A stretch of DNA of 64,000 nt from Candidatus Latescibacterota bacterium. GTDB lineage: Bacteria; Latescibacterota; UBA2968; UBA8231. Both the position numbers and the translations under genes were made by a program. The DNA lies in NCBI GenBank assembly GCA_965217585.1, contig OZ244561.1, positions 4,192,001 to 4,256,000 on the forward strand, in the 5' to 3' direction. This document shows, piece by piece, positions 1-64,000 of this stretch. Every line of letters starts with the position of its first letter. The stretch's first letter is position 1. The notes beneath the pieces are model-generated. The model was not told the origin of the DNA. It ran no database searches and was given only the letters and a program-made list of their open reading frames with translations.

Positions 1-5
1 CCGCC

Positions 6-1292
6 ATGACTAAGCGCGTTGCTTCCCACGTGTGGTCGCCTTTTACCCAGATGAAGGCGGCGCTGCCGGTGCAGCAGGTGCGCGCTGGCCGCGGGGCTGT
101 GCTAGAGCTGGAGGATGGGCGGCAGATCCTCGACTGCATTTCGAGCTGGTGGGTGACCTTGCATGGCCACGGACAGCCCGAGGTCGCCGCGGCTGTGGCC
201 GAGCAGGCCAAAGAGCTGGAGCAGGTAATAGCGGCTGGATTTACTCATCGCCCCGCCGAAGAACTGGCCCGGCGGTTGGTGGATGCCTTGCCCGCGCCGC
301 TAAAGTGGGTCTTCTACTCAGACGACGGCTCGACGGCCGTGGAAGTTGCGCTCAAGCTGGCCTATCAGTTTTGGCACAACCAGGGCCAGCGAGATCGCAC
401 GCGCTTTCTGCGCTTGGAGGGGGCCTATCACGGCGACACACTCGGGGCGATGTCGGTGGGGGAACGCTCGCTTTTTACGCGCCCTTTTGCCGACTTGCTC
501 TTTCCGACGGACGCCGTGCCCTTTCCGGCCACTTGGGAGGGCGATGGGGAAGTAGAGGTCAAAGAGGCGCGGGCACTCGCGCGGCTGGAGGAACTGTTGG
601 CACGCCGGCCTGGCCAGTATGCGGCCATGATACTCGAGCCGCTGGTGCAGGGCGCTGGGGGCATGCGGATGTGCCGCCCGCATTTTCTCGCGGCCGTGCA
701 GGCACTTTTGCGCCAATGCGACGTGTTGGCCATCTACGACGAGGTGCTGACCGGATTTGGGCGCACCGGAGCGCTCTTCGCCTGTGAGAAAGCCGCGACC
801 CAACCCGACATCATCTGCTTGGCCAAGGGGCTGACCGGCGGCTTTTTACCCATGGCGGTCACCGTCTGCAGCGAGCGGGTTTTCTCGGCTTTCTACCACG
901 ACGACCCCGCTAAAGCCTTCTATCACGGGCACTCCTATACGGCCAATCCCCTGGGATGTGCGGCCTCGCTGGCCTCGCTGGATCTGCTCGCTAGCGAGCC
1001 TTTCCGCCGTCTAGCGGATTGGCAGCGCGAGGAAATGGTGCGTCTGTGCAGCCACCCGCGGCTCAAGCGGGTGCGGGTGTGCGGTACGATTGTGGCTGCG
1101 GACGTGGTAGTCGAGGGCGAGGAAGGATACCTGCACGAGGCAGGGCCGCTGCTGAGAGAGCACTTTTTGGCGCGGGGATTCCTGTTGCGGCCCTTGGGTA
1201 ATAGCGTGTACGTGCTGCCGCCCTACTGCATTGAGCGGTCGCAGCTAGCCTCGGTCTACGACTGCTTCTGCGAGCTGATCGACGCGCTCTGA
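6..1292 (+). CDS. bioA: adenosylmethionine-8-amino-7-oxononanoate aminotransferase
   Basis: HVWSPFTQM, SSWWVTLHGH, YHGDT, DEVLTGFGRTG, PLP lysine in AKGLTGG, HGHSYTANPL; adjacent to bioB. Confidence 0.96.
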   Translation: MTKRVASHVWSPFTQMKAALPVQQVRAGRGAVLELEDGRQILDCISSWWVTLHGHGQPEVAAAVAEQAKELEQVIAAGFTHRPAEELARRLVDALPAPLKWVFYSDDGSTAVEVALKLAYQFWHNQGQRDRTRFLRLEGAYHGDTLGAMSVGERSLFTRPFADLLFPTDAVPFPATWEGDGEVEVKEARALARLEELLARRPGQYAAMILEPLVQGAGGMRMCRPHFLAAVQALLRQCDVLAIYDEVLTGFGRTGALFACEKAATQPDIICLAKGLTGGFLPMAVTVCSERVFSAFYHDDPAKAFYHGHSYTANPLGCAASLASLDLLASEPFRRLADWQREEMVRLCSHPRLKRVRVCGTIVAADVVVEGEEGYLHEAGPLLREHFLARGFLLRPLGNSVYVLPPYCIERSQLASVYDCFCELIDAL

Positions 1293-2249
1293 AGCGCCTT
1301 GCGGCGGCCGCGCTTCTAGGTCGAGCAGGTCGAAGAGGGCTTGGTCGGCGTCGGTGCCGGGGTGGGGCGTAGTCAACAGGCGGTCGCCCGAGAAGATGGA
1401 ATTGGCCCCGGCCAAAAAGCACAGGGCTTGTTCGGCTATCGAGAGCTGGTCGCGGCCAGCCGAGAGGCGCACCATGGCCGTGGGAAAGAGGATCCGGGCG
1501 CAGGCGATCATGCGGACGAGTTCCCACGCGGTCACCTTTTCGCGGTCGCCCAGCGGCGTCCCGGCGATAGGTACTAGGGCGTTGATCGGTATGGATTCCG
1601 GCGGCTTTGGTAGTTGCAAGAGCGCGTAGAGCAAATCGATGCGGTCTTCGTCGCTTTCGCCCATGCCCAAGATGCCGCCGCAGCAGACCGAAATCCCGGC
1701 ACGACCGACGTGGCCTAGGGTTTCGATGCGGTCGCGATAGGTGCGGGTGGAGACGATTTCGGGGTAGTAGTTTTCCCCGGTGTCCAAGTTGTGGTTGTAC
1801 GCGTGGAGGCCGGCTTCCCGCAGCCGCTGGGCTTGGTCGGCGTTGAGCATGCCCAACGTGCAGCAGACTTCCATGCCGGTGGCAGCGACCGTGCGCACCA
1901 TGTCCAATACGCGGTCGAACTCTGCGCCATCGCGGACTTGACGCCAGGCCGCGCCCATGCAGAAGCGCGTGCTACCAGCGGCCGCGGCGCGCTCAGCGGC
2001 TTCGCGCACGGCGTCTAGCGACAGCAGGTCTTGGCGTTCGAGGCCCGTATCGAAGTGGGCCGACTGCGAGCAATAGCTGCAATTTTCAGGACAGCCACCG
2101 GTCTTGATCGAAAGCAGAGTGCAGACCTGTACTTGCCGTGGATCGTGGTGTACGCGATGGACGGTCGCGGCGCGGAACACAAGGTCGAGTACGGGGCTTT
2201 TGTAGAAGGCGACGATTTCCTCGCGCGTTGCGGGCGCATTCAGGTTCAT
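1245..2249 (-). CDS. bioB: biotin synthase (radical SAM)
   Basis: LLSIKTGGCPENCSYCSQS, YNHNLDT, CCGGILGMGE, AGANSIFSGD; 3' end overlaps bioA by 48 bp. Confidence 0.97.
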   Translation of the reverse strand: MNLNAPATREEIVAFYKSPVLDLVFRAATVHRVHHDPRQVQVCTLLSIKTGGCPENCSYCSQSAHFDTGLERQDLLSLDAVREAAERAAAAGSTRFCMGAAWRQVRDGAEFDRVLDMVRTVAATGMEVCCTLGMLNADQAQRLREAGLHAYNHNLDTGENYYPEIVSTRTYRDRIETLGHVGRAGISVCCGGILGMGESDEDRIDLLYALLQLPKPPESIPINALVPIAGTPLGDREKVTAWELVRMIACARILFPTAMVRLSAGRDQLSIAEQALCFLAGANSIFSGDRLLTTPHPGTDADQALFDLLDLEARPPQGASERVDQLAEAVVDRG

Positions 2250-2522
2250 AAATCCTCGATCGGTTTGGTGGATGAGGGCCTAAAATCCGAGGTTTCACCC
2301 GGCTTGGCAAGTTCGGCGGGGTGGTCGGCCCACGGCTGCCGCGCAAATGGCTTGCTCCATCGCGTTTCTTGGCTTTTATTTTTAGGCTGTTTGCGGGAGG
2401 TGAACAGGCTAGACAGCACAGCGCGCCCGCGCTTTGATGTCTGGCCGATTGCGAGGTGCTGAAACCTCGGCTACTCTTCGGCGGCGAAGTGGGACTGGCT
2501 GGCTTAAACTGGCCAGTTTTAG

Positions 2523-3908
<1,386 letters not shown>

Positions 3909-3917
3909 ACGCATTCA

Positions 3918-5135
3918 ATGAAGGTTTTGCGAGATCTGCTCGACCAAGCCGAGCCTCTTTTCCACAAGGGAGGGCGGCTGGAAAAGCTCTATGCCCTGTA
4001 CGAGGCAGCCGATACATTTTTATATACGCCCGGTCGCGTCACTGAGGGGCCGACGCACGTGCGCGACGGCATAGACCTCAAGCGCACCATGATCACGGTC
4101 GTCGCCGCGCTAGTGCCCTGTATCTTCATGGCCATGTGGAACACGGGCTATCAGATCAATCTGGCCATGCAGCAGATGGAGGCCACCACGACGGGCGAAT
4201 GGCGCGGGATAATCATCGACATCCTCGGCATCGGCTACAACCCCAATAACCCGCTGGCCAATATATTCCACGGCTTCCTCTATTTTTTTCCAGTCTTTTT
4301 GGTGTGCAATATGGTGGGTGGTCTGTGGGAGGGACTTTTCGCGATGGTTCGCAAGCACGAGATCAACGAGGGCTTCTTGGTCACGGGCATGCTCTTTCCC
4401 TTGACCCTGCCGCCGACGATTCCCCTATGGCAGGTAGCCATCGGCATCAGTTTCGGCGTGGTGCTGGGCAAAGAGGTCTTCGGCGGCACCGGCAAGAATT
4501 TCCTCAATCCGGCGCTGACCGGGCGGGCCTTCCTCTATTTTGCGTATCCCGCCGAGATCACCGGCGACGCGGTCTGGGTCGCGGCCGACGGCTTTACGCA
4601 TGCTACCCCGTTAGGGGCTGCTGCCGCCGACGGCATGGCAGCCTTTACCGGCTCGGTAACTTGGATGCAGGCCTTCTTGGGCGCGATCCCCGGGTCCATG
4701 GGCGAAACATCGACCCTAGCCTGCCTGATCGGCGCAGCCATCCTCATAGCAACTAGGGTCGGCTCTTGGCAAATCATCGCCAGCATGACGGCGGCCACGG
4801 TCGTCGGTGCCGAATTGCTGCACGCGATTGGCAGCGATACCAACCCGATGTTTGGAATGGACTCAAGCTGGCATTTGGTGCTGGGTGGATATGCCTTTGG
4901 CTGCGTCTATATGGCGACGGACCCGGTGTCGGCGACCATGACCCCGACCGGCCGCTGGGTGTATGGGGCGCTCATAGGCTTTATGACTGTGCTGATCCGC
5001 GTGATTAACCCGGCTTTCCCCGAGGGCGTAATGCTGGCCATTCTCTTTGGCAATGTCTTCGCACCCGTGATTGACCACGTGGCAATGCAAGCCAACATCA
5101 AGCGCAGGCTGGCCCGCACCGCTGTCAGCTCTTAG
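3918..5135 (+). CDS. nqrB: Na(+)-NQR subunit B
   Basis: [50 protein letters not shown]. Confidence 0.97.
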
Positions 5136-5149
5136 GAGAGATAGACAAA

Positions 5150-5941
5150 GTGGCTAACGATTCAGTAGGTAGAACATTCGGCGTGGCGCTCGGCGTCTGC
5201 CTCGTCTGCTCGGTGCTGGTATCGGCGGCGGCAGTGTCGCTGCGGCCGACCCAAGCGGTCAACAAGGCGCTCGACAAGAAGCGCAATATCCTAATGGCCG
5301 CCGGCCTGCTGAAGTCCGGCGAGGTTGCAAGCGGCGAGCGCGTCGGGGAGTTGTACCAAAATATAAATCCCCGCGTCGTCGATTTGGCGACCGGCGAATA
5401 CGTCGATGGCGTGGACCCGGTCGCCTACGACCAGCGGCAGGCGGCCAAGGATCCAGCGCAGAGCGAGGTGGTACCGGCCGATGTGGATATCGCCAACGTC
5501 AGGCGCCGCGCGCTTCATGCCTCGGTGTACTTGGTTTCGCAGAAGGGCAAGATCAAAAAGGTCATCCTGCCCGTCCACGGGTTAGGGCTGTGGTCCACGC
5601 TCTATGGATTTGTGGCCTTAGACTCTAGGGACCTCAATACCATCCGCGGACTGGTGTACTACGAACACGCCGAGACGCCGGGTTTAGGGGGCGAGGTCGA
5701 TAATCCTAGCTGGAAGGCCCTCTGGGACGGCAAACAGGCCTTCGACGAAGGTGGCGCAGTGCGCATCGAGGTGATCAGGGGCAAGGTCGTCCCGGGACGG
5801 CCCGCAGCCCGGTATCAGGTCGATGGGCTGTCGGGTGCCACCATTACTTCGCGCGGCGTCAGGGACATGCTGCGCTACTGGCTGGGTGCGGAAGCCTTTG
5901 GGCCGTATCTGGCCAAGCTCAAAGAACGAGGAGTTAGTTAA
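5150..5941 (+). CDS. nqrC: Na(+)-NQR subunit C
   Basis: N-terminal TM helix, GLWST, ETPGLGGEV, FMN site VDGLSGATITS. Confidence 0.96.
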   Translation: MANDSVGRTFGVALGVCLVCSVLVSAAAVSLRPTQAVNKALDKKRNILMAAGLLKSGEVASGERVGELYQNINPRVVDLATGEYVDGVDPVAYDQRQAAKDPAQSEVVPADVDIANVRRRALHASVYLVSQKGKIKKVILPVHGLGLWSTLYGFVALDSRDLNTIRGLVYYEHAETPGLGGEVDNPSWKALWDGKQAFDEGGAVRIEVIRGKVVPGRPAARYQVDGLSGATITSRGVRDMLRYWLGAEAFGPYLAKLKERGVS

Positions 5942-6565
5942 ATGGCTGACAAACCGAGAGATGTCCTCTTCGGGCCGCTCTTTGACTCCAATCCCATTGC
6001 CCTGCTGAGCCTTGGTATATGCTCGGCCTTGGCGGTGACGACCAAGTTGGAGACCGCTTCTATCATGTGCTTGGCGGTCATTTTCGTGCTCTGCTGCTCC
6101 AACGTGGCCGTCAGCTTGATTCGCAATTTCATCCCGGCCAACATCCGCATTATCGTGGAGATGACGATCATCGCCTCGCTGGTCATTGTCGTCGATCAGT
6201 TCCTGCGCGCCTATGCTTTTGAGATCAGCAAGCAGCTTTCGGTCTTCGTCGGGCTGATCATTACCAACTGCATCATCATGGGGCGGGCCGAGGCTTTCGC
6301 CTTGCAGAACGGCCCTGGGCTGAGCTTTCTCGACGGCTTGGGCAACGCCTTGGGCTACAGCGTCATTCTGATGGTCGTCGGCGTGTTGCGCGAGCTATTC
6401 GGGTCGGGTTCGCTTTTTGGGGTGCAAATGTTCGCCTTGGCTGCCGAGGGGGGATGGTACGCGCCCAACGGCCTGATGCTGTTGCCGCCGAGCGCGTTTT
6501 TCATCATTGGCGTATTTATATGGGCGCTCCGAAGCTGGAAGAGCGAGCAGGTCGAGGAGGAGTAA
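5942..6565 (+). CDS. nqrD: Na(+)-NQR subunit D
   Basis: [31 protein letters not shown]. Confidence 0.97.
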
Positions 6566-6571
6566 CTGAAT

Positions 6572-7183
6572 ATGGTCGAAGCCTATCTCAGCATATTTAT
6601 GAAGTCCGTGTTCGTCGAGAACATGGCACTGGCCTTCTTTTTGGGGATGTGCACTTTTCTGGCCGTCTCCAAGGAGGTGCAGGCGGCGTTCGGGCTTGGA
6701 ATCGCCGTAATCGTGGTACAGACGGTTACCGTTCCAGCCAACAATCTAATCTACCAGTACCTGCTCAAGGAAGACGCGCTGGCGTGGGCGGGCTTGAGCG
6801 GGGTAGATCTGACCTTTGTGGGGCTGATTAGCTACATCGGCATCATTGCTGCCATGGTGCAGATCCTCGAGATGTTTCTCGACAAGTTCGTGCCGGCCCT
6901 CTATAATGCCCTCGGCATCTTCCTGCCCTTGATTACCGTCAATTGCGCGATTCTGGGCGGTTCGCTGTTCATGGTCGAGCGCGACTACAACTTCGGCGAG
7001 AGCGTGGTTTTTGGCTTTGGCTCTGGCTTCGGCTGGGCGCTGGCTATCGTCGCGTTGGCGGGCATCCGCGAAAAGATGAAGTACAGCGACGTGCCCCCAG
7101 GGCTGCGCGGCCTCGGGATCACCTTCATTACGGTGGGTCTGATGTCGTTGGCCTTTATGTCCTTTTCCGGTATTCAGCTATAA
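6572..7183 (+). CDS. nqrE: Na(+)-NQR subunit E
   Basis: [40 protein letters not shown]. Confidence 0.97.
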
Positions 7184-7199
7184 AAGAAAAGAGCGTTTT

Positions 7200-8438
7200 A
7201 TGACTGAAGTTATTTCCGGCGTCGGCATGTTCACGGGTGTGGTGCTGGCCCTAGTGGCCGTAATTTTGGTCGCGCGCTCCCGGCTGGTGCCCAGCGGCAA
7301 CGTGCGGATCCTCATCAACGACGACGAGAGCAAGGCCCTCTCCGTTCCAGCCGGGGGCAAGCTGCTCAACGTGCTGGCCGACAACAGGGTCTTCGTATCT
7401 TCGGCCTGCGGCGGCGGCGGCACCTGCGCCCAGTGCAAGGTCAACATCTACGAGGGTGGTGGCGATATCTTGCAGACCGAGACCAGCCACGTTACCAAGC
7501 GCGAGGCGCGCGAGGGCGTGCGGCTCTCCTGTCAGGTCAACGTCAAGCAAGACATGAAGATCGAAGTGCCGCCCGAAGTGTTCTCGGTCAAGAAGTGGGA
7601 GTGCGAAGTCGTCTCCAACGACAACGTGGCGACCTTTATAAAGGAATTTATCGTCAAGTTCCCCGAGGGCGAAACGCTGGATTTCCAGCCCGGTGGCTTT
7701 ATCCAGATCGAAGTGCCGCCCTTCGAGTGCGACTTCAAGGACTTTGAGGGTATTGAGGAGCGCTTTCACCCCGATTGGGATCGCTTCAAGGTCTGGGATT
7801 TCAAAGCCGTCAATACCGAGCCCGTCTTCCGCGCTTATTCAATGGCCAATCACCCGGCCGAGGGCGACATCATCATGCTCAACATCCGCATCGCTACCCC
7901 GCCGCCCGACCGCGAAAAGGGTGGCTGGGAGGATGTGCCGCCCGGCATCGCCTCTTCTTATGTGTTCAGCCGCAAGCCGGGCGACATGGTGACGATCTCG
8001 GGGCCCTTCGGCGAATTTTTCATCCAGGACACCGACCGCGAGATGGTCTATATCGGCGGTGGCGCTGGCATGGCACCTTTGCGGTCGCATCTATACCACC
8101 TCTTCCACACGCTCAAGACGGGGCGCAAGGTGTCCTATTGGTACGGGGCGCGCAATCCCAACGAGGTCTTCTACGAGGACCACTTCCGCAAAATCGAAGA
8201 AGAGTTTCCCAACTTCACCTTCCACATCGCCATGTCCGAGCCGCGGCCGGAGGACAATTGGGACGGCTATGTGGGCTTTATTCACCAAGTGGTGTACGAC
8301 CATTATCTCAAGGATCACCCCGCCCCTGAAGACGTCGAATATTACCTGTGCGGCCCGCCGCTGATGCTCCGATCCGCGCTCGGGATGCTCGACGATCTAG
8401 GCATCGAAGAGGAAATGATCCGCTTCGACGAGTTTTGA
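7200..8438 (+). CDS. nqrF: Na(+)-NQR subunit F
   Basis: 2Fe-2S motif [12 protein letters not shown]...[26 protein letters not shown]. Confidence 0.97.
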
Positions 8439-8447
8439 GAAACGAGG

Positions 8448-8651
8448 ATGACTATGAGCACGCTTATCATCGCTTTCACCGCCTTTGGGCTGGTCATGGC
8501 GGCTATGGCCGTCGGCGTGATTTTCAGCAATCGTCGTATCCAGGGTTCGTGCGGAGGGCTGGGCACTATGCGCGATGCGTTGGGCGAGCCTATGTGCGAG
8601 TGCGGTCAGGCTCCCGGCTCGTGCGGGGATGCTGGGTCGGAGACGAGCTGA
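8448..8651 (+). CDS. nqrM: Na(+)-NQR maturation factor NqrM
   Basis: Small TM protein with MAVGV...IQGSCGGL and a Cys-rich tail, directly after nqrF. Confidence 0.85.
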   Translation: MTMSTLIIAFTAFGLVMAAMAVGVIFSNRRIQGSCGGLGTMRDALGEPMCECGQAPGSCGDAGSETS

Positions 8652-8678
8652 GCGTTTAAGCGCGGAAACACTTGTTAG

Positions 8679-8704
8679 AACGGCGGGCTGCCACCGCCGT
8701 TTTT
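8679..8704 (+). terminator. probable intrinsic terminator after the nqr operon
   Basis: AACGGCGG-7nt-CCGCCGTT followed by a T run. Confidence 0.55.
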
Positions 8705-8721
8705 CTTTGCTCGTAGAAAAT

Positions 8722-8964
8722 ATGGTCGCCAAAAAAAAGACCGGGGCATACGCGGATATTGGTTCGTATGCGAGCCTAGGGATTCAATTCGCGGCGACGA
8801 TCCTGATCTTCGTGTCTATCGGCTGGTGGCTCGACGACAAGTTTGCAACTACGCCGCTCTTTCTCTTGTTGGGCACCCTGCTCGGCGCGGGGGGTGGGTT
8901 TTACAAACTCTATAGGACGCTGATGGACTTAGATGAGCGGCGCAAGCGGGAGGACGGACGGTGA
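8722..8964 (+). CDS. AtpZ/AtpI-family ATP synthase accessory membrane protein
   Basis: LGIQFAATIL...GWWLDDKFATTP signature, two TM helices, first gene of atp cluster; start moved to ATG 8722. Confidence 0.85.
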   Translation: MVAKKKTGAYADIGSYASLGIQFAATILIFVSIGWWLDDKFATTPLFLLLGTLLGAGGGFYKLYRTLMDLDERRKREDGR

Positions 8965-9266
8965 AGTGGGACAGCATCGTCGCTGGCTTGGTGGTCGCTG
9001 GGATCAACGGTGCGCTCGCGCTGGCGGTGATTCGCTGGGGATGGGGCAAGGGCATGCAGGTCTTTATGATCGCCTTCTTCGGGGGGATGATCGCGCGGTT
9101 GATCGCCGTGGCGGTCCTCTCGGTACTGGTGCTCAAATGGGCCGAGTTCCACCCCGCGAGTTACGTCACCGCGCTAGTGGCCGCGTACTTGCTTTTTCTG
9201 GTGTTTGAAATCCTTTACGTACTCAAGCTACAAGGTCGTTCAAAGCCCCGCTCTAAAAGCCCGTGA
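8961..9266 (+). CDS. ATP synthase protein I-like membrane protein
   Basis: Small hydrophobic protein between the atpZ-like gene and atpB; GTGA overlap. Confidence 0.65.
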   Translation: MKWDSIVAGLVVAGINGALALAVIRWGWGKGMQVFMIAFFGGMIARLIAVAVLSVLVLKWAEFHPASYVTALVAAYLLFLVFEILYVLKLQGRSKPRSKSP

Positions 9267-9270
9267 GGTG

Positions 9271-9299
9271 TTGACAGAAATTTGCGGCCTAATTAATTT
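9271..9299 (+). promoter_or_regulatory. sigma70-type promoter upstream of atpB
   Basis: TTGACA-N17-TAATTT in an AT-rich spacer. Confidence 0.6.
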
Positions 9300-9358
9300 A
9301 TTTGGTTGATTACTGCGACAGATTCCCTCCTATTTTTAGATATTTCACAAGGCAGTAA

Positions 9359-10189
9359 ATGGCTGGCGATACGCAGGCGGCAGACGCCGCAAATGCGCAA
9401 GTGGACATCATAGGGCACATTCTAGATAGCCCTCATATCGAATTGCCCTTTGTCGATTTTCATCACCTGCTCGCAGGCAAAGTTTCCCTCCCTTCGCTAG
9501 AGCTTTTCGGCATCGACCTTTCCATCACTCGGCACGTAGTGATTATGTGGGTGGCGAGCATCCTGCTCATAGTGCTCATGCTCCGGGCCTTCCGCAAGCC
9601 GCGCACTGTGCCTTCGGGTCTGGCTAATTTCTTCGAAGCTATCGTCGTCTTCCTACGCGACGAGGTCGTATTGCCCATCATGGGCGAGGACGGCAAAAAG
9701 TATCTGCCTTTTTTGCTGACGCTGTTCTTTTTTATTCTGTTTTGCAATCTGCTGGGGCTAGTTCCCTACAGTGCTACAGCCACTGGTAACATCAGCGTCA
9801 CGGCGGGTCTGGCCCTGTGTTCCTTTTTGGTCATGTTAGGGGCCGGCATCGCCAACAACGGATTATTCGGCTACTGCAAGAGCCTGATCCCTTCTGGGGT
9901 GCCGCCGGTGCTGCTCATCATTTTGATTCCCGTAGAATTGATTGGTTTGTTGGTCAAGCCCTTCGCTTTGTGTGTGCGTCTTTTCGCCAATATGACCGGC
10001 GGCCACGTGGCGATTTTGGTCTTTTTGGGCTTGATCTCCATTCTGCAAAGTGAGTGGATCGCCATTGGCTCTGTGCCCTTTGCAGTGGCGATTTATATGC
10101 TCGAAATTTTCGTGGGATTCGTCCAAGCCTTTGTTTTTACCCTGCTATCGACGGTCTTTATTAGCATGGCTGCTCATCCAGACCATTAG
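9359..10189 (+). CDS. atpB: F0F1 ATP synthase subunit a
   Basis: NLLGLVP, TATGNISVT, KPFALCVRLFANMTGGH, QAFVFTLL. Confidence 0.96.
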   Translation: MAGDTQAADAANAQVDIIGHILDSPHIELPFVDFHHLLAGKVSLPSLELFGIDLSITRHVVIMWVASILLIVLMLRAFRKPRTVPSGLANFFEAIVVFLRDEVVLPIMGEDGKKYLPFLLTLFFFILFCNLLGLVPYSATATGNISVTAGLALCSFLVMLGAGIANNGLFGYCKSLIPSGVPPVLLIILIPVELIGLLVKPFALCVRLFANMTGGHVAILVFLGLISILQSEWIAIGSVPFAVAIYMLEIFVGFVQAFVFTLLSTVFISMAAHPDH

Positions 10190-10227
10190 CAGGGGTTCAC
10201 ACCGTTCACAAGAGGGAGTATTTGGCT

Positions 10228-10449
10228 ATGGAATTTGCGTATATGGGTGCCGGAATTGGCATGGGGCTTTGCGCAGTTGGCGCAGGTCTGGGCATCGGCC
10301 TTTTGGCCGGCTCGGCATTGGAGGGCATCGCCCGCCAGCCCGAAGCCGTAGGCGACATCCGCACCAATATGATCCTGGCGGCCGCTTTGGTCGAAGGCGT
10401 GGCTCTGATCGGCGAGGTGTTTTGCCTGCTGATCGTGCTGACCAAGTAG
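10228..10449 (+). CDS. atpE: F0F1 ATP synthase subunit c
   Basis: GAGLGIG, ARQPE loop, ion-binding Glu in LVEGVAL. Confidence 0.96.
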   Translation: MEFAYMGAGIGMGLCAVGAGLGIGLLAGSALEGIARQPEAVGDIRTNMILAAALVEGVALIGEVFCLLIVLTK

Positions 10450-10459
10450 TACAAGTCTT

Positions 10460-10951
10460 ATGTTACTTGATCCCCATGAGGGGCTCATAATATGGACGAT
10501 CATCACCTTTTTGGTGGTGCTGCTCGTCCTCAAAAAGTTCGCTTGGCCCCAGCTTTTGGCGTCCCTCGACGAGCGCGAGAAACGCATCAGCGATGCGCTC
10601 GCCGCGGCCGAGCAGGCGCGCCAAGAGGCCGAAGAGGTCTTACAGGAGCATCGGCAGAAGATCGCCGCCGCCGAGGAAGAGGCGCGGAAGATCGTCGCCG
10701 CGGCTCGCGAGGCCGGGGCAAACGTGCGGCAGACAATCGTCTCCCAAGCGCGGGAAGAGGCGGAGCGGATGCTCGACCAAGCGCGGACCAGTATCGAAAG
10801 CGAGAAACGCACCGCCATCGCCGAGTTGCGGCGCGAGACGGCCAATCTCGCGGTCCAAGCCGCTGGCGTGCTGATCGACGCCAATTTGGACGACGAGAAA
10901 AACCGCAGCCTCGTCGACGATTTGATCGCCAGAATTCCCGAATCCAATTGA
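10460..10951 (+). CDS. atpF: F0F1 ATP synthase subunit b
   Basis: GLIIWTIITF TM helix, KFAWP, coiled coil. Confidence 0.95.
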   Translation: MLLDPHEGLIIWTIITFLVVLLVLKKFAWPQLLASLDEREKRISDALAAAEQARQEAEEVLQEHRQKIAAAEEEARKIVAAAREAGANVRQTIVSQAREEAERMLDQARTSIESEKRTAIAELRRETANLAVQAAGVLIDANLDDEKNRSLVDDLIARIPESN

Positions 10952-10973
10952 ACGCCACCGTGCGAGCAGGACA

Positions 10974-11510
10974 ATGAACGCACCCGAAGTAGTGCGACGC
11001 TACGCGATTACGCTGTTGGAAGCCGCCGATGAAACGGGCGCGACCACGGCAGTGCAGCGCGACGTCGAGCGGCTTTTGGATACTGTGCGCCAATCCGACG
11101 AGTTGGTCGAGTTTTTGTCCAACCCCCTAGCCGATAGCCAAGCTCAAGCCAATGTTCTGCGGGAGCTTTTCAGCGGCAAGCTCGAGGTGCTGACTCTGAA
11201 TTTTCTCCGGCTCATGGCGGTCAGGGGCCGCGCCTCTATCGTCGGCGCGGCACTCGGAAATTTTCTCGATCAGGTCGCCGAGCGCGAGGGCATAATCGGC
11301 GCTGAGGTGCGCTCGGCCGTGGCGTTGAGCGAGGAGCAGTGCCAGCGCCTGCAAGCGCGCTTAGAGCACCACAGCGGTCGCAAAGTGCGCTTGGATGTCC
11401 AAGTCGATACTAGCCTGCGGGGCGGCGCGGTCGTCCGCGTCGGCGACACAGTATTCGACGGCAGTGTGAACACCTATCTAGAGCGCCTACAAGCGCGTCT
11501 GGCCGGTTAG
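10974..11510 (+). CDS. atpH: ATP synthase F1 subunit delta
   Basis: RRYA, VDTSLRGG, DGSV; operon position. Confidence 0.92.
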   Translation: MNAPEVVRRYAITLLEAADETGATTAVQRDVERLLDTVRQSDELVEFLSNPLADSQAQANVLRELFSGKLEVLTLNFLRLMAVRGRASIVGAALGNFLDQVAEREGIIGAEVRSAVALSEEQCQRLQARLEHHSGRKVRLDVQVDTSLRGGAVVRVGDTVFDGSVNTYLERLQARLAG

Positions 11511-11525
11511 TCAGCAGGAGGATCT

Positions 11526-13052
11526 ATGGCCACCGAAGCGATAGTTCAGCCCGATGAGATTTCGCAAATTCTCAAGCAACAACTACTGGGCTTTGAAAAA
11601 GAAATAGACATATACGAGACGGGTACGGTGCTCTATGTCGGCGATGGCACGGCTCGCGTCCACGGTCTGAGCAACGTGCGGGCCACCGAATTGGTGGAAT
11701 TCCCCCACGGCATCATGGGCATGGCCCTCAACCTCGAAGCAGACAACGTCGGCTGTGTGCTCTTTGGCGAGGACACCCTGATCAACGAAGGCGACAAAGT
11801 AAAGCGCACCGGCCGCATCGTCGAAGTGCCCGTGGGCGAGGCCCTCTTGGGCCGGGTCGTCAATCCCTTGGGCGTGCCCATTGACGGCAAGGGCGACATC
11901 GAGGCTGACGAGAGCTTGCCGGTCGAGCGCAAAGCCCCGGGCGTCATCGACCGCCAGCCGGTTACCGAGGCCCTGCAGACGGGTATTAAAATCATCGACT
12001 CGACCGTGCCCATCGGCCGCGGTCAGCGCGAGCTGATCATCGGCGATCGCCAGACCGGCAAGACGGCCATTGCCGTTGACACCATCATCAACCAGCACGA
12101 CCAAGACGTCAAATGCATCTACGTGGCTATCGGTCAGAAGGCCTCGACCGTGGCTAAGGTGGTGGCCGAATTGGAGGCCAACGGCGCGCTCGACTACACC
12201 ATCGTCGTCTCGGCCACCGCGTCCGACCCAGCGCCCTTGCAGTTCCTCTCACCGTACGCAGGCGCCTCGATGGGTGAGTATTTCCGCGACCGCGGCCAAC
12301 ACGCGCTCATCATTTACGACGACTTGTCCAAGCAGGCTTGGGCCTACCGCGAAATGTCCTTGATTTTGCGCCGCCCGCCCGGGCGCGAAGCCTATCCTGG
12401 CGACGTGTTCTACTTGCATTCGCGGCTCTTGGAGCGCGCGGCCAAGATGAGCGACGACAAGGGCGGAGGGTCGCTGACGGCGCTGCCGGTAATCGAAATT
12501 CTCGAAGGCGATGTATCGACTTTTGTGCCGACCAATGTCATCTCGATCACCGATGGCCAGATCCTGCTCAAGCCCGAGCTGTTCTATTCGGGCAACCGCC
12601 CGGCCATGGACGTGGGGGCCTCGGTGTCGCGAGTGGGGTCGGCCGCGCAGACCAAGGCCATCAAGGGCGTGGCCAGGACCATCAAGGGCGACATTTCCCG
12701 CTACAACGAAGTCAAGGCCTTCGCCCAGTTCGGCACGTCGGATCTGGATCAATCCACGCGCAATCTGCTCAACCGCGGCGAGAAGCTGATGGAGCTGCTC
12801 AAGCAAGGGCAATACCGGCCGCAATCGCTCGCGGAATTGACGGTCTCGCTGTTCATCATAGATCACGTGCTCGACCTGCCTACGGCCGACGTGAGCCGCT
12901 TTGAGGAAGAGCTGCTAACGCACCTGCGCGATCACCAGTCCGCGCTCATGGACGAAATTGGCAAGACCCGCGATCTGAGCGACGAGACCAAGGCCCAGCT
13001 AGACGCCGCCATTGCGGAGTTCAAGGGTCGCTTCCGTCCTTCCGAGGAATAG
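11526..13052 (+). CDS. atpA: ATP synthase F1 subunit alpha
   Basis: [43 protein letters not shown]. Confidence 0.98.
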
Positions 13053-13060
13053 GCTGAGCT

Positions 13061-15338
<2,278 letters not shown>

Positions 15339-15341
15339 TCC

Positions 15342-15749
15342 ATGCCCGCCTTCGCCTTAGAGGTCGTCACTCCAGAGCGGGTGGCCTACTCGGGGCAGGT
15401 CACCAGCCTGCAAGCGCCCGGCAGTGAGGGGAGTTTTGGCGTCCTCGCCGGACACATACCGCTTTTGACCGGATTGCAGATCGGGCAGTTGCGCTTTGTC
15501 GAGGAGGACGGTAGTGAGGTCCAAGTGGCCATCAGCGGTGGTTTTGTCGAGGTCGGGCGCGAGCAAGTCGCGGTGCTAGCCGAGACCGCCGAACGCATCG
15601 AGGAAATCGACGTTGAGCGGGCTGAGTCTTCGCGCCAGCGCGCTGAGGAACGCCTCGCCCAGGCGCGTGCCGGGCAAGAGGAGATCGACGCAGCGCGCGC
15701 CGAAGCGGCGCTGGCGCGCGCCATCAATCGCCTCCGCACGCACGAGTAA
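15342..15749 (+). CDS. atpC: ATP synthase F1 subunit epsilon
   Basis: EVVTPE, GVLAGHIP, ISGGFVEV. Confidence 0.95.
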   Translation: MPAFALEVVTPERVAYSGQVTSLQAPGSEGSFGVLAGHIPLLTGLQIGQLRFVEEDGSEVQVAISGGFVEVGREQVAVLAETAERIEEIDVERAESSRQRAEERLAQARAGQEEIDAARAEAALARAINRLRTHE

Positions 15750-15799
15750 ATTTTTATAGGAGTACCTGCAAAGCAAAAGGCACTGGGGTGCCCTGCCCA

Positions 15800-16498
15800 T
15801 TAGAGGTTCACCACGGTCGTCGATCCGTAGAGCTGGGCCAATTCCCGGGGACTCAGTTCGAAGACCTCCTTGAAATCAGACTCGTCGACGTGAGCCTTAA
15901 CGCCGAGCAGAACGGATATTCTTCCATGAACCGATCTTGAAAGAATGGCGTGGGTTCGCGCCAGATGCGATTCAACCTGAAATGGAGCTTTCGGCTTGTG
16001 CTGGTGCTCCATCAGATGCGCCAGTCCAAGGGTTTGATACTCTGACAACAGGATCGGCGCGCTCACTACGAGACGAATGGCGCTGGACAACATGGACTTT
16101 GCCTCGCCGCCGCGCGCAAATGGGCGCAGAACTCTTAGCTGGTCAGCGTCGTAGTGAGGTCGCAGGAGTGCTTTGAAAGCCTGCAATTGCCTGGCATCTC
16201 TGGCGACTACGTGGATGCATTCGGTATTTGTGATTGCTCGGTGAACCTGTCGCATCAATTCGACAACCGCCACCAGCCGCGACCAGTTCCTCTGTCCGAA
16301 TTCGCGCGCGATGGCCAACTGGGCGTCCTGAAGCGATAATATCCCCTCCCTGTTGGAGTCGGCTTGAAGATAGCGGGGATGGTGTTTGCGAATGCGCTCG
16401 GCAGCTTCGCGGTCACCCGCTCTGTGCTGGTGAAGCAACTCCTTGGCGAGTTTTCTAATTTGCTGCAGGTCGGGACTGGGAGGAAGGCTTGCAGACAT
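15800..16498 (-). CDS. hypothetical protein with an N-terminal LPxxPxLxQ(L/I)RKxAKELL helical domain
   Basis: ATG 16498 after GAAAGAGGG; SLPPSPDLQQIRKLAKELL...LQDAQLAIAREFGQRNW resembles a module seen at the N-terminus of many ankyrin-type proteins. Confidence 0.7.
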   Translation of the reverse strand: MSASLPPSPDLQQIRKLAKELLHQHRAGDREAAERIRKHHPRYLQADSNREGILSLQDAQLAIAREFGQRNWSRLVAVVELMRQVHRAITNTECIHVVARDARQLQAFKALLRPHYDADQLRVLRPFARGGEAKSMLSSAIRLVVSAPILLSEYQTLGLAHLMEHQHKPKAPFQVESHLARTHAILSRSVHGRISVLLGVKAHVDESDFKEVFELSPRELAQLYGSTTVVNL

Positions 16499-16661
16499 GG
16501 TACCCTCTTTCGTTTTCGTGCCTGTAATCCGCGAAGTCAGGCGAAAGAAGGTCGAAATTGTGGAATGAAGGGGTGGGTCTGGGACCCTTACCGCGGACGG
16601 GAAGGCCTTCCTGGGGCGCTTGTGGAAAAGATAGTTGCGTAAAGGCCACAGCGTCAAGGAA

Positions 16662-17135
16662 ATGCTCAAAGTCACCTACGGCCCGGCGGAACGCAAAGAC
16701 GGGATTATCGATGGCGAGGGTAACAAGAGCCCTTGGTACGAAACGGCCAAGCGGATCAACTGGGAGATCCAGAATATGGGCAACCTCTTGTTGGCGTTGG
16801 CCTCCACCGCGGTCTTCCATACCTCGCCTCAGCCGCAGGGCACGACGTGGATCTACGAAGGCCATGGCGGACTAATTAGCTGCCTAGGCGCACCGGCCCT
16901 GCTCGGGTTCTTCGATGGTCCGAACGGCCGCAAGTTCCTGATGGTGGTGAACCGCGACCCGATGAAGGCCGCGGAATTGACCCTCACCTTTGCTGACGAC
17001 GTCGCCGCGGTAGCCGAAGTCGACCGGTCGCAACCGGACGGGGATGTCCGGCCCCTCGACGTAGTGGACGGCAAACTCAACATGACCCTGCAGGATGGCG
17101 ACGGGCGGCGATTGGAACTGAAGAGAAGAAATTGA
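16662..17135 (+). pseudogene. probable C-terminal fragment of a glycoside-hydrolase-like protein
   Basis: Protein-like sequence (GIIDGEGNKSPWYE..INWEI, MVVNRD, beta-sandwich-like tail LQDGDGRRLEL) that seems to begin mid-domain, with poor RBS spacing. Confidence 0.4.
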
Positions 17136-17162
17136 TGCGGATCGCCCCCCCAGCGGCTGGGA

Positions 17163-20100
17163 TCAAGGCCGGGGCTCTGTTGTGCTTCGTTCCCTGAGCC
17201 AGGAGATGACGGCGAATATGACGGGAACGAGGCCGAAGAGGATCATTAGGATGCCGTTGATCTTCCATACGTGGGCATCGAATTCGAGGTACCGAATGCC
17301 CACGAACAGGATGGAACTCCAGCCTCCTACGACGTAGAAGAGTAGGTTGAAGCGGATATACCTCAGGATGAGGAAAGCCGAGATCAGCCAAGAGGGACTG
17401 CTCAGCGCGAGGAGTACGCTTGCGTGGTAGAGGTCCTTGGCTGGCGAGACGACGGATTGGAAGATGAGAACGACGAAGACGCCGAGGATCATCAGGTTTG
17501 TCCTGCCCAGGATTCGCCACCAGACAAAGAGAAGGCCGAGGATTACAATGGGGCCGAGCATACCGCTGAATTCGTCGACGAGTTCACCGAGCGCGGGCAG
17601 ATAGGTGTTGACGTTGGCGGGCACACCGCCGCCTGCGAAGAGGTAGTCCGTCAGATAGGTGAGACGTACGTGAGTGGAGAGAACGCCGGTGCCTCTTTTT
17701 ATGCCGGAATAGCACGCTACCAGAAAAACGACCTGCCACCACAGTGTCGCGCTGCCCGCTTTTAGGCGGAGCACATCGATCCAGTCGGAGATGCGCATCT
17801 CTCTGGGACGCTCTAGGCGGTATAGCGTATCTCCGAGGGCACAGACCAACAGGGCGAGGATGGCCGCAACAACGAGGGCCAGAACGACACCGACAAGCTC
17901 GCCAAGAAGGAAGGTACCCATGACCTCAGTGGTGTCATAACCTCGGTAGAATGTGGGCAGTTCGTTGAGATCCTCAAGTAGGAAACACAGGCCAAAGAGG
18001 ATGCCGACGCAGATGGGCAATCGCCACTCGACTAGCCCGTTCCGATAGGCGCGTAGTAAGTAAATGACGGCTAGGACGAGGGTGACGATGACAGCGATGG
18101 TGGGGAGGGTGGAGACAATGGTGCTCTTTGCAGTCTTCTCTCCTAGTTTGCGCAAAAATTCCTCGGGTGCCTTGTAGGCCTTGTACGCACGGCCGATCCG
18201 GTCGCCCTGTACAGAGGCGACGATGCGAAACTCGCCCTCTTCCACCTTGACGTCCATGCGTTCCCACACAAAGCTGTGGTCCATCCGGTTCTCACGCTTA
18301 AAGGACCGTGCTTCGAGACGCTTGTAGAGCGTCGTATCGGCCACGTCCCGGTTCAGGTGTTGGCGCAGGAAGGCCTCGGCCACTTCCTGTGCCTCTTCGA
18401 TGGTGAGCTCTGCACCCTCTTGACCCTCGGGCACGGCATGAGAGATGTAGGAGAGGTCGCCGTGGCCGTCGACGCTGATGGTGAGCTCTTCTTTCTCGAG
18501 AGGCTTGAACCATCGCACGCTCCAGCGCCACGAGTTCGTGTGCTCTGCCGCGAGCGTGTCCGCCCGCGCCGCATCGACGTTTCGCAGCAGGTGTGTAAAG
18601 TGATTGGAACCGAGACTGCTCGAGAATGAGGTGGTGCGGCGATAGTCTTTGAGGTCGAGTCCGAGCTGCCCCCGAATCCCTTCGGCAATCTCGATGGCCT
18701 GCGCACGGGTGGGGACCTTTTCGCGTGCGTATTCAGCGAAAGCCCGCGGTTCGTAAGCGAAGTATGCGGACCAGCCCAACAGACCGAGGATGCCAAAGAC
18801 GAGGAGACCCTTGCTGGAAATGAGGTAGTCAGAGGGCCTCTTTCGTTCGATCGGAGGTTCAGGCGGCTCCGCGGGAAGGGCAGATGGGGGGGATACGGTC
18901 TTTGGTGCCTCCGGAGCGGGTTCAGGGGGCGCGTCCTCGTAGCGGCCGCGGACGGCGCTCCAGATGGCGGGAAGGGCCGGGATGGAGATGATGGCGACAG
19001 CGAGGATGCCCGAGATCTTGAAGTAGAGGCTGTCGGACTGCACCATGGGATAGACGCCGAGAAAGCAGTTATACACATAGTGGGAGATGATGGTCGCCCA
19101 GACGCCGAAGCGCAGGAAGACTATGCCGAAGAGGACTCCCACGATGGTCAGTTCCAAGCCGCGGATGTAGATCGGTTCCTGCGGATAGTCGGCGTGGAGG
19201 AAGGCCCACATCGCAGCGGAAACGAGAAGGGCCAACCAGCTTCTCTTCAGCCAGCGAAGGAGGAGGGAGATGGCCACCAGCCGGAAGAGGAACTCCTCCG
19301 TGGTGGCCGCTACTAGACCCGTCAGAAGGGGATATATCCAGGGCAGGTACGTGCTGTAGGCATTGCTGTACTGGGTCATGGCGGCAGGCGACCAAACCCC
19401 GAGGTAGTCGTTGCCCAGAATGTAGAAGAGGGTGACGTAACCCAAGTGGGCAAATGCTAGGCCATAACCGACAAGGGTGACGCGTGCAAAGCCCGCCGAC
19501 CGCCAGCGCCGCAGGGAAACCCGCTCCAAGGGATTACTCCAGTCTCTTACGTCCTGCGCGGCGGTGCCGCCTGCCGTGCCGCACACGGCGACGATGAAGG
19601 CCACGAGAACGGCACCGAGGAGACCAGTAAAGATGAAGTTGAGAATGAAGGAGACATAGGACTGCATGGTGTTGTATCCGAACAGACTGAGCGGATAGCC
19701 ATTGATAGATCCGAGGAAGGAGGCGGCTCCCACGAAGATGCCGATGGACACGGCGACGCGCCACGTGAGTGCGCGCTGGCGATACTTGCGCACTAGGACG
19801 ACGATCATGGCAATGGCCAGTGCGAAGGCGAACCCTCCGGCGACCTTGGCGAGCAGACCAGCGCGAGCGCGGATCTCGCGGTAGTCGCGCGAGAAGGTCT
19901 CGGGTACCTTGAGGTATTCGGAGAAGCTGCCCACTCTGTCCCCTTGGACCGTGACGCGCAGGCGGTAGTGTCCATCATCGCCGACGACGAAGTCCCTCTT
20001 GCGGTAGGTGAAGGTGTGGTCCCTCCGCTTGGGGCGGTCGATGCTGGAGGCCTCAATGGGTTCGTAGGCGTCAAGTGAGAAACCCTGAACATCGGTGAGG

Positions 20101-20555
20101 AAGGCCTCGGCTGTGTGCCGGGCATCCTCTTCTGAGAGGCTGATGCCTTCGTCGGACTCGAGGATGCTGTGGGTAAACCCTACGATGCGCCCGCCGGGAT
20201 CGATGCGGACGCGGAGTTCTTCCTTCTGCAGCGGTTTGAAATAGCGGATGTGCCAATACCATACCGAGACCCACTCCCGCACGAGGCGGTTGGCCTCGGC
20301 CAAGCCCAGAGTGCGTTCGAGAAAGATCTGGGGCAGGCTGGCATGGGAGAAGACTTGAGCACTCTCGTATTCGGTGGGGTCGTAGCCGAGGCGGTGGAGA
20401 TATGCTTCGGCAGCCTGATAGGCCTGTTCGCGGTCTACCCGAAAGTTAAGTGAGGCAACGGGAAAGGCCCGGTCGAAGAACTGGACATAACAGGCGAGGC
20501 CGAGAGCGCCTGAGATCAGGAAGGAAAGAATCCACACCGCATCGCGTCGGGTCAT
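17163..20555 (-). CDS. large CPBP/Abi-family intramembrane glutamic endopeptidase with duplicated extracytoplasmic domain
   Basis: EEFLFR, FLHADY and SHYVYN motifs; many TM helices; ATGA overlap with the upstream gene. Confidence 0.85.
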   Translation of the reverse strand: MTRRDAVWILSFLISGALGLACYVQFFDRAFPVASLNFRVDREQAYQAAEAYLHRLGYDPTEYESAQVFSHASLPQIFLERTLGLAEANRLVREWVSVWYWHIRYFKPLQKEELRVRIDPGGRIVGFTHSILESDEGISLSEEDARHTAEAFLTDVQGFSLDAYEPIEASSIDRPKRRDHTFTYRKRDFVVGDDGHYRLRVTVQGDRVGSFSEYLKVPETFSRDYREIRARAGLLAKVAGGFAFALAIAMIVVLVRKYRQRALTWRVAVSIGIFVGAASFLGSINGYPLSLFGYNTMQSYVSFILNFIFTGLLGAVLVAFIVAVCGTAGGTAAQDVRDWSNPLERVSLRRWRSAGFARVTLVGYGLAFAHLGYVTLFYILGNDYLGVWSPAAMTQYSNAYSTYLPWIYPLLTGLVAATTEEFLFRLVAISLLLRWLKRSWLALLVSAAMWAFLHADYPQEPIYIRGLELTIVGVLFGIVFLRFGVWATIISHYVYNCFLGVYPMVQSDSLYFKISGILAVAIISIPALPAIWSAVRGRYEDAPPEPAPEAPKTVSPPSALPAEPPEPPIERKRPSDYLISSKGLLVFGILGLLGWSAYFAYEPRAFAEYAREKVPTRAQAIEIAEGIRGQLGLDLKDYRRTTSFSSSLGSNHFTHLLRNVDAARADTLAAEHTNSWRWSVRWFKPLEKEELTISVDGHGDLSYISHAVPEGQEGAELTIEEAQEVAEAFLRQHLNRDVADTTLYKRLEARSFKRENRMDHSFVWERMDVKVEEGEFRIVASVQGDRIGRAYKAYKAPEEFLRKLGEKTAKSTIVSTLPTIAVIVTLVLAVIYLLRAYRNGLVEWRLPICVGILFGLCFLLEDLNELPTFYRGYDTTEVMGTFLLGELVGVVLALVVAAILALLVCALGDTLYRLERPREMRISDWIDVLRLKAGSATLWWQVVFLVACYSGIKRGTGVLSTHVRLTYLTDYLFAGGGVPANVNTYLPALGELVDEFSGMLGPIVILGLLFVWWRILGRTNLMILGVFVVLIFQSVVSPAKDLYHASVLLALSSPSWLISAFLILRYIRFNLLFYVVGGWSSILFVGIRYLEFDAHVWKINGILMILFGLVPVIFAVISWLRERSTTEPRP

Positions 20556-22135
20556 GGTGTCCCCCACCTCCCGCCTCTGCCAATCTCTGTCTCCAGTGGG
20601 TATTTTCGCACCTCGCCCGGTGCTAGCTCAATGCGCTGCCAGTCGGCCGCCCCCGCCATGCGCCACTCCAGCGCCTGCCGCTCCTCGCCCCCATTGTAAA
20701 ACAGCACTGTGCCCGGTCCACTGACCGGCGGTTGCAAAAGCGCCAGGATCTGCTCGGGCAAATGGCCTGCGGCCCACTCGACCAGCGGCACCACCGCGCC
20801 CTGTATCTCGCGCGTGCCCATCAACAACGTCCCATAGCAACCCGTCACCGCCCCGCAGCCCCAATTGCGCCCGTGTCCCGCCGCCACCGAGCAAATCGCC
20901 CCGCCCATATCGGCGTGTTCGCGCCCGCCGCGCAACACTCGCCGGGCCATGGCGAATTTGGCCGCCGCCGCCCCCAGCGCCCGCCGGGCCATGGTCCGCT
21001 CGCCCGTCAATTGATACCCCAGCGCCAATGCCGCCGTGCTCGGCTCGCGCGAGGGCTGCACCGAGCCATCTTCTGCCCAATGGCCCCAGTAAATCATGTC
21101 GCTGCGTTTGCCCACCCCCGGCTCGCGACGCTTCCGCTCTTGGGCAAAGACCATCGCCCACGGTGCTTCCGGCTCGGTGGGTTGCCGAGCCAGTACCGCG
21201 CACATCGCGTCGTCCAGCGAGGAATCGGCGAAGGTCCGGCGATAGTAGGAGAGCGCGGCGGCGGCCGGGTCGGCGTAGGGATCGAGCAATTCGCCGATTA
21301 GCGGCTCGACAATTCTCTTCGCCGCGCAGCGAAAGATATCGTCTCTCTCCAGCAAAAAGAGATCGCCCAGCGCGTAAACCGCGCCCGACGCCAGCAGATT
21401 TTCGATACCAGCGAGTGGGTCGGCGGCGATGTGGTGGTTGTTGGCGGCCATGCCCCGCTCTGCGCGGGTCTGCAAATTTTCTGGCTGCAATCCACGCCCG
21501 TCCAGATCCCACAACACGGGCATCGGTTCGTCCGCTGCAAGCAACCGCTCGGCCCGCTTGCGCCCATAGCGCAGTGCCCAGTCGCAATAGCGCGCCTCGC
21601 CAGTGACGCGCCAGGCGGCCAGCGCAATGTGCAAAAAGCGGAAGTGCTCGGCCAACTCGCGATCGCCGTGCACCCCACCGACGGTCCGCGTGCCGATCCA
21701 GTAGCTCAAAAAGACATCGCGCGTCCAGTCGTACCAAGCGGGCACACCCTCGATCCAGTTGCCGATGTGGTGCGCTACGTCGTCGAGCAGGGCGGCGGCT
21801 TCTCTGTCGTCGGGAAAGAGTCCCAGATAGCGGGGCAAAAACAACAAAAAGGGCTCGGTGCCGTGGTGGGCCTCGGCTTCGGGCTCGTACCCGTGCAGGC
21901 ACTCGGCTCCAACCCAGGCCTTGAGGTCATTGACCAGCGAGCGAAACCGCACCGCGATCCGCTCGTCGCCGCTGACCAGATAATGCGGAAAGAAGGCCAG
22001 CGCGAAATTGGCCTCGTCCTCGCCGCCTTGGTTTTTGTCCGGCCCGTCGCGGCGAATGCTCTGCTCGACCCACAGCGAGAGTTCGCGCCGCAATGCCACA
22101 TAGTGCGCGTAGGTCTGTGCCAGTTCGTCGATCAT
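20552..22135 (-). CDS. hypothetical protein, possibly alpha/alpha-toroid (glycosidase/lyase-like)
   Basis: Long ORF with protein-like helical, Trp/Tyr/His-rich composition; ATG 22135 lies below the tRNA terminator; fold is a guess. Confidence 0.65.
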   Translation of the reverse strand: MIDELAQTYAHYVALRRELSLWVEQSIRRDGPDKNQGGEDEANFALAFFPHYLVSGDERIAVRFRSLVNDLKAWVGAECLHGYEPEAEAHHGTEPFLLFLPRYLGLFPDDREAAALLDDVAHHIGNWIEGVPAWYDWTRDVFLSYWIGTRTVGGVHGDRELAEHFRFLHIALAAWRVTGEARYCDWALRYGRKRAERLLAADEPMPVLWDLDGRGLQPENLQTRAERGMAANNHHIAADPLAGIENLLASGAVYALGDLFLLERDDIFRCAAKRIVEPLIGELLDPYADPAAAALSYYRRTFADSSLDDAMCAVLARQPTEPEAPWAMVFAQERKRREPGVGKRSDMIYWGHWAEDGSVQPSREPSTAALALGYQLTGERTMARRALGAAAAKFAMARRVLRGGREHADMGGAICSVAAGHGRNWGCGAVTGCYGTLLMGTREIQGAVVPLVEWAAGHLPEQILALLQPPVSGPGTVLFYNGGEERQALEWRMAGAADWQRIELAPGEVRKYPLETEIGRGGRWGTP

Positions 22136-22179
22136 TTCAGTGTGGGGCCGCGTAAGTGCTTGAAAAAAAGCCAGATATG

Positions 22180-22214
22180 ACAAGCCCCCGAGGAAACGAT
22201 CCCCGGGGGCTTGT
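22180..22214 (-). terminator. hairpin downstream of tRNA-Met
   Basis: ACAAGCCCCCG...CGGGGGCTTGT inverted repeat. Confidence 0.55.
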
Positions 22215-22252
22215 GTTAAACGACAAACCGCCAAAGTTAGCGACAGGAAATA

Positions 22253-22329
22253 TGGTAGCGGCGAAGGGACTCGAACCCCCGACCTACGGATTATGATTCC
22301 GCTGCTCTAACCAACTGAGCTACGCCGCC
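22253..22329 (-). tRNA. tRNA-Met (CAT), elongator type
   Basis: Reverse complement GGCGGCGTAGCTCAGTTGGTTAGAGC...ATCATAA...GGTTCGAGTCC...CGCCGCTACCA, 77 nt cloverleaf; lacks initiator features. Confidence 0.93.
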
Positions 22330-22343
22330 AAAAACTTGTCTAA

Positions 22344-22372
22344 AAGCTAGACGGCGGAGCGTTTCTTGTCAA
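22344..22372 (-). promoter_or_regulatory. sigma70 promoter of tRNA-Met
   Basis: TTGACA-N17-TAGCTT on the minus strand, 14 nt above the tRNA. Confidence 0.65.
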
Positions 22373-22378
22373 CAGGCA

Positions 22379-25267
22379 TCAAAAGGCAAAGAGCGCGTCG
22401 AGGCTCAGTTCGACGATCTCGCCCTGCGCTGCTAGGGCCTCAAAGTCCATTTTGCTCTTGTCGCCTGTGATTGAGATCAGCTTGGGACGCCCCTGGACGT
22501 GCTGGCGGTAGAATTCAAGCACCTCGTCGAGGTCGCTGGCTTGGATTTGCTCAAAGCGCCAAGAGCGCGGGTCGCCGGCCAGTCCCTTGCGCTCCCAGCC
22601 ACGCACGGCCCCCAGCACCGAGCGGAACCCGAGTCGTTCAGTGCGGTACTTGTTGAGTACTGAAAGCTGTGCGGCGGTAAAGCGCTCGGGCGAGGAGGGA
22701 ATGTCGTCGAGCAGGCCGACGAAGGCCGCAACCGCTTCGGGCGTTTTGTCGGCTTGAGTGCCCATACCGCCGACCATGTAGTTGTAGTCGGCTTTGTCGC
22801 GACCGTTGAAGTAGAGGGCACCCACCGAGTAGGCCAAGGCCCGCGCTTCGCGGATCTCTTGGAATACGATGCCAGCCATGCCGCCGTAGAAGTAGTCGTT
22901 GAACAACTCGACTGCTGGCTCGAGCGCCGCTTGGTAGGGCACGTCCACGTATTCGATCCTCACTAGGGCTTGGGCCATTTCCTTGTTGAAGAAGTATATC
23001 TGGGTTTTTTCGGGCTGGGTAAATTCCAAAACCTGATAGGGCGGCGGCTCGACCGGAGACTCAGACAGCGGGTAGTGCTGGGCGAGGATGGCTTGTACGT
23101 CCTCGATGGGTTGCGATCCGGTGTAGCTGAGGGTCTGGCGATAGGAGAGCAAGCTGCTGAGTAGGTCGATAAGCTCTTCGCGGCCGAGAGCGCGAACTTC
23201 CTCGTTGGAGCGGACCCGGCGGTAGTACGCCATGTCGCCCAAGCGGTGGTAGCGGTAGAGAGCTTCGTGGATGGTGCGGTGATCCTTGAGCGCGTCGTCG
23301 CGCCGAGCGATGATGATGGACTGAAGCTCGGCGAGGGTGGCGTCGTCGGTGGTCGGGCCGTGCATCAGCTCGGACAACAAGGCGAGCGACGCAGCGAAGT
23401 TGTCGTCGAGACCAGCAATGGAAATCGTGGTCTCTTGGTCGCTGACGCTCATCCTAAAGTCGGTGCCTAACTTGTACCACTCCTTTTTCAGTTCTTCGGA
23501 GGTAAGGCGCGGGATGCCCGACTTGTCGAGCAGTTCGCGAGCCACGGGCAGGCGATTTTCGCTTAGGGAACCGATGTCGATTGAGATAGAAAATTCGAAG
23601 AGGTCGTTGAGCGGGTTGCGGGCGTAGTAGAGCTTGCTGCCGCCCACTAGCTCGCGGGTGGTAAAGTCGCGCTCGGGCACGAGGTAGGCTGGCTCGACCT
23701 CCGCAAAGGGCATGGCCATGACCTTTGCGGAAAAGGCCGATTGGCGCGAGGCATCGATGTCGATTTTGTCGATGGGCGGCTTGGCGATCTCGGGTATGTC
23801 CTGTTCGCCGTCGCGGCGGTAGCCGGCGACATGCGCTCCGTTGAAATACTTATTGGCGACTTTGACGATGTCTTGCTTCTCGATCTCGGCCATGCGGTCG
23901 AGGGCACGCACCGCGTGGCTCCATTCCTCAAACCCGAGATACGAATCGCGCATGGAGCTGACCCGAGAATTGTTGTTTTCCTGCCCCTGCTTTACGCTCT
24001 TCTTGAAATCGGTGACAATGGCCGGGATGATCCAATCCTCGAATTGCCCCTCCTTGATCAGGTCGATCTGCTCCAAGAGCAGGGCTTCGACTTCCTCAAG
24101 GGTCTGGTCCTGTTTGGGGATGCCCCACAAGTACTGGGCGCCGTAGTCGTTGAGTAGATAAGGGTAGGAGCCGGCTTCGCGCACCTTCTGCTGCTGATTG
24201 AGATTGAGGTTGATTAGGCCGGCCGTGGCGTTGTCGAGGATCATGTCGAGGATCTGCAGGGCCTCGGCGTCTCCGTGTGTGCGCTGCGCCGTGCGAAAAG
24301 CCAAAAGCACGTATTCCTCGCCGGGATAATCGACCTCGACCCGTTCCACTTCGTCGATTGCAGGCTCTTTGTACTCGGGGAATTGAGGCAGTTCCCTGCG
24401 CTCCCAGAGAGCAAATTCGCGGTCGATGAGCTGGATGGTCTCGTCGATGTCGATATCACCTGAAATGAAGATCGCCATGTTGTTGGGCACGTAATACGTG
24501 TGGTAAAACTCGTACATGCGCTCTAGCGAGGGGTTTTTCAAGTGCTCTACCGTGCCTAGCGTGGTGACGCGGTAGGGATGGACCTTGTAGAATTGCTCCT
24601 GCACGGCCTTGCGGATGACGCGGCCCTTGTTGTCGAGGGAGCGGTTTTTTTCCTCATAGACGGTTTCCAGTTCGGTTTGGAAGAGGCGGAAGACGGGATG
24701 GTGAAAGCGCTCGGCCTCGATCTTGGCCCATTGCGCTAGGCGATTGGCTGGCAGTTCCACCTTATAGACGGTTTCCTCGACCCAGGTGTGAGCGTTGAGG
24801 CCGCTTTCGCCCATCGCGGTGTAGAGGCGGTCTAGTTCATTGGGAATGGCGTAAGCGGCGGCGAGTTGATTTTCGGCGTTGATCTGTGCGTAGATTGCGG
24901 CCCTTTTTTTTGGGTTGGTCTCGCCAAAGTGCTGCTCGTAGAGCGCCTCGATGCGGTCGAGGTGGACCTGCTCCTTTTCGTAGTCGAGGGTGCCGATTTT
25001 TTTGCTGCCCTTGAAGAGCATGTGTTCCAGATAATGGGCAATGCCGGTGGCGTCTTGAGGGTCGTGTTTGGAGCCGGCGCGAACGGCGATTTCGGCGTAG
25101 AAGCGCGGTTCTTCTCTGTTTTGGGTCAGATATACCGTAAGGCCGTTGTCCAATTGGTAGATATGGGCCGCCATGGGATCTTTGGGGTCCGGGCCGTGGA
25201 GTAGGTTGTACTCGGCGGGAAGGGCCTCGGCCAAGACGAAAAAGAAAAGCGCGTACAGCAGGGGCAT
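22379..25267 (-). CDS. M16 (insulinase/pitrilysin) family zinc peptidase, exported
   Basis: GIAHYLEHMLFKG (HxxEH), LNAHT, VYEEKN; signal-like N-terminus from ATG 25267. Confidence 0.9.
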   Translation of the reverse strand: MPLLYALFFFVLAEALPAEYNLLHGPDPKDPMAAHIYQLDNGLTVYLTQNREEPRFYAEIAVRAGSKHDPQDATGIAHYLEHMLFKGSKKIGTLDYEKEQVHLDRIEALYEQHFGETNPKKRAAIYAQINAENQLAAAYAIPNELDRLYTAMGESGLNAHTWVEETVYKVELPANRLAQWAKIEAERFHHPVFRLFQTELETVYEEKNRSLDNKGRVIRKAVQEQFYKVHPYRVTTLGTVEHLKNPSLERMYEFYHTYYVPNNMAIFISGDIDIDETIQLIDREFALWERRELPQFPEYKEPAIDEVERVEVDYPGEEYVLLAFRTAQRTHGDAEALQILDMILDNATAGLINLNLNQQQKVREAGSYPYLLNDYGAQYLWGIPKQDQTLEEVEALLLEQIDLIKEGQFEDWIIPAIVTDFKKSVKQGQENNNSRVSSMRDSYLGFEEWSHAVRALDRMAEIEKQDIVKVANKYFNGAHVAGYRRDGEQDIPEIAKPPIDKIDIDASRQSAFSAKVMAMPFAEVEPAYLVPERDFTTRELVGGSKLYYARNPLNDLFEFSISIDIGSLSENRLPVARELLDKSGIPRLTSEELKKEWYKLGTDFRMSVSDQETTISIAGLDDNFAASLALLSELMHGPTTDDATLAELQSIIIARRDDALKDHRTIHEALYRYHRLGDMAYYRRVRSNEEVRALGREELIDLLSSLLSYRQTLSYTGSQPIEDVQAILAQHYPLSESPVEPPPYQVLEFTQPEKTQIYFFNKEMAQALVRIEYVDVPYQAALEPAVELFNDYFYGGMAGIVFQEIREARALAYSVGALYFNGRDKADYNYMVGGMGTQADKTPEAVAAFVGLLDDIPSSPERFTAAQLSVLNKYRTERLGFRSVLGAVRGWERKGLAGDPRSWRFEQIQASDLDEVLEFYRQHVQGRPKLISITGDKSKMDFEALAAQGEIVELSLDALFAF

Positions 25268-25452
25268 AATCGATCCTTTGTTCGGGTGTGGATTGTGCAA
25301 CGGGATCATCGGAAATACGAAAAAGGGGTGAACTATGGCAAGTCCGCAAGAAAGCCTGTAGAGCGCTGGCTTGGCACGTTTTTTTCTTTGTTGTACACGA
25401 CGCAGTGCAGAGGCCCCGTGGTGTGGTCCTTGGGTAACGAGAAGCGGGCAAA

Positions 25453-26121
25453 ATGGAAACACTACAGACGTGGGGTCGTGCCCTGTTGGACTTTGCCTAT
25501 CCGCCGCACTGCGCGGTTTGCGAAGCGGACATCGAGGCCGCTGCGCTGCTGTGCGGGTCGTGCTGGGCGGAGATTGTGCCGCGCCGTCCGCGTCCTCACG
25601 CCGAGGACGGAGGACGTGCGTTTGAAAAGGTCGTCTCCCTCGGGCCGTTCACCGGCGTGCTGCAACAGGCCATTTACGCGCTTAAATTTCGCAACCAAGT
25701 GCGGCTAGGAAGGGCATTGGGCCAGTGCATGGGGCAGTGCTTGGCAGAGCAACTCGCCCCGCTGGACTGCTTATTGCCCGTGCCTTTGCACCCAGCTCGG
25801 CTGCGGGAGCGCGGGTACAATCAGAGTGCGGAAATTGCCGCCGGGTTGGGGGCCGTGCTCGGCGTGCCCGTGTGCCACGGGGTCGTGCGTCGGCGGAGAA
25901 ATACTCGGCAGCAAGCCCTCTTGTCGGCGGAGGAACGCCGCGCCAATCTTCGCGGTGCCTTTGCGCTCGTGGGCGCGCCGCCCGCAAGCGCTCGGATCGG
26001 GATAGTAGATGACGTGTGGACGACCGGAGAGACCATGGCTGCTTGTGCCCAAGCCGTGGGGGGCGACCGCCTGTGGGCCGTTGTATTGGCGCGCTCGGGC
26101 GCGGGCGATCTATTGACCTAA
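25453..26121 (+). CDS. comF: ComF family protein
   Basis: CAVC..CGSC zinc ribbon, PVPLH..R..ERGYNQ, PRT loop IVDDVWTTG. Confidence 0.88.
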   Translation: METLQTWGRALLDFAYPPHCAVCEADIEAAALLCGSCWAEIVPRRPRPHAEDGGRAFEKVVSLGPFTGVLQQAIYALKFRNQVRLGRALGQCMGQCLAEQLAPLDCLLPVPLHPARLRERGYNQSAEIAAGLGAVLGVPVCHGVVRRRRNTRQQALLSAEERRANLRGAFALVGAPPASARIGIVDDVWTTGETMAACAQAVGGDRLWAVVLARSGAGDLLT

Positions 26122-26210
26122 TTCTAATAAGTTCCTACATTTAGACCCTTTTGAAATCCCCCATACTCCAAGCTATACTCAGAGTTGGCCGCGAACCAAG
26201 GAGTCCGAAT

Positions 26211-27263
26211 ATGGCCGAAAAGACGATCGGCATATTGACCGGAGGAGGCGACTGTCCGGGTCTTAACGCCGTCATTCGCGCTGTGGTGCGCAAGGGCATC
26301 ACTGGATACCGATACCGCTTTCGCGGCATCCTCAAGGGCTGGAAAGGGATGATGGAATGCGACTGGGAGCCTTTGGGTCTGGAGGAGATTTCCGGCATCT
26401 TGCCCAAGGGCGGCACCATCCTCGGTACGTCGCGCACCAACCCGTTCAAAGAGGAAGACGGCGGCGAAATCGTCGTCGATAATATGCGGCGGATGAAGTT
26501 GGGTGCGCTCGTGGCCATCGGCGGCGAGGACACGCTGGGGGTGGCCAACAAGCTAGCGAGCATGAGCGTGCCGGTCGTAGGTGTGCCCAAGACCATCGAC
26601 AATGACCTGAACGGCACGGACTATACTTTTGGTTTTGACACCGCGGTCAATATCGTCACCGAGGCCATCGACCGGATCCACACCACGGCCGAATCCCACA
26701 ACCGAGTGATGGTCATCGAGGTTATGGGGCGGCACAGCGGTTGGATCGCCCTCCACGCTGGCTTGGCCGGTGGCGCGGACATGATCCTCATCCCCGAGCA
26801 GAAATACACCATCCAAGAAATCGTCAGCACCATCCGCAAGCGACACGAGCGCGGCAAGGACTTTTCGATCGTGGTAGTCGCCGAGGGAGCGCAACTAGTT
26901 TCCGAGGAGGGCGGGGAGGACGAATACGTGGTCTCCAAGGGGGGGCTCGACGAGTTCGGCCACGTCAAGCTAGGCGGCATCGGCCAACTCGTCGCCCACG
27001 CAGTCGAGGAGGCAACGAGCTACGAGACGCGGGTTACTGTGCTGGGGCACCTGCAGCGTGGGGGGACGCCCACGGCCTTTGACCGCGTCTTGGGCACGCG
27101 CTTTGGTATTGCCGCCATCGACTTGGTTCACGCAGACGACTTCGGCAAGATGGTGAGTCTGCAAGGCAATGAAATCGTGGCGATTCCGCTCGCCGAGGCG
27201 GTCAATCAGCTCAAGCTCGTGGACCAAGAGCTATACGACCTAGCCACGGTATTCTTCGGTTGA
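26211..27263 (+). CDS. pfkA: 6-phosphofructokinase, group III, probably PPi-dependent
   Basis: LTGGGDCPGLN, GGTILGTSR, GGEDT, PKTIDND, EVMGR, LGHLQRGG. Confidence 0.93.
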   Translation: MAEKTIGILTGGGDCPGLNAVIRAVVRKGITGYRYRFRGILKGWKGMMECDWEPLGLEEISGILPKGGTILGTSRTNPFKEEDGGEIVVDNMRRMKLGALVAIGGEDTLGVANKLASMSVPVVGVPKTIDNDLNGTDYTFGFDTAVNIVTEAIDRIHTTAESHNRVMVIEVMGRHSGWIALHAGLAGGADMILIPEQKYTIQEIVSTIRKRHERGKDFSIVVVAEGAQLVSEEGGEDEYVVSKGGLDEFGHVKLGGIGQLVAHAVEEATSYETRVTVLGHLQRGGTPTAFDRVLGTRFGIAAIDLVHADDFGKMVSLQGNEIVAIPLAEAVNQLKLVDQELYDLATVFFG

Positions 27264-27267
27264 TTTT

Positions 27268-28470
27268 ATGGCCAAGCGCACCATCAGGGATTTCGATGTC
27301 GCTGGCAAGCGGGTCCTCGTGCGAGTGGATTTCAACGTGCCACTCGCCGAGGCTGGCCGGATCGTCGACGACACGCGGATTCGCGCAGCTCTGCCAACGG
27401 TCGAGCACTTATTGGCGCAGGGTGCGTCCATAATTCTGATGTCGCACTTGGGCCGCCCCCGTGGCCGACGAGTACCCGCGCTGTCGCTGGCCCCGATAGC
27501 CGAGCGCCTGAGCCAGTTGTTGGGCCGCGCAGTGGGCATGGCTCCAGACTGCGTGGGTGCCGAGGTTGCAGCTCAAGCCGCTGCCTTGCAGCCGGGGCAG
27601 GTCCTACTCTTAGAGAATGTGCGCTTCCACCCGGAAGAGGAGCAAAACGAGCGGACTTTTGCGCAGCACTTGGCCGAACTAGGCGATGCGTACGTCAACG
27701 ACGCTTTTGGGGCGGCGCACCGGGCCCACGCCTCGACCGAGGGAGTGCCGCGCTGTATGGGCGCGGGGGCCAGCGGCCTGTTGATGGAGCGGGAAATTTC
27801 CTATCTCGACGAGACTCTGCGCCGTCCGCAGCGGCCATTTACCGCCATTTTGGGCGGGGCCAAAATATCGGGTAAGATCGAGCTGATTGAGCACTTGCTC
27901 GACCGAGTGGATGTCCTGCTCATCGGCGGCGGCATGGCCTATACCTTTTTCAAGGCCATGGGGTTGGAGATCGGAGATTCGCTGCTCGAAGAGGACCGCC
28001 TAGATACGGCCCGACAACTATTGACCCGAGTCGAAAATGGCGGGTTGGATCTCCAGCTTCCTGCGGATTGCGTGGTCGCCGACCGCTTTGCCGCCGACGC
28101 TCAGGCGCAAGTGGTCGCCCGCGACGCCATACCACGCGGTTGGCAGGGCATGGACATCGGCCCCCAGACCAGAAAGTGCTACGCCGACCAGATCGCCCGG
28201 GGAGGCACCATAGTGTGGAACGGCCCCCTCGGAGTCTGCGAGATGGTGCCCTTTGCCCAGGGGACCCAACAGGTCGCCCAAGCCCTAGCTGTCGCTACCC
28301 GCGCGGGTGCCTTGAGCATTATTGGCGGTGGAGACACGGCCGCGGCTATAGCCCAGGCCGGATTGGCCCCAGCGATGACCCACATCTCCACAGGCGGTGG
28401 GGCGTCCTTGGAGTGCATGAGCGGACGGGTCTTGCCCGGAGTGGCGGCCTTGGATGAAGAGGAAAGCTGA
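27268..28470 (+). CDS. pgk: phosphoglycerate kinase
   Basis: RVDFNVP, SHLGRP, NDAFGAAHR, GGAKISGK, STGGGASLE. Confidence 0.97.
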   Translation: MAKRTIRDFDVAGKRVLVRVDFNVPLAEAGRIVDDTRIRAALPTVEHLLAQGASIILMSHLGRPRGRRVPALSLAPIAERLSQLLGRAVGMAPDCVGAEVAAQAAALQPGQVLLLENVRFHPEEEQNERTFAQHLAELGDAYVNDAFGAAHRAHASTEGVPRCMGAGASGLLMEREISYLDETLRRPQRPFTAILGGAKISGKIELIEHLLDRVDVLLIGGGMAYTFFKAMGLEIGDSLLEEDRLDTARQLLTRVENGGLDLQLPADCVVADRFAADAQAQVVARDAIPRGWQGMDIGPQTRKCYADQIARGGTIVWNGPLGVCEMVPFAQGTQQVAQALAVATRAGALSIIGGGDTAAAIAQAGLAPAMTHISTGGGASLECMSGRVLPGVAALDEEES

Positions 28471-28471
28471 A

Positions 28472-29223
28472 ATGCGCCGACCCATTGTCGCTGGCAACTG
28501 GAAGATGCACAAGACCGCTGCTGAGGCCGTCGAGCTGGTCGAAGGGATCAAGCCGCTCGTCGCGGGGCTCGACGTAGAAGTCGTCGTCTGCCCGCCCTTC
28601 ACCTGCTTGGAACCCGTGCGCACGGCCCTTGCCGACAGCGCCATTGGGCTGGGGGGCCAGAACATGCACTGGGAGCGGCAGGGAGCTTTTACCGGAGAAA
28701 TATCCTCCGACATGCTCTTGGCGGCGGGTTGCTCTTATGTGTTGCTAGGGCACTCCGAGAGAAGACAGTTTGCGGCGAGGACGACTCGCAGGTCAACCGC
28801 AAGCTAGCCTGCGCCCTCCGAGCCGGCCTGTGCCCGATCGCCTGCGTCGGCGAGACCCTGCAAGAGCGCGAAGCCAACCGAATTGAGGAGGTCGTCCTCG
28901 GCCAAGTCGGCGGTGCGCTCGCCGGGATTGAGGCGAGCGCAGCCAGGGCGGTACTGTGGGCGTACGAGCCGGTTTGGGCTATTGGCACTGGCGTGACGGC
29001 GACGGCCGCGCAAGCCGAAGAGGTACATGCGATGATCCGCCACTTCCTCGCTGAGCACTTGGGAAAAGCAGCCGACGACGAGGTGCGCATCCAGTACGGC
29101 GGCAGCGTCAAGCCCGAAAACGCAGCCGAGCTCTTTGCTCAAGACAACATCGACGGGGGCTTGATCGGCGGCGCCGCGCTGGACGCCGGACATTTTGCCG
29201 CTATTGTGAAAGCCGCCCTTTAA
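28472..29223 (+). pseudogene. tpiA: triosephosphate isomerase split by a 1-nt frameshift (real lesion or sequence error)
   Basis: AGNWK...GHSERR in one frame; GEDD..VNRK...YEPVWAIGTG...YGGSV in another; junction near TTT 28769-28771. Confidence 0.88.
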
Positions 29224-29238
29224 CCTTAAATTTATCTC

Positions 29239-29310
29239 AATTACGAATTGCGAATTGGGGCGGCTGCGGCAGTCATTCGTAATTCGTAATTCCTAATTCT
29301 TAATTCCTAA
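29239..29310. repeat. heptamer tandem repeats arranged as an inverted pair
   Basis: AATTACG AATTGCG AATT, spacer, then ATTCGT AATTCGT AATTCCT AATTCTT AATTCCT AA. Confidence 0.8.
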
Positions 29311-29318
29311 GAAAGACT

Positions 29319-29708
29319 ATGTTTGAGATTCTATTTACGATTTTTCATGTGCTGATTTGCTTGCTCCTAGTCGTGACCGTGCTCTTGCAGGCGGGCAAGG
29401 GGGGCGGCTTGGCCGGATCGATCGGCGGTGGCTTAGCCTCTTCCTCGGTGTTGGGCGGCCGCACCGCAGCCACGTTTCTGACCAAGGCCACGACCATTCT
29501 GGCCACGGCTTTTATGCTTAGCTGTTTGGTGCAGTCGGTGGCCTTTCAGACGGCCGAGACCACTCCGACGACGGCGACGCAACGGACGATGTCCGAGGAA
29601 CAGGTGCCAGCGGTGCCTGATATCCCGGAAGCAGAGCACCTGCTGGGCGAGGAGGAAAAGTCGGCCGAGGCCGAAACCGCTGAGGAGCCACCGGCCGAAG
29701 CTCAGTAG
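29319..29708 (+). CDS. secG: preprotein translocase subunit SecG
   Basis: VLLQAGKGGGL, FLTKAT; tpiA-secG-tRNA-Leu synteny. Confidence 0.93.
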   Translation: MFEILFTIFHVLICLLLVVTVLLQAGKGGGLAGSIGGGLASSSVLGGRTAATFLTKATTILATAFMLSCLVQSVAFQTAETTPTTATQRTMSEEQVPAVPDIPEAEHLLGEEEKSAEAETAEEPPAEAQ

Positions 29709-29728
29709 CAGGCCAGCCTAGTTTTTGA

Positions 29729-29813
29729 GCCGAAGTGGTGAAATTGGTAGACACGCTGTCTTGAGGGGGCAGTGCCTTCGGGCGTCGGGGTTCGAATCCC
29801 CGCTTCGGCACCA
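29729..29813 (+). tRNA. tRNA-Leu (GAG)
   Basis: GCCGAAGTGGTGAAATTGGTAGACAC...TTGAGGG, long variable arm, GGTTCGAATCC...CTTCGGCACCA. Confidence 0.95.
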
Positions 29814-29829
29814 TACTGTGTAAGTTAGC

Positions 29830-29862
29830 AAAGGGACTGTACAATCGCACAGTCCCTTTTTT
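29830..29862. terminator. bidirectional intrinsic terminator
   Basis: AAAGGGACTGT-loop-ACAGTCCCTTTTTT between convergent genes. Confidence 0.8.
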
Positions 29863-29880
29863 ATATGCGCGGCGCGGGCG

Positions 29881-30129
29881 CTAGCGGAGTGGAATGGCCT
29901 CGTCGAGGAGCAGGATGGGGATTTCGTCCTGTATCGGATAGAGGTACGCGCCATCTGCGCGCACCAGCCCGCCGTCAATTTTGCCTTCGATGGTCTTGCC
30001 AGCCCGATTTTTGACTTCCCCGCGCGCGATGCGGCTGTTGAGCTCGGCGATGAGTTCTTCCTCGGCGAGAGCGACCGGCTCTTTAGTCTCGGGACAGGCG
30101 AGAATCGCCAACAGTTCTTTGTCGATCAT
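29881..30129 (-). CDS. Trm112 family protein
   Basis: LLAILACP...YPIQDEIPILLLDEA. Confidence 0.85.
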   Translation of the reverse strand: MIDKELLAILACPETKEPVALAEEELIAELNSRIARGEVKNRAGKTIEGKIDGGLVRADGAYLYPIQDEIPILLLDEAIPLR

Positions 30130-30301
30130 TTAGATATATCTCCTTGAAAAAGATCAAAGATAGACCGATCTGCTGCCAGCGACAAGTTCGCGGTGCGGGC
30201 GGATCTGGGCCGTTTTGTCAGCGGCGTGCAACAAATTTCTCTTGTATCATAAATAAAACAATAATAACATGTTATGAAAAAATAGCCCCTTCTGTAGGCC
30301 A

Positions 30302-30330
30302 TTGACATCCCCTTTTGAATTGGCTATGTT
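30302..30330 (+). promoter_or_regulatory. sigma70 promoter upstream of dnaE
   Basis: TTGACA-N17-TATGTT in an AT-rich intergenic region. Confidence 0.6.
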
Positions 30331-30435
30331 TCACCCGAGGCGATGCCCTTCCCCAGGCAGTTTGGCCAGTCGTTCGGCCGTGCTCTCTAAGTGTCCAGAG
30401 ATTTTTCCTAGCGCATACAGGTAGCGGAGGTGGTC

Positions 30436-33400
30436 ATGGCTTCGGCTGATTTCGTCCATTTACACGGTCACAGCGAATACAGTCTGCTCGATGGAGGGTG
30501 CCGGATTAGCGAGATGGCCGAGTTGGCGGCCGAGCAGGGGATGCCTGCCTTAGCTCTCACAGATCACGGCAACCTCTTCGGCGTCATCGAGCACTACAAG
30601 ACCTGCCAAGCCGCTGGCATTAAGCCCATCATCGGCTGCGAGGTCTATGTGGCGATTGATAGCCGCCACTTGCGCCAGGCCGCTCGCGGCCTAACCCACG
30701 CCTCCAACCACCTGATTTTGCTGGCCAAAGACGCCACCGGCTACCGCAATCTGACCAAGCTCGTCTCCAAGGGCTATCTCGAAGGTTACTACTACAATCC
30801 CCGCATAGACAAGGAGCTTTTGCGCGAACACGCCGAGGGCCTAATCTGCATGTCGGCCTGCATCGGCGGCGAGATTCCGCATCTGATCCAGCGCGAGGGA
30901 TTGGCCGCAGCCGAAAAGGTCGCCCGCGAGTTTATGGACATCTTTGGCGACGACTACTACTTGGAGATCCAGCGCCACGACATCGACCCCGAAGCCAAGG
31001 TGAACGACGGCCTGCTCAAGCTGCACCGCAAGCTCGGAGTGCCGCTGGTGGCCACCAACGACTTCCACTTCCTCGGTGCCACCGACCACGCGGCCCACGA
31101 TGCTCTTATCTGCATCCAGACCGGCAAGACTGTTGACGAGAAAAATCGCCTGTGCTATCCCGACGGACTCTACATGAAGAGTCCCGAAGAGATGCAGTCG
31201 CTGTTTGCGGATTTGCCAGACGCGCTGGAGCGGACCCTCGAAATTGCCGACAAGTGCAACGTCGAGCTCGAGTTCGGGAAAACCTATATGCCGGATTTTC
31301 CGATCCCGGCTGGCTACGCTTCCAGCGACGACTATCTGACGCAACTGGCGCAGGAGGGTTTGGAGCGGCGCTACGGCACCGTCGATCCGGCCGTGCAAGA
31401 GCGGCTCGACTACGAGCTAAGCGTCATCACCAGTCAGGATTTTTCCGGCTATTTCCTCATCGTCTGGGACCTTGTCAACTACGCCCGTAATCAGGGCATT
31501 TCCGTGGGGCCGGGCCGCGGCTCGGCCGCTGGCTGCTTGGCTTCGTATTGTCTCGGCATTACCAATATAGATCCCATCAAATACGATCTGATCTTCGAGC
31601 GCTTCCTTAATCCCGAGCGCATTGAGCCGCCCGATATCGACATTGACTTTGACGATACCCGGCGCGACGAGGTGCTGCGCTATGTGGTGGATAAGTACGG
31701 CAAGGACAACGTCTCACAGGTCATCACGTTTGGGACTATGGGGGCTAAAGCGGTGGTGCGCGATGTCGGGCGGGTTTTGGGCATGCCCTTTGGCGAGGTC
31801 GATCGCATCGCCAAGCAGGTGCCGACCGAACTGAAGATTACCCTCGACAAGGCCATCGAGCGGGTGCCCGAGCTGCAGCAGGTGGCCCAAGCGCCCGGCG
31901 ACGAAGGCAAGCTGATCGAATACGCCCGCAAGCTGGAGGGCATGGCGCGTCACGCCTCGGTCCACGCCTGCGCTGTCATCATCGCTCCCGGTGAACTGAC
32001 CGACTACGTGCCGCTCTATCGCGCCCCCAAAGACGGGAGGATAACCACCCAGTTCGTCGGCGAGACCTGCATGGACATCGGCTTGCTGAAGATTGACATC
32101 TTGGGCTTGACGGCGCTATCGCTGGTCGATGAGGCCGTGCGGCTGATTCAACTCAAGGAGCCGGACTTTGATTTGGAAGTCATTCCGTGGGACGACCGGG
32201 CCACTTTCGACTTGTTCGGCCGCGGCGAGACGATTGGCGTTTTCCAGTTTGAATCCGCGGGGATGCGCGAATATCTGAGCAAGTTCAAGCCGGACACCAT
32301 CGAAGACATTATCGCCATGAACGCCCTCTACCGCCCAGGGCCGATGGACAAGATCCCGACCTTCATCGCCCGCAAGCACGGCGAAGAGGCCGTTGCGTAC
32401 GACCACCCCAAGTTAGAGTCGATTTTGGAGCCAACCTATGGGGTTATGGTCTATCAGGAGCAGGTCATGCGCATTGCCCAAGAGTTGGCCGGTTTCACCC
32501 TCGGCCAAGCCGATATTTTGCGCAAGGCAATGGGTAAGAAAAAGCCCGAGGAAATGGCCAAGGTCAAAAAAGACTTCGTCGTCGGCTGCGTCGCACACGA
32601 GGTGGAAAGGACATTGGCCAACAAGCTGTTCGGCGAGATCGAGATTTTTGCCGGCTATGGCTTCAACAAGGCGCACGCGGCCTGCTATGCCGAAGGCGCG
32701 TACAAAAACGCGTATCTCAAGACCCATTACCCCCAAGAATACATGGCCGCCAGCCTGACCATTGAGCGCAACAATACCGATCGGCTGACCGTCTTGCTCG
32801 ACGATTGCCGCCGCATGGACATCCGAGTCCTGCCGCCGGACATCAACCAGAGCACGCTCAACTTCACGCCGACGGACGAGGGCATTCGCTACGGCTTAGC
32901 GGCAATCAAGAACGTCGGCGAGGGCGCGGCGCAGAGCGTGGTCGATACGCGGATTGCCGACGGTCCTTTTACCACCCTCTTTGAGTTCTGCGAGCGCATC
33001 GACCTGCGCGCCGTCAACCGACGCGTGGTCGAGAGCCTGATTGCTGCTGGGGCATTGGACAGCCTCGAAGGCCACCGCGCCCAAAAGATGGAAGCCCTCG
33101 AATCGGCGTTCAAAGCCGCGAGTAAGGCCCAGGAAGCCCGCGAGAAGGGGCAGATCAGCCTCTTCGACGGCGGCGGCTCGTCCGAGTTGGAACGCTGGGA
33201 CTTACCCGAGGTCGCGGAGTGGTCCGAGCGCGAGAAGCTGGCCAAGGAACGCGACCTATTGGGCTTCTATATCTCCAGCCATCCGCTCAAGCCCTACGCC
33301 CGCGACCTAAAAAACTTCGCTCGACCCCTAAGCGAGATAGACGGGCAGCACAACGGTGCGCCGCTGCGGGTCGGCGGTCTAGTCGAGGAGGTGCGCAAGC

Positions 33401-33891
33401 TCTTCGATCGCCGTAGCAATCCCTTTGCCTTTGTCACGCTCAAAGACCTCAACAGCACGGGCGATATCGCGTTTTTCGCCGAAGCCTTCGCCAACCACCA
33501 ACAGCTACTTGTGGAAGGCGAAACCATCCTCGTAGAGGGGCGTGTTTGCGAGCGCAACGGACGCCTGAGTTTACAGGCCGACCGCGCCCTGCTCCTCAAA
33601 TCGGCGCGGGCGGAACTGACCAAGTCCATCACTTTGTCGCTGTCCTACCAGAAAGTGGGCGACCCCCTTCTCAGCCGGCTGCGCCGCCTCTGCGAGCGCC
33701 ACATGGGCGATTGCGAACTGTGGCTCCAGCTCAAAAACGGCGACGAGCAGGACAAGATGGTGCGCTCGAAGACGATTCGCGTCGATCCCTGCGATGATTT
33801 GCTGCGCGGCATTGAGGAATTGATCGGCCCCCGATCCACCCGGCTGACGCCCAAGGTGCAAGCACCCGTGGGCTTCCGCCATTCGAGTTAA
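30436..33891 (+). CDS. dnaE: DNA polymerase III subunit alpha
   Basis: PHP motif HLHGHSEYSLLDG, GRGSAAG, FERFLNPER, PDIDIDF, YGFNKAH, C-terminal OB fold. Confidence 0.97.
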   Translation: MASADFVHLHGHSEYSLLDGGCRISEMAELAAEQGMPALALTDHGNLFGVIEHYKTCQAAGIKPIIGCEVYVAIDSRHLRQAARGLTHASNHLILLAKDATGYRNLTKLVSKGYLEGYYYNPRIDKELLREHAEGLICMSACIGGEIPHLIQREGLAAAEKVAREFMDIFGDDYYLEIQRHDIDPEAKVNDGLLKLHRKLGVPLVATNDFHFLGATDHAAHDALICIQTGKTVDEKNRLCYPDGLYMKSPEEMQSLFADLPDALERTLEIADKCNVELEFGKTYMPDFPIPAGYASSDDYLTQLAQEGLERRYGTVDPAVQERLDYELSVITSQDFSGYFLIVWDLVNYARNQGISVGPGRGSAAGCLASYCLGITNIDPIKYDLIFERFLNPERIEPPDIDIDFDDTRRDEVLRYVVDKYGKDNVSQVITFGTMGAKAVVRDVGRVLGMPFGEVDRIAKQVPTELKITLDKAIERVPELQQVAQAPGDEGKLIEYARKLEGMARHASVHACAVIIAPGELTDYVPLYRAPKDGRITTQFVGETCMDIGLLKIDILGLTALSLVDEAVRLIQLKEPDFDLEVIPWDDRATFDLFGRGETIGVFQFESAGMREYLSKFKPDTIEDIIAMNALYRPGPMDKIPTFIARKHGEEAVAYDHPKLESILEPTYGVMVYQEQVMRIAQELAGFTLGQADILRKAMGKKKPEEMAKVKKDFVVGCVAHEVERTLANKLFGEIEIFAGYGFNKAHAACYAEGAYKNAYLKTHYPQEYMAASLTIERNNTDRLTVLLDDCRRMDIRVLPPDINQSTLNFTPTDEGIRYGLAAIKNVGEGAAQSVVDTRIADGPFTTLFEFCERIDLRAVNRRVVESLIAAGALDSLEGHRAQKMEALESAFKAASKAQEAREKGQISLFDGGGSSELERWDLPEVAEWSEREKLAKERDLLGFYISSHPLKPYARDLKNFARPLSEIDGQHNGAPLRVGGLVEEVRKLFDRRSNPFAFVTLKDLNSTGDIAFFAEAFANHQQLLVEGETILVEGRVCERNGRLSLQADRALLLKSARAELTKSITLSLSYQKVGDPLLSRLRRLCERHMGDCELWLQLKNGDEQDKMVRSKTIRVDPCDDLLRGIEELIGPRSTRLTPKVQAPVGFRHSS

Positions 33892-33905
33892 ATACAGGAC
33901 GTACT

Positions 33906-34463
33906 ATGAGCGCAATGGCGATCAAAGGGCTTGTGACCGGGTTGGCACTCCTAGGGCTGGGCTGTGCCCCATCCGAGCCGCAAGGGGACAAGCTCTTCCC
34001 CCCGCAGTCTGCTAAGTGGAGCGACTATCAGGGCCGGAGCGTGGATTTGCGCGATTACGAGGGCAAGGTTGTCTTGGTCAACTTCTGGGCGACGTGGTGC
34101 GGCCCGTGCCGCTACGAGATTCCAGCTTTGGTCGAGATGAGCAACGAGTACGACCCCGAGCAGGTGGCGATCATTGGCATTTCCCTAGATCAAGGCCCCC
34201 CCGAGCGCGTCCTACCCCTAATAGGCGAGTTCGTCGAGCGCTTGGCCATTAACTACCCAGTGGTTCACGACAGCCAACTCGAACTGCTTCGCGCCTTCTA
34301 CAAAAAAAACCTAGCGAAGGTGGGCGTGCCGCTCACCTTTATTTTTGATCGCGCGGGCCGCGTGTACAAGACGCACTTAGGCGTGCCGAGCGACCGGAGC
34401 GGTCGGCCCAATCCCCGCGGGGTATTCGGCGAGGATATCGAGACCCTGTTGGCCCGCTCGTAG
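33906..34463 (+). CDS. TlpA/ResA-family thiol-disulfide oxidoreductase lipoprotein
   Basis: Lipobox LGLGC, VLVNFWATWCGPC. Confidence 0.88.
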   Translation: MSAMAIKGLVTGLALLGLGCAPSEPQGDKLFPPQSAKWSDYQGRSVDLRDYEGKVVLVNFWATWCGPCRYEIPALVEMSNEYDPEQVAIIGISLDQGPPERVLPLIGEFVERLAINYPVVHDSQLELLRAFYKKNLAKVGVPLTFIFDRAGRVYKTHLGVPSDRSGRPNPRGVFGEDIETLLARS

Positions 34464-34479
34464 GGCGTCGGGATGTAAC

Positions 34480-34519
34480 AAAAGAAGGGATGGTCCGCAG
34501 TGGGACCATCCCTTCTTTT
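34480..34519. terminator. bidirectional intrinsic terminator
   Basis: AAAAGAAGGGATGGTCC-loop-GGACCATCCCTTCTTTT. Confidence 0.85.
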
Positions 34520-34542
34520 GTGTGTAGGTGTTGAGCTTTGCC

Positions 34543-34836
34543 CTAGTGGTTCGAGTAGTGCTCCTCTAAGACTTGCTTGCCGTGGCGCTGGACCAGCACT
34601 TCTTTGAACGTAGCGATGGAGTCGCCAGTGCGCAGGTGCTTGAGCATCTCGCTTTTGGACATGACCATCAGCGTGCCATTTTTGTAGTCGGGGAAGCGAC
34701 AAAAGCTGAATTCGATTGGCTCGCCGGTGACGCAGCAGGTGTCTTCGAGTTCTAGCTCGATCTGCGTGCCGGGATCAAACGAAAATTCAGCGTTGTCGTC
34801 GTCGCTGTTGGATTGGACTTTTTTGGGCCTTGCCAT
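34543..34836 (-). CDS. small hypothetical protein
   Basis: GAGGAG RBS, ATG start, ends before a terminator; contains CCVTG. Confidence 0.7.
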   Translation of the reverse strand: MARPKKVQSNSDDDNAEFSFDPGTQIELELEDTCCVTGEPIEFSFCRFPDYKNGTLMVMSKSEMLKHLRTGDSIATFKEVLVQRHGKQVLEEHYSNH

Positions 34837-34893
34837 GCTATTCTCCTCGTGAAATGAACTTAAAAAATAAGAAAATGCCGCCGCTGAGCAAGC

Positions 34894-35655
34894 TCAGTAC
34901 GGCAGATCGGCAAAGCGCGATAGCACATCCGGCCCGTCGTTGGTGACGGCCACGGTGTGCTCGTATTGAGCCGAGAGCTTGCCGTCGGCTGTGACGGCCG
35001 TCCAGTCGTCGTCGAGCACGCGCGTTTCGTGCTCGCCCTCGTTGACCATCGGCTCGATGGTCAAGACCATGCCGTTTTGCAGGCGGCGGCCCGTACCGAC
35101 CTTGCCGTAGTGGAGCAACTGGGGTTCCTCGTGGAAGTTGCGGCCAATGCCGTGGCCGCAGTACGCGCGCACGATGGAAAAGCCGCGCGCTTCGACATAG
35201 CTTTGGATGGCGTGGCCAATGTCGCCGAGGCGTCGCCCGGGCGCACAAGCGGCCAACCCCTCCTCCAAGCTCTGGCGCGTGGTGTCGAGCAGGTGTTGGG
35301 CTTTGGGGGGCACGCAGCCGGCTTTCATGGTGACGTTCATGTCGCCGTGAAAGCCATCCTTTTTAACGGCAATGTCAACGGCGAGGATGTCCCCGTCTTG
35401 CAGGACGCGGTCTCCGGGGATGCCGTGGACGACTTCGTCGTTGACGGAGACGCAGATGCTGCGGGGAAAGCCGCGGTAGCCCAAGGCACTGGCAACCGCC
35501 CCTTGGCTGCGGATGTAGCGGTCGGCTATTTGGTCGAGGTCGAGGGTGGTGACCCCGGGCGCGAGGGCCTCTTCGACGCAGAGCATGGCTTCGGCGGCAA
35601 TGCGGCAACTGGCGCGGATGCGGTCGATTTCCAAGGCTGATTTGAGATGTACCAT
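34894..35655 (-). CDS. map: methionine aminopeptidase type I
   Basis: CVSVNDEVVHGIP, GHGIG..FHEEP, TIEPM, SAQYEHT. Confidence 0.96.
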   Translation of the reverse strand: MVHLKSALEIDRIRASCRIAAEAMLCVEEALAPGVTTLDLDQIADRYIRSQGAVASALGYRGFPRSICVSVNDEVVHGIPGDRVLQDGDILAVDIAVKKDGFHGDMNVTMKAGCVPPKAQHLLDTTRQSLEEGLAACAPGRRLGDIGHAIQSYVEARGFSIVRAYCGHGIGRNFHEEPQLLHYGKVGTGRRLQNGMVLTIEPMVNEGEHETRVLDDDWTAVTADGKLSAQYEHTVAVTNDGPDVLSRFADLPY

Positions 35656-35712
35656 AGGGATTAAAAATCGGGTATTGAGCGGAAAAATGTCAAGCTCTTA
35701 TAACGAGCAACC

Positions 35713-36735
35713 ATGAAAACGCCCCGCGTATCGGTACTACTACCCGTGTTCAACGCAGCCGCCACACTGGCGGAAACCTTGGAGAGCATCCAAGCGCAGA
35801 GCTGCGAAGATTTTGAGGTCGTGGCCATAGACGACGGCTCGGAGGACGAGAGCGGGGACATACTCTTGGAATGGAGTTGCCGCGACCCCCGCTTTAGAGT
35901 TTTGCTCGCCGACCACCAAGGCATTGTCGAGGCCCCTAACCGAGGTTTGGCCTTGTGTCGGGGCGCGTACGTAGCGCGCATGGACGCCGACGACCGGATG
36001 CACCCCGAGCGCTTAGAAAAACAACTCGCGTGGTTGGAAGGGGATCCCGGGCTAAGCGTCGTGAGCTGTTTGGTGGAGATCTTTCCGCGTGAGGAGACCG
36101 GAGAGGGGATGTTGGTGTACGAGGCTTGGTTGAACGGCTTGGTGGATAGCGCGGCGATTGAACGAGAGTTTTTTGTCGAGAGTCCCATCGCCAATCCGTC
36201 GGCCATGATGCGTCGCGAGGAGTTGGTGGCCTTGGGGGGCTACCAAGATCGGGGATGGCCGGAAGACTACGATCTGTGGTTGCGCTATCGGGCGGCGGGC
36301 CGGCGCTTTGCCAAGGTGCCGGAGGTCTTGCACTACTGGCGCGAGCATCCGCGGCGGGCCACACACGTGCAGGGCCGCTACTCAGTGGAGAATTTCCTCC
36401 GCGCCAAAGCGCATTATCTTTGCGCCGGGCCGCTGCAAGAGCGGGATGGGCTGGCCGTCTGGGGCGCGGGCAAGACCGGCCGCCGGCTCGCCAAGCACTT
36501 GGAGCGCGAAGGCCGTGCTCCCGATGTATTTGTCGATATCGCGCCCAAGAAAATCGGCGGCACCTTGCGGCGTAAGCCCGTGATCGGACCGGATGACTTA
36601 CCGGCTTGGTGGACGCGCCACGAGCGGCCGATCCTATTGGCGGCCGTGGCGTCGCGGGGGGCGCGGGCGCTGATTCGGGAGGCGTTGGATGGATGGGGAC
36701 TGATAGAGGGGAATGATTTTTTATGTGTGGCTTAA
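35713..36735 (+). CDS. glycosyltransferase family 2
   Basis: VSVLLPVFN, IDDGS, ARMDADD, EDYDLWLR. Confidence 0.9.
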   Translation: MKTPRVSVLLPVFNAAATLAETLESIQAQSCEDFEVVAIDDGSEDESGDILLEWSCRDPRFRVLLADHQGIVEAPNRGLALCRGAYVARMDADDRMHPERLEKQLAWLEGDPGLSVVSCLVEIFPREETGEGMLVYEAWLNGLVDSAAIEREFFVESPIANPSAMMRREELVALGGYQDRGWPEDYDLWLRYRAAGRRFAKVPEVLHYWREHPRRATHVQGRYSVENFLRAKAHYLCAGPLQERDGLAVWGAGKTGRRLAKHLEREGRAPDVFVDIAPKKIGGTLRRKPVIGPDDLPAWWTRHERPILLAAVASRGARALIREALDGWGLIEGNDFLCVA

Positions 36736-36757
36736 CAAGAACGAGAAAGGAAGCAAT

Positions 36758-37570
36758 ATGACGGTGCAATACGCTCTCAACACATCGACGATCCGCCCGG
36801 CATCGCTGATGGAGAAAATCCGCATCGCCGGACAGATCGGCTACCAAGGCATCGAACTGTGGAACGATGACTTGACCGCGCACGAGCAGCAGGGCGGTTC
36901 GCTCGCGGACGTGCGACAGACACTGGCCGACCACGGGTTGGCGGTGCCGACCGTCATTGCACTCCACGGCTGGTTGGGGGCTGAGGGTGCGGCGCGGGCA
37001 CAGGCATTGGAGGAAGTTCGGCGGCGGATGGCGCAGGCGGTAGCGGTGGGGGCCGAGTTTATCGTCGCCAGCCCGCCGCTGGATTCCTGCGATCTGAGCC
37101 GGGGCGGGGACGATTACCGCGAACTGCTGGAGATCGGCAAAGAAATCGGCGTGCGACCGGCGATGGAGTACCTAGGCTTTGTGCAGAGCGTATATACCAT
37201 CGACCAAGCTTGGCAGATTGCCGAGGATGCCGACCATCCAGATGCAAGTTTGATCATGGATCCATTTCACATTCTACGCGGTGGCGGCCCTATTGCGAGC
37301 ATTGCCAAGGTGCCTGGCGACAAGGTCGCGGTCTGGCACTGGAACGATGCCCCCGGCGACAAGCCCTTTGCCGAACAAAGCGACGCCGACCGGGTGATGC
37401 CGGGCGACGGGGCCGGGCCACTGCGCGAGATCGAGCGGCTGGCGCAAGCGCAGGGATACGAGGGGTTTGTGTCGTTGGAGTTGTTTAATCCGGGGCTATG
37501 GGAGCAGGATCCGGCGGATGTCGCCCGGGTCGGTTTGGAGAAGATGCGGGCGTATTTCGCCGCTTTATAG
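36758..37570 (+). CDS. sugar phosphate isomerase/epimerase (xylose-isomerase-like TIM barrel)
   Basis: GYQGIELW, MEYLG, DPFH, HWND, RVMPGDG, SLELFN. Confidence 0.85.
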   Translation: MTVQYALNTSTIRPASLMEKIRIAGQIGYQGIELWNDDLTAHEQQGGSLADVRQTLADHGLAVPTVIALHGWLGAEGAARAQALEEVRRRMAQAVAVGAEFIVASPPLDSCDLSRGGDDYRELLEIGKEIGVRPAMEYLGFVQSVYTIDQAWQIAEDADHPDASLIMDPFHILRGGGPIASIAKVPGDKVAVWHWNDAPGDKPFAEQSDADRVMPGDGAGPLREIERLAQAQGYEGFVSLELFNPGLWEQDPADVARVGLEKMRAYFAAL

Positions 37571-37591
37571 AGAGCTAATAGGATGAGCAAA

Positions 37592-39196
37592 TTAGTGCTG
37601 CTGCGCTGATTCAATCTTACTGGTCAGGTTTCTAAGTCCCTCCTCGATAGCCCTGCGATCCTCGGGCAGCAAAAAATCGACCATCCGGAAGAGGAATACC
37701 ATCCCTTTGCGCTCCGCAAAGTTTCTGCGTTGAGTCGCTTCGAATTGGGAAACATCCTCTATTTGTCGGCCCATGAGTTCGGCGACGTATCGACGCAATA
37801 CCGCCGGCGGTTCGCGGTAGGGCATCTTGCGCAGGAAGAGTATCAGGTCGTTGCGGTAGAAGACGCGGTCCCACAGCGAATAACCGAGTTGGCGGGCATA
37901 GGCTTCATAGTTTTTCAGCCTACCCGTATCGCCCACTCCCCAGTTTGCACCGACAGCACTCTGCGCCAGATCCTCGACCATGGAGCGGGCGATTAGGTAA
38001 TGCCCATACACAGTTGGATGCAAGTACTCAGCGATCAATTCGTTCCCGACAATGCCGTGCGGCGAGTTGGCGGCAAAGGCTTTTTCCACATCGCTCAACA
38101 GGATCTGGCCCTCGGCCGCGCCGGCCAGCTTGCGGATGATCTGATTGAATACCGTGGGGGCGCGAAAAGGTAGCCTGTCCATGTCTCGGGCGTAGACAAA
38201 GGCCTTGTGGGCCTTGCTGTGCGCCCTGCGCCTATAGTGCAGTCGGCCCAATTCAAAGTGGATGCCGGCGCAATAGGGGTCCTCATCGAGTGCTTCCTCG
38301 CAGACGGCTATGGCTTCCTGCAGTCGGCCTTGGCGTACTAGGCCGTCCAGCTCTCGCGATAAATCCCCGCCGTCGCAGTCCGAGCGCAGCGGATAGAAGT
38401 CCTTTAGATTGGCAACCAGAGTCGAAAGCAGCACCGGAGTCCCGTGCTGACGGGCCTGCAGCAGTATTTCCCCTAGATTGTCCCGGTAGTTTTCCGCAGT
38501 GACTTGGTGTTCCTCATCGAGCAGGCCAATTTCCCTGCCGACCAGATGGAGTCCGAACTTCTCCTCTGCGGGGCTCCACCACTTTTGCAGACGGTAGATC
38601 GCCTCGCTGAGAAAGTAGTAGATTCTGGAGCGCTGCAACTCCATGTAGAGCCGGATCCAGGTCCGATTGTTGCCGAATTTGCGGAAGGGAGTGGTGACCC
38701 CGTAAGGGCCGACAAATTCGTTGTGCCCCGCGTAGAGGATGATCAAGTCCGGCTCATACCCGATGATTTCGGCCGCGAAGTCCAGCAGACAGAAGGTATT
38801 GATGGCGGTCATGCCGCAGTTGATGACCTCGAAGTGTCTGTCCGGATAGACCTCGGCCAGCATTGCTGCGAGAAAATGCGGAAAAGCCGTATTGGGCGGG
38901 TTGGGAAAACCGAGCAGAGTAGAGGCCCCTAGGACAAAAATGCGCACCGTGTCAGGTGGTTTTTTTTGTGGGAAACTCGGATCGTAAGGTACGGGACGCC
39001 GGTACTGCTGTTGAAAGAAACGGTGGCCGACGTGCGGGTTGACCTCGTATACGACCTCGCCATCCCGGTGGAACGCCAGAAAAAGCCGACTGGAAGGGCC
39101 TGCATCCACTAGGTAGAGGGCAACTTCGAGCAGTACTAGAGCCCCCATCCCCAGCAGAACCGCCAGAAGATTTAGGAAAAGCGATTTCTTCAGCAT
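37592..39196 (-). CDS. membrane-anchored SGNH/GDSL-like hydrolase with TPR
   Basis: VLGAST, EVINCG, YAGHNE and EYLHPT blocks; N-terminal TM helix; TPR-like helices. Confidence 0.72.
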   Translation of the reverse strand: MLKKSLFLNLLAVLLGMGALVLLEVALYLVDAGPSSRLFLAFHRDGEVVYEVNPHVGHRFFQQQYRRPVPYDPSFPQKKPPDTVRIFVLGASTLLGFPNPPNTAFPHFLAAMLAEVYPDRHFEVINCGMTAINTFCLLDFAAEIIGYEPDLIILYAGHNEFVGPYGVTTPFRKFGNNRTWIRLYMELQRSRIYYFLSEAIYRLQKWWSPAEEKFGLHLVGREIGLLDEEHQVTAENYRDNLGEILLQARQHGTPVLLSTLVANLKDFYPLRSDCDGGDLSRELDGLVRQGRLQEAIAVCEEALDEDPYCAGIHFELGRLHYRRRAHSKAHKAFVYARDMDRLPFRAPTVFNQIIRKLAGAAEGQILLSDVEKAFAANSPHGIVGNELIAEYLHPTVYGHYLIARSMVEDLAQSAVGANWGVGDTGRLKNYEAYARQLGYSLWDRVFYRNDLILFLRKMPYREPPAVLRRYVAELMGRQIEDVSQFEATQRRNFAERKGMVFLFRMVDFLLPEDRRAIEEGLRNLTSKIESAQQH

Positions 39197-39221
39197 CGAT
39201 GCGCCAACGCCAACCAGCTAC

Positions 39222-42200
39222 CTAATACACCACGGCAATCACCCGATAGTCCACCGTGTGAGTAGCCTCCACCGCGTCCGCATCCACCGCGATCTTGCAC
39301 AGATAGAGACCAGGCGGAACTACCTTCTGCGCCTCGTCCCAGCCCTCCCACACCACGCTCTGTTCGCCAAACCCCATCTGGACTTTGTGCCAGACTCGAC
39401 GGCCGCTGAGGTCGAAAATCTCGACCCGTATTTCGCGATCTGCATTGAGGTTGCCCAGGGAGAAGCGGATCTGCATCTGATCGTTGACGCCGTCGGCGTT
39501 GGGGGTAAAGGGATTGGGAGAGATCACCACATCCCGCACCACCCGGGCGTTGATCGGTACGGCGATACTCATAGTGCTTCCCTCTCTTAGAGAGGTCGCA
39601 TCCCCGGCATCCACCTGCTGCCATATTGCCGGCCCACCGGCATCGCGGATTGATGCGTCGATCGTGCTTCCATTCAATATCACCTTGGCCTTAAAACGGA
39701 CCCGGACCAGTTCCCCTGCAGCTACAATCGATCCTTTTTCGTCCGTTGGCAACGCGTTGTACGCGGCCTGGGACAGCGGCTGCCCTGCCCGGTCAAAGGG
39801 AAATTCTCCACCCCTGCCGATCAACTTGCGAAAATAGAGAATCTCCCCTTTCAGAGAATCCTCCAGACTCTTGTACTGAAAATTGGTGACTTCTTCCTCG
39901 ATAAACGTGCCATCCGGGTTCTTACCGACAACCTGGAAGTAGACCGTGCGCCCCTGCTGCTCTGAAGGCAGGCTCAAATAAGTGAGCTGGTTCAACGGGC
40001 GACCGTCCTCATCCACGGGGACTTCTTCCCCCTCTTCCAAGATGAGCCGATTGTAGAACCGCGATTTCTCCGCTTGGGGCAACAGACCGACCTTGTGCGG
40101 CAGACGCATCAGCAGTTTGGATCCGGCCGCATCGGCATCCCCGGCGGCGATTCCTCCCTGGAAGACTTTGAGCGTATCGCCGGAGGCGGGATCAATCAAG
40201 ACCTGAAAACGCTCTCCGGCGTCCTCGAACCAGTAGTCCTGCTCTCCCGCGACCAGACGCGACCCGAGTTCGGTGAAATTCTGTCCAGTGTCATTTTGCA
40301 AGTCCTCCTCCGGCCCTATGCTCACATCTAGGAGTTTGATCGCCCGAATGGGATCGGCATCAATGAGGATCTCGTCGAAGCGCCGACTCCCCTGACCATC
40401 GGGCTCGCGCTCTACAAAGGTGGGATTGAGATAGACCTCAAAATCCTGCAGCGTGCCCAGAGATACCTCGTTGGGCCAGATTTCGCCGGTCGCTCGGCGG
40501 GCTACCGGCGGGAGAAAATGCACCCGTACAGAGCGGATACTAGCGACCATGTCGGGCACCCGGGAAACCATCTTCACCTGAATCTGCAAAAACCGCCTCG
40601 GGCTGGGAGAAGTGATGGGCTCGCCTGACTCGATGTATTTCTGACTCCAGGGGCTCCATCCACCTCCCGGTATCCTGCTGGTGACCATAGGGCCTTGGAA
40701 CTTGGCGGGCAATTTATTGTAGTCCGCTTCGGTCTTGGAATCGCCGCCGCTGCCGTAGTATTCGGTTATCTCTATCAAACGGTCTCCGGTGCGGGTGCGG
40801 ATCTCCACATCGACCAGATCGGGATCGGGGATATCGGCTTCCCACTCTATCTTGCCCAGGACGAACACGCCCGGCAATTCGATCAGGGGCGAAGTCAGAA
40901 CAACCTCCGGGGGATACCCCTCGCCAAAGACCTGCACTTCCCTGAACCCGTCCGCGAGGATCCCACTTCCCGCGGCGCGCTGGAAATCTACCGTGGACCG
41001 GGACCACAAGTAGCGTACCCGCATGGGACGCTCCAAGAGTTGTTCGTAATTTACCCGGGTCACGCCTTTCTCGCTCCGGTCTATTTGCATCCACTTCAGA
41101 TTGCCATTGGTATCTCTGCTTCCGTCCGAGACGCGGGTCAAGTACTCATGGCGGCTAGAAATACTTCCCACCCAGCGCAATTGATCGATCCAGAAGACGG
41201 CTCCCAGATCTACGATGAGTGTACCTCTATCCTCAAAGCGGGGGTCTGGTTGCCAGACCTCCTGCCTAAAATGGGTGTCGTAGATCCCGTCAAATCCCTC
41301 TGCCGCCGTCAATGGCCCGAGCAGGTCAACACTGCCGCCGCCCTCGATAATGCCTAGGGCGATATTGTTCCCTTGGGACCACACCTCGATATCCGCTAGG
41401 CGGGGGCGCTCCCGCTGGTAGGAGGCCAGTCGGCTCTGGCGATCGGCGGGAACCTGATCGAAGACCGCCTTGTCCACCTTAGTCTCTTTGCCAACTGCAT
41501 TCACAATGAAGTAATCGATGCCCCCCTGGTCCCCCAGAGGCAGGTCTATATATTCTCGCTCGGAGATTTCCTTGAACTTGTCGAATTTGCTGTCCGTGAT
41601 CTGAATGCGTAGCCGGTGTACTAGCAGGTAATTCCTACTCGGATCGTTTGCAATCAAATTGTCGAATTCGACTACTCGCCGATCCTCGTTAGGTGTCACC
41701 GTGCGCGCGGTCAAGCTCAAAGTGGCGTCCCGCTTTTGCGAAGGCGTGGTGAGGATGCGGAACTGGCGGAAGGGCTCGCCCACCTCTTCGTCCACAAAGC
41801 GCAGCACGATCTTCGAGACCGGCACCACCCGGCCCAACTCCACATCCACGTACCACTTTTCTAGGGAGCGGCTGTTATACTGGATCCGCCGCCCACTGGT
41901 GCTGGTCTGCTCGTAGGTATTCCGGCCCACGCGACGCTCCTGGCCGGCCGCGTCTTTGGCGAAATAATAAATGGACCCCTGTTCACCCAGAGGCAGGGCA
42001 TGGTACTCTTCCTCGCTCACCTCGGTGCTCGGCTCCCAATAGGTACTCGGATCGCCGTCGAGGATATTGGCGGCCATTTCCGAGCGGTAGGGCACCTCCC
42101 TAATGCCTCCCTGGTAGAAGTACCAAATCACGGGATCGCCTACTTCTATGCCTTTCTTGGCGTCCGCTTTCAAGTGCAAAATTGGGGACCCGGCTACATG

Positions 42201-42575
42201 GGCCGGACCCGTGACTATGTTGAGCGGCAGCGAGGCACCCTCTCGCTTGAGGGTCTTGACCAGTTTATCATATGCCTTCTGGTCGCCGATCCTGATGCGG
42301 AACCGCTCCATATCTTCTATGACGTTGATGTTTTTGCTAATGCGGCGCGGCGCGGCCGTGTGGGTCACGGGATCTATTGCCACTGCGTGCTCGGGCCGCC
42401 CCCACACTTCCCATTGCTCGGCCCTGTCCACCACGATTCCTTCCGCGGACATGCTGTAGCCCTGCTCGGGCGTCTGCGCCCGACTCCGATCCGTCCAACA
42501 GGCCAAAAGGCACAGCGAGAACACAGCGAGCAAGTAGACCTGCTCCAATCGGGAGGTACTTTTGCAATGAGCCAT
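39222..42575 (-). CDS. large secreted protein with C-terminal FlgD-Ig/CHU_C-like domain (paralog 1)
   Basis: Signal peptide; discoidin-like DGDPSTYW/VELG segments; SPNPFTPNADGVND...IFDLSGR...PGLYL...IAVVY; GGAG RBS above ATG 42575. Confidence 0.8.
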   Translation of the reverse strand: MAHCKSTSRLEQVYLLAVFSLCLLACWTDRSRAQTPEQGYSMSAEGIVVDRAEQWEVWGRPEHAVAIDPVTHTAAPRRISKNINVIEDMERFRIRIGDQKAYDKLVKTLKREGASLPLNIVTGPAHVAGSPILHLKADAKKGIEVGDPVIWYFYQGGIREVPYRSEMAANILDGDPSTYWEPSTEVSEEEYHALPLGEQGSIYYFAKDAAGQERRVGRNTYEQTSTSGRRIQYNSRSLEKWYVDVELGRVVPVSKIVLRFVDEEVGEPFRQFRILTTPSQKRDATLSLTARTVTPNEDRRVVEFDNLIANDPSRNYLLVHRLRIQITDSKFDKFKEISEREYIDLPLGDQGGIDYFIVNAVGKETKVDKAVFDQVPADRQSRLASYQRERPRLADIEVWSQGNNIALGIIEGGGSVDLLGPLTAAEGFDGIYDTHFRQEVWQPDPRFEDRGTLIVDLGAVFWIDQLRWVGSISSRHEYLTRVSDGSRDTNGNLKWMQIDRSEKGVTRVNYEQLLERPMRVRYLWSRSTVDFQRAAGSGILADGFREVQVFGEGYPPEVVLTSPLIELPGVFVLGKIEWEADIPDPDLVDVEIRTRTGDRLIEITEYYGSGGDSKTEADYNKLPAKFQGPMVTSRIPGGGWSPWSQKYIESGEPITSPSPRRFLQIQVKMVSRVPDMVASIRSVRVHFLPPVARRATGEIWPNEVSLGTLQDFEVYLNPTFVEREPDGQGSRRFDEILIDADPIRAIKLLDVSIGPEEDLQNDTGQNFTELGSRLVAGEQDYWFEDAGERFQVLIDPASGDTLKVFQGGIAAGDADAAGSKLLMRLPHKVGLLPQAEKSRFYNRLILEEGEEVPVDEDGRPLNQLTYLSLPSEQQGRTVYFQVVGKNPDGTFIEEEVTNFQYKSLEDSLKGEILYFRKLIGRGGEFPFDRAGQPLSQAAYNALPTDEKGSIVAAGELVRVRFKAKVILNGSTIDASIRDAGGPAIWQQVDAGDATSLREGSTMSIAVPINARVVRDVVISPNPFTPNADGVNDQMQIRFSLGNLNADREIRVEIFDLSGRRVWHKVQMGFGEQSVVWEGWDEAQKVVPPGLYLCKIAVDADAVEATHTVDYRVIAVVY

Positions 42576-42696
42576 TTCTGATATCTCCTCTTTCCAGAGT
42601 GAGTAGGCCGACTTTGCCATTTGCCATAAATAATAAAGGGCTGGGGCACAACTCAAATCGAGTTCCTCCCTCCCTCATAGGACTATGGGATTGGCA

Positions 42697-44688
42697 TCAA
42701 AAATATCCCGACATGTAATTGTACCCTCCGGGAATTTTGGTGAAATAGCTGACTGCCAGCCAGAAACCAGCGGTGACGAACTGTCCCAAGATCAACCCTA
42801 AAAAAAAGGGGCGCGTCTTCAAATACAATTGGGGACCGCCGTACTTAATCACCACCATCTTGATCAGCCATGCCAGCAAGACGCTGAAAAACACGGTGCC
42901 GAAGAGCAGGCTGACCGGAAAACCGAGCGGGTGAAAAGGCCACCACAAGAAGCGCTGGCGCGCTACCATCAGCAGCCCCATGATGGTGCCCCCAATGCCC
43001 GTGTAGATCCAGTTTTCCCAGTGCGGCCCTTCGGGAACTTGCATGCGAAAAGCGGCATTTTCAAATGGATAGCGCGAACCCACGCCAAAAAACCACCCGT
43101 CTGTATTGATGCCGCCGTATTTATACGCTATGGCCAGCATGGCCCACACCGAGCTGGCGATAGCCACTAGGATGGCTACGACCATGCCCCAGAAAATCAA
43201 ACGCCGATTCCGCCTAATCGTCTCCTCGGCCAGCTTTAGACCATTGGCGCAGGAGGCCATCACAAAGGTGAGAATGTCGCTGGCCCAGATGAATGTGAAC
43301 GCCATCGCCACAATCCCCGAAGGGCCCAACGCCCGCGTCCCAAAGCCGGCCACCACGAAGTCCGAGGCCGTCATTGGGGCAAAAATGTAAACTATCCCCC
43401 CTTCAGCTACGATGCGCGTTAGACCGATGAAGAGAATGAAGGCCAGAAAAAGATAAAAGGGCGTGATCCAGGCCGGCATCCCCGACTGCCAAATCCACAC
43501 TCCCATAAAGAGCAGACTGCCGCCCAGCACTAGGACTGCTGCCCGGTAGGAGAGTATCTCGTCGCTGTCGTCGACGGCGGAGTTTTTCTGCAGCGCTTTG
43601 CTCAAGACGGCGCGCAAATGCCCTCGGGCGGTCCACAGGCCAAAGAGGACCAAGACGATGAAGGCACCCAGCCCCTGGTGGGCGACCATGGGGCCGCCGC
43701 GGGTGTAGACACTGAGCAGCGGATCGATTTTCTGGATCCCCAGATAGGCGAAGATGCCTTGCTGGATGACATTGAGCAGATGGAAGAAGCACAGGCCGAA
43801 GAGGATATCTCGGTTGACAAAATAGGAAAAGCCCAGCATCTGGAAGCTCAGAATGAACGGGATAGTGATGGTATCGCCGAAAAGGGAAAGTTGCGTGCCC
43901 CAATAGAGGCGAGGGATGGAGGGGAAATAGGGGTTGAGCCCGTTGAGGCTCTGGAGAATGGCCGGTATGGCAAAACCCAGCCACATCAGCGGATTTTTGA
44001 AAAACGGCTTGATCAGCGAGGGCCCGGTGGCGTCGTCCTGGATCATAGCAAGGGGCACCTGGACCACGGGAAAGACGAGGCGCTCGTGCTCGACCCACTG
44101 CTTGCGCAAGATCACCATAATGGAGATCATGGCCAAGTAGAGGGCTAGGACGAAGGGAATCCAGTAGGCCAGGGGCCGCAGCCACAGCATCCAGGGAATG
44201 CCTTGGCCTTTGGGCGCTCCTTCAAAAAAATTCTGTACCTGGGCGAAGTCGTGGTGGGGAATGATCCAGTCCGGGATGAAGGGGTGCAGCAATTCGGCCC
44301 AGTTGTTCTCGGGCGTAGCGTTGTAGATCGGACTGGTGATATCCGTCAGCAGAAAGCTGGTCAGGCCCCACTCGGGGATGGCGGTGGCCACGATCCACAT
44401 GATGTAGATCAGGGCGAGTTCGGCGCGATTGAGCATCCACGAGCGGCGGATCAGGCCCAGCGCGGTATTGCCAAAGAAAACCAGAACGAAGAACAGGATG
44501 AGGGCCGCAGGGGTATTGAAATACGAAGCGATGCGGGAGCCCTGCAGCACCATATTGCAGTAGAGAACACCGGCACCGATCGCCCCGGACCCCACGGCAC
44601 CGATGAGGAGCGCGCGAAAACCGGGAGCTTCAAAGGGGATTTTAGCCAAAGCAGATTTCCTGCACTTGGAATGTTTCGACTCTGGCAA
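42697..44688 (-). CDS. polytopic membrane protein, DUF6785/DUF6784-like (putative transporter)
   Basis: Many TM segments; RKQWVEHERLVFP, WWPFHPLGF and PFFLGLILG motifs. Confidence 0.7.
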   Translation of the reverse strand: MPESKHSKCRKSALAKIPFEAPGFRALLIGAVGSGAIGAGVLYCNMVLQGSRIASYFNTPAALILFFVLVFFGNTALGLIRRSWMLNRAELALIYIMWIVATAIPEWGLTSFLLTDITSPIYNATPENNWAELLHPFIPDWIIPHHDFAQVQNFFEGAPKGQGIPWMLWLRPLAYWIPFVLALYLAMISIMVILRKQWVEHERLVFPVVQVPLAMIQDDATGPSLIKPFFKNPLMWLGFAIPAILQSLNGLNPYFPSIPRLYWGTQLSLFGDTITIPFILSFQMLGFSYFVNRDILFGLCFFHLLNVIQQGIFAYLGIQKIDPLLSVYTRGGPMVAHQGLGAFIVLVLFGLWTARGHLRAVLSKALQKNSAVDDSDEILSYRAAVLVLGGSLLFMGVWIWQSGMPAWITPFYLFLAFILFIGLTRIVAEGGIVYIFAPMTASDFVVAGFGTRALGPSGIVAMAFTFIWASDILTFVMASCANGLKLAEETIRRNRRLIFWGMVVAILVAIASSVWAMLAIAYKYGGINTDGWFFGVGSRYPFENAAFRMQVPEGPHWENWIYTGIGGTIMGLLMVARQRFLWWPFHPLGFPVSLLFGTVFFSVLLAWLIKMVVIKYGGPQLYLKTRPFFLGLILGQFVTAGFWLAVSYFTKIPGGYNYMSGYF

Positions 44689-44699
44689 TTTTTATCTGC

Positions 44700-46409
44700 T
44701 CAGGGTTCCTCTGCCGAACTAGCCAGCAGGGCTTCTGGCAGGGCCTCTTTTAGACGGTCTGCATAAACCTCAGTCTGGTCCTGGTACTTCTGGTGCAGCC
44801 CGTTGAGCAACTCGTCAAAGCGCTGGCGTTCCAGGCGCTGGACCAGAGAGGCCCGCGCTCTTTTGCGGGCCTGTTCAAAGGGCTGTTGCCGTCCTTCCTC
44901 GCGCCTTAGAACCTTGAAGATGACATACCCTTCTCCAGCGAGTACAGGGCCGCGCAATTCTCCCACGGGTGCCGCCTTGAGAGCCTCCCATAGCTGGGGA
45001 TAGGCCACCTTGTAATACTTGTTCATACAGACCAAGCCATCCGTCCCCCGGCGCCTCGTAGGCAGATTTTTTGCCTTGGCCAGTTCCAATAGATGGGTGT
45101 CTTTATCGATTTCCGTCCTGAGATTTTGTCCTTCTGCCAGAGTGGGGGTCAGCAATTCATCAAAGCATATAAGTTCTGGAAGGTAGAATTTCTCGCGGTA
45201 TTCCTCGTAGAATTGCCGCACGTCCTCTTCGCTCGGCGAGATGCTGGCGCTGACTTCCCGCTGCCGCAGCTGGATCAGCATCAATTCTTCTTTTGCTGTC
45301 TCTATCCACTGTAGAACCTCCGGCTCCTCAGGGATACCGAGTCGGGCCGCCGCAACCCCAAACATGGCAGGTGTCAGCAAAAACCGGCGCGCCACCGAGG
45401 CGATGAAGGTGCTGTCCCGAAAAGCCTGCGGATTAGCGATTCTATGGGCGCGCAATACCTCGAGGTACTCGCCCAGGGCGATCTCGTTCCCCTCGTACAT
45501 GAAGAGCGGGACCTCGCTCTGCTCTGCGGTGAACGACACCCTCTCCTTTCCCTTTGCCGACTTTGCACCTTGGCGCAAAAGCGCCAATCCTTCCGGTGCC
45601 ATGCGCCAGCCGAGTTCATGGGCCAGTAATTCCACTTTCTGAGCTTCTATCTCCTGGGCCTTCTCTGCCACCAACTGCCGTGCGATCCTAGTCCGATAGA
45701 CTTCCAGATCTGCGCGGCGGTCTGCCAAGAAGCGGACCAGTTGGTAATTCTCCCCAATGGAAAGGAGAGGCGATACGACGCCCGTTTGCAGCGAGTCAAA
45801 TACAGCTACGGGTATCCCCATGCGCTCAGCCCGGGGGCGATTGACAAATCTTATCTCTCCTCCTCGCTCGGCCGACCTAGTGTCCAACGAATGGGTCCGG
45901 GCCAGTACCGCAAAACTGTCGCCTTTGTGGATCTGCTGCCGGATCCACTGACCCTCGTCTTCGGTCTCCACGACGATAGTGGCGAGAAAACGCTCCTGGG
46001 CCATTGCCCGTTCTGCAAAAAAGCGGTGGATCTCCTCCTCGGAAACCGCAATCTGCGGTCTGATTTCCCGTTTAAAAAAGATCGCGACGATATGCTCCTG
46101 CTCTTTGGCCCTGTGCGCTTTGAGCAATTCGGGATCTTTGTCCAGTCCCTGGTCGTAGGCTTCCACGAGCAGAACCTGCCGGTCAATCAGGGTTTGCAGA
46201 TAGTCCTCCCTGGCCTTCTGCCCTTCTTCGTTCGAGCGCAGTCCCGGCAGCAGATTGAGCACGAATTTGCGCACATCTCCCGCAGTGATTTGTCGCTCTC
46301 CCACTACAGCCACGACGTCTTCCCGAGGCTCCCGGCCGCAGGTGGCCAAGGCGCAGAGCAATCCTATAAAAAACAGCACGGAGGAAGGGGTTACACTGGC
46401 TCTTTTCAT
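44700..46409 (-). CDS. parvulin/SurA-PrsA-like peptidylprolyl isomerase, probable lipoprotein
   Basis: VVAVVGERQIT, SFAVLARTHSLD..SAERGGEI, two PPIase-like halves. Confidence 0.8.
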   Translation of the reverse strand: MKRASVTPSSVLFFIGLLCALATCGREPREDVVAVVGERQITAGDVRKFVLNLLPGLRSNEEGQKAREDYLQTLIDRQVLLVEAYDQGLDKDPELLKAHRAKEQEHIVAIFFKREIRPQIAVSEEEIHRFFAERAMAQERFLATIVVETEDEGQWIRQQIHKGDSFAVLARTHSLDTRSAERGGEIRFVNRPRAERMGIPVAVFDSLQTGVVSPLLSIGENYQLVRFLADRRADLEVYRTRIARQLVAEKAQEIEAQKVELLAHELGWRMAPEGLALLRQGAKSAKGKERVSFTAEQSEVPLFMYEGNEIALGEYLEVLRAHRIANPQAFRDSTFIASVARRFLLTPAMFGVAAARLGIPEEPEVLQWIETAKEELMLIQLRQREVSASISPSEEDVRQFYEEYREKFYLPELICFDELLTPTLAEGQNLRTEIDKDTHLLELAKAKNLPTRRRGTDGLVCMNKYYKVAYPQLWEALKAAPVGELRGPVLAGEGYVIFKVLRREEGRQQPFEQARKRARASLVQRLERQRFDELLNGLHQKYQDQTEVYADRLKEALPEALLASSAEEP

Positions 46410-46870
46410 TTTCTCTATTTAAGGTGGCCCAGGACAGTAAACGACAGACTTGGATGTAGGAAATGATCGGGGATTGGGGGCCGTCAGCCGGAAAATCGAA
46501 AACCCACTTGGCTTGCTGCAATATATCTGGCAAAACTACCTGATGCAAGCTCGCTTGAATTTTCGCTTTTGCCGGAACTTGTATGCATTAATAGTTCGGA
46601 CACTTTTTGCACTTTTGGCCCAATTTGGCAAAAATAATATTTTCATAAATTATCAAAAATAAATAAGTTGTATTTATCTTGTCTATCTTTTGCTCTTCTT
46701 GTTTTTTGCTTGACCCAGACTGTTGAATTGAGTATTTATACAAACACATAAATTCAAAATACTCCTGAAATCACCATAGCCCTGTTGTCAAACTCGAGAA
46801 AGGAGGTGGATTTAGACAAGGGCAAGCACCACCAGAACTGTCTCTTTATTTTCTAGCTAAGGAGGAATAT

Positions 46871-47755
46871 ATGCGAAGGGTATGGACATCGGTTGTTCTC
46901 CTGACCCTGTGCATGGCAGTTGGGGCATGGGGGCACGCGTGGAACAATTCGTTATTCTTCGCCGTTCAGTTCCCGGACGAGAATGTTCCGGTGGTGGACG
47001 GCAACCTCGCCGATTGGGCTGTGGTACCCGACGTACCCTATCTGATCGGCAGCGAGGTGCTGGCCGACTCGTATTACGCCAATAATGAACAGGGCGAAAT
47101 CGATGTCAGCGATATGGCCATCCGCTCGTTTTGGGGCTGGAACGACAACAACGACCGGCTCTACGCCATGGCCGAAGTCTTCGACGATAAACATATTACG
47201 GATCGCTCTGCCCCAGACGAGTGGTGGGCCGACGATGCGTGGGAGATCTACATCGATGTGGCCCACCTCGATATCGAAGAGCAGAGATGGGAGGACGGTA
47301 CCAGGCAGTCTTGGAACGTATCCGTCCCCATAGCCGCCGATAACCTGGGTCAGATGCTCCCGGCACATGCCTGGCGCACAGATCCAGACACCAGCCCCTA
47401 CTGGGGTTTCGGCTGGAGTTTCGAGGGCGAGGAATACGGCGAGAGCACCTACTTTTACGAGATCTGGATGCAGCCCTTCGAGTTTATCGCGGAGGACGGC
47501 AATCTAGATAATTCACCTCTCGCACCACTCGAAGTAGACCAACTCATTCACATGAGCATGGCCTTCGACGATGACGATGACGGAGGCACCGAGCGCACGA
47601 ACTTTTGGACTACTACAGATGGTGGGTGCTGTAAGGCCGATAGCGATATGATTCTAAACGAACTGGATGATAGCATTGACTGGGGCTCCCAGGAGGTCAC
47701 AGCCGTGCAGGCCGATTCTTGGGGTCGCATCAAGTCCCAGTTTATTACCCAGTAG
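46871..47755 (+). CDS. secreted acidic protein with CBM9/DOMON-like domain and WGxIK tail
   Basis: Signal peptide, PVVDGNLADW, LYAMAEVFDD, DAWEIYID; ends TAVQADSWGRIKSQF; AAGGAGG RBS. Confidence 0.75.
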   Translation: MRRVWTSVVLLTLCMAVGAWGHAWNNSLFFAVQFPDENVPVVDGNLADWAVVPDVPYLIGSEVLADSYYANNEQGEIDVSDMAIRSFWGWNDNNDRLYAMAEVFDDKHITDRSAPDEWWADDAWEIYIDVAHLDIEEQRWEDGTRQSWNVSVPIAADNLGQMLPAHAWRTDPDTSPYWGFGWSFEGEEYGESTYFYEIWMQPFEFIAEDGNLDNSPLAPLEVDQLIHMSMAFDDDDDGGTERTNFWTTTDGGCCKADSDMILNELDDSIDWGSQEVTAVQADSWGRIKSQFITQ

Positions 47756-47818
47756 CCGTAGAGTCATATCATGCGTCGCCCGTGTGGCGACTTCACTTTG
47801 CAGTTTGCTTCATTCCAC

Positions 47819-47853
47819 GGGCGGTGGGCGCTTCAATCCACCGTCCTTTTTTT
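47819..47853 (+). terminator. intrinsic terminator
   Basis: GGGCGGTGG-loop-CCACCGTCC followed by T7. Confidence 0.65.
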
Positions 47854-47946
47854 ATCGTTCCACAGGAGGTCTATCCGCTTTGACCGGGGGCGTGCATTTT
47901 CTTGCACTGCGCCATTTTACCACCGCCCTCCGCGGAGGAAATACCC

Positions 47947-50679
47947 ATGAAAACGTCGTCTCATCTCTTTAAAATAGTATGCGCGTTTGCACTCTGGCTG
48001 CTAGGGCCAGAGCATCTGGCCTTGGCGCAGGACTACGGTAGCCGTCTGGGAGTTCGCCGGGGTGGAGAGGTGAGCTTCGAACCCCAGGGATCGGGCGTCC
48101 TCTTCGATGCCTTGGACCCGGCGGTGAAAAGATGGTATATCCCCCAGGAACTTTACAGCGAATACAACTGGAGACAATGGGAGTATTCCAACTACGCCCG
48201 CGATCTTTACCAGCGCTATGTAGATACTGCACTGGAAGGCGATTATTTCTACGATCTCTTCGGCAACTTTGTTACCAAAGGATGGCTGATCCTCCTCAAT
48301 GAACAGAGCCAGCCTCTGCAACAGGGCAATCGGCTGTTCAAGGACATGAGATTCAGAAACTGGTTCAGTGGGTTGGTCATTGCCTCGGACACCAAGGGCC
48401 AGTACCACTACGCTATCACCATGGGAGACGCCATTCGCACCACCCTGACGCCTATGACCTTCTCCAAACCCAGTTTTGACGGGGTCCAATTCGACCTAGC
48501 CACTGACAAATACATGATCACTTTCCTCTATTCCAGAGCCAGCAGTGCGGGGGGATCGGTGACGCCCGACGACGGCCTCAACCGGACTAACAATACCCTC
48601 TTGATGGGCGGACGCACCACCGTCCAGGTCGGCGACTTTACCACCCTGGGTTTCAATTTTGTCAATGCCCACCAGTCCAACACCCTCACGGACGGTTTCA
48701 GCGGCAATCCGCTCAGCGGAGAGTTGACCGTAGACCAGAAGGTAGAGCCGATCTCTTGGATCGAGGTTCTCCTCAGCGATGATTCGCCGGGGGACAACGA
48801 AGGAGGAGCGGCCTTCTTTCCAGCGGGCTCAGACATCACCATTACTTACCTAGACGGCACCGAGGAACGCGGCAAGGAAATCGGCTTTGAGCCGGTCGCC
48901 GAAGGGGGCTTTCCGCGCGAGGGATTTATCTCTGCAGACGGCAACGAACAGATCAAGTTGCGCTACGATTTCAACAGCGCCGATTTTCTGCTCACTGCTG
49001 CCCAAGACAAGACCCAGATCAGAAAAGTCGAATTCGACTTGGTCTTGGGCAATGATTACAAGGTACAGGTCACTTCCGACCGCCAGACGGATCGCAGTGG
49101 TGCGCCCGTATTTCTGCTGGTCACCCAAGCGAGGAACAATGTAAAAGACAATACCAATATCAAGGTGGTCTCCTTTGAATACGGTCTGCCCACGGCCACC
49201 CAGATCTATGGCTTTACGGTAGAATTCGCCGATGTGATGGGTTTTGACGTATACGGAGAATTCGACAACAGCCGGGTGTACAGGAAGTATCCCTACCCCA
49301 GCACCGACCAGGGCAACACCGATCACAGTACTTCGTCGGGTATCTCGGGCAAATCCTCGGCCAATGCTTGGATGATCAATCTGTCCAAAAAAGAGTACCC
49401 GTGGTTTTTATTCGGCGAGGCCTTCGCCATGGATCGGGATTACGCCAGCACTACCTATCTCACCGAGGGCGACGGAAAGATGGATTACACCTCCGGCTAT
49501 TTCGAAAACGGGGAGAACAGCAGCATCACCGAGCGCTTCCTGTGGGAGTTCGTAGAGGACAACGACGACCAGGACCGCATCCCCGACTGGGGCCGCAACG
49601 ACGCTCTCAGTACGGACCGGGCGGTATTTCCCGGCTGGGATGAGAACAACGACTTTGTCCCCGACTTCAACCAGAACGACAATACGCGCCGAACCAACTT
49701 GGTTCCCGACTACGAAGAGCCCTTCCTGAGGCAAAACGTCGACCGACCGGAATTCCTCTATGGCATAGACGCCAACAACAACGCTTGGATAGACCGGTTC
49801 GAGAACGACAACGAACCCGATTTCCCCTACAAGCGGGACCGCCGGGGATTCAATGTCTATGGTGGAGCCTATGTAACCCCGCGGATGCGCATTACCTTTG
49901 GTCACCTCCGCGACGAGAAAATCTCCACTGATCAGAGGAATTACGCCACCTACGGCCTGCTCAATATCGACCTAGAGCACCAGATCTGGGGACGGCTCCG
50001 GATCCTAGAGGTAGTTAAGAGTATAAAGGATGACATTGCCGATAATTTGCTCCAGTGGGACAATAGAAGCGGCATAAGAAGCGATCGCAACATCGAAGTG
50101 GTCGATCCAATGCTCGGCCGCGACACTTTTTTTAATTCGCTCTACATCGGCCACGAGTACTCGCCCCAAAAGAACCTGACCTTCAAAAACTCGCTCAAAC
50201 ACGACCTCTGGCACCAGCGCATGGACGCGGCCGAGCGCGCTACTTTCGGCCTAGAGTCTGATGAGTTCTTCTTCGGCATCATCAACAAGCTGGAGTACTT
50301 TTACGAATTGGGCCGAGTTCGCCTCATGCCGCGGTGGAAGAGCGAGTACCGTCGGTCGACCTACGATCTCTTCTCGCAACAGGATCGGGACGAATTGACG
50401 GAGATATTCGGCACCATCGTCCGGCTGCCGTTTCTGGCACGCACCACCTTGACGATGGGAATCGAGTACGTCCTCTTCAAGGATCTGGATGCAAAAATCA
50501 ATAATTTCCAGTCCTTTATTACCGCCGGCCAACTCACCAATACATCCGCCTATCAGGGTTATGAATTGAACACTCAGGTCGGCCTGAAATTCGATGCACG
50601 CGATTTTGAGGATCCCGGCGTCAAGACCAAGACCATACTCGAAGCATTCATCACGGTGTACGCGGGGCTAGGGGAATAG
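47947..50679 (+). CDS. large secreted or outer-membrane hypothetical protein with Asp-rich repeats
   Basis: Signal peptide ending ALA-Q; DNDDQD, DENND and DANNN repeats; amphipathic aromatic beta-strands in the C-terminal third. Confidence 0.72.
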   Translation: MKTSSHLFKIVCAFALWLLGPEHLALAQDYGSRLGVRRGGEVSFEPQGSGVLFDALDPAVKRWYIPQELYSEYNWRQWEYSNYARDLYQRYVDTALEGDYFYDLFGNFVTKGWLILLNEQSQPLQQGNRLFKDMRFRNWFSGLVIASDTKGQYHYAITMGDAIRTTLTPMTFSKPSFDGVQFDLATDKYMITFLYSRASSAGGSVTPDDGLNRTNNTLLMGGRTTVQVGDFTTLGFNFVNAHQSNTLTDGFSGNPLSGELTVDQKVEPISWIEVLLSDDSPGDNEGGAAFFPAGSDITITYLDGTEERGKEIGFEPVAEGGFPREGFISADGNEQIKLRYDFNSADFLLTAAQDKTQIRKVEFDLVLGNDYKVQVTSDRQTDRSGAPVFLLVTQARNNVKDNTNIKVVSFEYGLPTATQIYGFTVEFADVMGFDVYGEFDNSRVYRKYPYPSTDQGNTDHSTSSGISGKSSANAWMINLSKKEYPWFLFGEAFAMDRDYASTTYLTEGDGKMDYTSGYFENGENSSITERFLWEFVEDNDDQDRIPDWGRNDALSTDRAVFPGWDENNDFVPDFNQNDNTRRTNLVPDYEEPFLRQNVDRPEFLYGIDANNNAWIDRFENDNEPDFPYKRDRRGFNVYGGAYVTPRMRITFGHLRDEKISTDQRNYATYGLLNIDLEHQIWGRLRILEVVKSIKDDIADNLLQWDNRSGIRSDRNIEVVDPMLGRDTFFNSLYIGHEYSPQKNLTFKNSLKHDLWHQRMDAAERATFGLESDEFFFGIINKLEYFYELGRVRLMPRWKSEYRRSTYDLFSQQDRDELTEIFGTIVRLPFLARTTLTMGIEYVLFKDLDAKINNFQSFITAGQLTNTSAYQGYELNTQVGLKFDARDFEDPGVKTKTILEAFITVYAGLGE

Positions 50680-50689
50680 CTCGGCTTAG

Positions 50690-52924
50690 ATGACAAAGAG
50701 AGAACGACTGCTCGTCGGCCTGCTGGGACTTATTGCCTTCGGTCTGCGCTGTCTCTACGTCTACCAGAGCGAAGCTAGCCCGTTTTTCGACTTCCCCCAG
50801 GTCGACGCCAAAACCTACACTCAAGCCGCGACCCGGATGGCCGTGGACGGCCATTGGCGAGGCGACCCGACCCCCTTCTGGCAGCCTCCGCTCTATCCCT
50901 ACTTCCTCGGCCTAGTATTCGCACTCTTTGGTCCCGACTACTACATTGCCCGCCTCGTCCAGGCCGTCTTGGGAGCGGTGAACTGCGTACTCATCTACTT
51001 TTTGGGACGCCGGATATTCTCTAGTGCCGTGGGACTTGCAGCGGCTGGCCTCGCCGCCATCTACGGCCCTCTGCTCTTCTTTGACGCCGAATTTCTACCT
51101 CCAGTACTGGCTGTATTTCTCGATCTGTTGCTCATCCTCTCCCTGCTGTGGGCGACTTCCGGAGGTTATCTGAGGCGCTTGGTACCCGGCTTGCTCTTCG
51201 GCCTTGCCGCGCTGTGCGTGGCCAATATCCTCCTCTTTCTGCCTTTTGCCCTCGGGTGGCTTCTATGGCGGGACGCTAACCTCCCTTGGAAACAGCGCCT
51301 GCTGCGCACCTTTCCCCTTCTCCTAGGTGCCCTCCTAGTCATCGCTCCAGTCTCGCTACGCAACTACTTGGTGGGCAACGATTGGGTGCTGATCTCGTCC
51401 AATGCGGGGATCAACTTCTTCATCGGCAACAACGCCGACTACCACAAGACTGTGTCCATTCAGCCCGGCCCCGAATGGCGGAAGCTGGTCGCCAGACCTA
51501 AGAGCGAAGCCGGCCTCGACCGTCCTTCGCAGAAATCCCATTTCTTTTTCTCCCGAGCCTGGGAATTCATCCGCACCCACCCTTTGGACTATGGTCGCCT
51601 CCTGCTCGACAAGATCTATCTCTTTTGGCATGGCCACGAGATCGGCCGCAACCAGGACCTCTACTATGCCCGCAACTTCTCCGCCCTGCTGAGTATGCTG
51701 CTGTGGAAGTCCTCCATTGCCTTCCCCTTCGGGGTGCTGGCTCCTCTGGCCCTGCTGGGCATCGGTCTTTTGTGGAGAGAAGGGCTGCACCGCAAATCCG
51801 GCTCTGCTCTCCTCCTGCTCTTTCTTTTCTCCTATGCCCTCTCGGTCGTCCTCTTCTTCGCAACAGCGCGCTATCGCCTGCCCGTCGTGCCGGTCTTGCT
51901 CCTGTTCGCCGTCCATGGTGCCAAGCGGTGCTACTGCCTCGCGCAAGAGCGGCAGATGCGTCCTCTTATCGGCGCAGCCATCGCCGGTCTGTCCCTGTTG
52001 GCAGTGAGCAATTTCCGAGTGGGGGGCATGGAGGAGGATGCAGAGATCCACTATCGGCTGGGTATGGTATTTCAGCAGCAAGGCCTGCCCGCCAATGCTA
52101 TCGCTGCCTACCGCCAAGCCCTCGCCCTAGATTCGACCCTGCAGGAGTCGCGTTTCAACCTGGGCTCGCTCTACGCCCGGCAGGGACGTTACCAGAAGGC
52201 AATCGCCGAGTATCAGCAGTTTATCGAGCACTTTCCCGAGCATCCCGAGGCCCGCTATAGCTTGGGCAATGTCTTCTTAAAAATTCAGAACTACGGCGAT
52301 GCCTTGGCTCAGTACGAGCAACTTCTTGCAGAGGATGCGGAGGTGGACAAGGTCGATATCCAGGGACTGGTGGCCTATACCTATGTGCAGTTGGGACAAT
52401 TGGAACAGGCCACTCGAGCCTATGAGGATCTGCTCCAGAGCAGGCCGGATTCCCTCAACGCCCGCTATCAGTTGGGACGCGTGTACGAGGCGCGGCAAAT
52501 GCCTGTGGCAGCCGGGCGGGAATACGCCCAGATCTTGGAGCGAGATTCGACCCATGTAGAAGCTCGCTACCGCCTAGCGCTTTTCGCCCTTCGCGGGAAC
52601 GAGTCCGCCGCGAGCAAGGAGCACCTGCAGCTCCTCATCGCCCACAATCCGAACCACATCCAGGGGCGCTGGCTCCTAGCGGCGCAATACGTTATCGAGC
52701 ACAGAGGGGTTGCAGCGCTGGAACAGCTCGAAACCATCCTCGAGATCGAGCCGACCCATATCCAGGCCAACTGGCTAGCGGGCCACTTGACCTATATGGT
52801 CAGAGGGGATACCCTGGCTGGCCGGGCCAAAGTGGATCTGTCTACCAAATATTCTATTGAGAAAAGGGCCCAAGAGTTGGGGAGTATCTTAAGACAGAGG
52901 TTCGAAGACGTGGTGTCCAAATAG
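50690..52924 (+). CDS. GT39/ArnT-like membrane glycosyltransferase fused to TPR repeats
   Basis: DAKTY, QPPLYPYFLG, GINFFIGNN, ARYRLP; C-terminal TPR array. Confidence 0.82.
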   Translation: MTKRERLLVGLLGLIAFGLRCLYVYQSEASPFFDFPQVDAKTYTQAATRMAVDGHWRGDPTPFWQPPLYPYFLGLVFALFGPDYYIARLVQAVLGAVNCVLIYFLGRRIFSSAVGLAAAGLAAIYGPLLFFDAEFLPPVLAVFLDLLLILSLLWATSGGYLRRLVPGLLFGLAALCVANILLFLPFALGWLLWRDANLPWKQRLLRTFPLLLGALLVIAPVSLRNYLVGNDWVLISSNAGINFFIGNNADYHKTVSIQPGPEWRKLVARPKSEAGLDRPSQKSHFFFSRAWEFIRTHPLDYGRLLLDKIYLFWHGHEIGRNQDLYYARNFSALLSMLLWKSSIAFPFGVLAPLALLGIGLLWREGLHRKSGSALLLLFLFSYALSVVLFFATARYRLPVVPVLLLFAVHGAKRCYCLAQERQMRPLIGAAIAGLSLLAVSNFRVGGMEEDAEIHYRLGMVFQQQGLPANAIAAYRQALALDSTLQESRFNLGSLYARQGRYQKAIAEYQQFIEHFPEHPEARYSLGNVFLKIQNYGDALAQYEQLLAEDAEVDKVDIQGLVAYTYVQLGQLEQATRAYEDLLQSRPDSLNARYQLGRVYEARQMPVAAGREYAQILERDSTHVEARYRLALFALRGNESAASKEHLQLLIAHNPNHIQGRWLLAAQYVIEHRGVAALEQLETILEIEPTHIQANWLAGHLTYMVRGDTLAGRAKVDLSTKYSIEKRAQELGSILRQRFEDVVSK

Positions 52925-52932
52925 GTGCACTA

Positions 52933-55698
52933 TTAATAGACCACCGCTACGGGCCTTATCTGCTCGCTGTCCTTGGCGTCTCCCTCGACCACAACCCGCA
53001 ATAGATAGATCCCTGGAGGCACCAGATTTCCGGCCGCATCCCTCCCATTCCATCCGAGGCCGGGAATAACACTCTGATCATAGTGGCCGCTCAACCCCTC
53101 GCTGTCGTGGAGCGCGAATACCAGTTGGCCCGAAAGGTCGAAGAGGTGCAGGCTGATTTTAGCTTCGCGGGTAATGGTCAGGACATCGTACTCAATGCTC
53201 AGAATATCGTTGATTCCATCATCGTTGGGCGTAAAGGGATTGGGAGATACCCTTAGAGAGCCGATGAGCTCTCCTCGGGCGATGGCCGGACTCAACACCG
53301 TGATGCCCGAAGCCGTCGGCAGATCTCCTTCCCCTAATAGCGTTGCATTTCCAGGGGTAATTCGCTGTATGGCGCCTTCCTGGGTTGACAGGATGGCCTG
53401 CCCCGCGACCACAGTGCTGTAGAGCAGCACCTTGCTGCGGAAGAATATCTTCAGCAGTCTCTCTCCACCTTCGGCTGGTCTGGCAATGTGGGGAAATTTT
53501 ACCGTGAAGTTGCGCTCCGCCACCTCCGCAATCGCAAAGGTATCGCCGGCGGCAGCTACCGAATAGGGCAGGACGTGTATACTGCCGTCCTCGAGTTGCA
53601 CGACAGAATTTCCCTCGCTATCGAGGGCGATATCCGCATTCAGGTCCCGTTCGGCTAGGACTGAACCAACTTCGTCTACAATCTGGATTTTGTCGATGCC
53701 CAGAACCTGGGTGGGAGTTTCAATCTGGAAGGCATCAAACCCCGCCACCCCCTCGATGTCCATCAGCGCTTTCACCGCATAGGTGAACTGCACCGTCTCA
53801 AAGGCTTCTACTTCGCGCGGATAAATTTCGGCGATCAGGTCGTCAGCCAGCGGCGGTGCCAGGTACTCGATAGTCAATTGCTCTATCATTTTGGTGGCGT
53901 CTATGCGGCTGTTCTGGAACTCTAGCGAGAACTGGATGTAGCGCCGCGGACCGGGCGAGAGAATTGACGTGCCTCCAGGTGCATCCCCGCCGCTATAAGG
54001 TGCCGACCAAGGGCTCCAGTTTTGTAGGTCTTCCTCAACCGCCCACTGGACCCACGGGTCCTCCAGTTTTAGGTATTCCTCGCGGCCGAGTGGTTCGTTG
54101 GGGTTTTTCAGTGAAGTCGCCTGTTCGGGATCGGCGAGCCGCTGGATATTTCTGCGCTTATAGACAATGGGGGTGGGATCGCTCCCCGTCCGGGTGCGAA
54201 TGAGGATATCGGTGGCGACTCGACGACCCGGCGGGGCGACGCGTTCGGTCCAACTGATATTGCCCCAGGTGGCGACCTCCCCTAGATCGAAGACGGGAGA
54301 AATGTAGGAACTGGCGGCGACAAATCCTTGTCCGTAGACCTCCAATTCGTCTATCTCATAGGGGAAGGACGAGGTGGATTTAATGCGCACGTAGCGCACC
54401 AAGCGGGCCGGCTTCACCTCTATATCGAGTACGGGCTCCTCATTTTCCGCGCTCCTCAACAGGGGCACATAGTCGTTGGTGCGGGGCGAAAACCTGCCAA
54501 AACTGTCGCGCACCAAGTTGCGGCCGTCGTGCAGCAAAAGCTCGAATTGTCGGAGAAAATCGTTCTGGAAAGGGAATTGCGGGGCGTTCTGGACCGTATT
54601 GCGCGGATAGAAGCGGATCCTATTGATGCCAATGGGAGTGCCCAAATCGAGCACGATGAAAGTACCCAGTATCGGCTGGTCCCCTTTGCGTTCAAAGGCG
54701 TCTTCTGATCCACCCGGCTCAATCAATTCTAGCAGAATAGGTGCCAGGGCGGTCGTGGAAAGATCTTTGACCGACGGCGCTGTAATTTCGCCGTTGAACT
54801 CGAGGGCTCTTTGAGCCACGTTTTCACCTAGGGCAATGTGAACCGGGCTCAGCGCCACCGGCAACACCACGGGATTCTTGGTCCCGGGAGGCAGCCGTTG
54901 CCCCTCGTCTTCGTCCTGCAAGCTTTTTGCCGCTGGGCGGGCGACCAACTTGCCCCGCTGTCTTCCTGGTCTCTGTGTCTGCTCCCCTGTTTCCTTGTTT
55001 TTACAGATCACCTTATAACAGTCTGCAAGCGTCTTTTGCTCCGCGCCCACCTGCTGGAAGTAAGTCTCGCACTCTCCCCAATCTTCCGGGATGAGACCGG
55101 TTCCCTGGGCGACATGGGCACCGGAAATCTGCAATTCGAAGGTCTTCGCTTCCTCGGCACAACTGAGGTCGCCTCCTTCCTCCTCGGCAAAGCCGTCCCT
55201 GGTCTCTCCCTCCGGCCGGATCGGGTCCAGGGCCTCGCCGACCTGCTGCATGCGTTCTGCGAGATCGTCCCCGACCTGGAATCCGATTAACACGGTGGAC
55301 AGGTTGCCTTGGACGCTGGTCTCCAAGCTGGCGATCCCGCTGAGCGGAGAGGTCGCCTCTATCAGCATCTGGTTGACTAGGTCCATTTGCTCTGCGAGGA
55401 GTTCGGGCTCAACATCAACCACGGTCTTGATCTGAACGGAGGGAACGACGTCGTCCAAGATCGACAGATCGATCAGATTGCCAGGGGCACTGCCCACCTC
55501 GGTCGACTTCAGTCCCACTATGTGTTCGGCGGGAAAAGTGGTTATATTCCCCCCCAAGGTCGTGCCCCCCCAAGAGACATTGCCGTTGACGCCGACCCGC
55601 AAGAACTCCACCGCCCTAGCCTCGTCTGTCCACATGGGACCTAAAACTCCAATGGTGAAAAACGCGGATAGAAGCTGATACAGTGGATGGCGCACCAT
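52933..55698 (-). CDS. large secreted protein with C-terminal FlgD-Ig/CHU_C-like domain (paralog 2)
   Basis: LDLG..INRIRFYPR, IRTRTG, WSPWS, SPGPRRY, SPNPFTPNDDGIND...VAVVY. Confidence 0.8.
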   Translation of the reverse strand: MVRHPLYQLLSAFFTIGVLGPMWTDEARAVEFLRVGVNGNVSWGGTTLGGNITTFPAEHIVGLKSTEVGSAPGNLIDLSILDDVVPSVQIKTVVDVEPELLAEQMDLVNQMLIEATSPLSGIASLETSVQGNLSTVLIGFQVGDDLAERMQQVGEALDPIRPEGETRDGFAEEEGGDLSCAEEAKTFELQISGAHVAQGTGLIPEDWGECETYFQQVGAEQKTLADCYKVICKNKETGEQTQRPGRQRGKLVARPAAKSLQDEDEGQRLPPGTKNPVVLPVALSPVHIALGENVAQRALEFNGEITAPSVKDLSTTALAPILLELIEPGGSEDAFERKGDQPILGTFIVLDLGTPIGINRIRFYPRNTVQNAPQFPFQNDFLRQFELLLHDGRNLVRDSFGRFSPRTNDYVPLLRSAENEEPVLDIEVKPARLVRYVRIKSTSSFPYEIDELEVYGQGFVAASSYISPVFDLGEVATWGNISWTERVAPPGRRVATDILIRTRTGSDPTPIVYKRRNIQRLADPEQATSLKNPNEPLGREEYLKLEDPWVQWAVEEDLQNWSPWSAPYSGGDAPGGTSILSPGPRRYIQFSLEFQNSRIDATKMIEQLTIEYLAPPLADDLIAEIYPREVEAFETVQFTYAVKALMDIEGVAGFDAFQIETPTQVLGIDKIQIVDEVGSVLAERDLNADIALDSEGNSVVQLEDGSIHVLPYSVAAAGDTFAIAEVAERNFTVKFPHIARPAEGGERLLKIFFRSKVLLYSTVVAGQAILSTQEGAIQRITPGNATLLGEGDLPTASGITVLSPAIARGELIGSLRVSPNPFTPNDDGINDILSIEYDVLTITREAKISLHLFDLSGQLVFALHDSEGLSGHYDQSVIPGLGWNGRDAAGNLVPPGIYLLRVVVEGDAKDSEQIRPVAVVY

Positions 55699-55859
55699 AA
55701 GAAGTCCTCCGCCGTCGAAAGAAAATCTTCCCGTAGTCCCGTAGTATAGTAAAATTCCGCGCCCATTAAAAATTTCATTCTCACCGCATCTTTGACTAAA
55801 TTAGGGCTGCCAGAATTGGAACCAACGCCGCGTTTTAATTTCTGAGGAGGGCACAGGGG

Positions 55860-57992
55860 ATGTCGATCCGTTATGCGTCTCTACTTCTCACCTTTCTGGT
55901 TCTCCTATGCGCCAGGACCAACGCCTTCAATGTGTATCACCTAGGCGGCACCGACGGCCATCCGTGGCAGACGGCCCTGTCCTACGAGCCAGGGGACTAT
56001 CTGGTGCTCAAACCCGATGGCACGGCCGACCAGCGTCTGCCCCTCGCGGCTCCCTCCGCCCATCCGACTTGGGAGGACACTCTAGCTGATCGCATAGACA
56101 GTTTGGGCGGGCAATGGCTGCGACCCTTCTTCCTCCCCGATACCCTCAACCTAGCCCAAGATGGGATCCGGGAACGCTACGATAACGACTTCTTTGTCGA
56201 CGGCAACCTGTTTACCAGCGGTGCGAGCTACGATGTGGAATCTCAGACGAGGCTGATGCGTCCGGCGGTCGATGGCGATCCGCAGACGGCTTCTTTCTAC
56301 ACGGCTTCGGCTTCGAGCGATCCGACCATTCGCCGGGGCATCTACATTCAGAACAATATTGTAGATCTGGGGGTAAACTATCCGGTCAATCGCATCCGCT
56401 TCTTTCCCCGTCTGGGCACCAGCAATCCCAATATCGATGCGATTCTCGCGGCGATGGCCCCTCCCAAGCTGCACAAAGAGGATCTGCTGGAGGAGGATTT
56501 CTCCGCCAATTTCATGCCTTGGTTCGAAGTGGCCGCCGCCAACAGCGACCAGAATCTGGGGCCTTTCACTGGTGGATGGCTGCGAGGAATCATCCCCGGC
56601 ATCCCCAACGCCAAAAGTGATTCGCGCTTCACCGTCCTCTTCACTGACCGAGAGAATCTGGACGTGCTGGTGGATTTTCGCTTTCCCACCCAGCAGTTGC
56701 GCTGGATTGCCTACCGCGTCCTCGACCCCATCCGCAACTACGAAATTGCCGAATTTCAAGTGTTCGGCTCGGGCTATATCCAACGCGCGGTCTACACCAC
56801 GGCCGTATTGGACTTCGGCCAGCCCATGGCCTGGGGCAACATCCGCTGGAAGGGAACACGCGATCCTCAGGCCAAACTCCTCATCCGCACCCGCACCGGC
56901 CACGACGACGAGCCGCTGCTCTACTGGCAGAAAACCAGTATCCCCGGCGAGTTCAAGCAAGTCACCCGCAAGGAATACGATATCACCCTCAAACGCGAAC
57001 GACGCCTTACTCTCGACGAACAAAACTGGAGTTTCTGGTCGGCACCTTATGCTTGGCCGGCTGGGTTGGCCGATACCACCTTGGAGGCTGCAGCCTGGCA
57101 GGATGGCACGCCTATTCTGTCGCCGGGTCCGGCGCGCTACCTGCAACTGCAACTGCTTTTTCTCTCCACCCAGACGGATGCGGCCAAACTGCGGGAGTTG
57201 GAAATCCAGTTTTCGCCTCCGGCTGCCCTGCGCGCCGTCGGTGAGATCTGGCCGTTGGATGTGTCCCGTACCCACAGTACCGCCTTCACCTATAGTGTCC
57301 TACCCACCTTTGATCGCGACACCCAGGGTTTTGACCGACTGGAGATTTTTACCCTGACTCGGGCTGACACTGTGCGCTCGGTGCGCGTCGATGGGGCGGA
57401 GGTGAGCGATCAGTTTCCACCCCAAATCCAAAAGGACCGGATTCTGGTCGCCCTACCTCGGTTGCAAGGGGGGGACGACACCTTCAAGCTAGTCGAAATC
57501 GAGTTCGACGCGCGCGTGGTGCGCTACGGCACGGAATTCCAGGGCTGGATCTTCGACAGCGAGGGCACGGGGGTCAAACAGTTGATTGAGCCGGGCGATG
57601 CCACGGTGGATTTTCCCGGCAATGCGCTGGGGGTGCGTCCGACCGGGCTGGGCGATGCGTTGCTGACACAGGTGTCGGTCTTTCCCAATCCGTTCACGCC
57701 CAACGGCGATGGTCTCAACGATGTGGCTCGCTTTCAGTTTCAACTCCACGAGGTATCTGCCCCGCGCGATTTGCGGCTGCGGGTGTATGATGTGTCGGGT
57801 CGGCTGGTGCGTCAGTTGGATCGTCAGTTGGCCATTCGGGGTCTGTTTGGCGAGGGGGTTGAGGATCCGGTCTGGGATGGTCTGGATGAGGGCGGTGGTT
57901 TGGTTGCGCCGGGGATTTACCTCTACCGGATTTCGCTGGACACAGACGAGGGAGCAAGAGAAAAGCTAGGCACTATCTCGGTCGTCTATTGA
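55860..57992 (+). CDS. secreted protein with C-terminal FlgD-Ig/CHU_C-like domain (paralog 3)
   Basis: Signal peptide; VNRIRFFPR, IRTRTG, WSFWS, SPGPARY, PNPFTPNGDGLND...ISVVY. Confidence 0.82.
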   Translation: MSIRYASLLLTFLVLLCARTNAFNVYHLGGTDGHPWQTALSYEPGDYLVLKPDGTADQRLPLAAPSAHPTWEDTLADRIDSLGGQWLRPFFLPDTLNLAQDGIRERYDNDFFVDGNLFTSGASYDVESQTRLMRPAVDGDPQTASFYTASASSDPTIRRGIYIQNNIVDLGVNYPVNRIRFFPRLGTSNPNIDAILAAMAPPKLHKEDLLEEDFSANFMPWFEVAAANSDQNLGPFTGGWLRGIIPGIPNAKSDSRFTVLFTDRENLDVLVDFRFPTQQLRWIAYRVLDPIRNYEIAEFQVFGSGYIQRAVYTTAVLDFGQPMAWGNIRWKGTRDPQAKLLIRTRTGHDDEPLLYWQKTSIPGEFKQVTRKEYDITLKRERRLTLDEQNWSFWSAPYAWPAGLADTTLEAAAWQDGTPILSPGPARYLQLQLLFLSTQTDAAKLRELEIQFSPPAALRAVGEIWPLDVSRTHSTAFTYSVLPTFDRDTQGFDRLEIFTLTRADTVRSVRVDGAEVSDQFPPQIQKDRILVALPRLQGGDDTFKLVEIEFDARVVRYGTEFQGWIFDSEGTGVKQLIEPGDATVDFPGNALGVRPTGLGDALLTQVSVFPNPFTPNGDGLNDVARFQFQLHEVSAPRDLRLRVYDVSGRLVRQLDRQLAIRGLFGEGVEDPVWDGLDEGGGLVAPGIYLYRISLDTDEGAREKLGTISVVY

Positions 57993-58015
57993 CTCAATTG
58001 AGAGGAAAACAGGAT

Positions 58016-60148
58016 ATGTCGGCCCGTTATGCGCCTCTACTTCTCACCTTTCTAATTCTCCTATGTGCCAAGACCAGTGCCTTCAATGTGTATCATCTGG
58101 GCGGCACAGACGGCAATCAGTGGCAGACAGCCCTGTCCTACGAGCCAGGGGAGTATCAGGTCCTCAACCCCGATGGCACTGCCAGCCAGCGCCTCCCCCT
58201 CATAGCCCCCTCCACCCACCCGACCTGGGAGGACACTCTGGCCGATCGCATAGACAGTGTGGGCGGGCAATGGCTGCGGCCCTTCTTCGTCCCCGATACC
58301 CTCAACCTAGCCCAGGATGGGATCCGGGAACGCTACAGAAATGACTTCTTTGTCGACGGCAACCTGTTTACCAGCGGCCCGAGCTACGAAGTGAGTGCCC
58401 AGACGGGGCTGATGAGACCGGCGGTCGACGGCGACCCGCAGACGGCCTCTTTCTACACCGCCTCAGCCACGAGCGATCCGACCATTCGCAGGGGCATCTA
58501 CATCCAGAACAATGTCGTAGATCTGGGGGTAAACTATCCGGTCAATCGCATCCGCTTTTTTCCCCGTCTGGGCACCAGCAATCCCAGAATCGACGAGATT
58601 CTCGAGGACATGGCCCCTCCCAAGCTACGCAAAGAGGACCTGCTGGAGGAGGATTTCTCCGTCAATTTCATGCCTTGGTTCGAACTGGCCGCCGCCAACA
58701 GCGACCAGACTCTGGTGTCGGACGCTGGGGCGTATCTGCGAGGAATCATCCCCGGCGTCCCCAACGCCAAGAGTGATTCGCGCTTCACCGTCCTCTTCGC
58801 CGACCGGGAGAATCTGGACGTGGTCATGGATTTTCGCTTTCCCACCCAGCAGTTGCGCTGGATTTCCTATCGCGTCCTCGACCCCATCCGCAACTACGAA
58901 ATTGCCGAATTTCAAGTATTCGGCTCGGGCTATATCCAACGAGCGGTCTACACTACTGCAGTACTAGACTTCGGCCAGCCCATGGCCTGGGGCAACATCC
59001 GCTGGAAAGGAGAACGCGACCCCCAGGCCCAACTCCTCATCCGCACCCGCACCGGCCACGACGACGAGCCGCTGCTCTACTGGCAGAAAACCAGTATACC
59101 CGGCGAGTTCAAGAAAATCACCCGCAAGGAATACAATATCACCCTCAAACGCGAACGACGCCTCACCCTCGACGAACAAAACTGGAGCTTCTGGTCGGCT
59201 CCTTATGCTTGGCACGCCGGCTTGGCCGATTCCACCCTGGAGGCCGCCGCTTGGCGGGATGGCACCCCCATCCTGTCGCCGGGGCCGGCGCGCTACCTGC
59301 AACTGCAGCTCCTCTTCCTCTCCACCCAGACGGATGCGGCCAAGCTGCGGGAATTGGAAATCCAGTTTTCGCCTCCGGCTGCCCTGCGCGCCGTCGGTGA
59401 GATCTGGCCGTTGGACGTGTCCCGCACCCACAGCACCGCCTTCACCTACAGTATTCTGCCCACCTTTGATCGCGACACCCAAGGTTTTGACCAGCTAGAG
59501 ATTTTCACCCTGACTCGGGCCGACACCGTGCGCTCGGTACGCGTTGATGGGGTGGAAGTGCGCGACCAGTTCCCACCCGAAATCCAAGCGGACCGGATTC
59601 TGGTCGGCCTGCCCCGGCTGCAAGGGAGCGACGACACCTTCAAGCTGGTCGAAGTCGAGTTCGACGCGCGCGTGGTGCGCTACGGCACGGAATTCCAGGG
59701 CTGGATCTTCGACAGCGAGGGCACGGGGGTCAAACAGTTGATTGAGCCGGGCGATGCCACGGTGGATTTTCCCGGCAATGCGCTGGGGGTGCGTTCTGCC
59801 GGGCTGGGCGATGAGTTGCTGACTCGGGTGTCGATCTTTCCCAATCCGTTCACGCCCAACGGCGATGGTCTCAACGATGTAGCTCGCTTTCAGTTTCAAC
59901 TCCACGAGGTATCCGCCCCACGCGACTTGCGGCTGCGTCTGTATGATGTGTCGGGTCGGCTGGTGCGGCAGTTGGATCGTCAGTTGGCCATTCGGGGTCT
60001 GTTTGGCGAGGGGGTCGAGGATCCGGTCTGGGATGGTCTGGATGAGGGCGGTGGTTTGGTTGCGCCCGGGATTTACCTCTATCGGATTTCGCTGGACACA
60101 GACGAGGGAAGAAAGGAAAAGGTAGGCACTATCTCGGTCGCCTATTAG
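58016..60148 (+). CDS. secreted protein, tandem duplicate of the previous gene (paralog 4)
   Basis: Same length (710 aa) and colinear with 55860-57992; ATG 58016. Confidence 0.82.
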   Translation: MSARYAPLLLTFLILLCAKTSAFNVYHLGGTDGNQWQTALSYEPGEYQVLNPDGTASQRLPLIAPSTHPTWEDTLADRIDSVGGQWLRPFFVPDTLNLAQDGIRERYRNDFFVDGNLFTSGPSYEVSAQTGLMRPAVDGDPQTASFYTASATSDPTIRRGIYIQNNVVDLGVNYPVNRIRFFPRLGTSNPRIDEILEDMAPPKLRKEDLLEEDFSVNFMPWFELAAANSDQTLVSDAGAYLRGIIPGVPNAKSDSRFTVLFADRENLDVVMDFRFPTQQLRWISYRVLDPIRNYEIAEFQVFGSGYIQRAVYTTAVLDFGQPMAWGNIRWKGERDPQAQLLIRTRTGHDDEPLLYWQKTSIPGEFKKITRKEYNITLKRERRLTLDEQNWSFWSAPYAWHAGLADSTLEAAAWRDGTPILSPGPARYLQLQLLFLSTQTDAAKLRELEIQFSPPAALRAVGEIWPLDVSRTHSTAFTYSILPTFDRDTQGFDQLEIFTLTRADTVRSVRVDGVEVRDQFPPEIQADRILVGLPRLQGSDDTFKLVEVEFDARVVRYGTEFQGWIFDSEGTGVKQLIEPGDATVDFPGNALGVRSAGLGDELLTRVSIFPNPFTPNGDGLNDVARFQFQLHEVSAPRDLRLRLYDVSGRLVRQLDRQLAIRGLFGEGVEDPVWDGLDEGGGLVAPGIYLYRISLDTDEGRKEKVGTISVAY

Positions 60149-60279
60149 GCCCGTTTGCGCAGGAGCGATGTTTCCAGCCACGGCAAGCTCTGGAAGGGCC
60201 TTCCTGATTGCCTATCTGGCGACTGCGAAGCACTGGAAACGGAGTTGATTTCACGGGTACGCAACCCCGATCCTACCCA

Positions 60280-60783
60280 TTAAAGCCCCAGAATTTCGCG
60301 CGTTTTTTGCGGCAGCGCTCGCCAGTTGGCGATCAGATAGCGGTTGCCATCGACATCCTCGATGATGGTCCGGCCGCCAGAGAGGATGCGCACATTGGTG
60401 CGGTAGCTGCGGATTTCGAGTTGGCGGGGGCCGCTGGTGGTTTCGATCTGGCCGCGCAGCACCCCGAATTCCTCGTCGAGGTTGTTGAAAGCGAGAACCT
60501 GCGGTTGAAAGTAAATCTTGTCGAGCTCGTCTAAGAGCACTTGGCGACTTTGGTCGTCGAGCTGCTGCGGGTCTTCGATTAGGCCGAGTTCTTGGTCTTC
60601 GGCGGCAGAGACGCCGATATAGCGGTCGGCCTCTTCTAATGGGAAGGCGAGGCGGATCTTGAGGTCAGTGTATTCCTCGCCGTCGAGTCTGAGGATCAAG
60701 CTGCCACGCTCGGAGCGGCTGAAGCGCATCTTTTGCGGGTCGAGCAGAAAATCCTCGTAGGAATAGCCGCGTGCTTCGCTCAT
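60280..60783 (-). CDS. DUF1854 domain protein
   Basis: AFPL....YI, ELGLIED, IETTSGPR, IEDVDGNRY; overlaps the stop of the ABC gene. Confidence 0.8.
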   Translation of the reverse strand: MSEARGYSYEDFLLDPQKMRFSRSERGSLILRLDGEEYTDLKIRLAFPLEEADRYIGVSAAEDQELGLIEDPQQLDDQSRQVLLDELDKIYFQPQVLAFNNLDEEFGVLRGQIETTSGPRQLEIRSYRTNVRILSGGRTIIEDVDGNRYLIANWRALPQKTREILGL

Positions 60784-63071
60784 AGTGCCCGTACTTTCGC
60801 CATTTCGGTTTGCATATTGACCAGCCGGCGATAGACGCCGTCCTCCATATTGAGCAACTCTTCGTGGGTGCCGACCTCGGCGATGCGCCCTCTTTCTAAC
60901 ACCAGCAGTCGGTCGGCGTTTTTGAGCGTCGAGAGCCGGTGGGCGATGGCAAAGGTGGTGCGCCCGGTGACTAGCCGCTCAAGCGCCTCTTGGATCTCGA
61001 ATTCGGTTTGGGTATCGACCGAGGCGGTGGCCTCGTCGAGGATCAGGATGCGCGGGTTGCCGATCAGGGCGCGGGCAATGGAAATGCGCTGGCGCTCGCC
61101 GCCGGAGAGCCGACCGCCGCGCTCGCCAACTTGGGTGTCGTAGCCATCGGGAAAATTCATGATGAACTTGTGGGCATTGGCCGCGCGGGCCGCCTCGATG
61201 ACTTCTTGGCGCGTCGCGTTGGGGTGGCCGTAGGCGATATTGCTGGCGATGGAGCCTTGGAAGAGCAACGGCTCTTGCAAGACCACGCCGATTTGGTTGC
61301 GCAGCGCCTGCTGTTTGAGCCGGGTAATGGGCTGGCCGTCGATGCGGACTTGGCCGTCGGTGGCGTCGTAGAACCGCGAGATGAGGTTGACCAAGGTTGA
61401 CTTGCCAGCGCCGCTGGGGCCAACGATGCCGATCATCTCGCCGGGTTGGGTCTTAAAGTGGATGCGGTCGAGAATGCGCGCCGAGCCGTCGTACGTGAAG
61501 CTGACGTTGCGGAATTCTACTTCGCCTGTAAGCGGGCCGGGGTCGATAGCGTCGGGGTCGTCTTGGACTTCGGGCTCGGTGTCGATGATCTCGAAGACGC
61601 GCTCGGCGGTCGTCGCTGCGGTCTCTAGCTGCTCGGTGAGGTTACACAGCGAGCGCACGGGCGCGTAGAACATGACCATGTACGAGATAAAAGCCTGCAA
61701 GTCGCCCAAGGTCAGCGTGTTGCTGAGTACCCGGTTGCCGCCAAACCACCACAGGACGATCGAGCCGACCGAGGTTATAAAGGCGATCGTCGGGATGTAA
61801 TAGGAGCGCATCTTGAAGGCGGTCATCTGCGAGTCGCGCAGGTCTATATTGCGCTCGTTGAAGCGGTCGAGCTCGCGGTTTTCTTGGGCAAAGGCCTTGA
61901 CGACCTTGACGCCGGGGATGGAGTCGGCGAGCATGGAGTTGAGGGTGGCAATGCGGCGCCATATCCGGTGGAAAATCCAGTGGATGCGGTTGCGGTAGAT
62001 GATGGTGCCGACGATCATGAAGGGGATTGGGATCAGCGACAAAAGCGCCAATTCCCAATTCATTACAAATAGCATCGTGCAGATGCCGATGATGGTCAGC
62101 CCGTCGATGATAATGTCTTGGAATCCCGAGGTGATAAAGCTGCGCATGCGCTCGGTGTCGCTGGTAACGCGAGTCATGATCCGCCCAGTGCTGAGCTGGT
62201 TGTAAAACGTCAGCGACAGCAATTGCAAGTGTTGGAAAATTTGCATCTGCAAATCGTACACGACGCGCTGGCCGAGCCACCCTAGGGCGTACATCCGCAC
62301 GCCGCTGATGATGCTGCGGCCGATATAGATACCGAGCAGGCCGAGCACTACCCACAGCAGGAGTTGGACGCTCCAGTCAGGGGCCGAGGTCGCCTCGCCC
62401 TCGATGATACCCGCTTTCTCGTATTCGACGAGGACAGGGACGATGAGATCGTCGATGAGGATGCGGTTGAGCTGGGGCGGCAGCAGGCCGATGGCCGTCA
62501 GCACAATCGTCAGTGTGAACCCGAGCAGTGCCTTGCTTTTATAAGGCTTGATATAGGAAAACAACCGCCAGAAGGTCTCGGTCTGGCGCAAGCAGTTGGG
62601 GCAGACTTTGGAGCCGGAGCGGAGGGCGCGTCCGCAGGTGGAGCAGTGCTCTACTACTTTGACTGGATCGACCTGCGGCGGCCCGTCCTCTTCTGCGTCT
62701 TCTTCCTCGACCAAGCCAGCGCCTTCAATGGCTTGGGGCACGCCGGAGAATTTGTAGTACGCACTCTGCGAAAAGCGCAGCAGCTCGACGGTCTCATCCT
62801 CCAGCTCGACGACGAGGGCACCGCTGCCCACGTAGTTGCGGGTCTGGATGCCTTGCACTTCGTCCAAACCGAGGCGCACGGTCTCGGGCTTATCTGCGCC
62901 ATTGGGATGAAAGACGAGCATCCGCTCGTCGGTGAGCGCAAACCAAGAGTCGCCGTACTGCCCGTCGGGGCGAATGTCGGCGGCGAGAAGGACGATGAGC
63001 AGCTCACCGGGTTGCAATTCGCTGCGAATATGGGGCAATAGGCGTTCGGGTATAGGTTCGACTAGGTCCAA
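60780..63071 (-). CDS. ABC exporter (fused permease + ATPase) with N-terminal extension
   Basis: [32 protein letters not shown]; TM domain; CxxC..CxxC. Confidence 0.92.
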
Positions 63072-63290
63072 AACGGTCCTATCCTATTGTTTTGTTTAAA
63101 CCGCGATTTGTATTGGGGGGAGGAGTGAGGCTCCGAGGTGGGGCGGGAGACTATCTGGGCGTCACTGTTTAAAAAGTTAAGGGTTTTTAGCAAAAGGGCA
63201 AACTCGGTGCGGCCCAAGCGAGTTTGCCCGATGGTTATTTAATGGTTGTATTGAAAGCTCACGGCAAAGCAACTGAAAAAGAGGAAGGCT

Positions 63291-64000
63291 ATGGCTATTA
63301 GCCAAGAGGAACTAAGGGGGCGGTTGGCCCAATTGCCGCGGTTGCAGCTCGCGTCTTTGCCCACGCCCTTGGAGGAATTAAAGCGCCTCAGCGCCCACCT
63401 AGCCGGCCCGCAAATTTGGGTCAAGCGCGACGATTTGACCGGTTTGGCTTTCGGCGGCAACAAGATCCGCGAGTTTGAATACCAGATCGCCCAAGCCGTA
63501 GAGCAGGGCTGCGACGTGCTGGTACACTCGGCCGCCGCCCAGTCGAATCAATCGCGGCAGACGGCCGCAGTGGCCGCAAAATTGGGGCTGTCTGCGGTGG
63601 TCGTTGGCCGCGACGACGCCCACGCCCAGACGCAGGGGAACCTGCTGTTGACCCGTCTCTTTGGCGCGGAGGTGGACCTGCCAGCGCCCGAGAATCAGTC
63701 GCGAACTGTGGCCGAGAAGATGTCCGCGCTGACCGCGGCCGGCCACCGCCCCTTTCACACCAGCTCGGACGCGCGCATCTTCCGCACTGTAGCGTACGTC
63801 GATGGGGCGTTGGAACTATTGGCCCAATGCGAAGAACAGGGCGTTGAGCCAGCGGCGATCTATCTGTGTTCGGGGGCGCATACCCACGTGGGCTTGGTGG
63901 TGGCGTTCAAGGCGCTGGGCATTGATATGCGGGTGGTGGGCATCAGCCCCTCGCCGCGCGACGATCAGCAGGCGGCAAAGGGGCATCTTGCGCTGGGGCG
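63291..64000 (+). CDS. D-cysteine desulfhydrase/ACC deaminase family PLP enzyme (partial, runs off the window)
   Basis: Own translation: LPTPLEE...IWVKRDDLTGLAFGGNKIR...QSNQSRQTAAVAAKLGL; absent from the ORF track because there is no stop in the window. Confidence 0.88.
   Translation, partial: MAISQEELRGRLAQLPRLQLASLPTPLEELKRLSAHLAGPQIWVKRDDLTGLAFGGNKIREFEYQIAQAVEQGCDVLVHSAAAQSNQSRQTAAVAAKLGLSAVVVGRDDAHAQTQGNLLLTRLFGAEVDLPAPENQSRTVAEKMSALTAAGHRPFHTSSDARIFRTVAYVDGALELLAQCEEQGVEPAAIYLCSGAHTHVGLVVAFKALGIDMRVVGISPSPRDDQQAAKGHLALG

Follow-up and report, generated by a model that had tools for sequence, protein, structure and literature searches.

In SusC/SusD PULs, a genome has many paralogous loci in which an outer-membrane barrel of roughly 900-1000 aa is encoded together with carbohydrate-binding proteins of the cell surface and, in many cases, a transporter of the inner membrane; the module described here resembles them in all these respects. 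Type-B cargo genes of the T9SS adjoin outer-membrane barrel genes in many pairs, such as SprB-SprF and PG1035-PorP, according to two papers (PMC9143113, PMC12618676), and the module has both CHU_C-type tails and cargo-barrel adjacency in common with them. However, it differs from both systems. In comparison with SusC/SusD PULs, its barrel is not a TonB-dependent transporter, it contains no SusD, and its surface proteins are T9SS cargo rather than lipoproteins; its core loci, unlike most PULs, lack CAZymes, and a dedicated parvulin belongs to it. In comparison with PorP/SprF, its barrel has no PF11751 match, is about three times larger and is absent from T9SS-bearing sister families. Our literature search found no printed description of the module, and no described system accounts for the block.

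The window is a 64,000-nucleotide stretch of DNA from a Candidatus Latescibacterota bacterium (contig OZ244561.1), and the block of genes g1 to g10 occupies its positions 37592-60148. The preliminary description had claimed ten contiguous open reading frames with secreted or membrane-bound products, in a GC-poorer block between housekeeping flanks. Indeed, every reading frame was found in its place with the domains named for it, and each product has a signal peptide or hydrophobic segments. The GC content of the block is 0.569 as opposed to 0.603 and 0.598 in the flanks, which carry Na+-NQR, ATP synthase, PFK, PGK and DnaE, and 0.595 in the genome. This GC dip is uninformative on the origin of the block because the gene families are not GC-poor family-wide. 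The AT-rich divergent spacer between g4 and g5 (46410-46870) has a GC content of 0.386. As had been noted, neither SusC nor SusD is recognisable, since no such Pfam family matched any of the ten proteins. We refer to the products as families O (large barrel, g6), C (T9SS-tailed, g2, g8, g9 and g10), B (CBM9 fold, g5), P (parvulin, g4), D (DUF6785, g3), G (glycosyltransferase with TPR, g7) and S (SGNH-like with TPR, g1). The block is a 'type I' representative of a modular system of the outer membrane. In this system the O gene is accompanied by genes for B, for the parvulin P and for between one and four multi-beta-sandwich C proteins with T9SS tails, which come from distinct old subfamilies. 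Of the ten-gene module first proposed, C, O, B and P stand as the core; D is loosely attached, G belongs to one locus subtype and S is rare.

The genome of 7.3 Mb encodes 78 O, 163 C, 48 B, 41 P and 71 D proteins, and these families together make up 11.6% of it. All 78 O genes (78/78) lie in 48 loci, 43 of which contain C and 25 of which contain O, C, B and P. A C gene is found within five genes of 70/78 O genes (mean 20 and maximum 34 in 200 shuffles), and conversely 131 of the 163 C genes lie near O, as do 31/41 P genes (200 shuffles: mean 5.3, maximum 10) and 34/48 B genes (200 shuffles: mean 6.2, maximum 14). The loci are diverse in content, and gene order varies among them. The closest paralogue lies in the same locus for only 26 of the 163 C proteins, the median identity of the O paralogues is 32%, and about seven sites repeat one set of C subfamilies, CL, Cb and Cd, in the company of O, G, B and P. 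Furthermore, the O subfamily tracks the adjoining C subfamily (AMI 0.23-0.35, shuffled maximum 0.17). The locus strings of the core loci contain no glycoside hydrolase, lyase or peptidase and few unlabelled genes.

Scattered homologues would have spoken against the first interpretation; instead, co-localisation is kept within the genome and in another taxonomic family. In genome G009, a member of that other family, we found the arrangements C-O-O-P-B-C, B-C-C-O-G-P and B-C-O-G. Across 151 genomes, O and B have a common phylogenetic profile: O occurs in 94/151 genomes, with 63/63 in the taxonomic family of the organism (f1), 0/30 in f2 and 0/19 in f3, and B in 83/151, with 61/63, 0/30 and 0/19, respectively, the related genomes in these counts not being independent. 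The core module is inherited as a unit, and the source names of its homologues indicate that the system is confined to Latescibacterota. That the genes are chance neighbours, or repeated unrelated duplications that do not cooperate, might be argued from the variable gene order and the loose attachment of D, G and S, but this is hardly credible, being contradicted by co-localisation above 200 shuffles, the synteny in another family, the matching profiles and single RNA contigs covering both B and O.

The O protein of the window (g6, 47902/47947..50679, forward strand; 925 aa) is an orphan that matches nothing in Pfam, NCBIfam or PDB by sequence. The 'large candidate OM protein' of the preliminary description is borne out by structure prediction: the AF2 model (pLDDT 73.1) is a large, closed and antiparallel beta-barrel of the outer-membrane type, with about 26-29 strands that are 12-16 residues long, and the best 50 matches in Foldseek (179 at E<=1e-3) as well as the best 50 in VIA-align, an independent aligner, are all outer-membrane barrels. 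Past the signal peptide, the hydropathy maximum in a 19-residue window is only 1.13 and there is no helical transmembrane segment, while the C-terminus is beta-signal-like. Further features are an inserted beta-domain (residues about 262-350) and, at residues 538-625, an acidic D/N cluster that is invariant. By its model, O is an outer-membrane beta-barrel of an undescribed family without a specific relative. SusC-type barrels are among its structural matches in VIA-align (5t3r_D, Z 9.2; 8aa4_A, Z 8.3). Yet TonB_dep_Rec and Plug gave no match in the ten proteins (E<=0.01) or in 34 O homologues (E<=1), hhalign of O against 15 TonB-dependent transporters of its own genome gave 0.2% probability, and none of the 20 PF00593 matches of the genome is an O gene. 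Energised uptake is unsupported because O has no recognisable plug domain or TonB box, and passive passage through the roughly 26-strand barrel is only a guess.

The barrels most similar to O in structure are large ones that enclose or tether partner proteins. MtrB of MtrCAB (6r2q_B) was matched with E 1.4e-11 in Foldseek and Z 10.9 over 419 residues in VIA-align, and Deinococcus SlpA (7zgx_A) with Z 14.4 over 402 residues at an rmsd of 9.1, the best VIA-align match; however, TM-scores to the two are just 0.18-0.34 and sequence similarity is nil. We rejected an Mtr-type porin-cytochrome complex, as CxxCH is absent from all 78 O, 48 B, 163 C, 41 P and 71 D proteins; none of the three multihaem candidates in the genome lies near an O gene. 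The likeness to SlpA, the barrel of the S-layer deinoxanthin-binding complex, which also ranks 2-4 in Foldseek, is an argument for an envelope role, in which O would be a SlpA-like structural pillar or a pore exporting a layer of glycan or protein, with C and B as the outer layer and the GT-C and SGNH enzymes as its modifiers. The glycosyltransferase and the SGNH protein in the window locus fit this idea. We nevertheless regard it as very unlikely: the TM-scores to SlpA are low (0.18-0.28), none of the ten proteins carries an SLH domain, G occurs in a minority of loci and S in six copies, and 48 divergent loci with a median O identity of 32% and differing C sets suggest diversified specificities rather than one layer.

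The C proteins are g2 (39222..42656, reverse strand; 1144 aa; subfamily CL), g8 (52933..55698, reverse strand; Cb), and g9 (55860..57992) and g10 (57989..60148), both Cd on the forward strand. They had been described as four paralogues with tails resembling T9SS sorting signals, and both points were confirmed. All four pass the CHU_C cut-off (PF13585, 27 bits) with 36.9, 32.7, 31.3 and 31.7 bits, respectively, which places a sorting-type C-terminal domain above the Pfam threshold, and CHU_C also matches 35/35 C homologues; TIGR04131, the type-B CTD, reaches only 19-22 bits against a 35-bit cut-off. The proteins g9 and g10 are 90% identical, g10 being a recent tandem duplicate, g9 and g8 share 28% identity over 621 columns (E 1e-55), and g9 and g2 have two modules in common. 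The subfamilies of g2, g8 and g9 (numbers 5, 15 and 17) have 32, 19 and 14 members. The true start of g2 is likely downstream of the TTG, at the Met preceding the signal peptide. The bodies of the C proteins contain weak discoidin and CBM74 signals, and g2 has a weak F5/8 type C match and a discoidin-like DGDxxTxW motif; from these weak domain matches we infer a putative binding role. Of the T9SS core genes that had been suggested as a search, the genome contains SprA at 604.8 bits and PorU at 627.5 bits; directly adjoining PorU is a PorV-like gene (153.8 bits, under the cut-off), and GldK is matched partially (80.6 bits).

The tails and the company of a barrel would also suit a role in surface display or adhesion. 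O would then be a dedicated anchor or shuttle that keeps its cognate C on the cell surface once the T9SS has exported it, much as PorP/SprF-like proteins do for SprB and other type-B cargo, and the module would serve to attach the cell to host matrix or particles rather than to take anything up. Several observations speak for this: CHU_C is a type-B-like family, O and C are adjacent and co-diversify unit by unit, adjacent cognate shuttles are a known paradigm, as PMC9143113 and PMC12618676 set out, and relatives of the organism are present in sponge-labelled runs. Moreover, PorP/SprF is matched neither in this genome nor in 63/63 genomes of its family, while the O-less f2 has weak PorP-like matches in 25/30. 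On the other hand, no genome of the equally O-less f3 has such a match (0/19), and in G009 a PorP-like match occurs together with O. PF11751 (PorP/SprF) matched neither O nor 34 O homologues and is unmatched genome-wide, the control genomes being equally silent. With about 26 strands and 900 aa, O is far bigger than a PorP-type barrel, and it lacks profile similarity to the PorV-like proteins of the genome. SprA is present in 49/49 genomes of f2 and f3, and O in 0/49. Within the genome, 89 other proteins with the same tail are unlinked to O (8/89 nearby, 9.7 expected), so that the linkage to O follows the body of the C family and not the tail. A pure anchor would also leave B, P and D unexplained. 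Taken with this evidence, display or adhesion appears somewhat unlikely to us.

The protein described as CBM9-like, B (g5, 46871..47755, forward strand), proved to have the CBM9 beta-sandwich fold in its AF2 model (pLDDT 81.2). Foldseek matched the CBM9 of Thermotoga maritima Xyn10A (1i82_A) with E 1.4e-9 and a TM-score of 0.75 relative to the target, and 7nwn with E 3.9e-9, at a sequence identity of 13-15% to CBM9 structures; DOMON-like haem subunits such as EbdC (2ivf_C, E 9.3e-5) and NxrC (7b04_C) have a kindred fold. PF06452 scores 20.0 bits in the B protein of the window, under the 23.4 cut-off, and is precomputed in many B homologues. B is thus predicted to be a CBM9-fold protein with putative carbohydrate binding. 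Unlike CBM9, it is a stand-alone secreted protein rather than a glycosidase module. It carries no T9SS tail, which counts against a PUL-like reading as regards its route to the surface.

The signal peptide of B is predicted to be cut directly before an invariant histidine, leaving His22 as the mature N-terminus, and this residue is coupled to His132. Column 22 is His in 41/48 B paralogues, with His132 also present in 40/41, whereas five of the six full-length paralogues that lack the first His are missing the second as well. Among 111 diverse B representatives, 91 have the first His; the second occurs in 69/91 of these as opposed to 6/20 of those lacking the first. To our knowledge, an N-terminal His co-varying with a second His is not a feature of CBM9. 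Histidine-brace copper proteins (LPMOs, CopC, YcnI) are characterised by an N-terminal His after signal cleavage, a second His and a beta-sandwich scaffold. B is similar in its mature N-terminal His, second conserved His and beta-sandwich, and on these sequence features metal binding is putative; no LPMO, CopC or YcnI structure is among its 50 fold matches listed in Foldseek. One could go further and propose B as the first member of a new metalloprotein class, whose N-terminal histidine, on a CBM9/DOMON scaffold, would belong to a copper histidine brace or ligate a haem. Together with O and the C proteins displayed by the T9SS, B would then make up an oxidative machine on the cell surface that attacks glycans and takes them up, different in kind from SusCD PULs as well as from secreted LPMOs, and amplified until it fills a tenth of the genome of a sponge symbiont. 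We consider this quite unlikely.

The parvulin chaperone of the preliminary description, g4 (P, 44700..46409, reverse strand), is SurA/PrsA-like with two Rotamase domains (Rotamase_2 63.5 bits, cut-off 27; Rotamase 38.2 bits, cut-off 21.7), a weak SurA_N_3 match under the cut-off and the lipobox LATC, by which it is a probable lipoprotein. The polytopic g3 (D, 42697..44688, reverse strand) was likewise correctly assigned, with full-length matches to DUF6785 (PF20581, 419.9 bits, E 1.6e-125) and DUF6784 (PF20580, 93.7 bits, E 8.7e-27) and about 14 hydrophobic segments by hydropathy; it is a putative inner-membrane importer. Only 25/71 D genes lie near O, 28/71 stand alone next to catabolic enzymes (sugar oxidoreductases, sulfatases, GH116, a BNR protein), and the P-D linkage is at the level of the shuffles (10/41, shuffled maximum 11). 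The GT39-TPR gene g7 (G, 50690..52924, forward strand) starts 11 nt after O; its product matches PMT_2 (PF13231, 48.1 bits, cut-off 26.1), has a polytopic N-terminal half with multiple hydrophobic segments and C-terminal repeats matching many TPR families, and the locus strings place G in one locus subtype. For the membrane-anchored g1 (S, 37592..39196, reverse strand), the TPR part (TPR_19) of the proposed SGNH-TPR protein stands, while the Lipase_GDSL_2 match is weak (29.6 bits, cut-off 32.9), and with six copies in the genome S is peripheral.

In the spacer, a promoter-like TTGACC-17 nt-TATTTA lies at about 46710-46738 and a distal GAAAGGAGGT at about 46799-46808, and the start codon of B is preceded by a proximal AAGGAGGA. 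Such motifs are enriched upstream of B genes, which have strong SD and AT-rich upstream regions. A check for expression was positive: RNA-library contigs from two sponge studies run across B and O, beginning at 46791, 46846 and 46869, and contig X7 continues into g7, to 51133. The module is transcribed in sponge-associated populations, the RNA libraries bearing a sponge-metagenome label. The RNA contigs and the upstream regions suggest that B is built for very high expression, which would suit the envelope role discussed above, though contig depths cannot rank expression.

The roles first assigned to the genes each hold at the family or fold level; capture and uptake are an interpretation of them, and export has no specific support. 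We judge the chances evenly balanced that the module is a PUL-like system for glycan capture and uptake, assembled from parts unrelated to SusC/SusD. The catabolic enzymes next to standalone D genes speak for it; the lack of glycoside hydrolases, lyases and peptidases in the core loci and the loose linkage of D to O and P weigh against it. The C proteins would cross the outer membrane through SprA and remain on the surface, where their discoidin/CBM-like domains would bind a polymer as substrate, with glycans of the host or of algae as the likeliest candidates. B would bind or process the substrate, O would provide the route across the outer membrane, and P would be the periplasmic chaperone that folds O or the cargo. 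The adjoining DUF6785/6784 protein would import the products across the inner membrane, and periplasmic glycosylation of a component would, in this subtype, fall to the GT-C/TPR enzyme.

Neither Latescibacterota nor their sponge-associated relatives are in culture, and their feeding is largely guessed; non-specific porins were assumed in a 2015 genome analysis (PMC4454575). The module rests on a barrel family and a surface-protein family without a Pfam entry or a name, and the N-terminal histidine of B, with its coupled partner, offers biochemistry a concrete and cheap lead. If the module is a PUL analogue, the FCB group would have evolved the principle of one barrel plus surface binders per substrate on two occasions, each time from unrelated parts, T9SS cargo would be usable for nutrient capture outside Bacteroidota, and the loci would be a ready set for predicting the substrate range of these symbionts.

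All ten ORFs (g1 to g10) that a preliminary description had claimed for the block 37592..60148 were found in place, and a Pfam search of the ten proteins bore out the domains assigned to them. The first, g1, has a weak GDSL match and TPR (family S, SGNH/TPR), g3 combines DUF6785 (E 1.6e-125) with DUF6784 (family D), g4 contains two parvulin domains (family P), g5 shows a weak CBM9_1 match (family B), g7 carries PMT_2 and TPR (family G), and g6 matched no family (family O). CHU_C tails above the cut-off were detected in g2, g8, g9, and g10 (family C); the sole addition from NCBIfam was a sub-threshold likeness of these tails to TIGR04131 and to the PorU C-terminus. The four tailed proteins are indeed paralogous: g9 and g10 share 90% identity, g9 and g8 28% over 621 columns, and g9 and g2 have two modules in common. 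The body of the C proteins belongs to no Pfam family, F5/8 type C being touched in 2 of 35 homologues and CBM74 in 4 of 35, and the DGDxxTxW motif of g2 resembles discoidin/CBM32 domains. A lipobox is frequent in P proteins.

The AT-rich spacer and the lower GC of the block were likewise recovered, the spacer being strongly AT-rich and the block lying slightly below its flanks, both of which hold housekeeping genes. A foreign origin read from this GC dip was ruled out because the family-wide GC equals that of the genome. An Rfam scan of the window from 36000 to 61000 returned no family. The block is immediately followed by an opposite-strand gene for an ABC exporter (ABC_membrane and ABC_tran; 60780-63071) with weak N-terminal bPH and zinc-ribbon matches. 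Elsewhere in the window, the operon for the Na+-translocating NADH:quinone reductase (nqrA-F; 2535-8438) looks complete and has the F-type ATP synthase operon next to it (9359-15338).

The window represents positions 4192001-4256000 of one 7.32-Mb contig, on which we surveyed 5680 non-overlapping ORFs obtained by crude calling, using family HMMs built from paralogues of each window protein and requiring a model coverage of at least 60%. The genome contains 163 copies of C, 78 of O, 71 of D, 48 of B, 41 of P, 15 of G, and 6 of S. DUF6785 was matched 78 times, and at least 149 CHU_C tails were found with 150 of 260 candidates scored. The O, C, B, P, and D genes take up 847,800 bases, corresponding to 11.6% of the genome. 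Neighbours within five genes were compared with 200 shuffles of the gene labels, which overstates independence because the shuffle ignores tandem duplication, although the effect is large nonetheless: C was found near 70 of the 78 O genes (shuffle mean 20, maximum 34), and O near 131 of the 163 C (mean 21, maximum 32), 31 of the 41 P (mean 5.3, maximum 10), 34 of the 48 B (mean 6.2, maximum 14), and 25 of the 71 D genes (mean 9.3, maximum 18), while P with D was not enriched (10/41; mean 4.9, maximum 11). All 78 O genes lie in 48 loci, of which 43 contain C, 29 O, C, and B, and 29 O, C, and P. With O-C, P-O, and B-O pairs far above the shuffles and all four families together in 25 of the 48 loci (D as well in 15), the core of the neighbourhood proposed in the preliminary description proved to be conserved within the genome.

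The loci differ in the subfamilies of C that they carry. The set in the window, CL (g2), Cb (g8), and Cd (g9 and g10) with O, G, B, and P, occurs again at genome positions 2214628, 2933280, 3729252, and 5299998, and twice near 6961217. Other sets found among the loci are {CL, Ca, Cb/Ce}, {Cc, Cf, Ch}, {Ce, Cc, Ce}, and {Cg} with OOO. When C proteins were compared without their tails, the best paralogue lay within six genes for only 26 of 163; judged by sequence, C genes sharing a locus are not recent copies. The O subfamily tracks the adjacent C subfamily (AMI 0.23-0.35, shuffled maximum 0.12-0.17), which alone is not proof of physical co-evolution because kin share labels. The median identity among O paralogues is 32%, indicating that they are old. 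At the sequence level, the comparison shows that the loci duplicate and diverge as units.

No match to the O protein was found in Pfam, NCBIfam, or the PDB by sequence or profile, and 34 homologues searched against Pfam at E<=1 likewise gave none. By hhalign, the DUF5916, TonB-dependent, PorV-like, and SprA sets of its own genome each scored below 1% probability (self control, 100%). The AlphaFold2 model (pLDDT 73.1, pTM 0.71, from an alignment of 54 rows) consists of hairpins of about 26-29 strands with 12-16 residues each and a beta-domain inserted near residues 262-350. A Foldseek search of the PDB gave 179 chains at E<=1e-3. Every one of the 50 matches listed is an outer-membrane barrel, MtrB ranking first (E 1.4e-11) ahead of SlpA, FimD, LptD, and TonB-dependent transporters; the TM-scores are low (0.13-0.37). 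Independently of Foldseek, VIA-align superposed 402 residues of O on SlpA (rmsd 9.1, Z 14.4), 419 on MtrB (rmsd 6.7, Z 10.9), and 388 on the SusC-type 5t3r_D (Z 9.2). What had been described as a large candidate outer-membrane protein is thus predicted to be an outer-membrane barrel by AlphaFold2, Foldseek, and VIA-align. A Mtr-like redox reading of the module was ruled out, as CxxCH motifs were not found in any O, B, C, P, or D protein.

O paralogues share a conserved C-terminal strand, F-I/V-T-V-Y/F-A-G-L. The invariant columns, down to 23% identity, are mostly acidic (D538, N539, D540, D541, D543, D547, D588, D608, N612, D616, D621, and D625), and this cluster is a putative metal (calcium) site. 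The acidic loop 496-631 is a low-confidence part of the model, as is the N-terminal stretch 19-96 despite its high conservation. At residues ~45-120 (window 48079-48309), the N-terminal ~70 mature residues combine a column conservation of 0.78-0.84 with a pLDDT of 24-46. That one of the most conserved segments is modeled with such low confidence suggests that it folds only against a partner.

The B protein gave a confident AlphaFold2 model (pLDDT 81.2, pTM 0.79), which Foldseek assigned to the CBM9 fold (1i82_A, E 1.4e-9, target-normalised TM 0.75, with further matches to 7nwn and 4jpq), so that the CBM9-like identity first suggested for g5 is supported by the predicted structure. Next among the structural matches come EbdC and NxrC, DOMON-like subunits that bind haem; no LPMO is among the matches listed. 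The family comprises 858 clusters (50% identity) at E<=1e-3 in a search of 1.84 billion representatives. Directly after the AXA-type end of the signal peptide, 41 of the 48 B paralogues have a histidine, and 40 of these 41 also have one at column 132; among full-length paralogues lacking the first, 5 of 6 lack the second as well. In 111 diverse representatives, the first histidine is present in 91, with the second in 69 of them, and absent in 20, with the second in 6; it occupies precursor position 20-25 in 89 of 106. Histidine is also the first residue after the signal peptide in two CBM9-DUF5916-type proteins of the genome. "Histidine brace" together with CBM9 was not found in the openly accessible literature, in which co-mentions with DOMON seemed incidental. 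In the window's own B subfamily, an adjacent cysteine pair, C253-C254 (window 47620-47631), is invariant and His108 is a third conserved histidine; the pair occurs in 9 and His108 in 11 of the 48 paralogues, most other subfamilies having neither. The end of B (residues ~278-290, window 47755) carries a conserved W-G-R-I-K in a terminal helix predicted with low confidence, which might serve in docking or sorting because B has no T9SS tail.

By hhalign, B matches the CBM9 part of DUF5916 proteins (69%, E 4.3e-5). We considered whether B and O are a split CBM9-DUF5916 protein, but O has no match to the remaining DUF5916 part and no B-O fusion occurs among 15 longer B-domain proteins; we keep the analogy and reject homology. 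Six of these 15 proteins, from other organisms, end in a C-type T9SS tail, and the B domain therefore acts extracellularly in at least some relatives.

The search for T9SS core genes, to which the tails had pointed from the outset, found SprA (604.8 bits) and PorU (627.5 bits) in the genome; GldK matched in part only, and a PorV-like gene directly adjoins porU (153.8 bits, under the cut-off). PorP/SprF had no match in the window's genome nor in its taxonomic family, f1 (0/63). Weak PorP matches (20-28 bits) were obtained in 25 of 30 genomes of f2 and 0 of 19 of f3, both same-class families without O, and also in G009, a genome of another family. Complementarity of PorP and O is only partial, since f3 has neither and G009 has both. 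Proteins with the same tail on another body (89) were near O in 8 cases, as opposed to 9.7 expected; O is therefore tied to the C body, not to the tail. One of these 89 non-C cargo proteins (L029:2464-4947; G000:C1:317841-320324) combines a CotH kinase, a lamin-tail, and a FlgD-Ig-type T9SS tail.

More than 1000 O homologues exist; the 120 matches listed are unnamed or "hypothetical protein", none with a Pfam domain, and those with organism names are nearly all from Latescibacteria/Latescibacterota MAGs, one being labelled Gemmatimonadetes. Within the phylum, O occurs in 94 of 151 genomes, including 63/63 of f1 and most other families, with 0/30 in f2 and 0/19 in f3. B follows the same pattern in 83 of 151 (f1 61/63, f2 0/30, f3 0/19, f6 2/2, f10 13/13, f13 3/3). 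SprA is present in 146 of 151, among them every one of the 49 from f2 and f3, and O and B are therefore lineage accessories, not core parts of the T9SS. Three loci in G009 read C-O-O-P-B-C, B-C-C-O-G-P, and B-C-O-G; deeper families keep tandem arrays of O with partly different neighbours. In G003, whose family is a distant one within the phylum, O genes have unlabelled ORFs of ~430-450 aa beside them in place of C genes (L020:16558-17916, L022:2405-5121, L023:7178-8509, and L028:11118-12452); these ORFs may be a different partner family.

Parts of the window between 46000 and 52000 were found in RNA libraries, "sponge metagenome"-labelled ones among them, and RNA contigs from four runs of three studies were placed on 37592-57591. 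A single contig of run X4 (46869-50633, 3777 nt) spans B and O, and one of X7 (46791-51133, with a 57-nt skip) spans both and enters G. In X1 and X2, B is covered by contigs, while parts of the locus are left uncovered. Concerning the co-expression raised in the preliminary description, we limit our claim to B and O being bridged on single contigs in RNA libraries of two studies, because the data are contigs only, RNA libraries may contain DNA, and depth cannot rank genes. Regions upstream of B are AT-rich (GC 0.437 vs 0.521) and enriched in GAAAGGAG (16/36 genes vs 25/2410 background genes) and CTTGACA (10/36 vs 100/2410). The spacer upstream of the window's B has TTGACC-17 nt-TATTTA and two SD-like elements. 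Besides the proximal SD, a GAAAGGAGG element lies at window 46799-46808 and at other B genes of the genome, many B starts being 59-147 nt downstream; AAGGAGG occurs at -200..+30 in 21 of 48 B genes, with two copies in 5. We take the GAAAGGAGG element to resemble STAB-SD, an mRNA-stabilising element of Bacillus cry genes. The RNA-library contig start at 46791 just precedes it.

A search of the openly accessible literature found no paper on DUF6785, DUF5916, or Latescibacter with type IX secretion/T9SS. The titles and abstracts of Latescibacter papers mentioning polysaccharide utilization loci do not describe the module, nor do the accessible parts of PMC4454575 and PMC7081726 mention it.

Our results demonstrated a module that is conserved, amplified, and transcribed, in which an orphan barrel of the outer membrane is joined by a CBM9-fold protein, a parvulin, and T9SS-tailed proteins whose subfamilies come in fixed sets. 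Against capture and uptake as its function, degradative enzymes were not found in the core loci, no plug or TonB box was recognised in O, B lacks an evident path to the surface, and the linkage of D to the core is loose. The main rival would make O a surface-display or anchor protein; less likely, the module would play an envelope-structural role. For uptake speaks the setting of D, a protein of ~14 hydrophobic segments, at the 28 of 71 genes away from core loci (G000:C1:5989067-5999255 and 27 further sites), some of them in a tandem array of the form D-D-D-x-x-D. At 20 of these 28 sites, with the two nearest genes per side considered and 82 of 122 neighbours scanned, the neighbours included PhyH dioxygenases (7), GFO/IDH/MocA oxidoreductases (5), aldo-keto reductases (3), sulfatases (3), FG-GAP proteins (3), and single genes for a GH116, a 3-keto-disaccharide hydrolase, a BNR protein, and ThuA, which fits D as an importer feeding catabolism. 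In a capture and uptake system, glycans would be captured at the surface by C and B, the substrate would pass through O, and D would import it; the uncharacterised and hugely expanded DUF6785/6784 family (71 copies) appears to serve this organism as a major importer of substrates.
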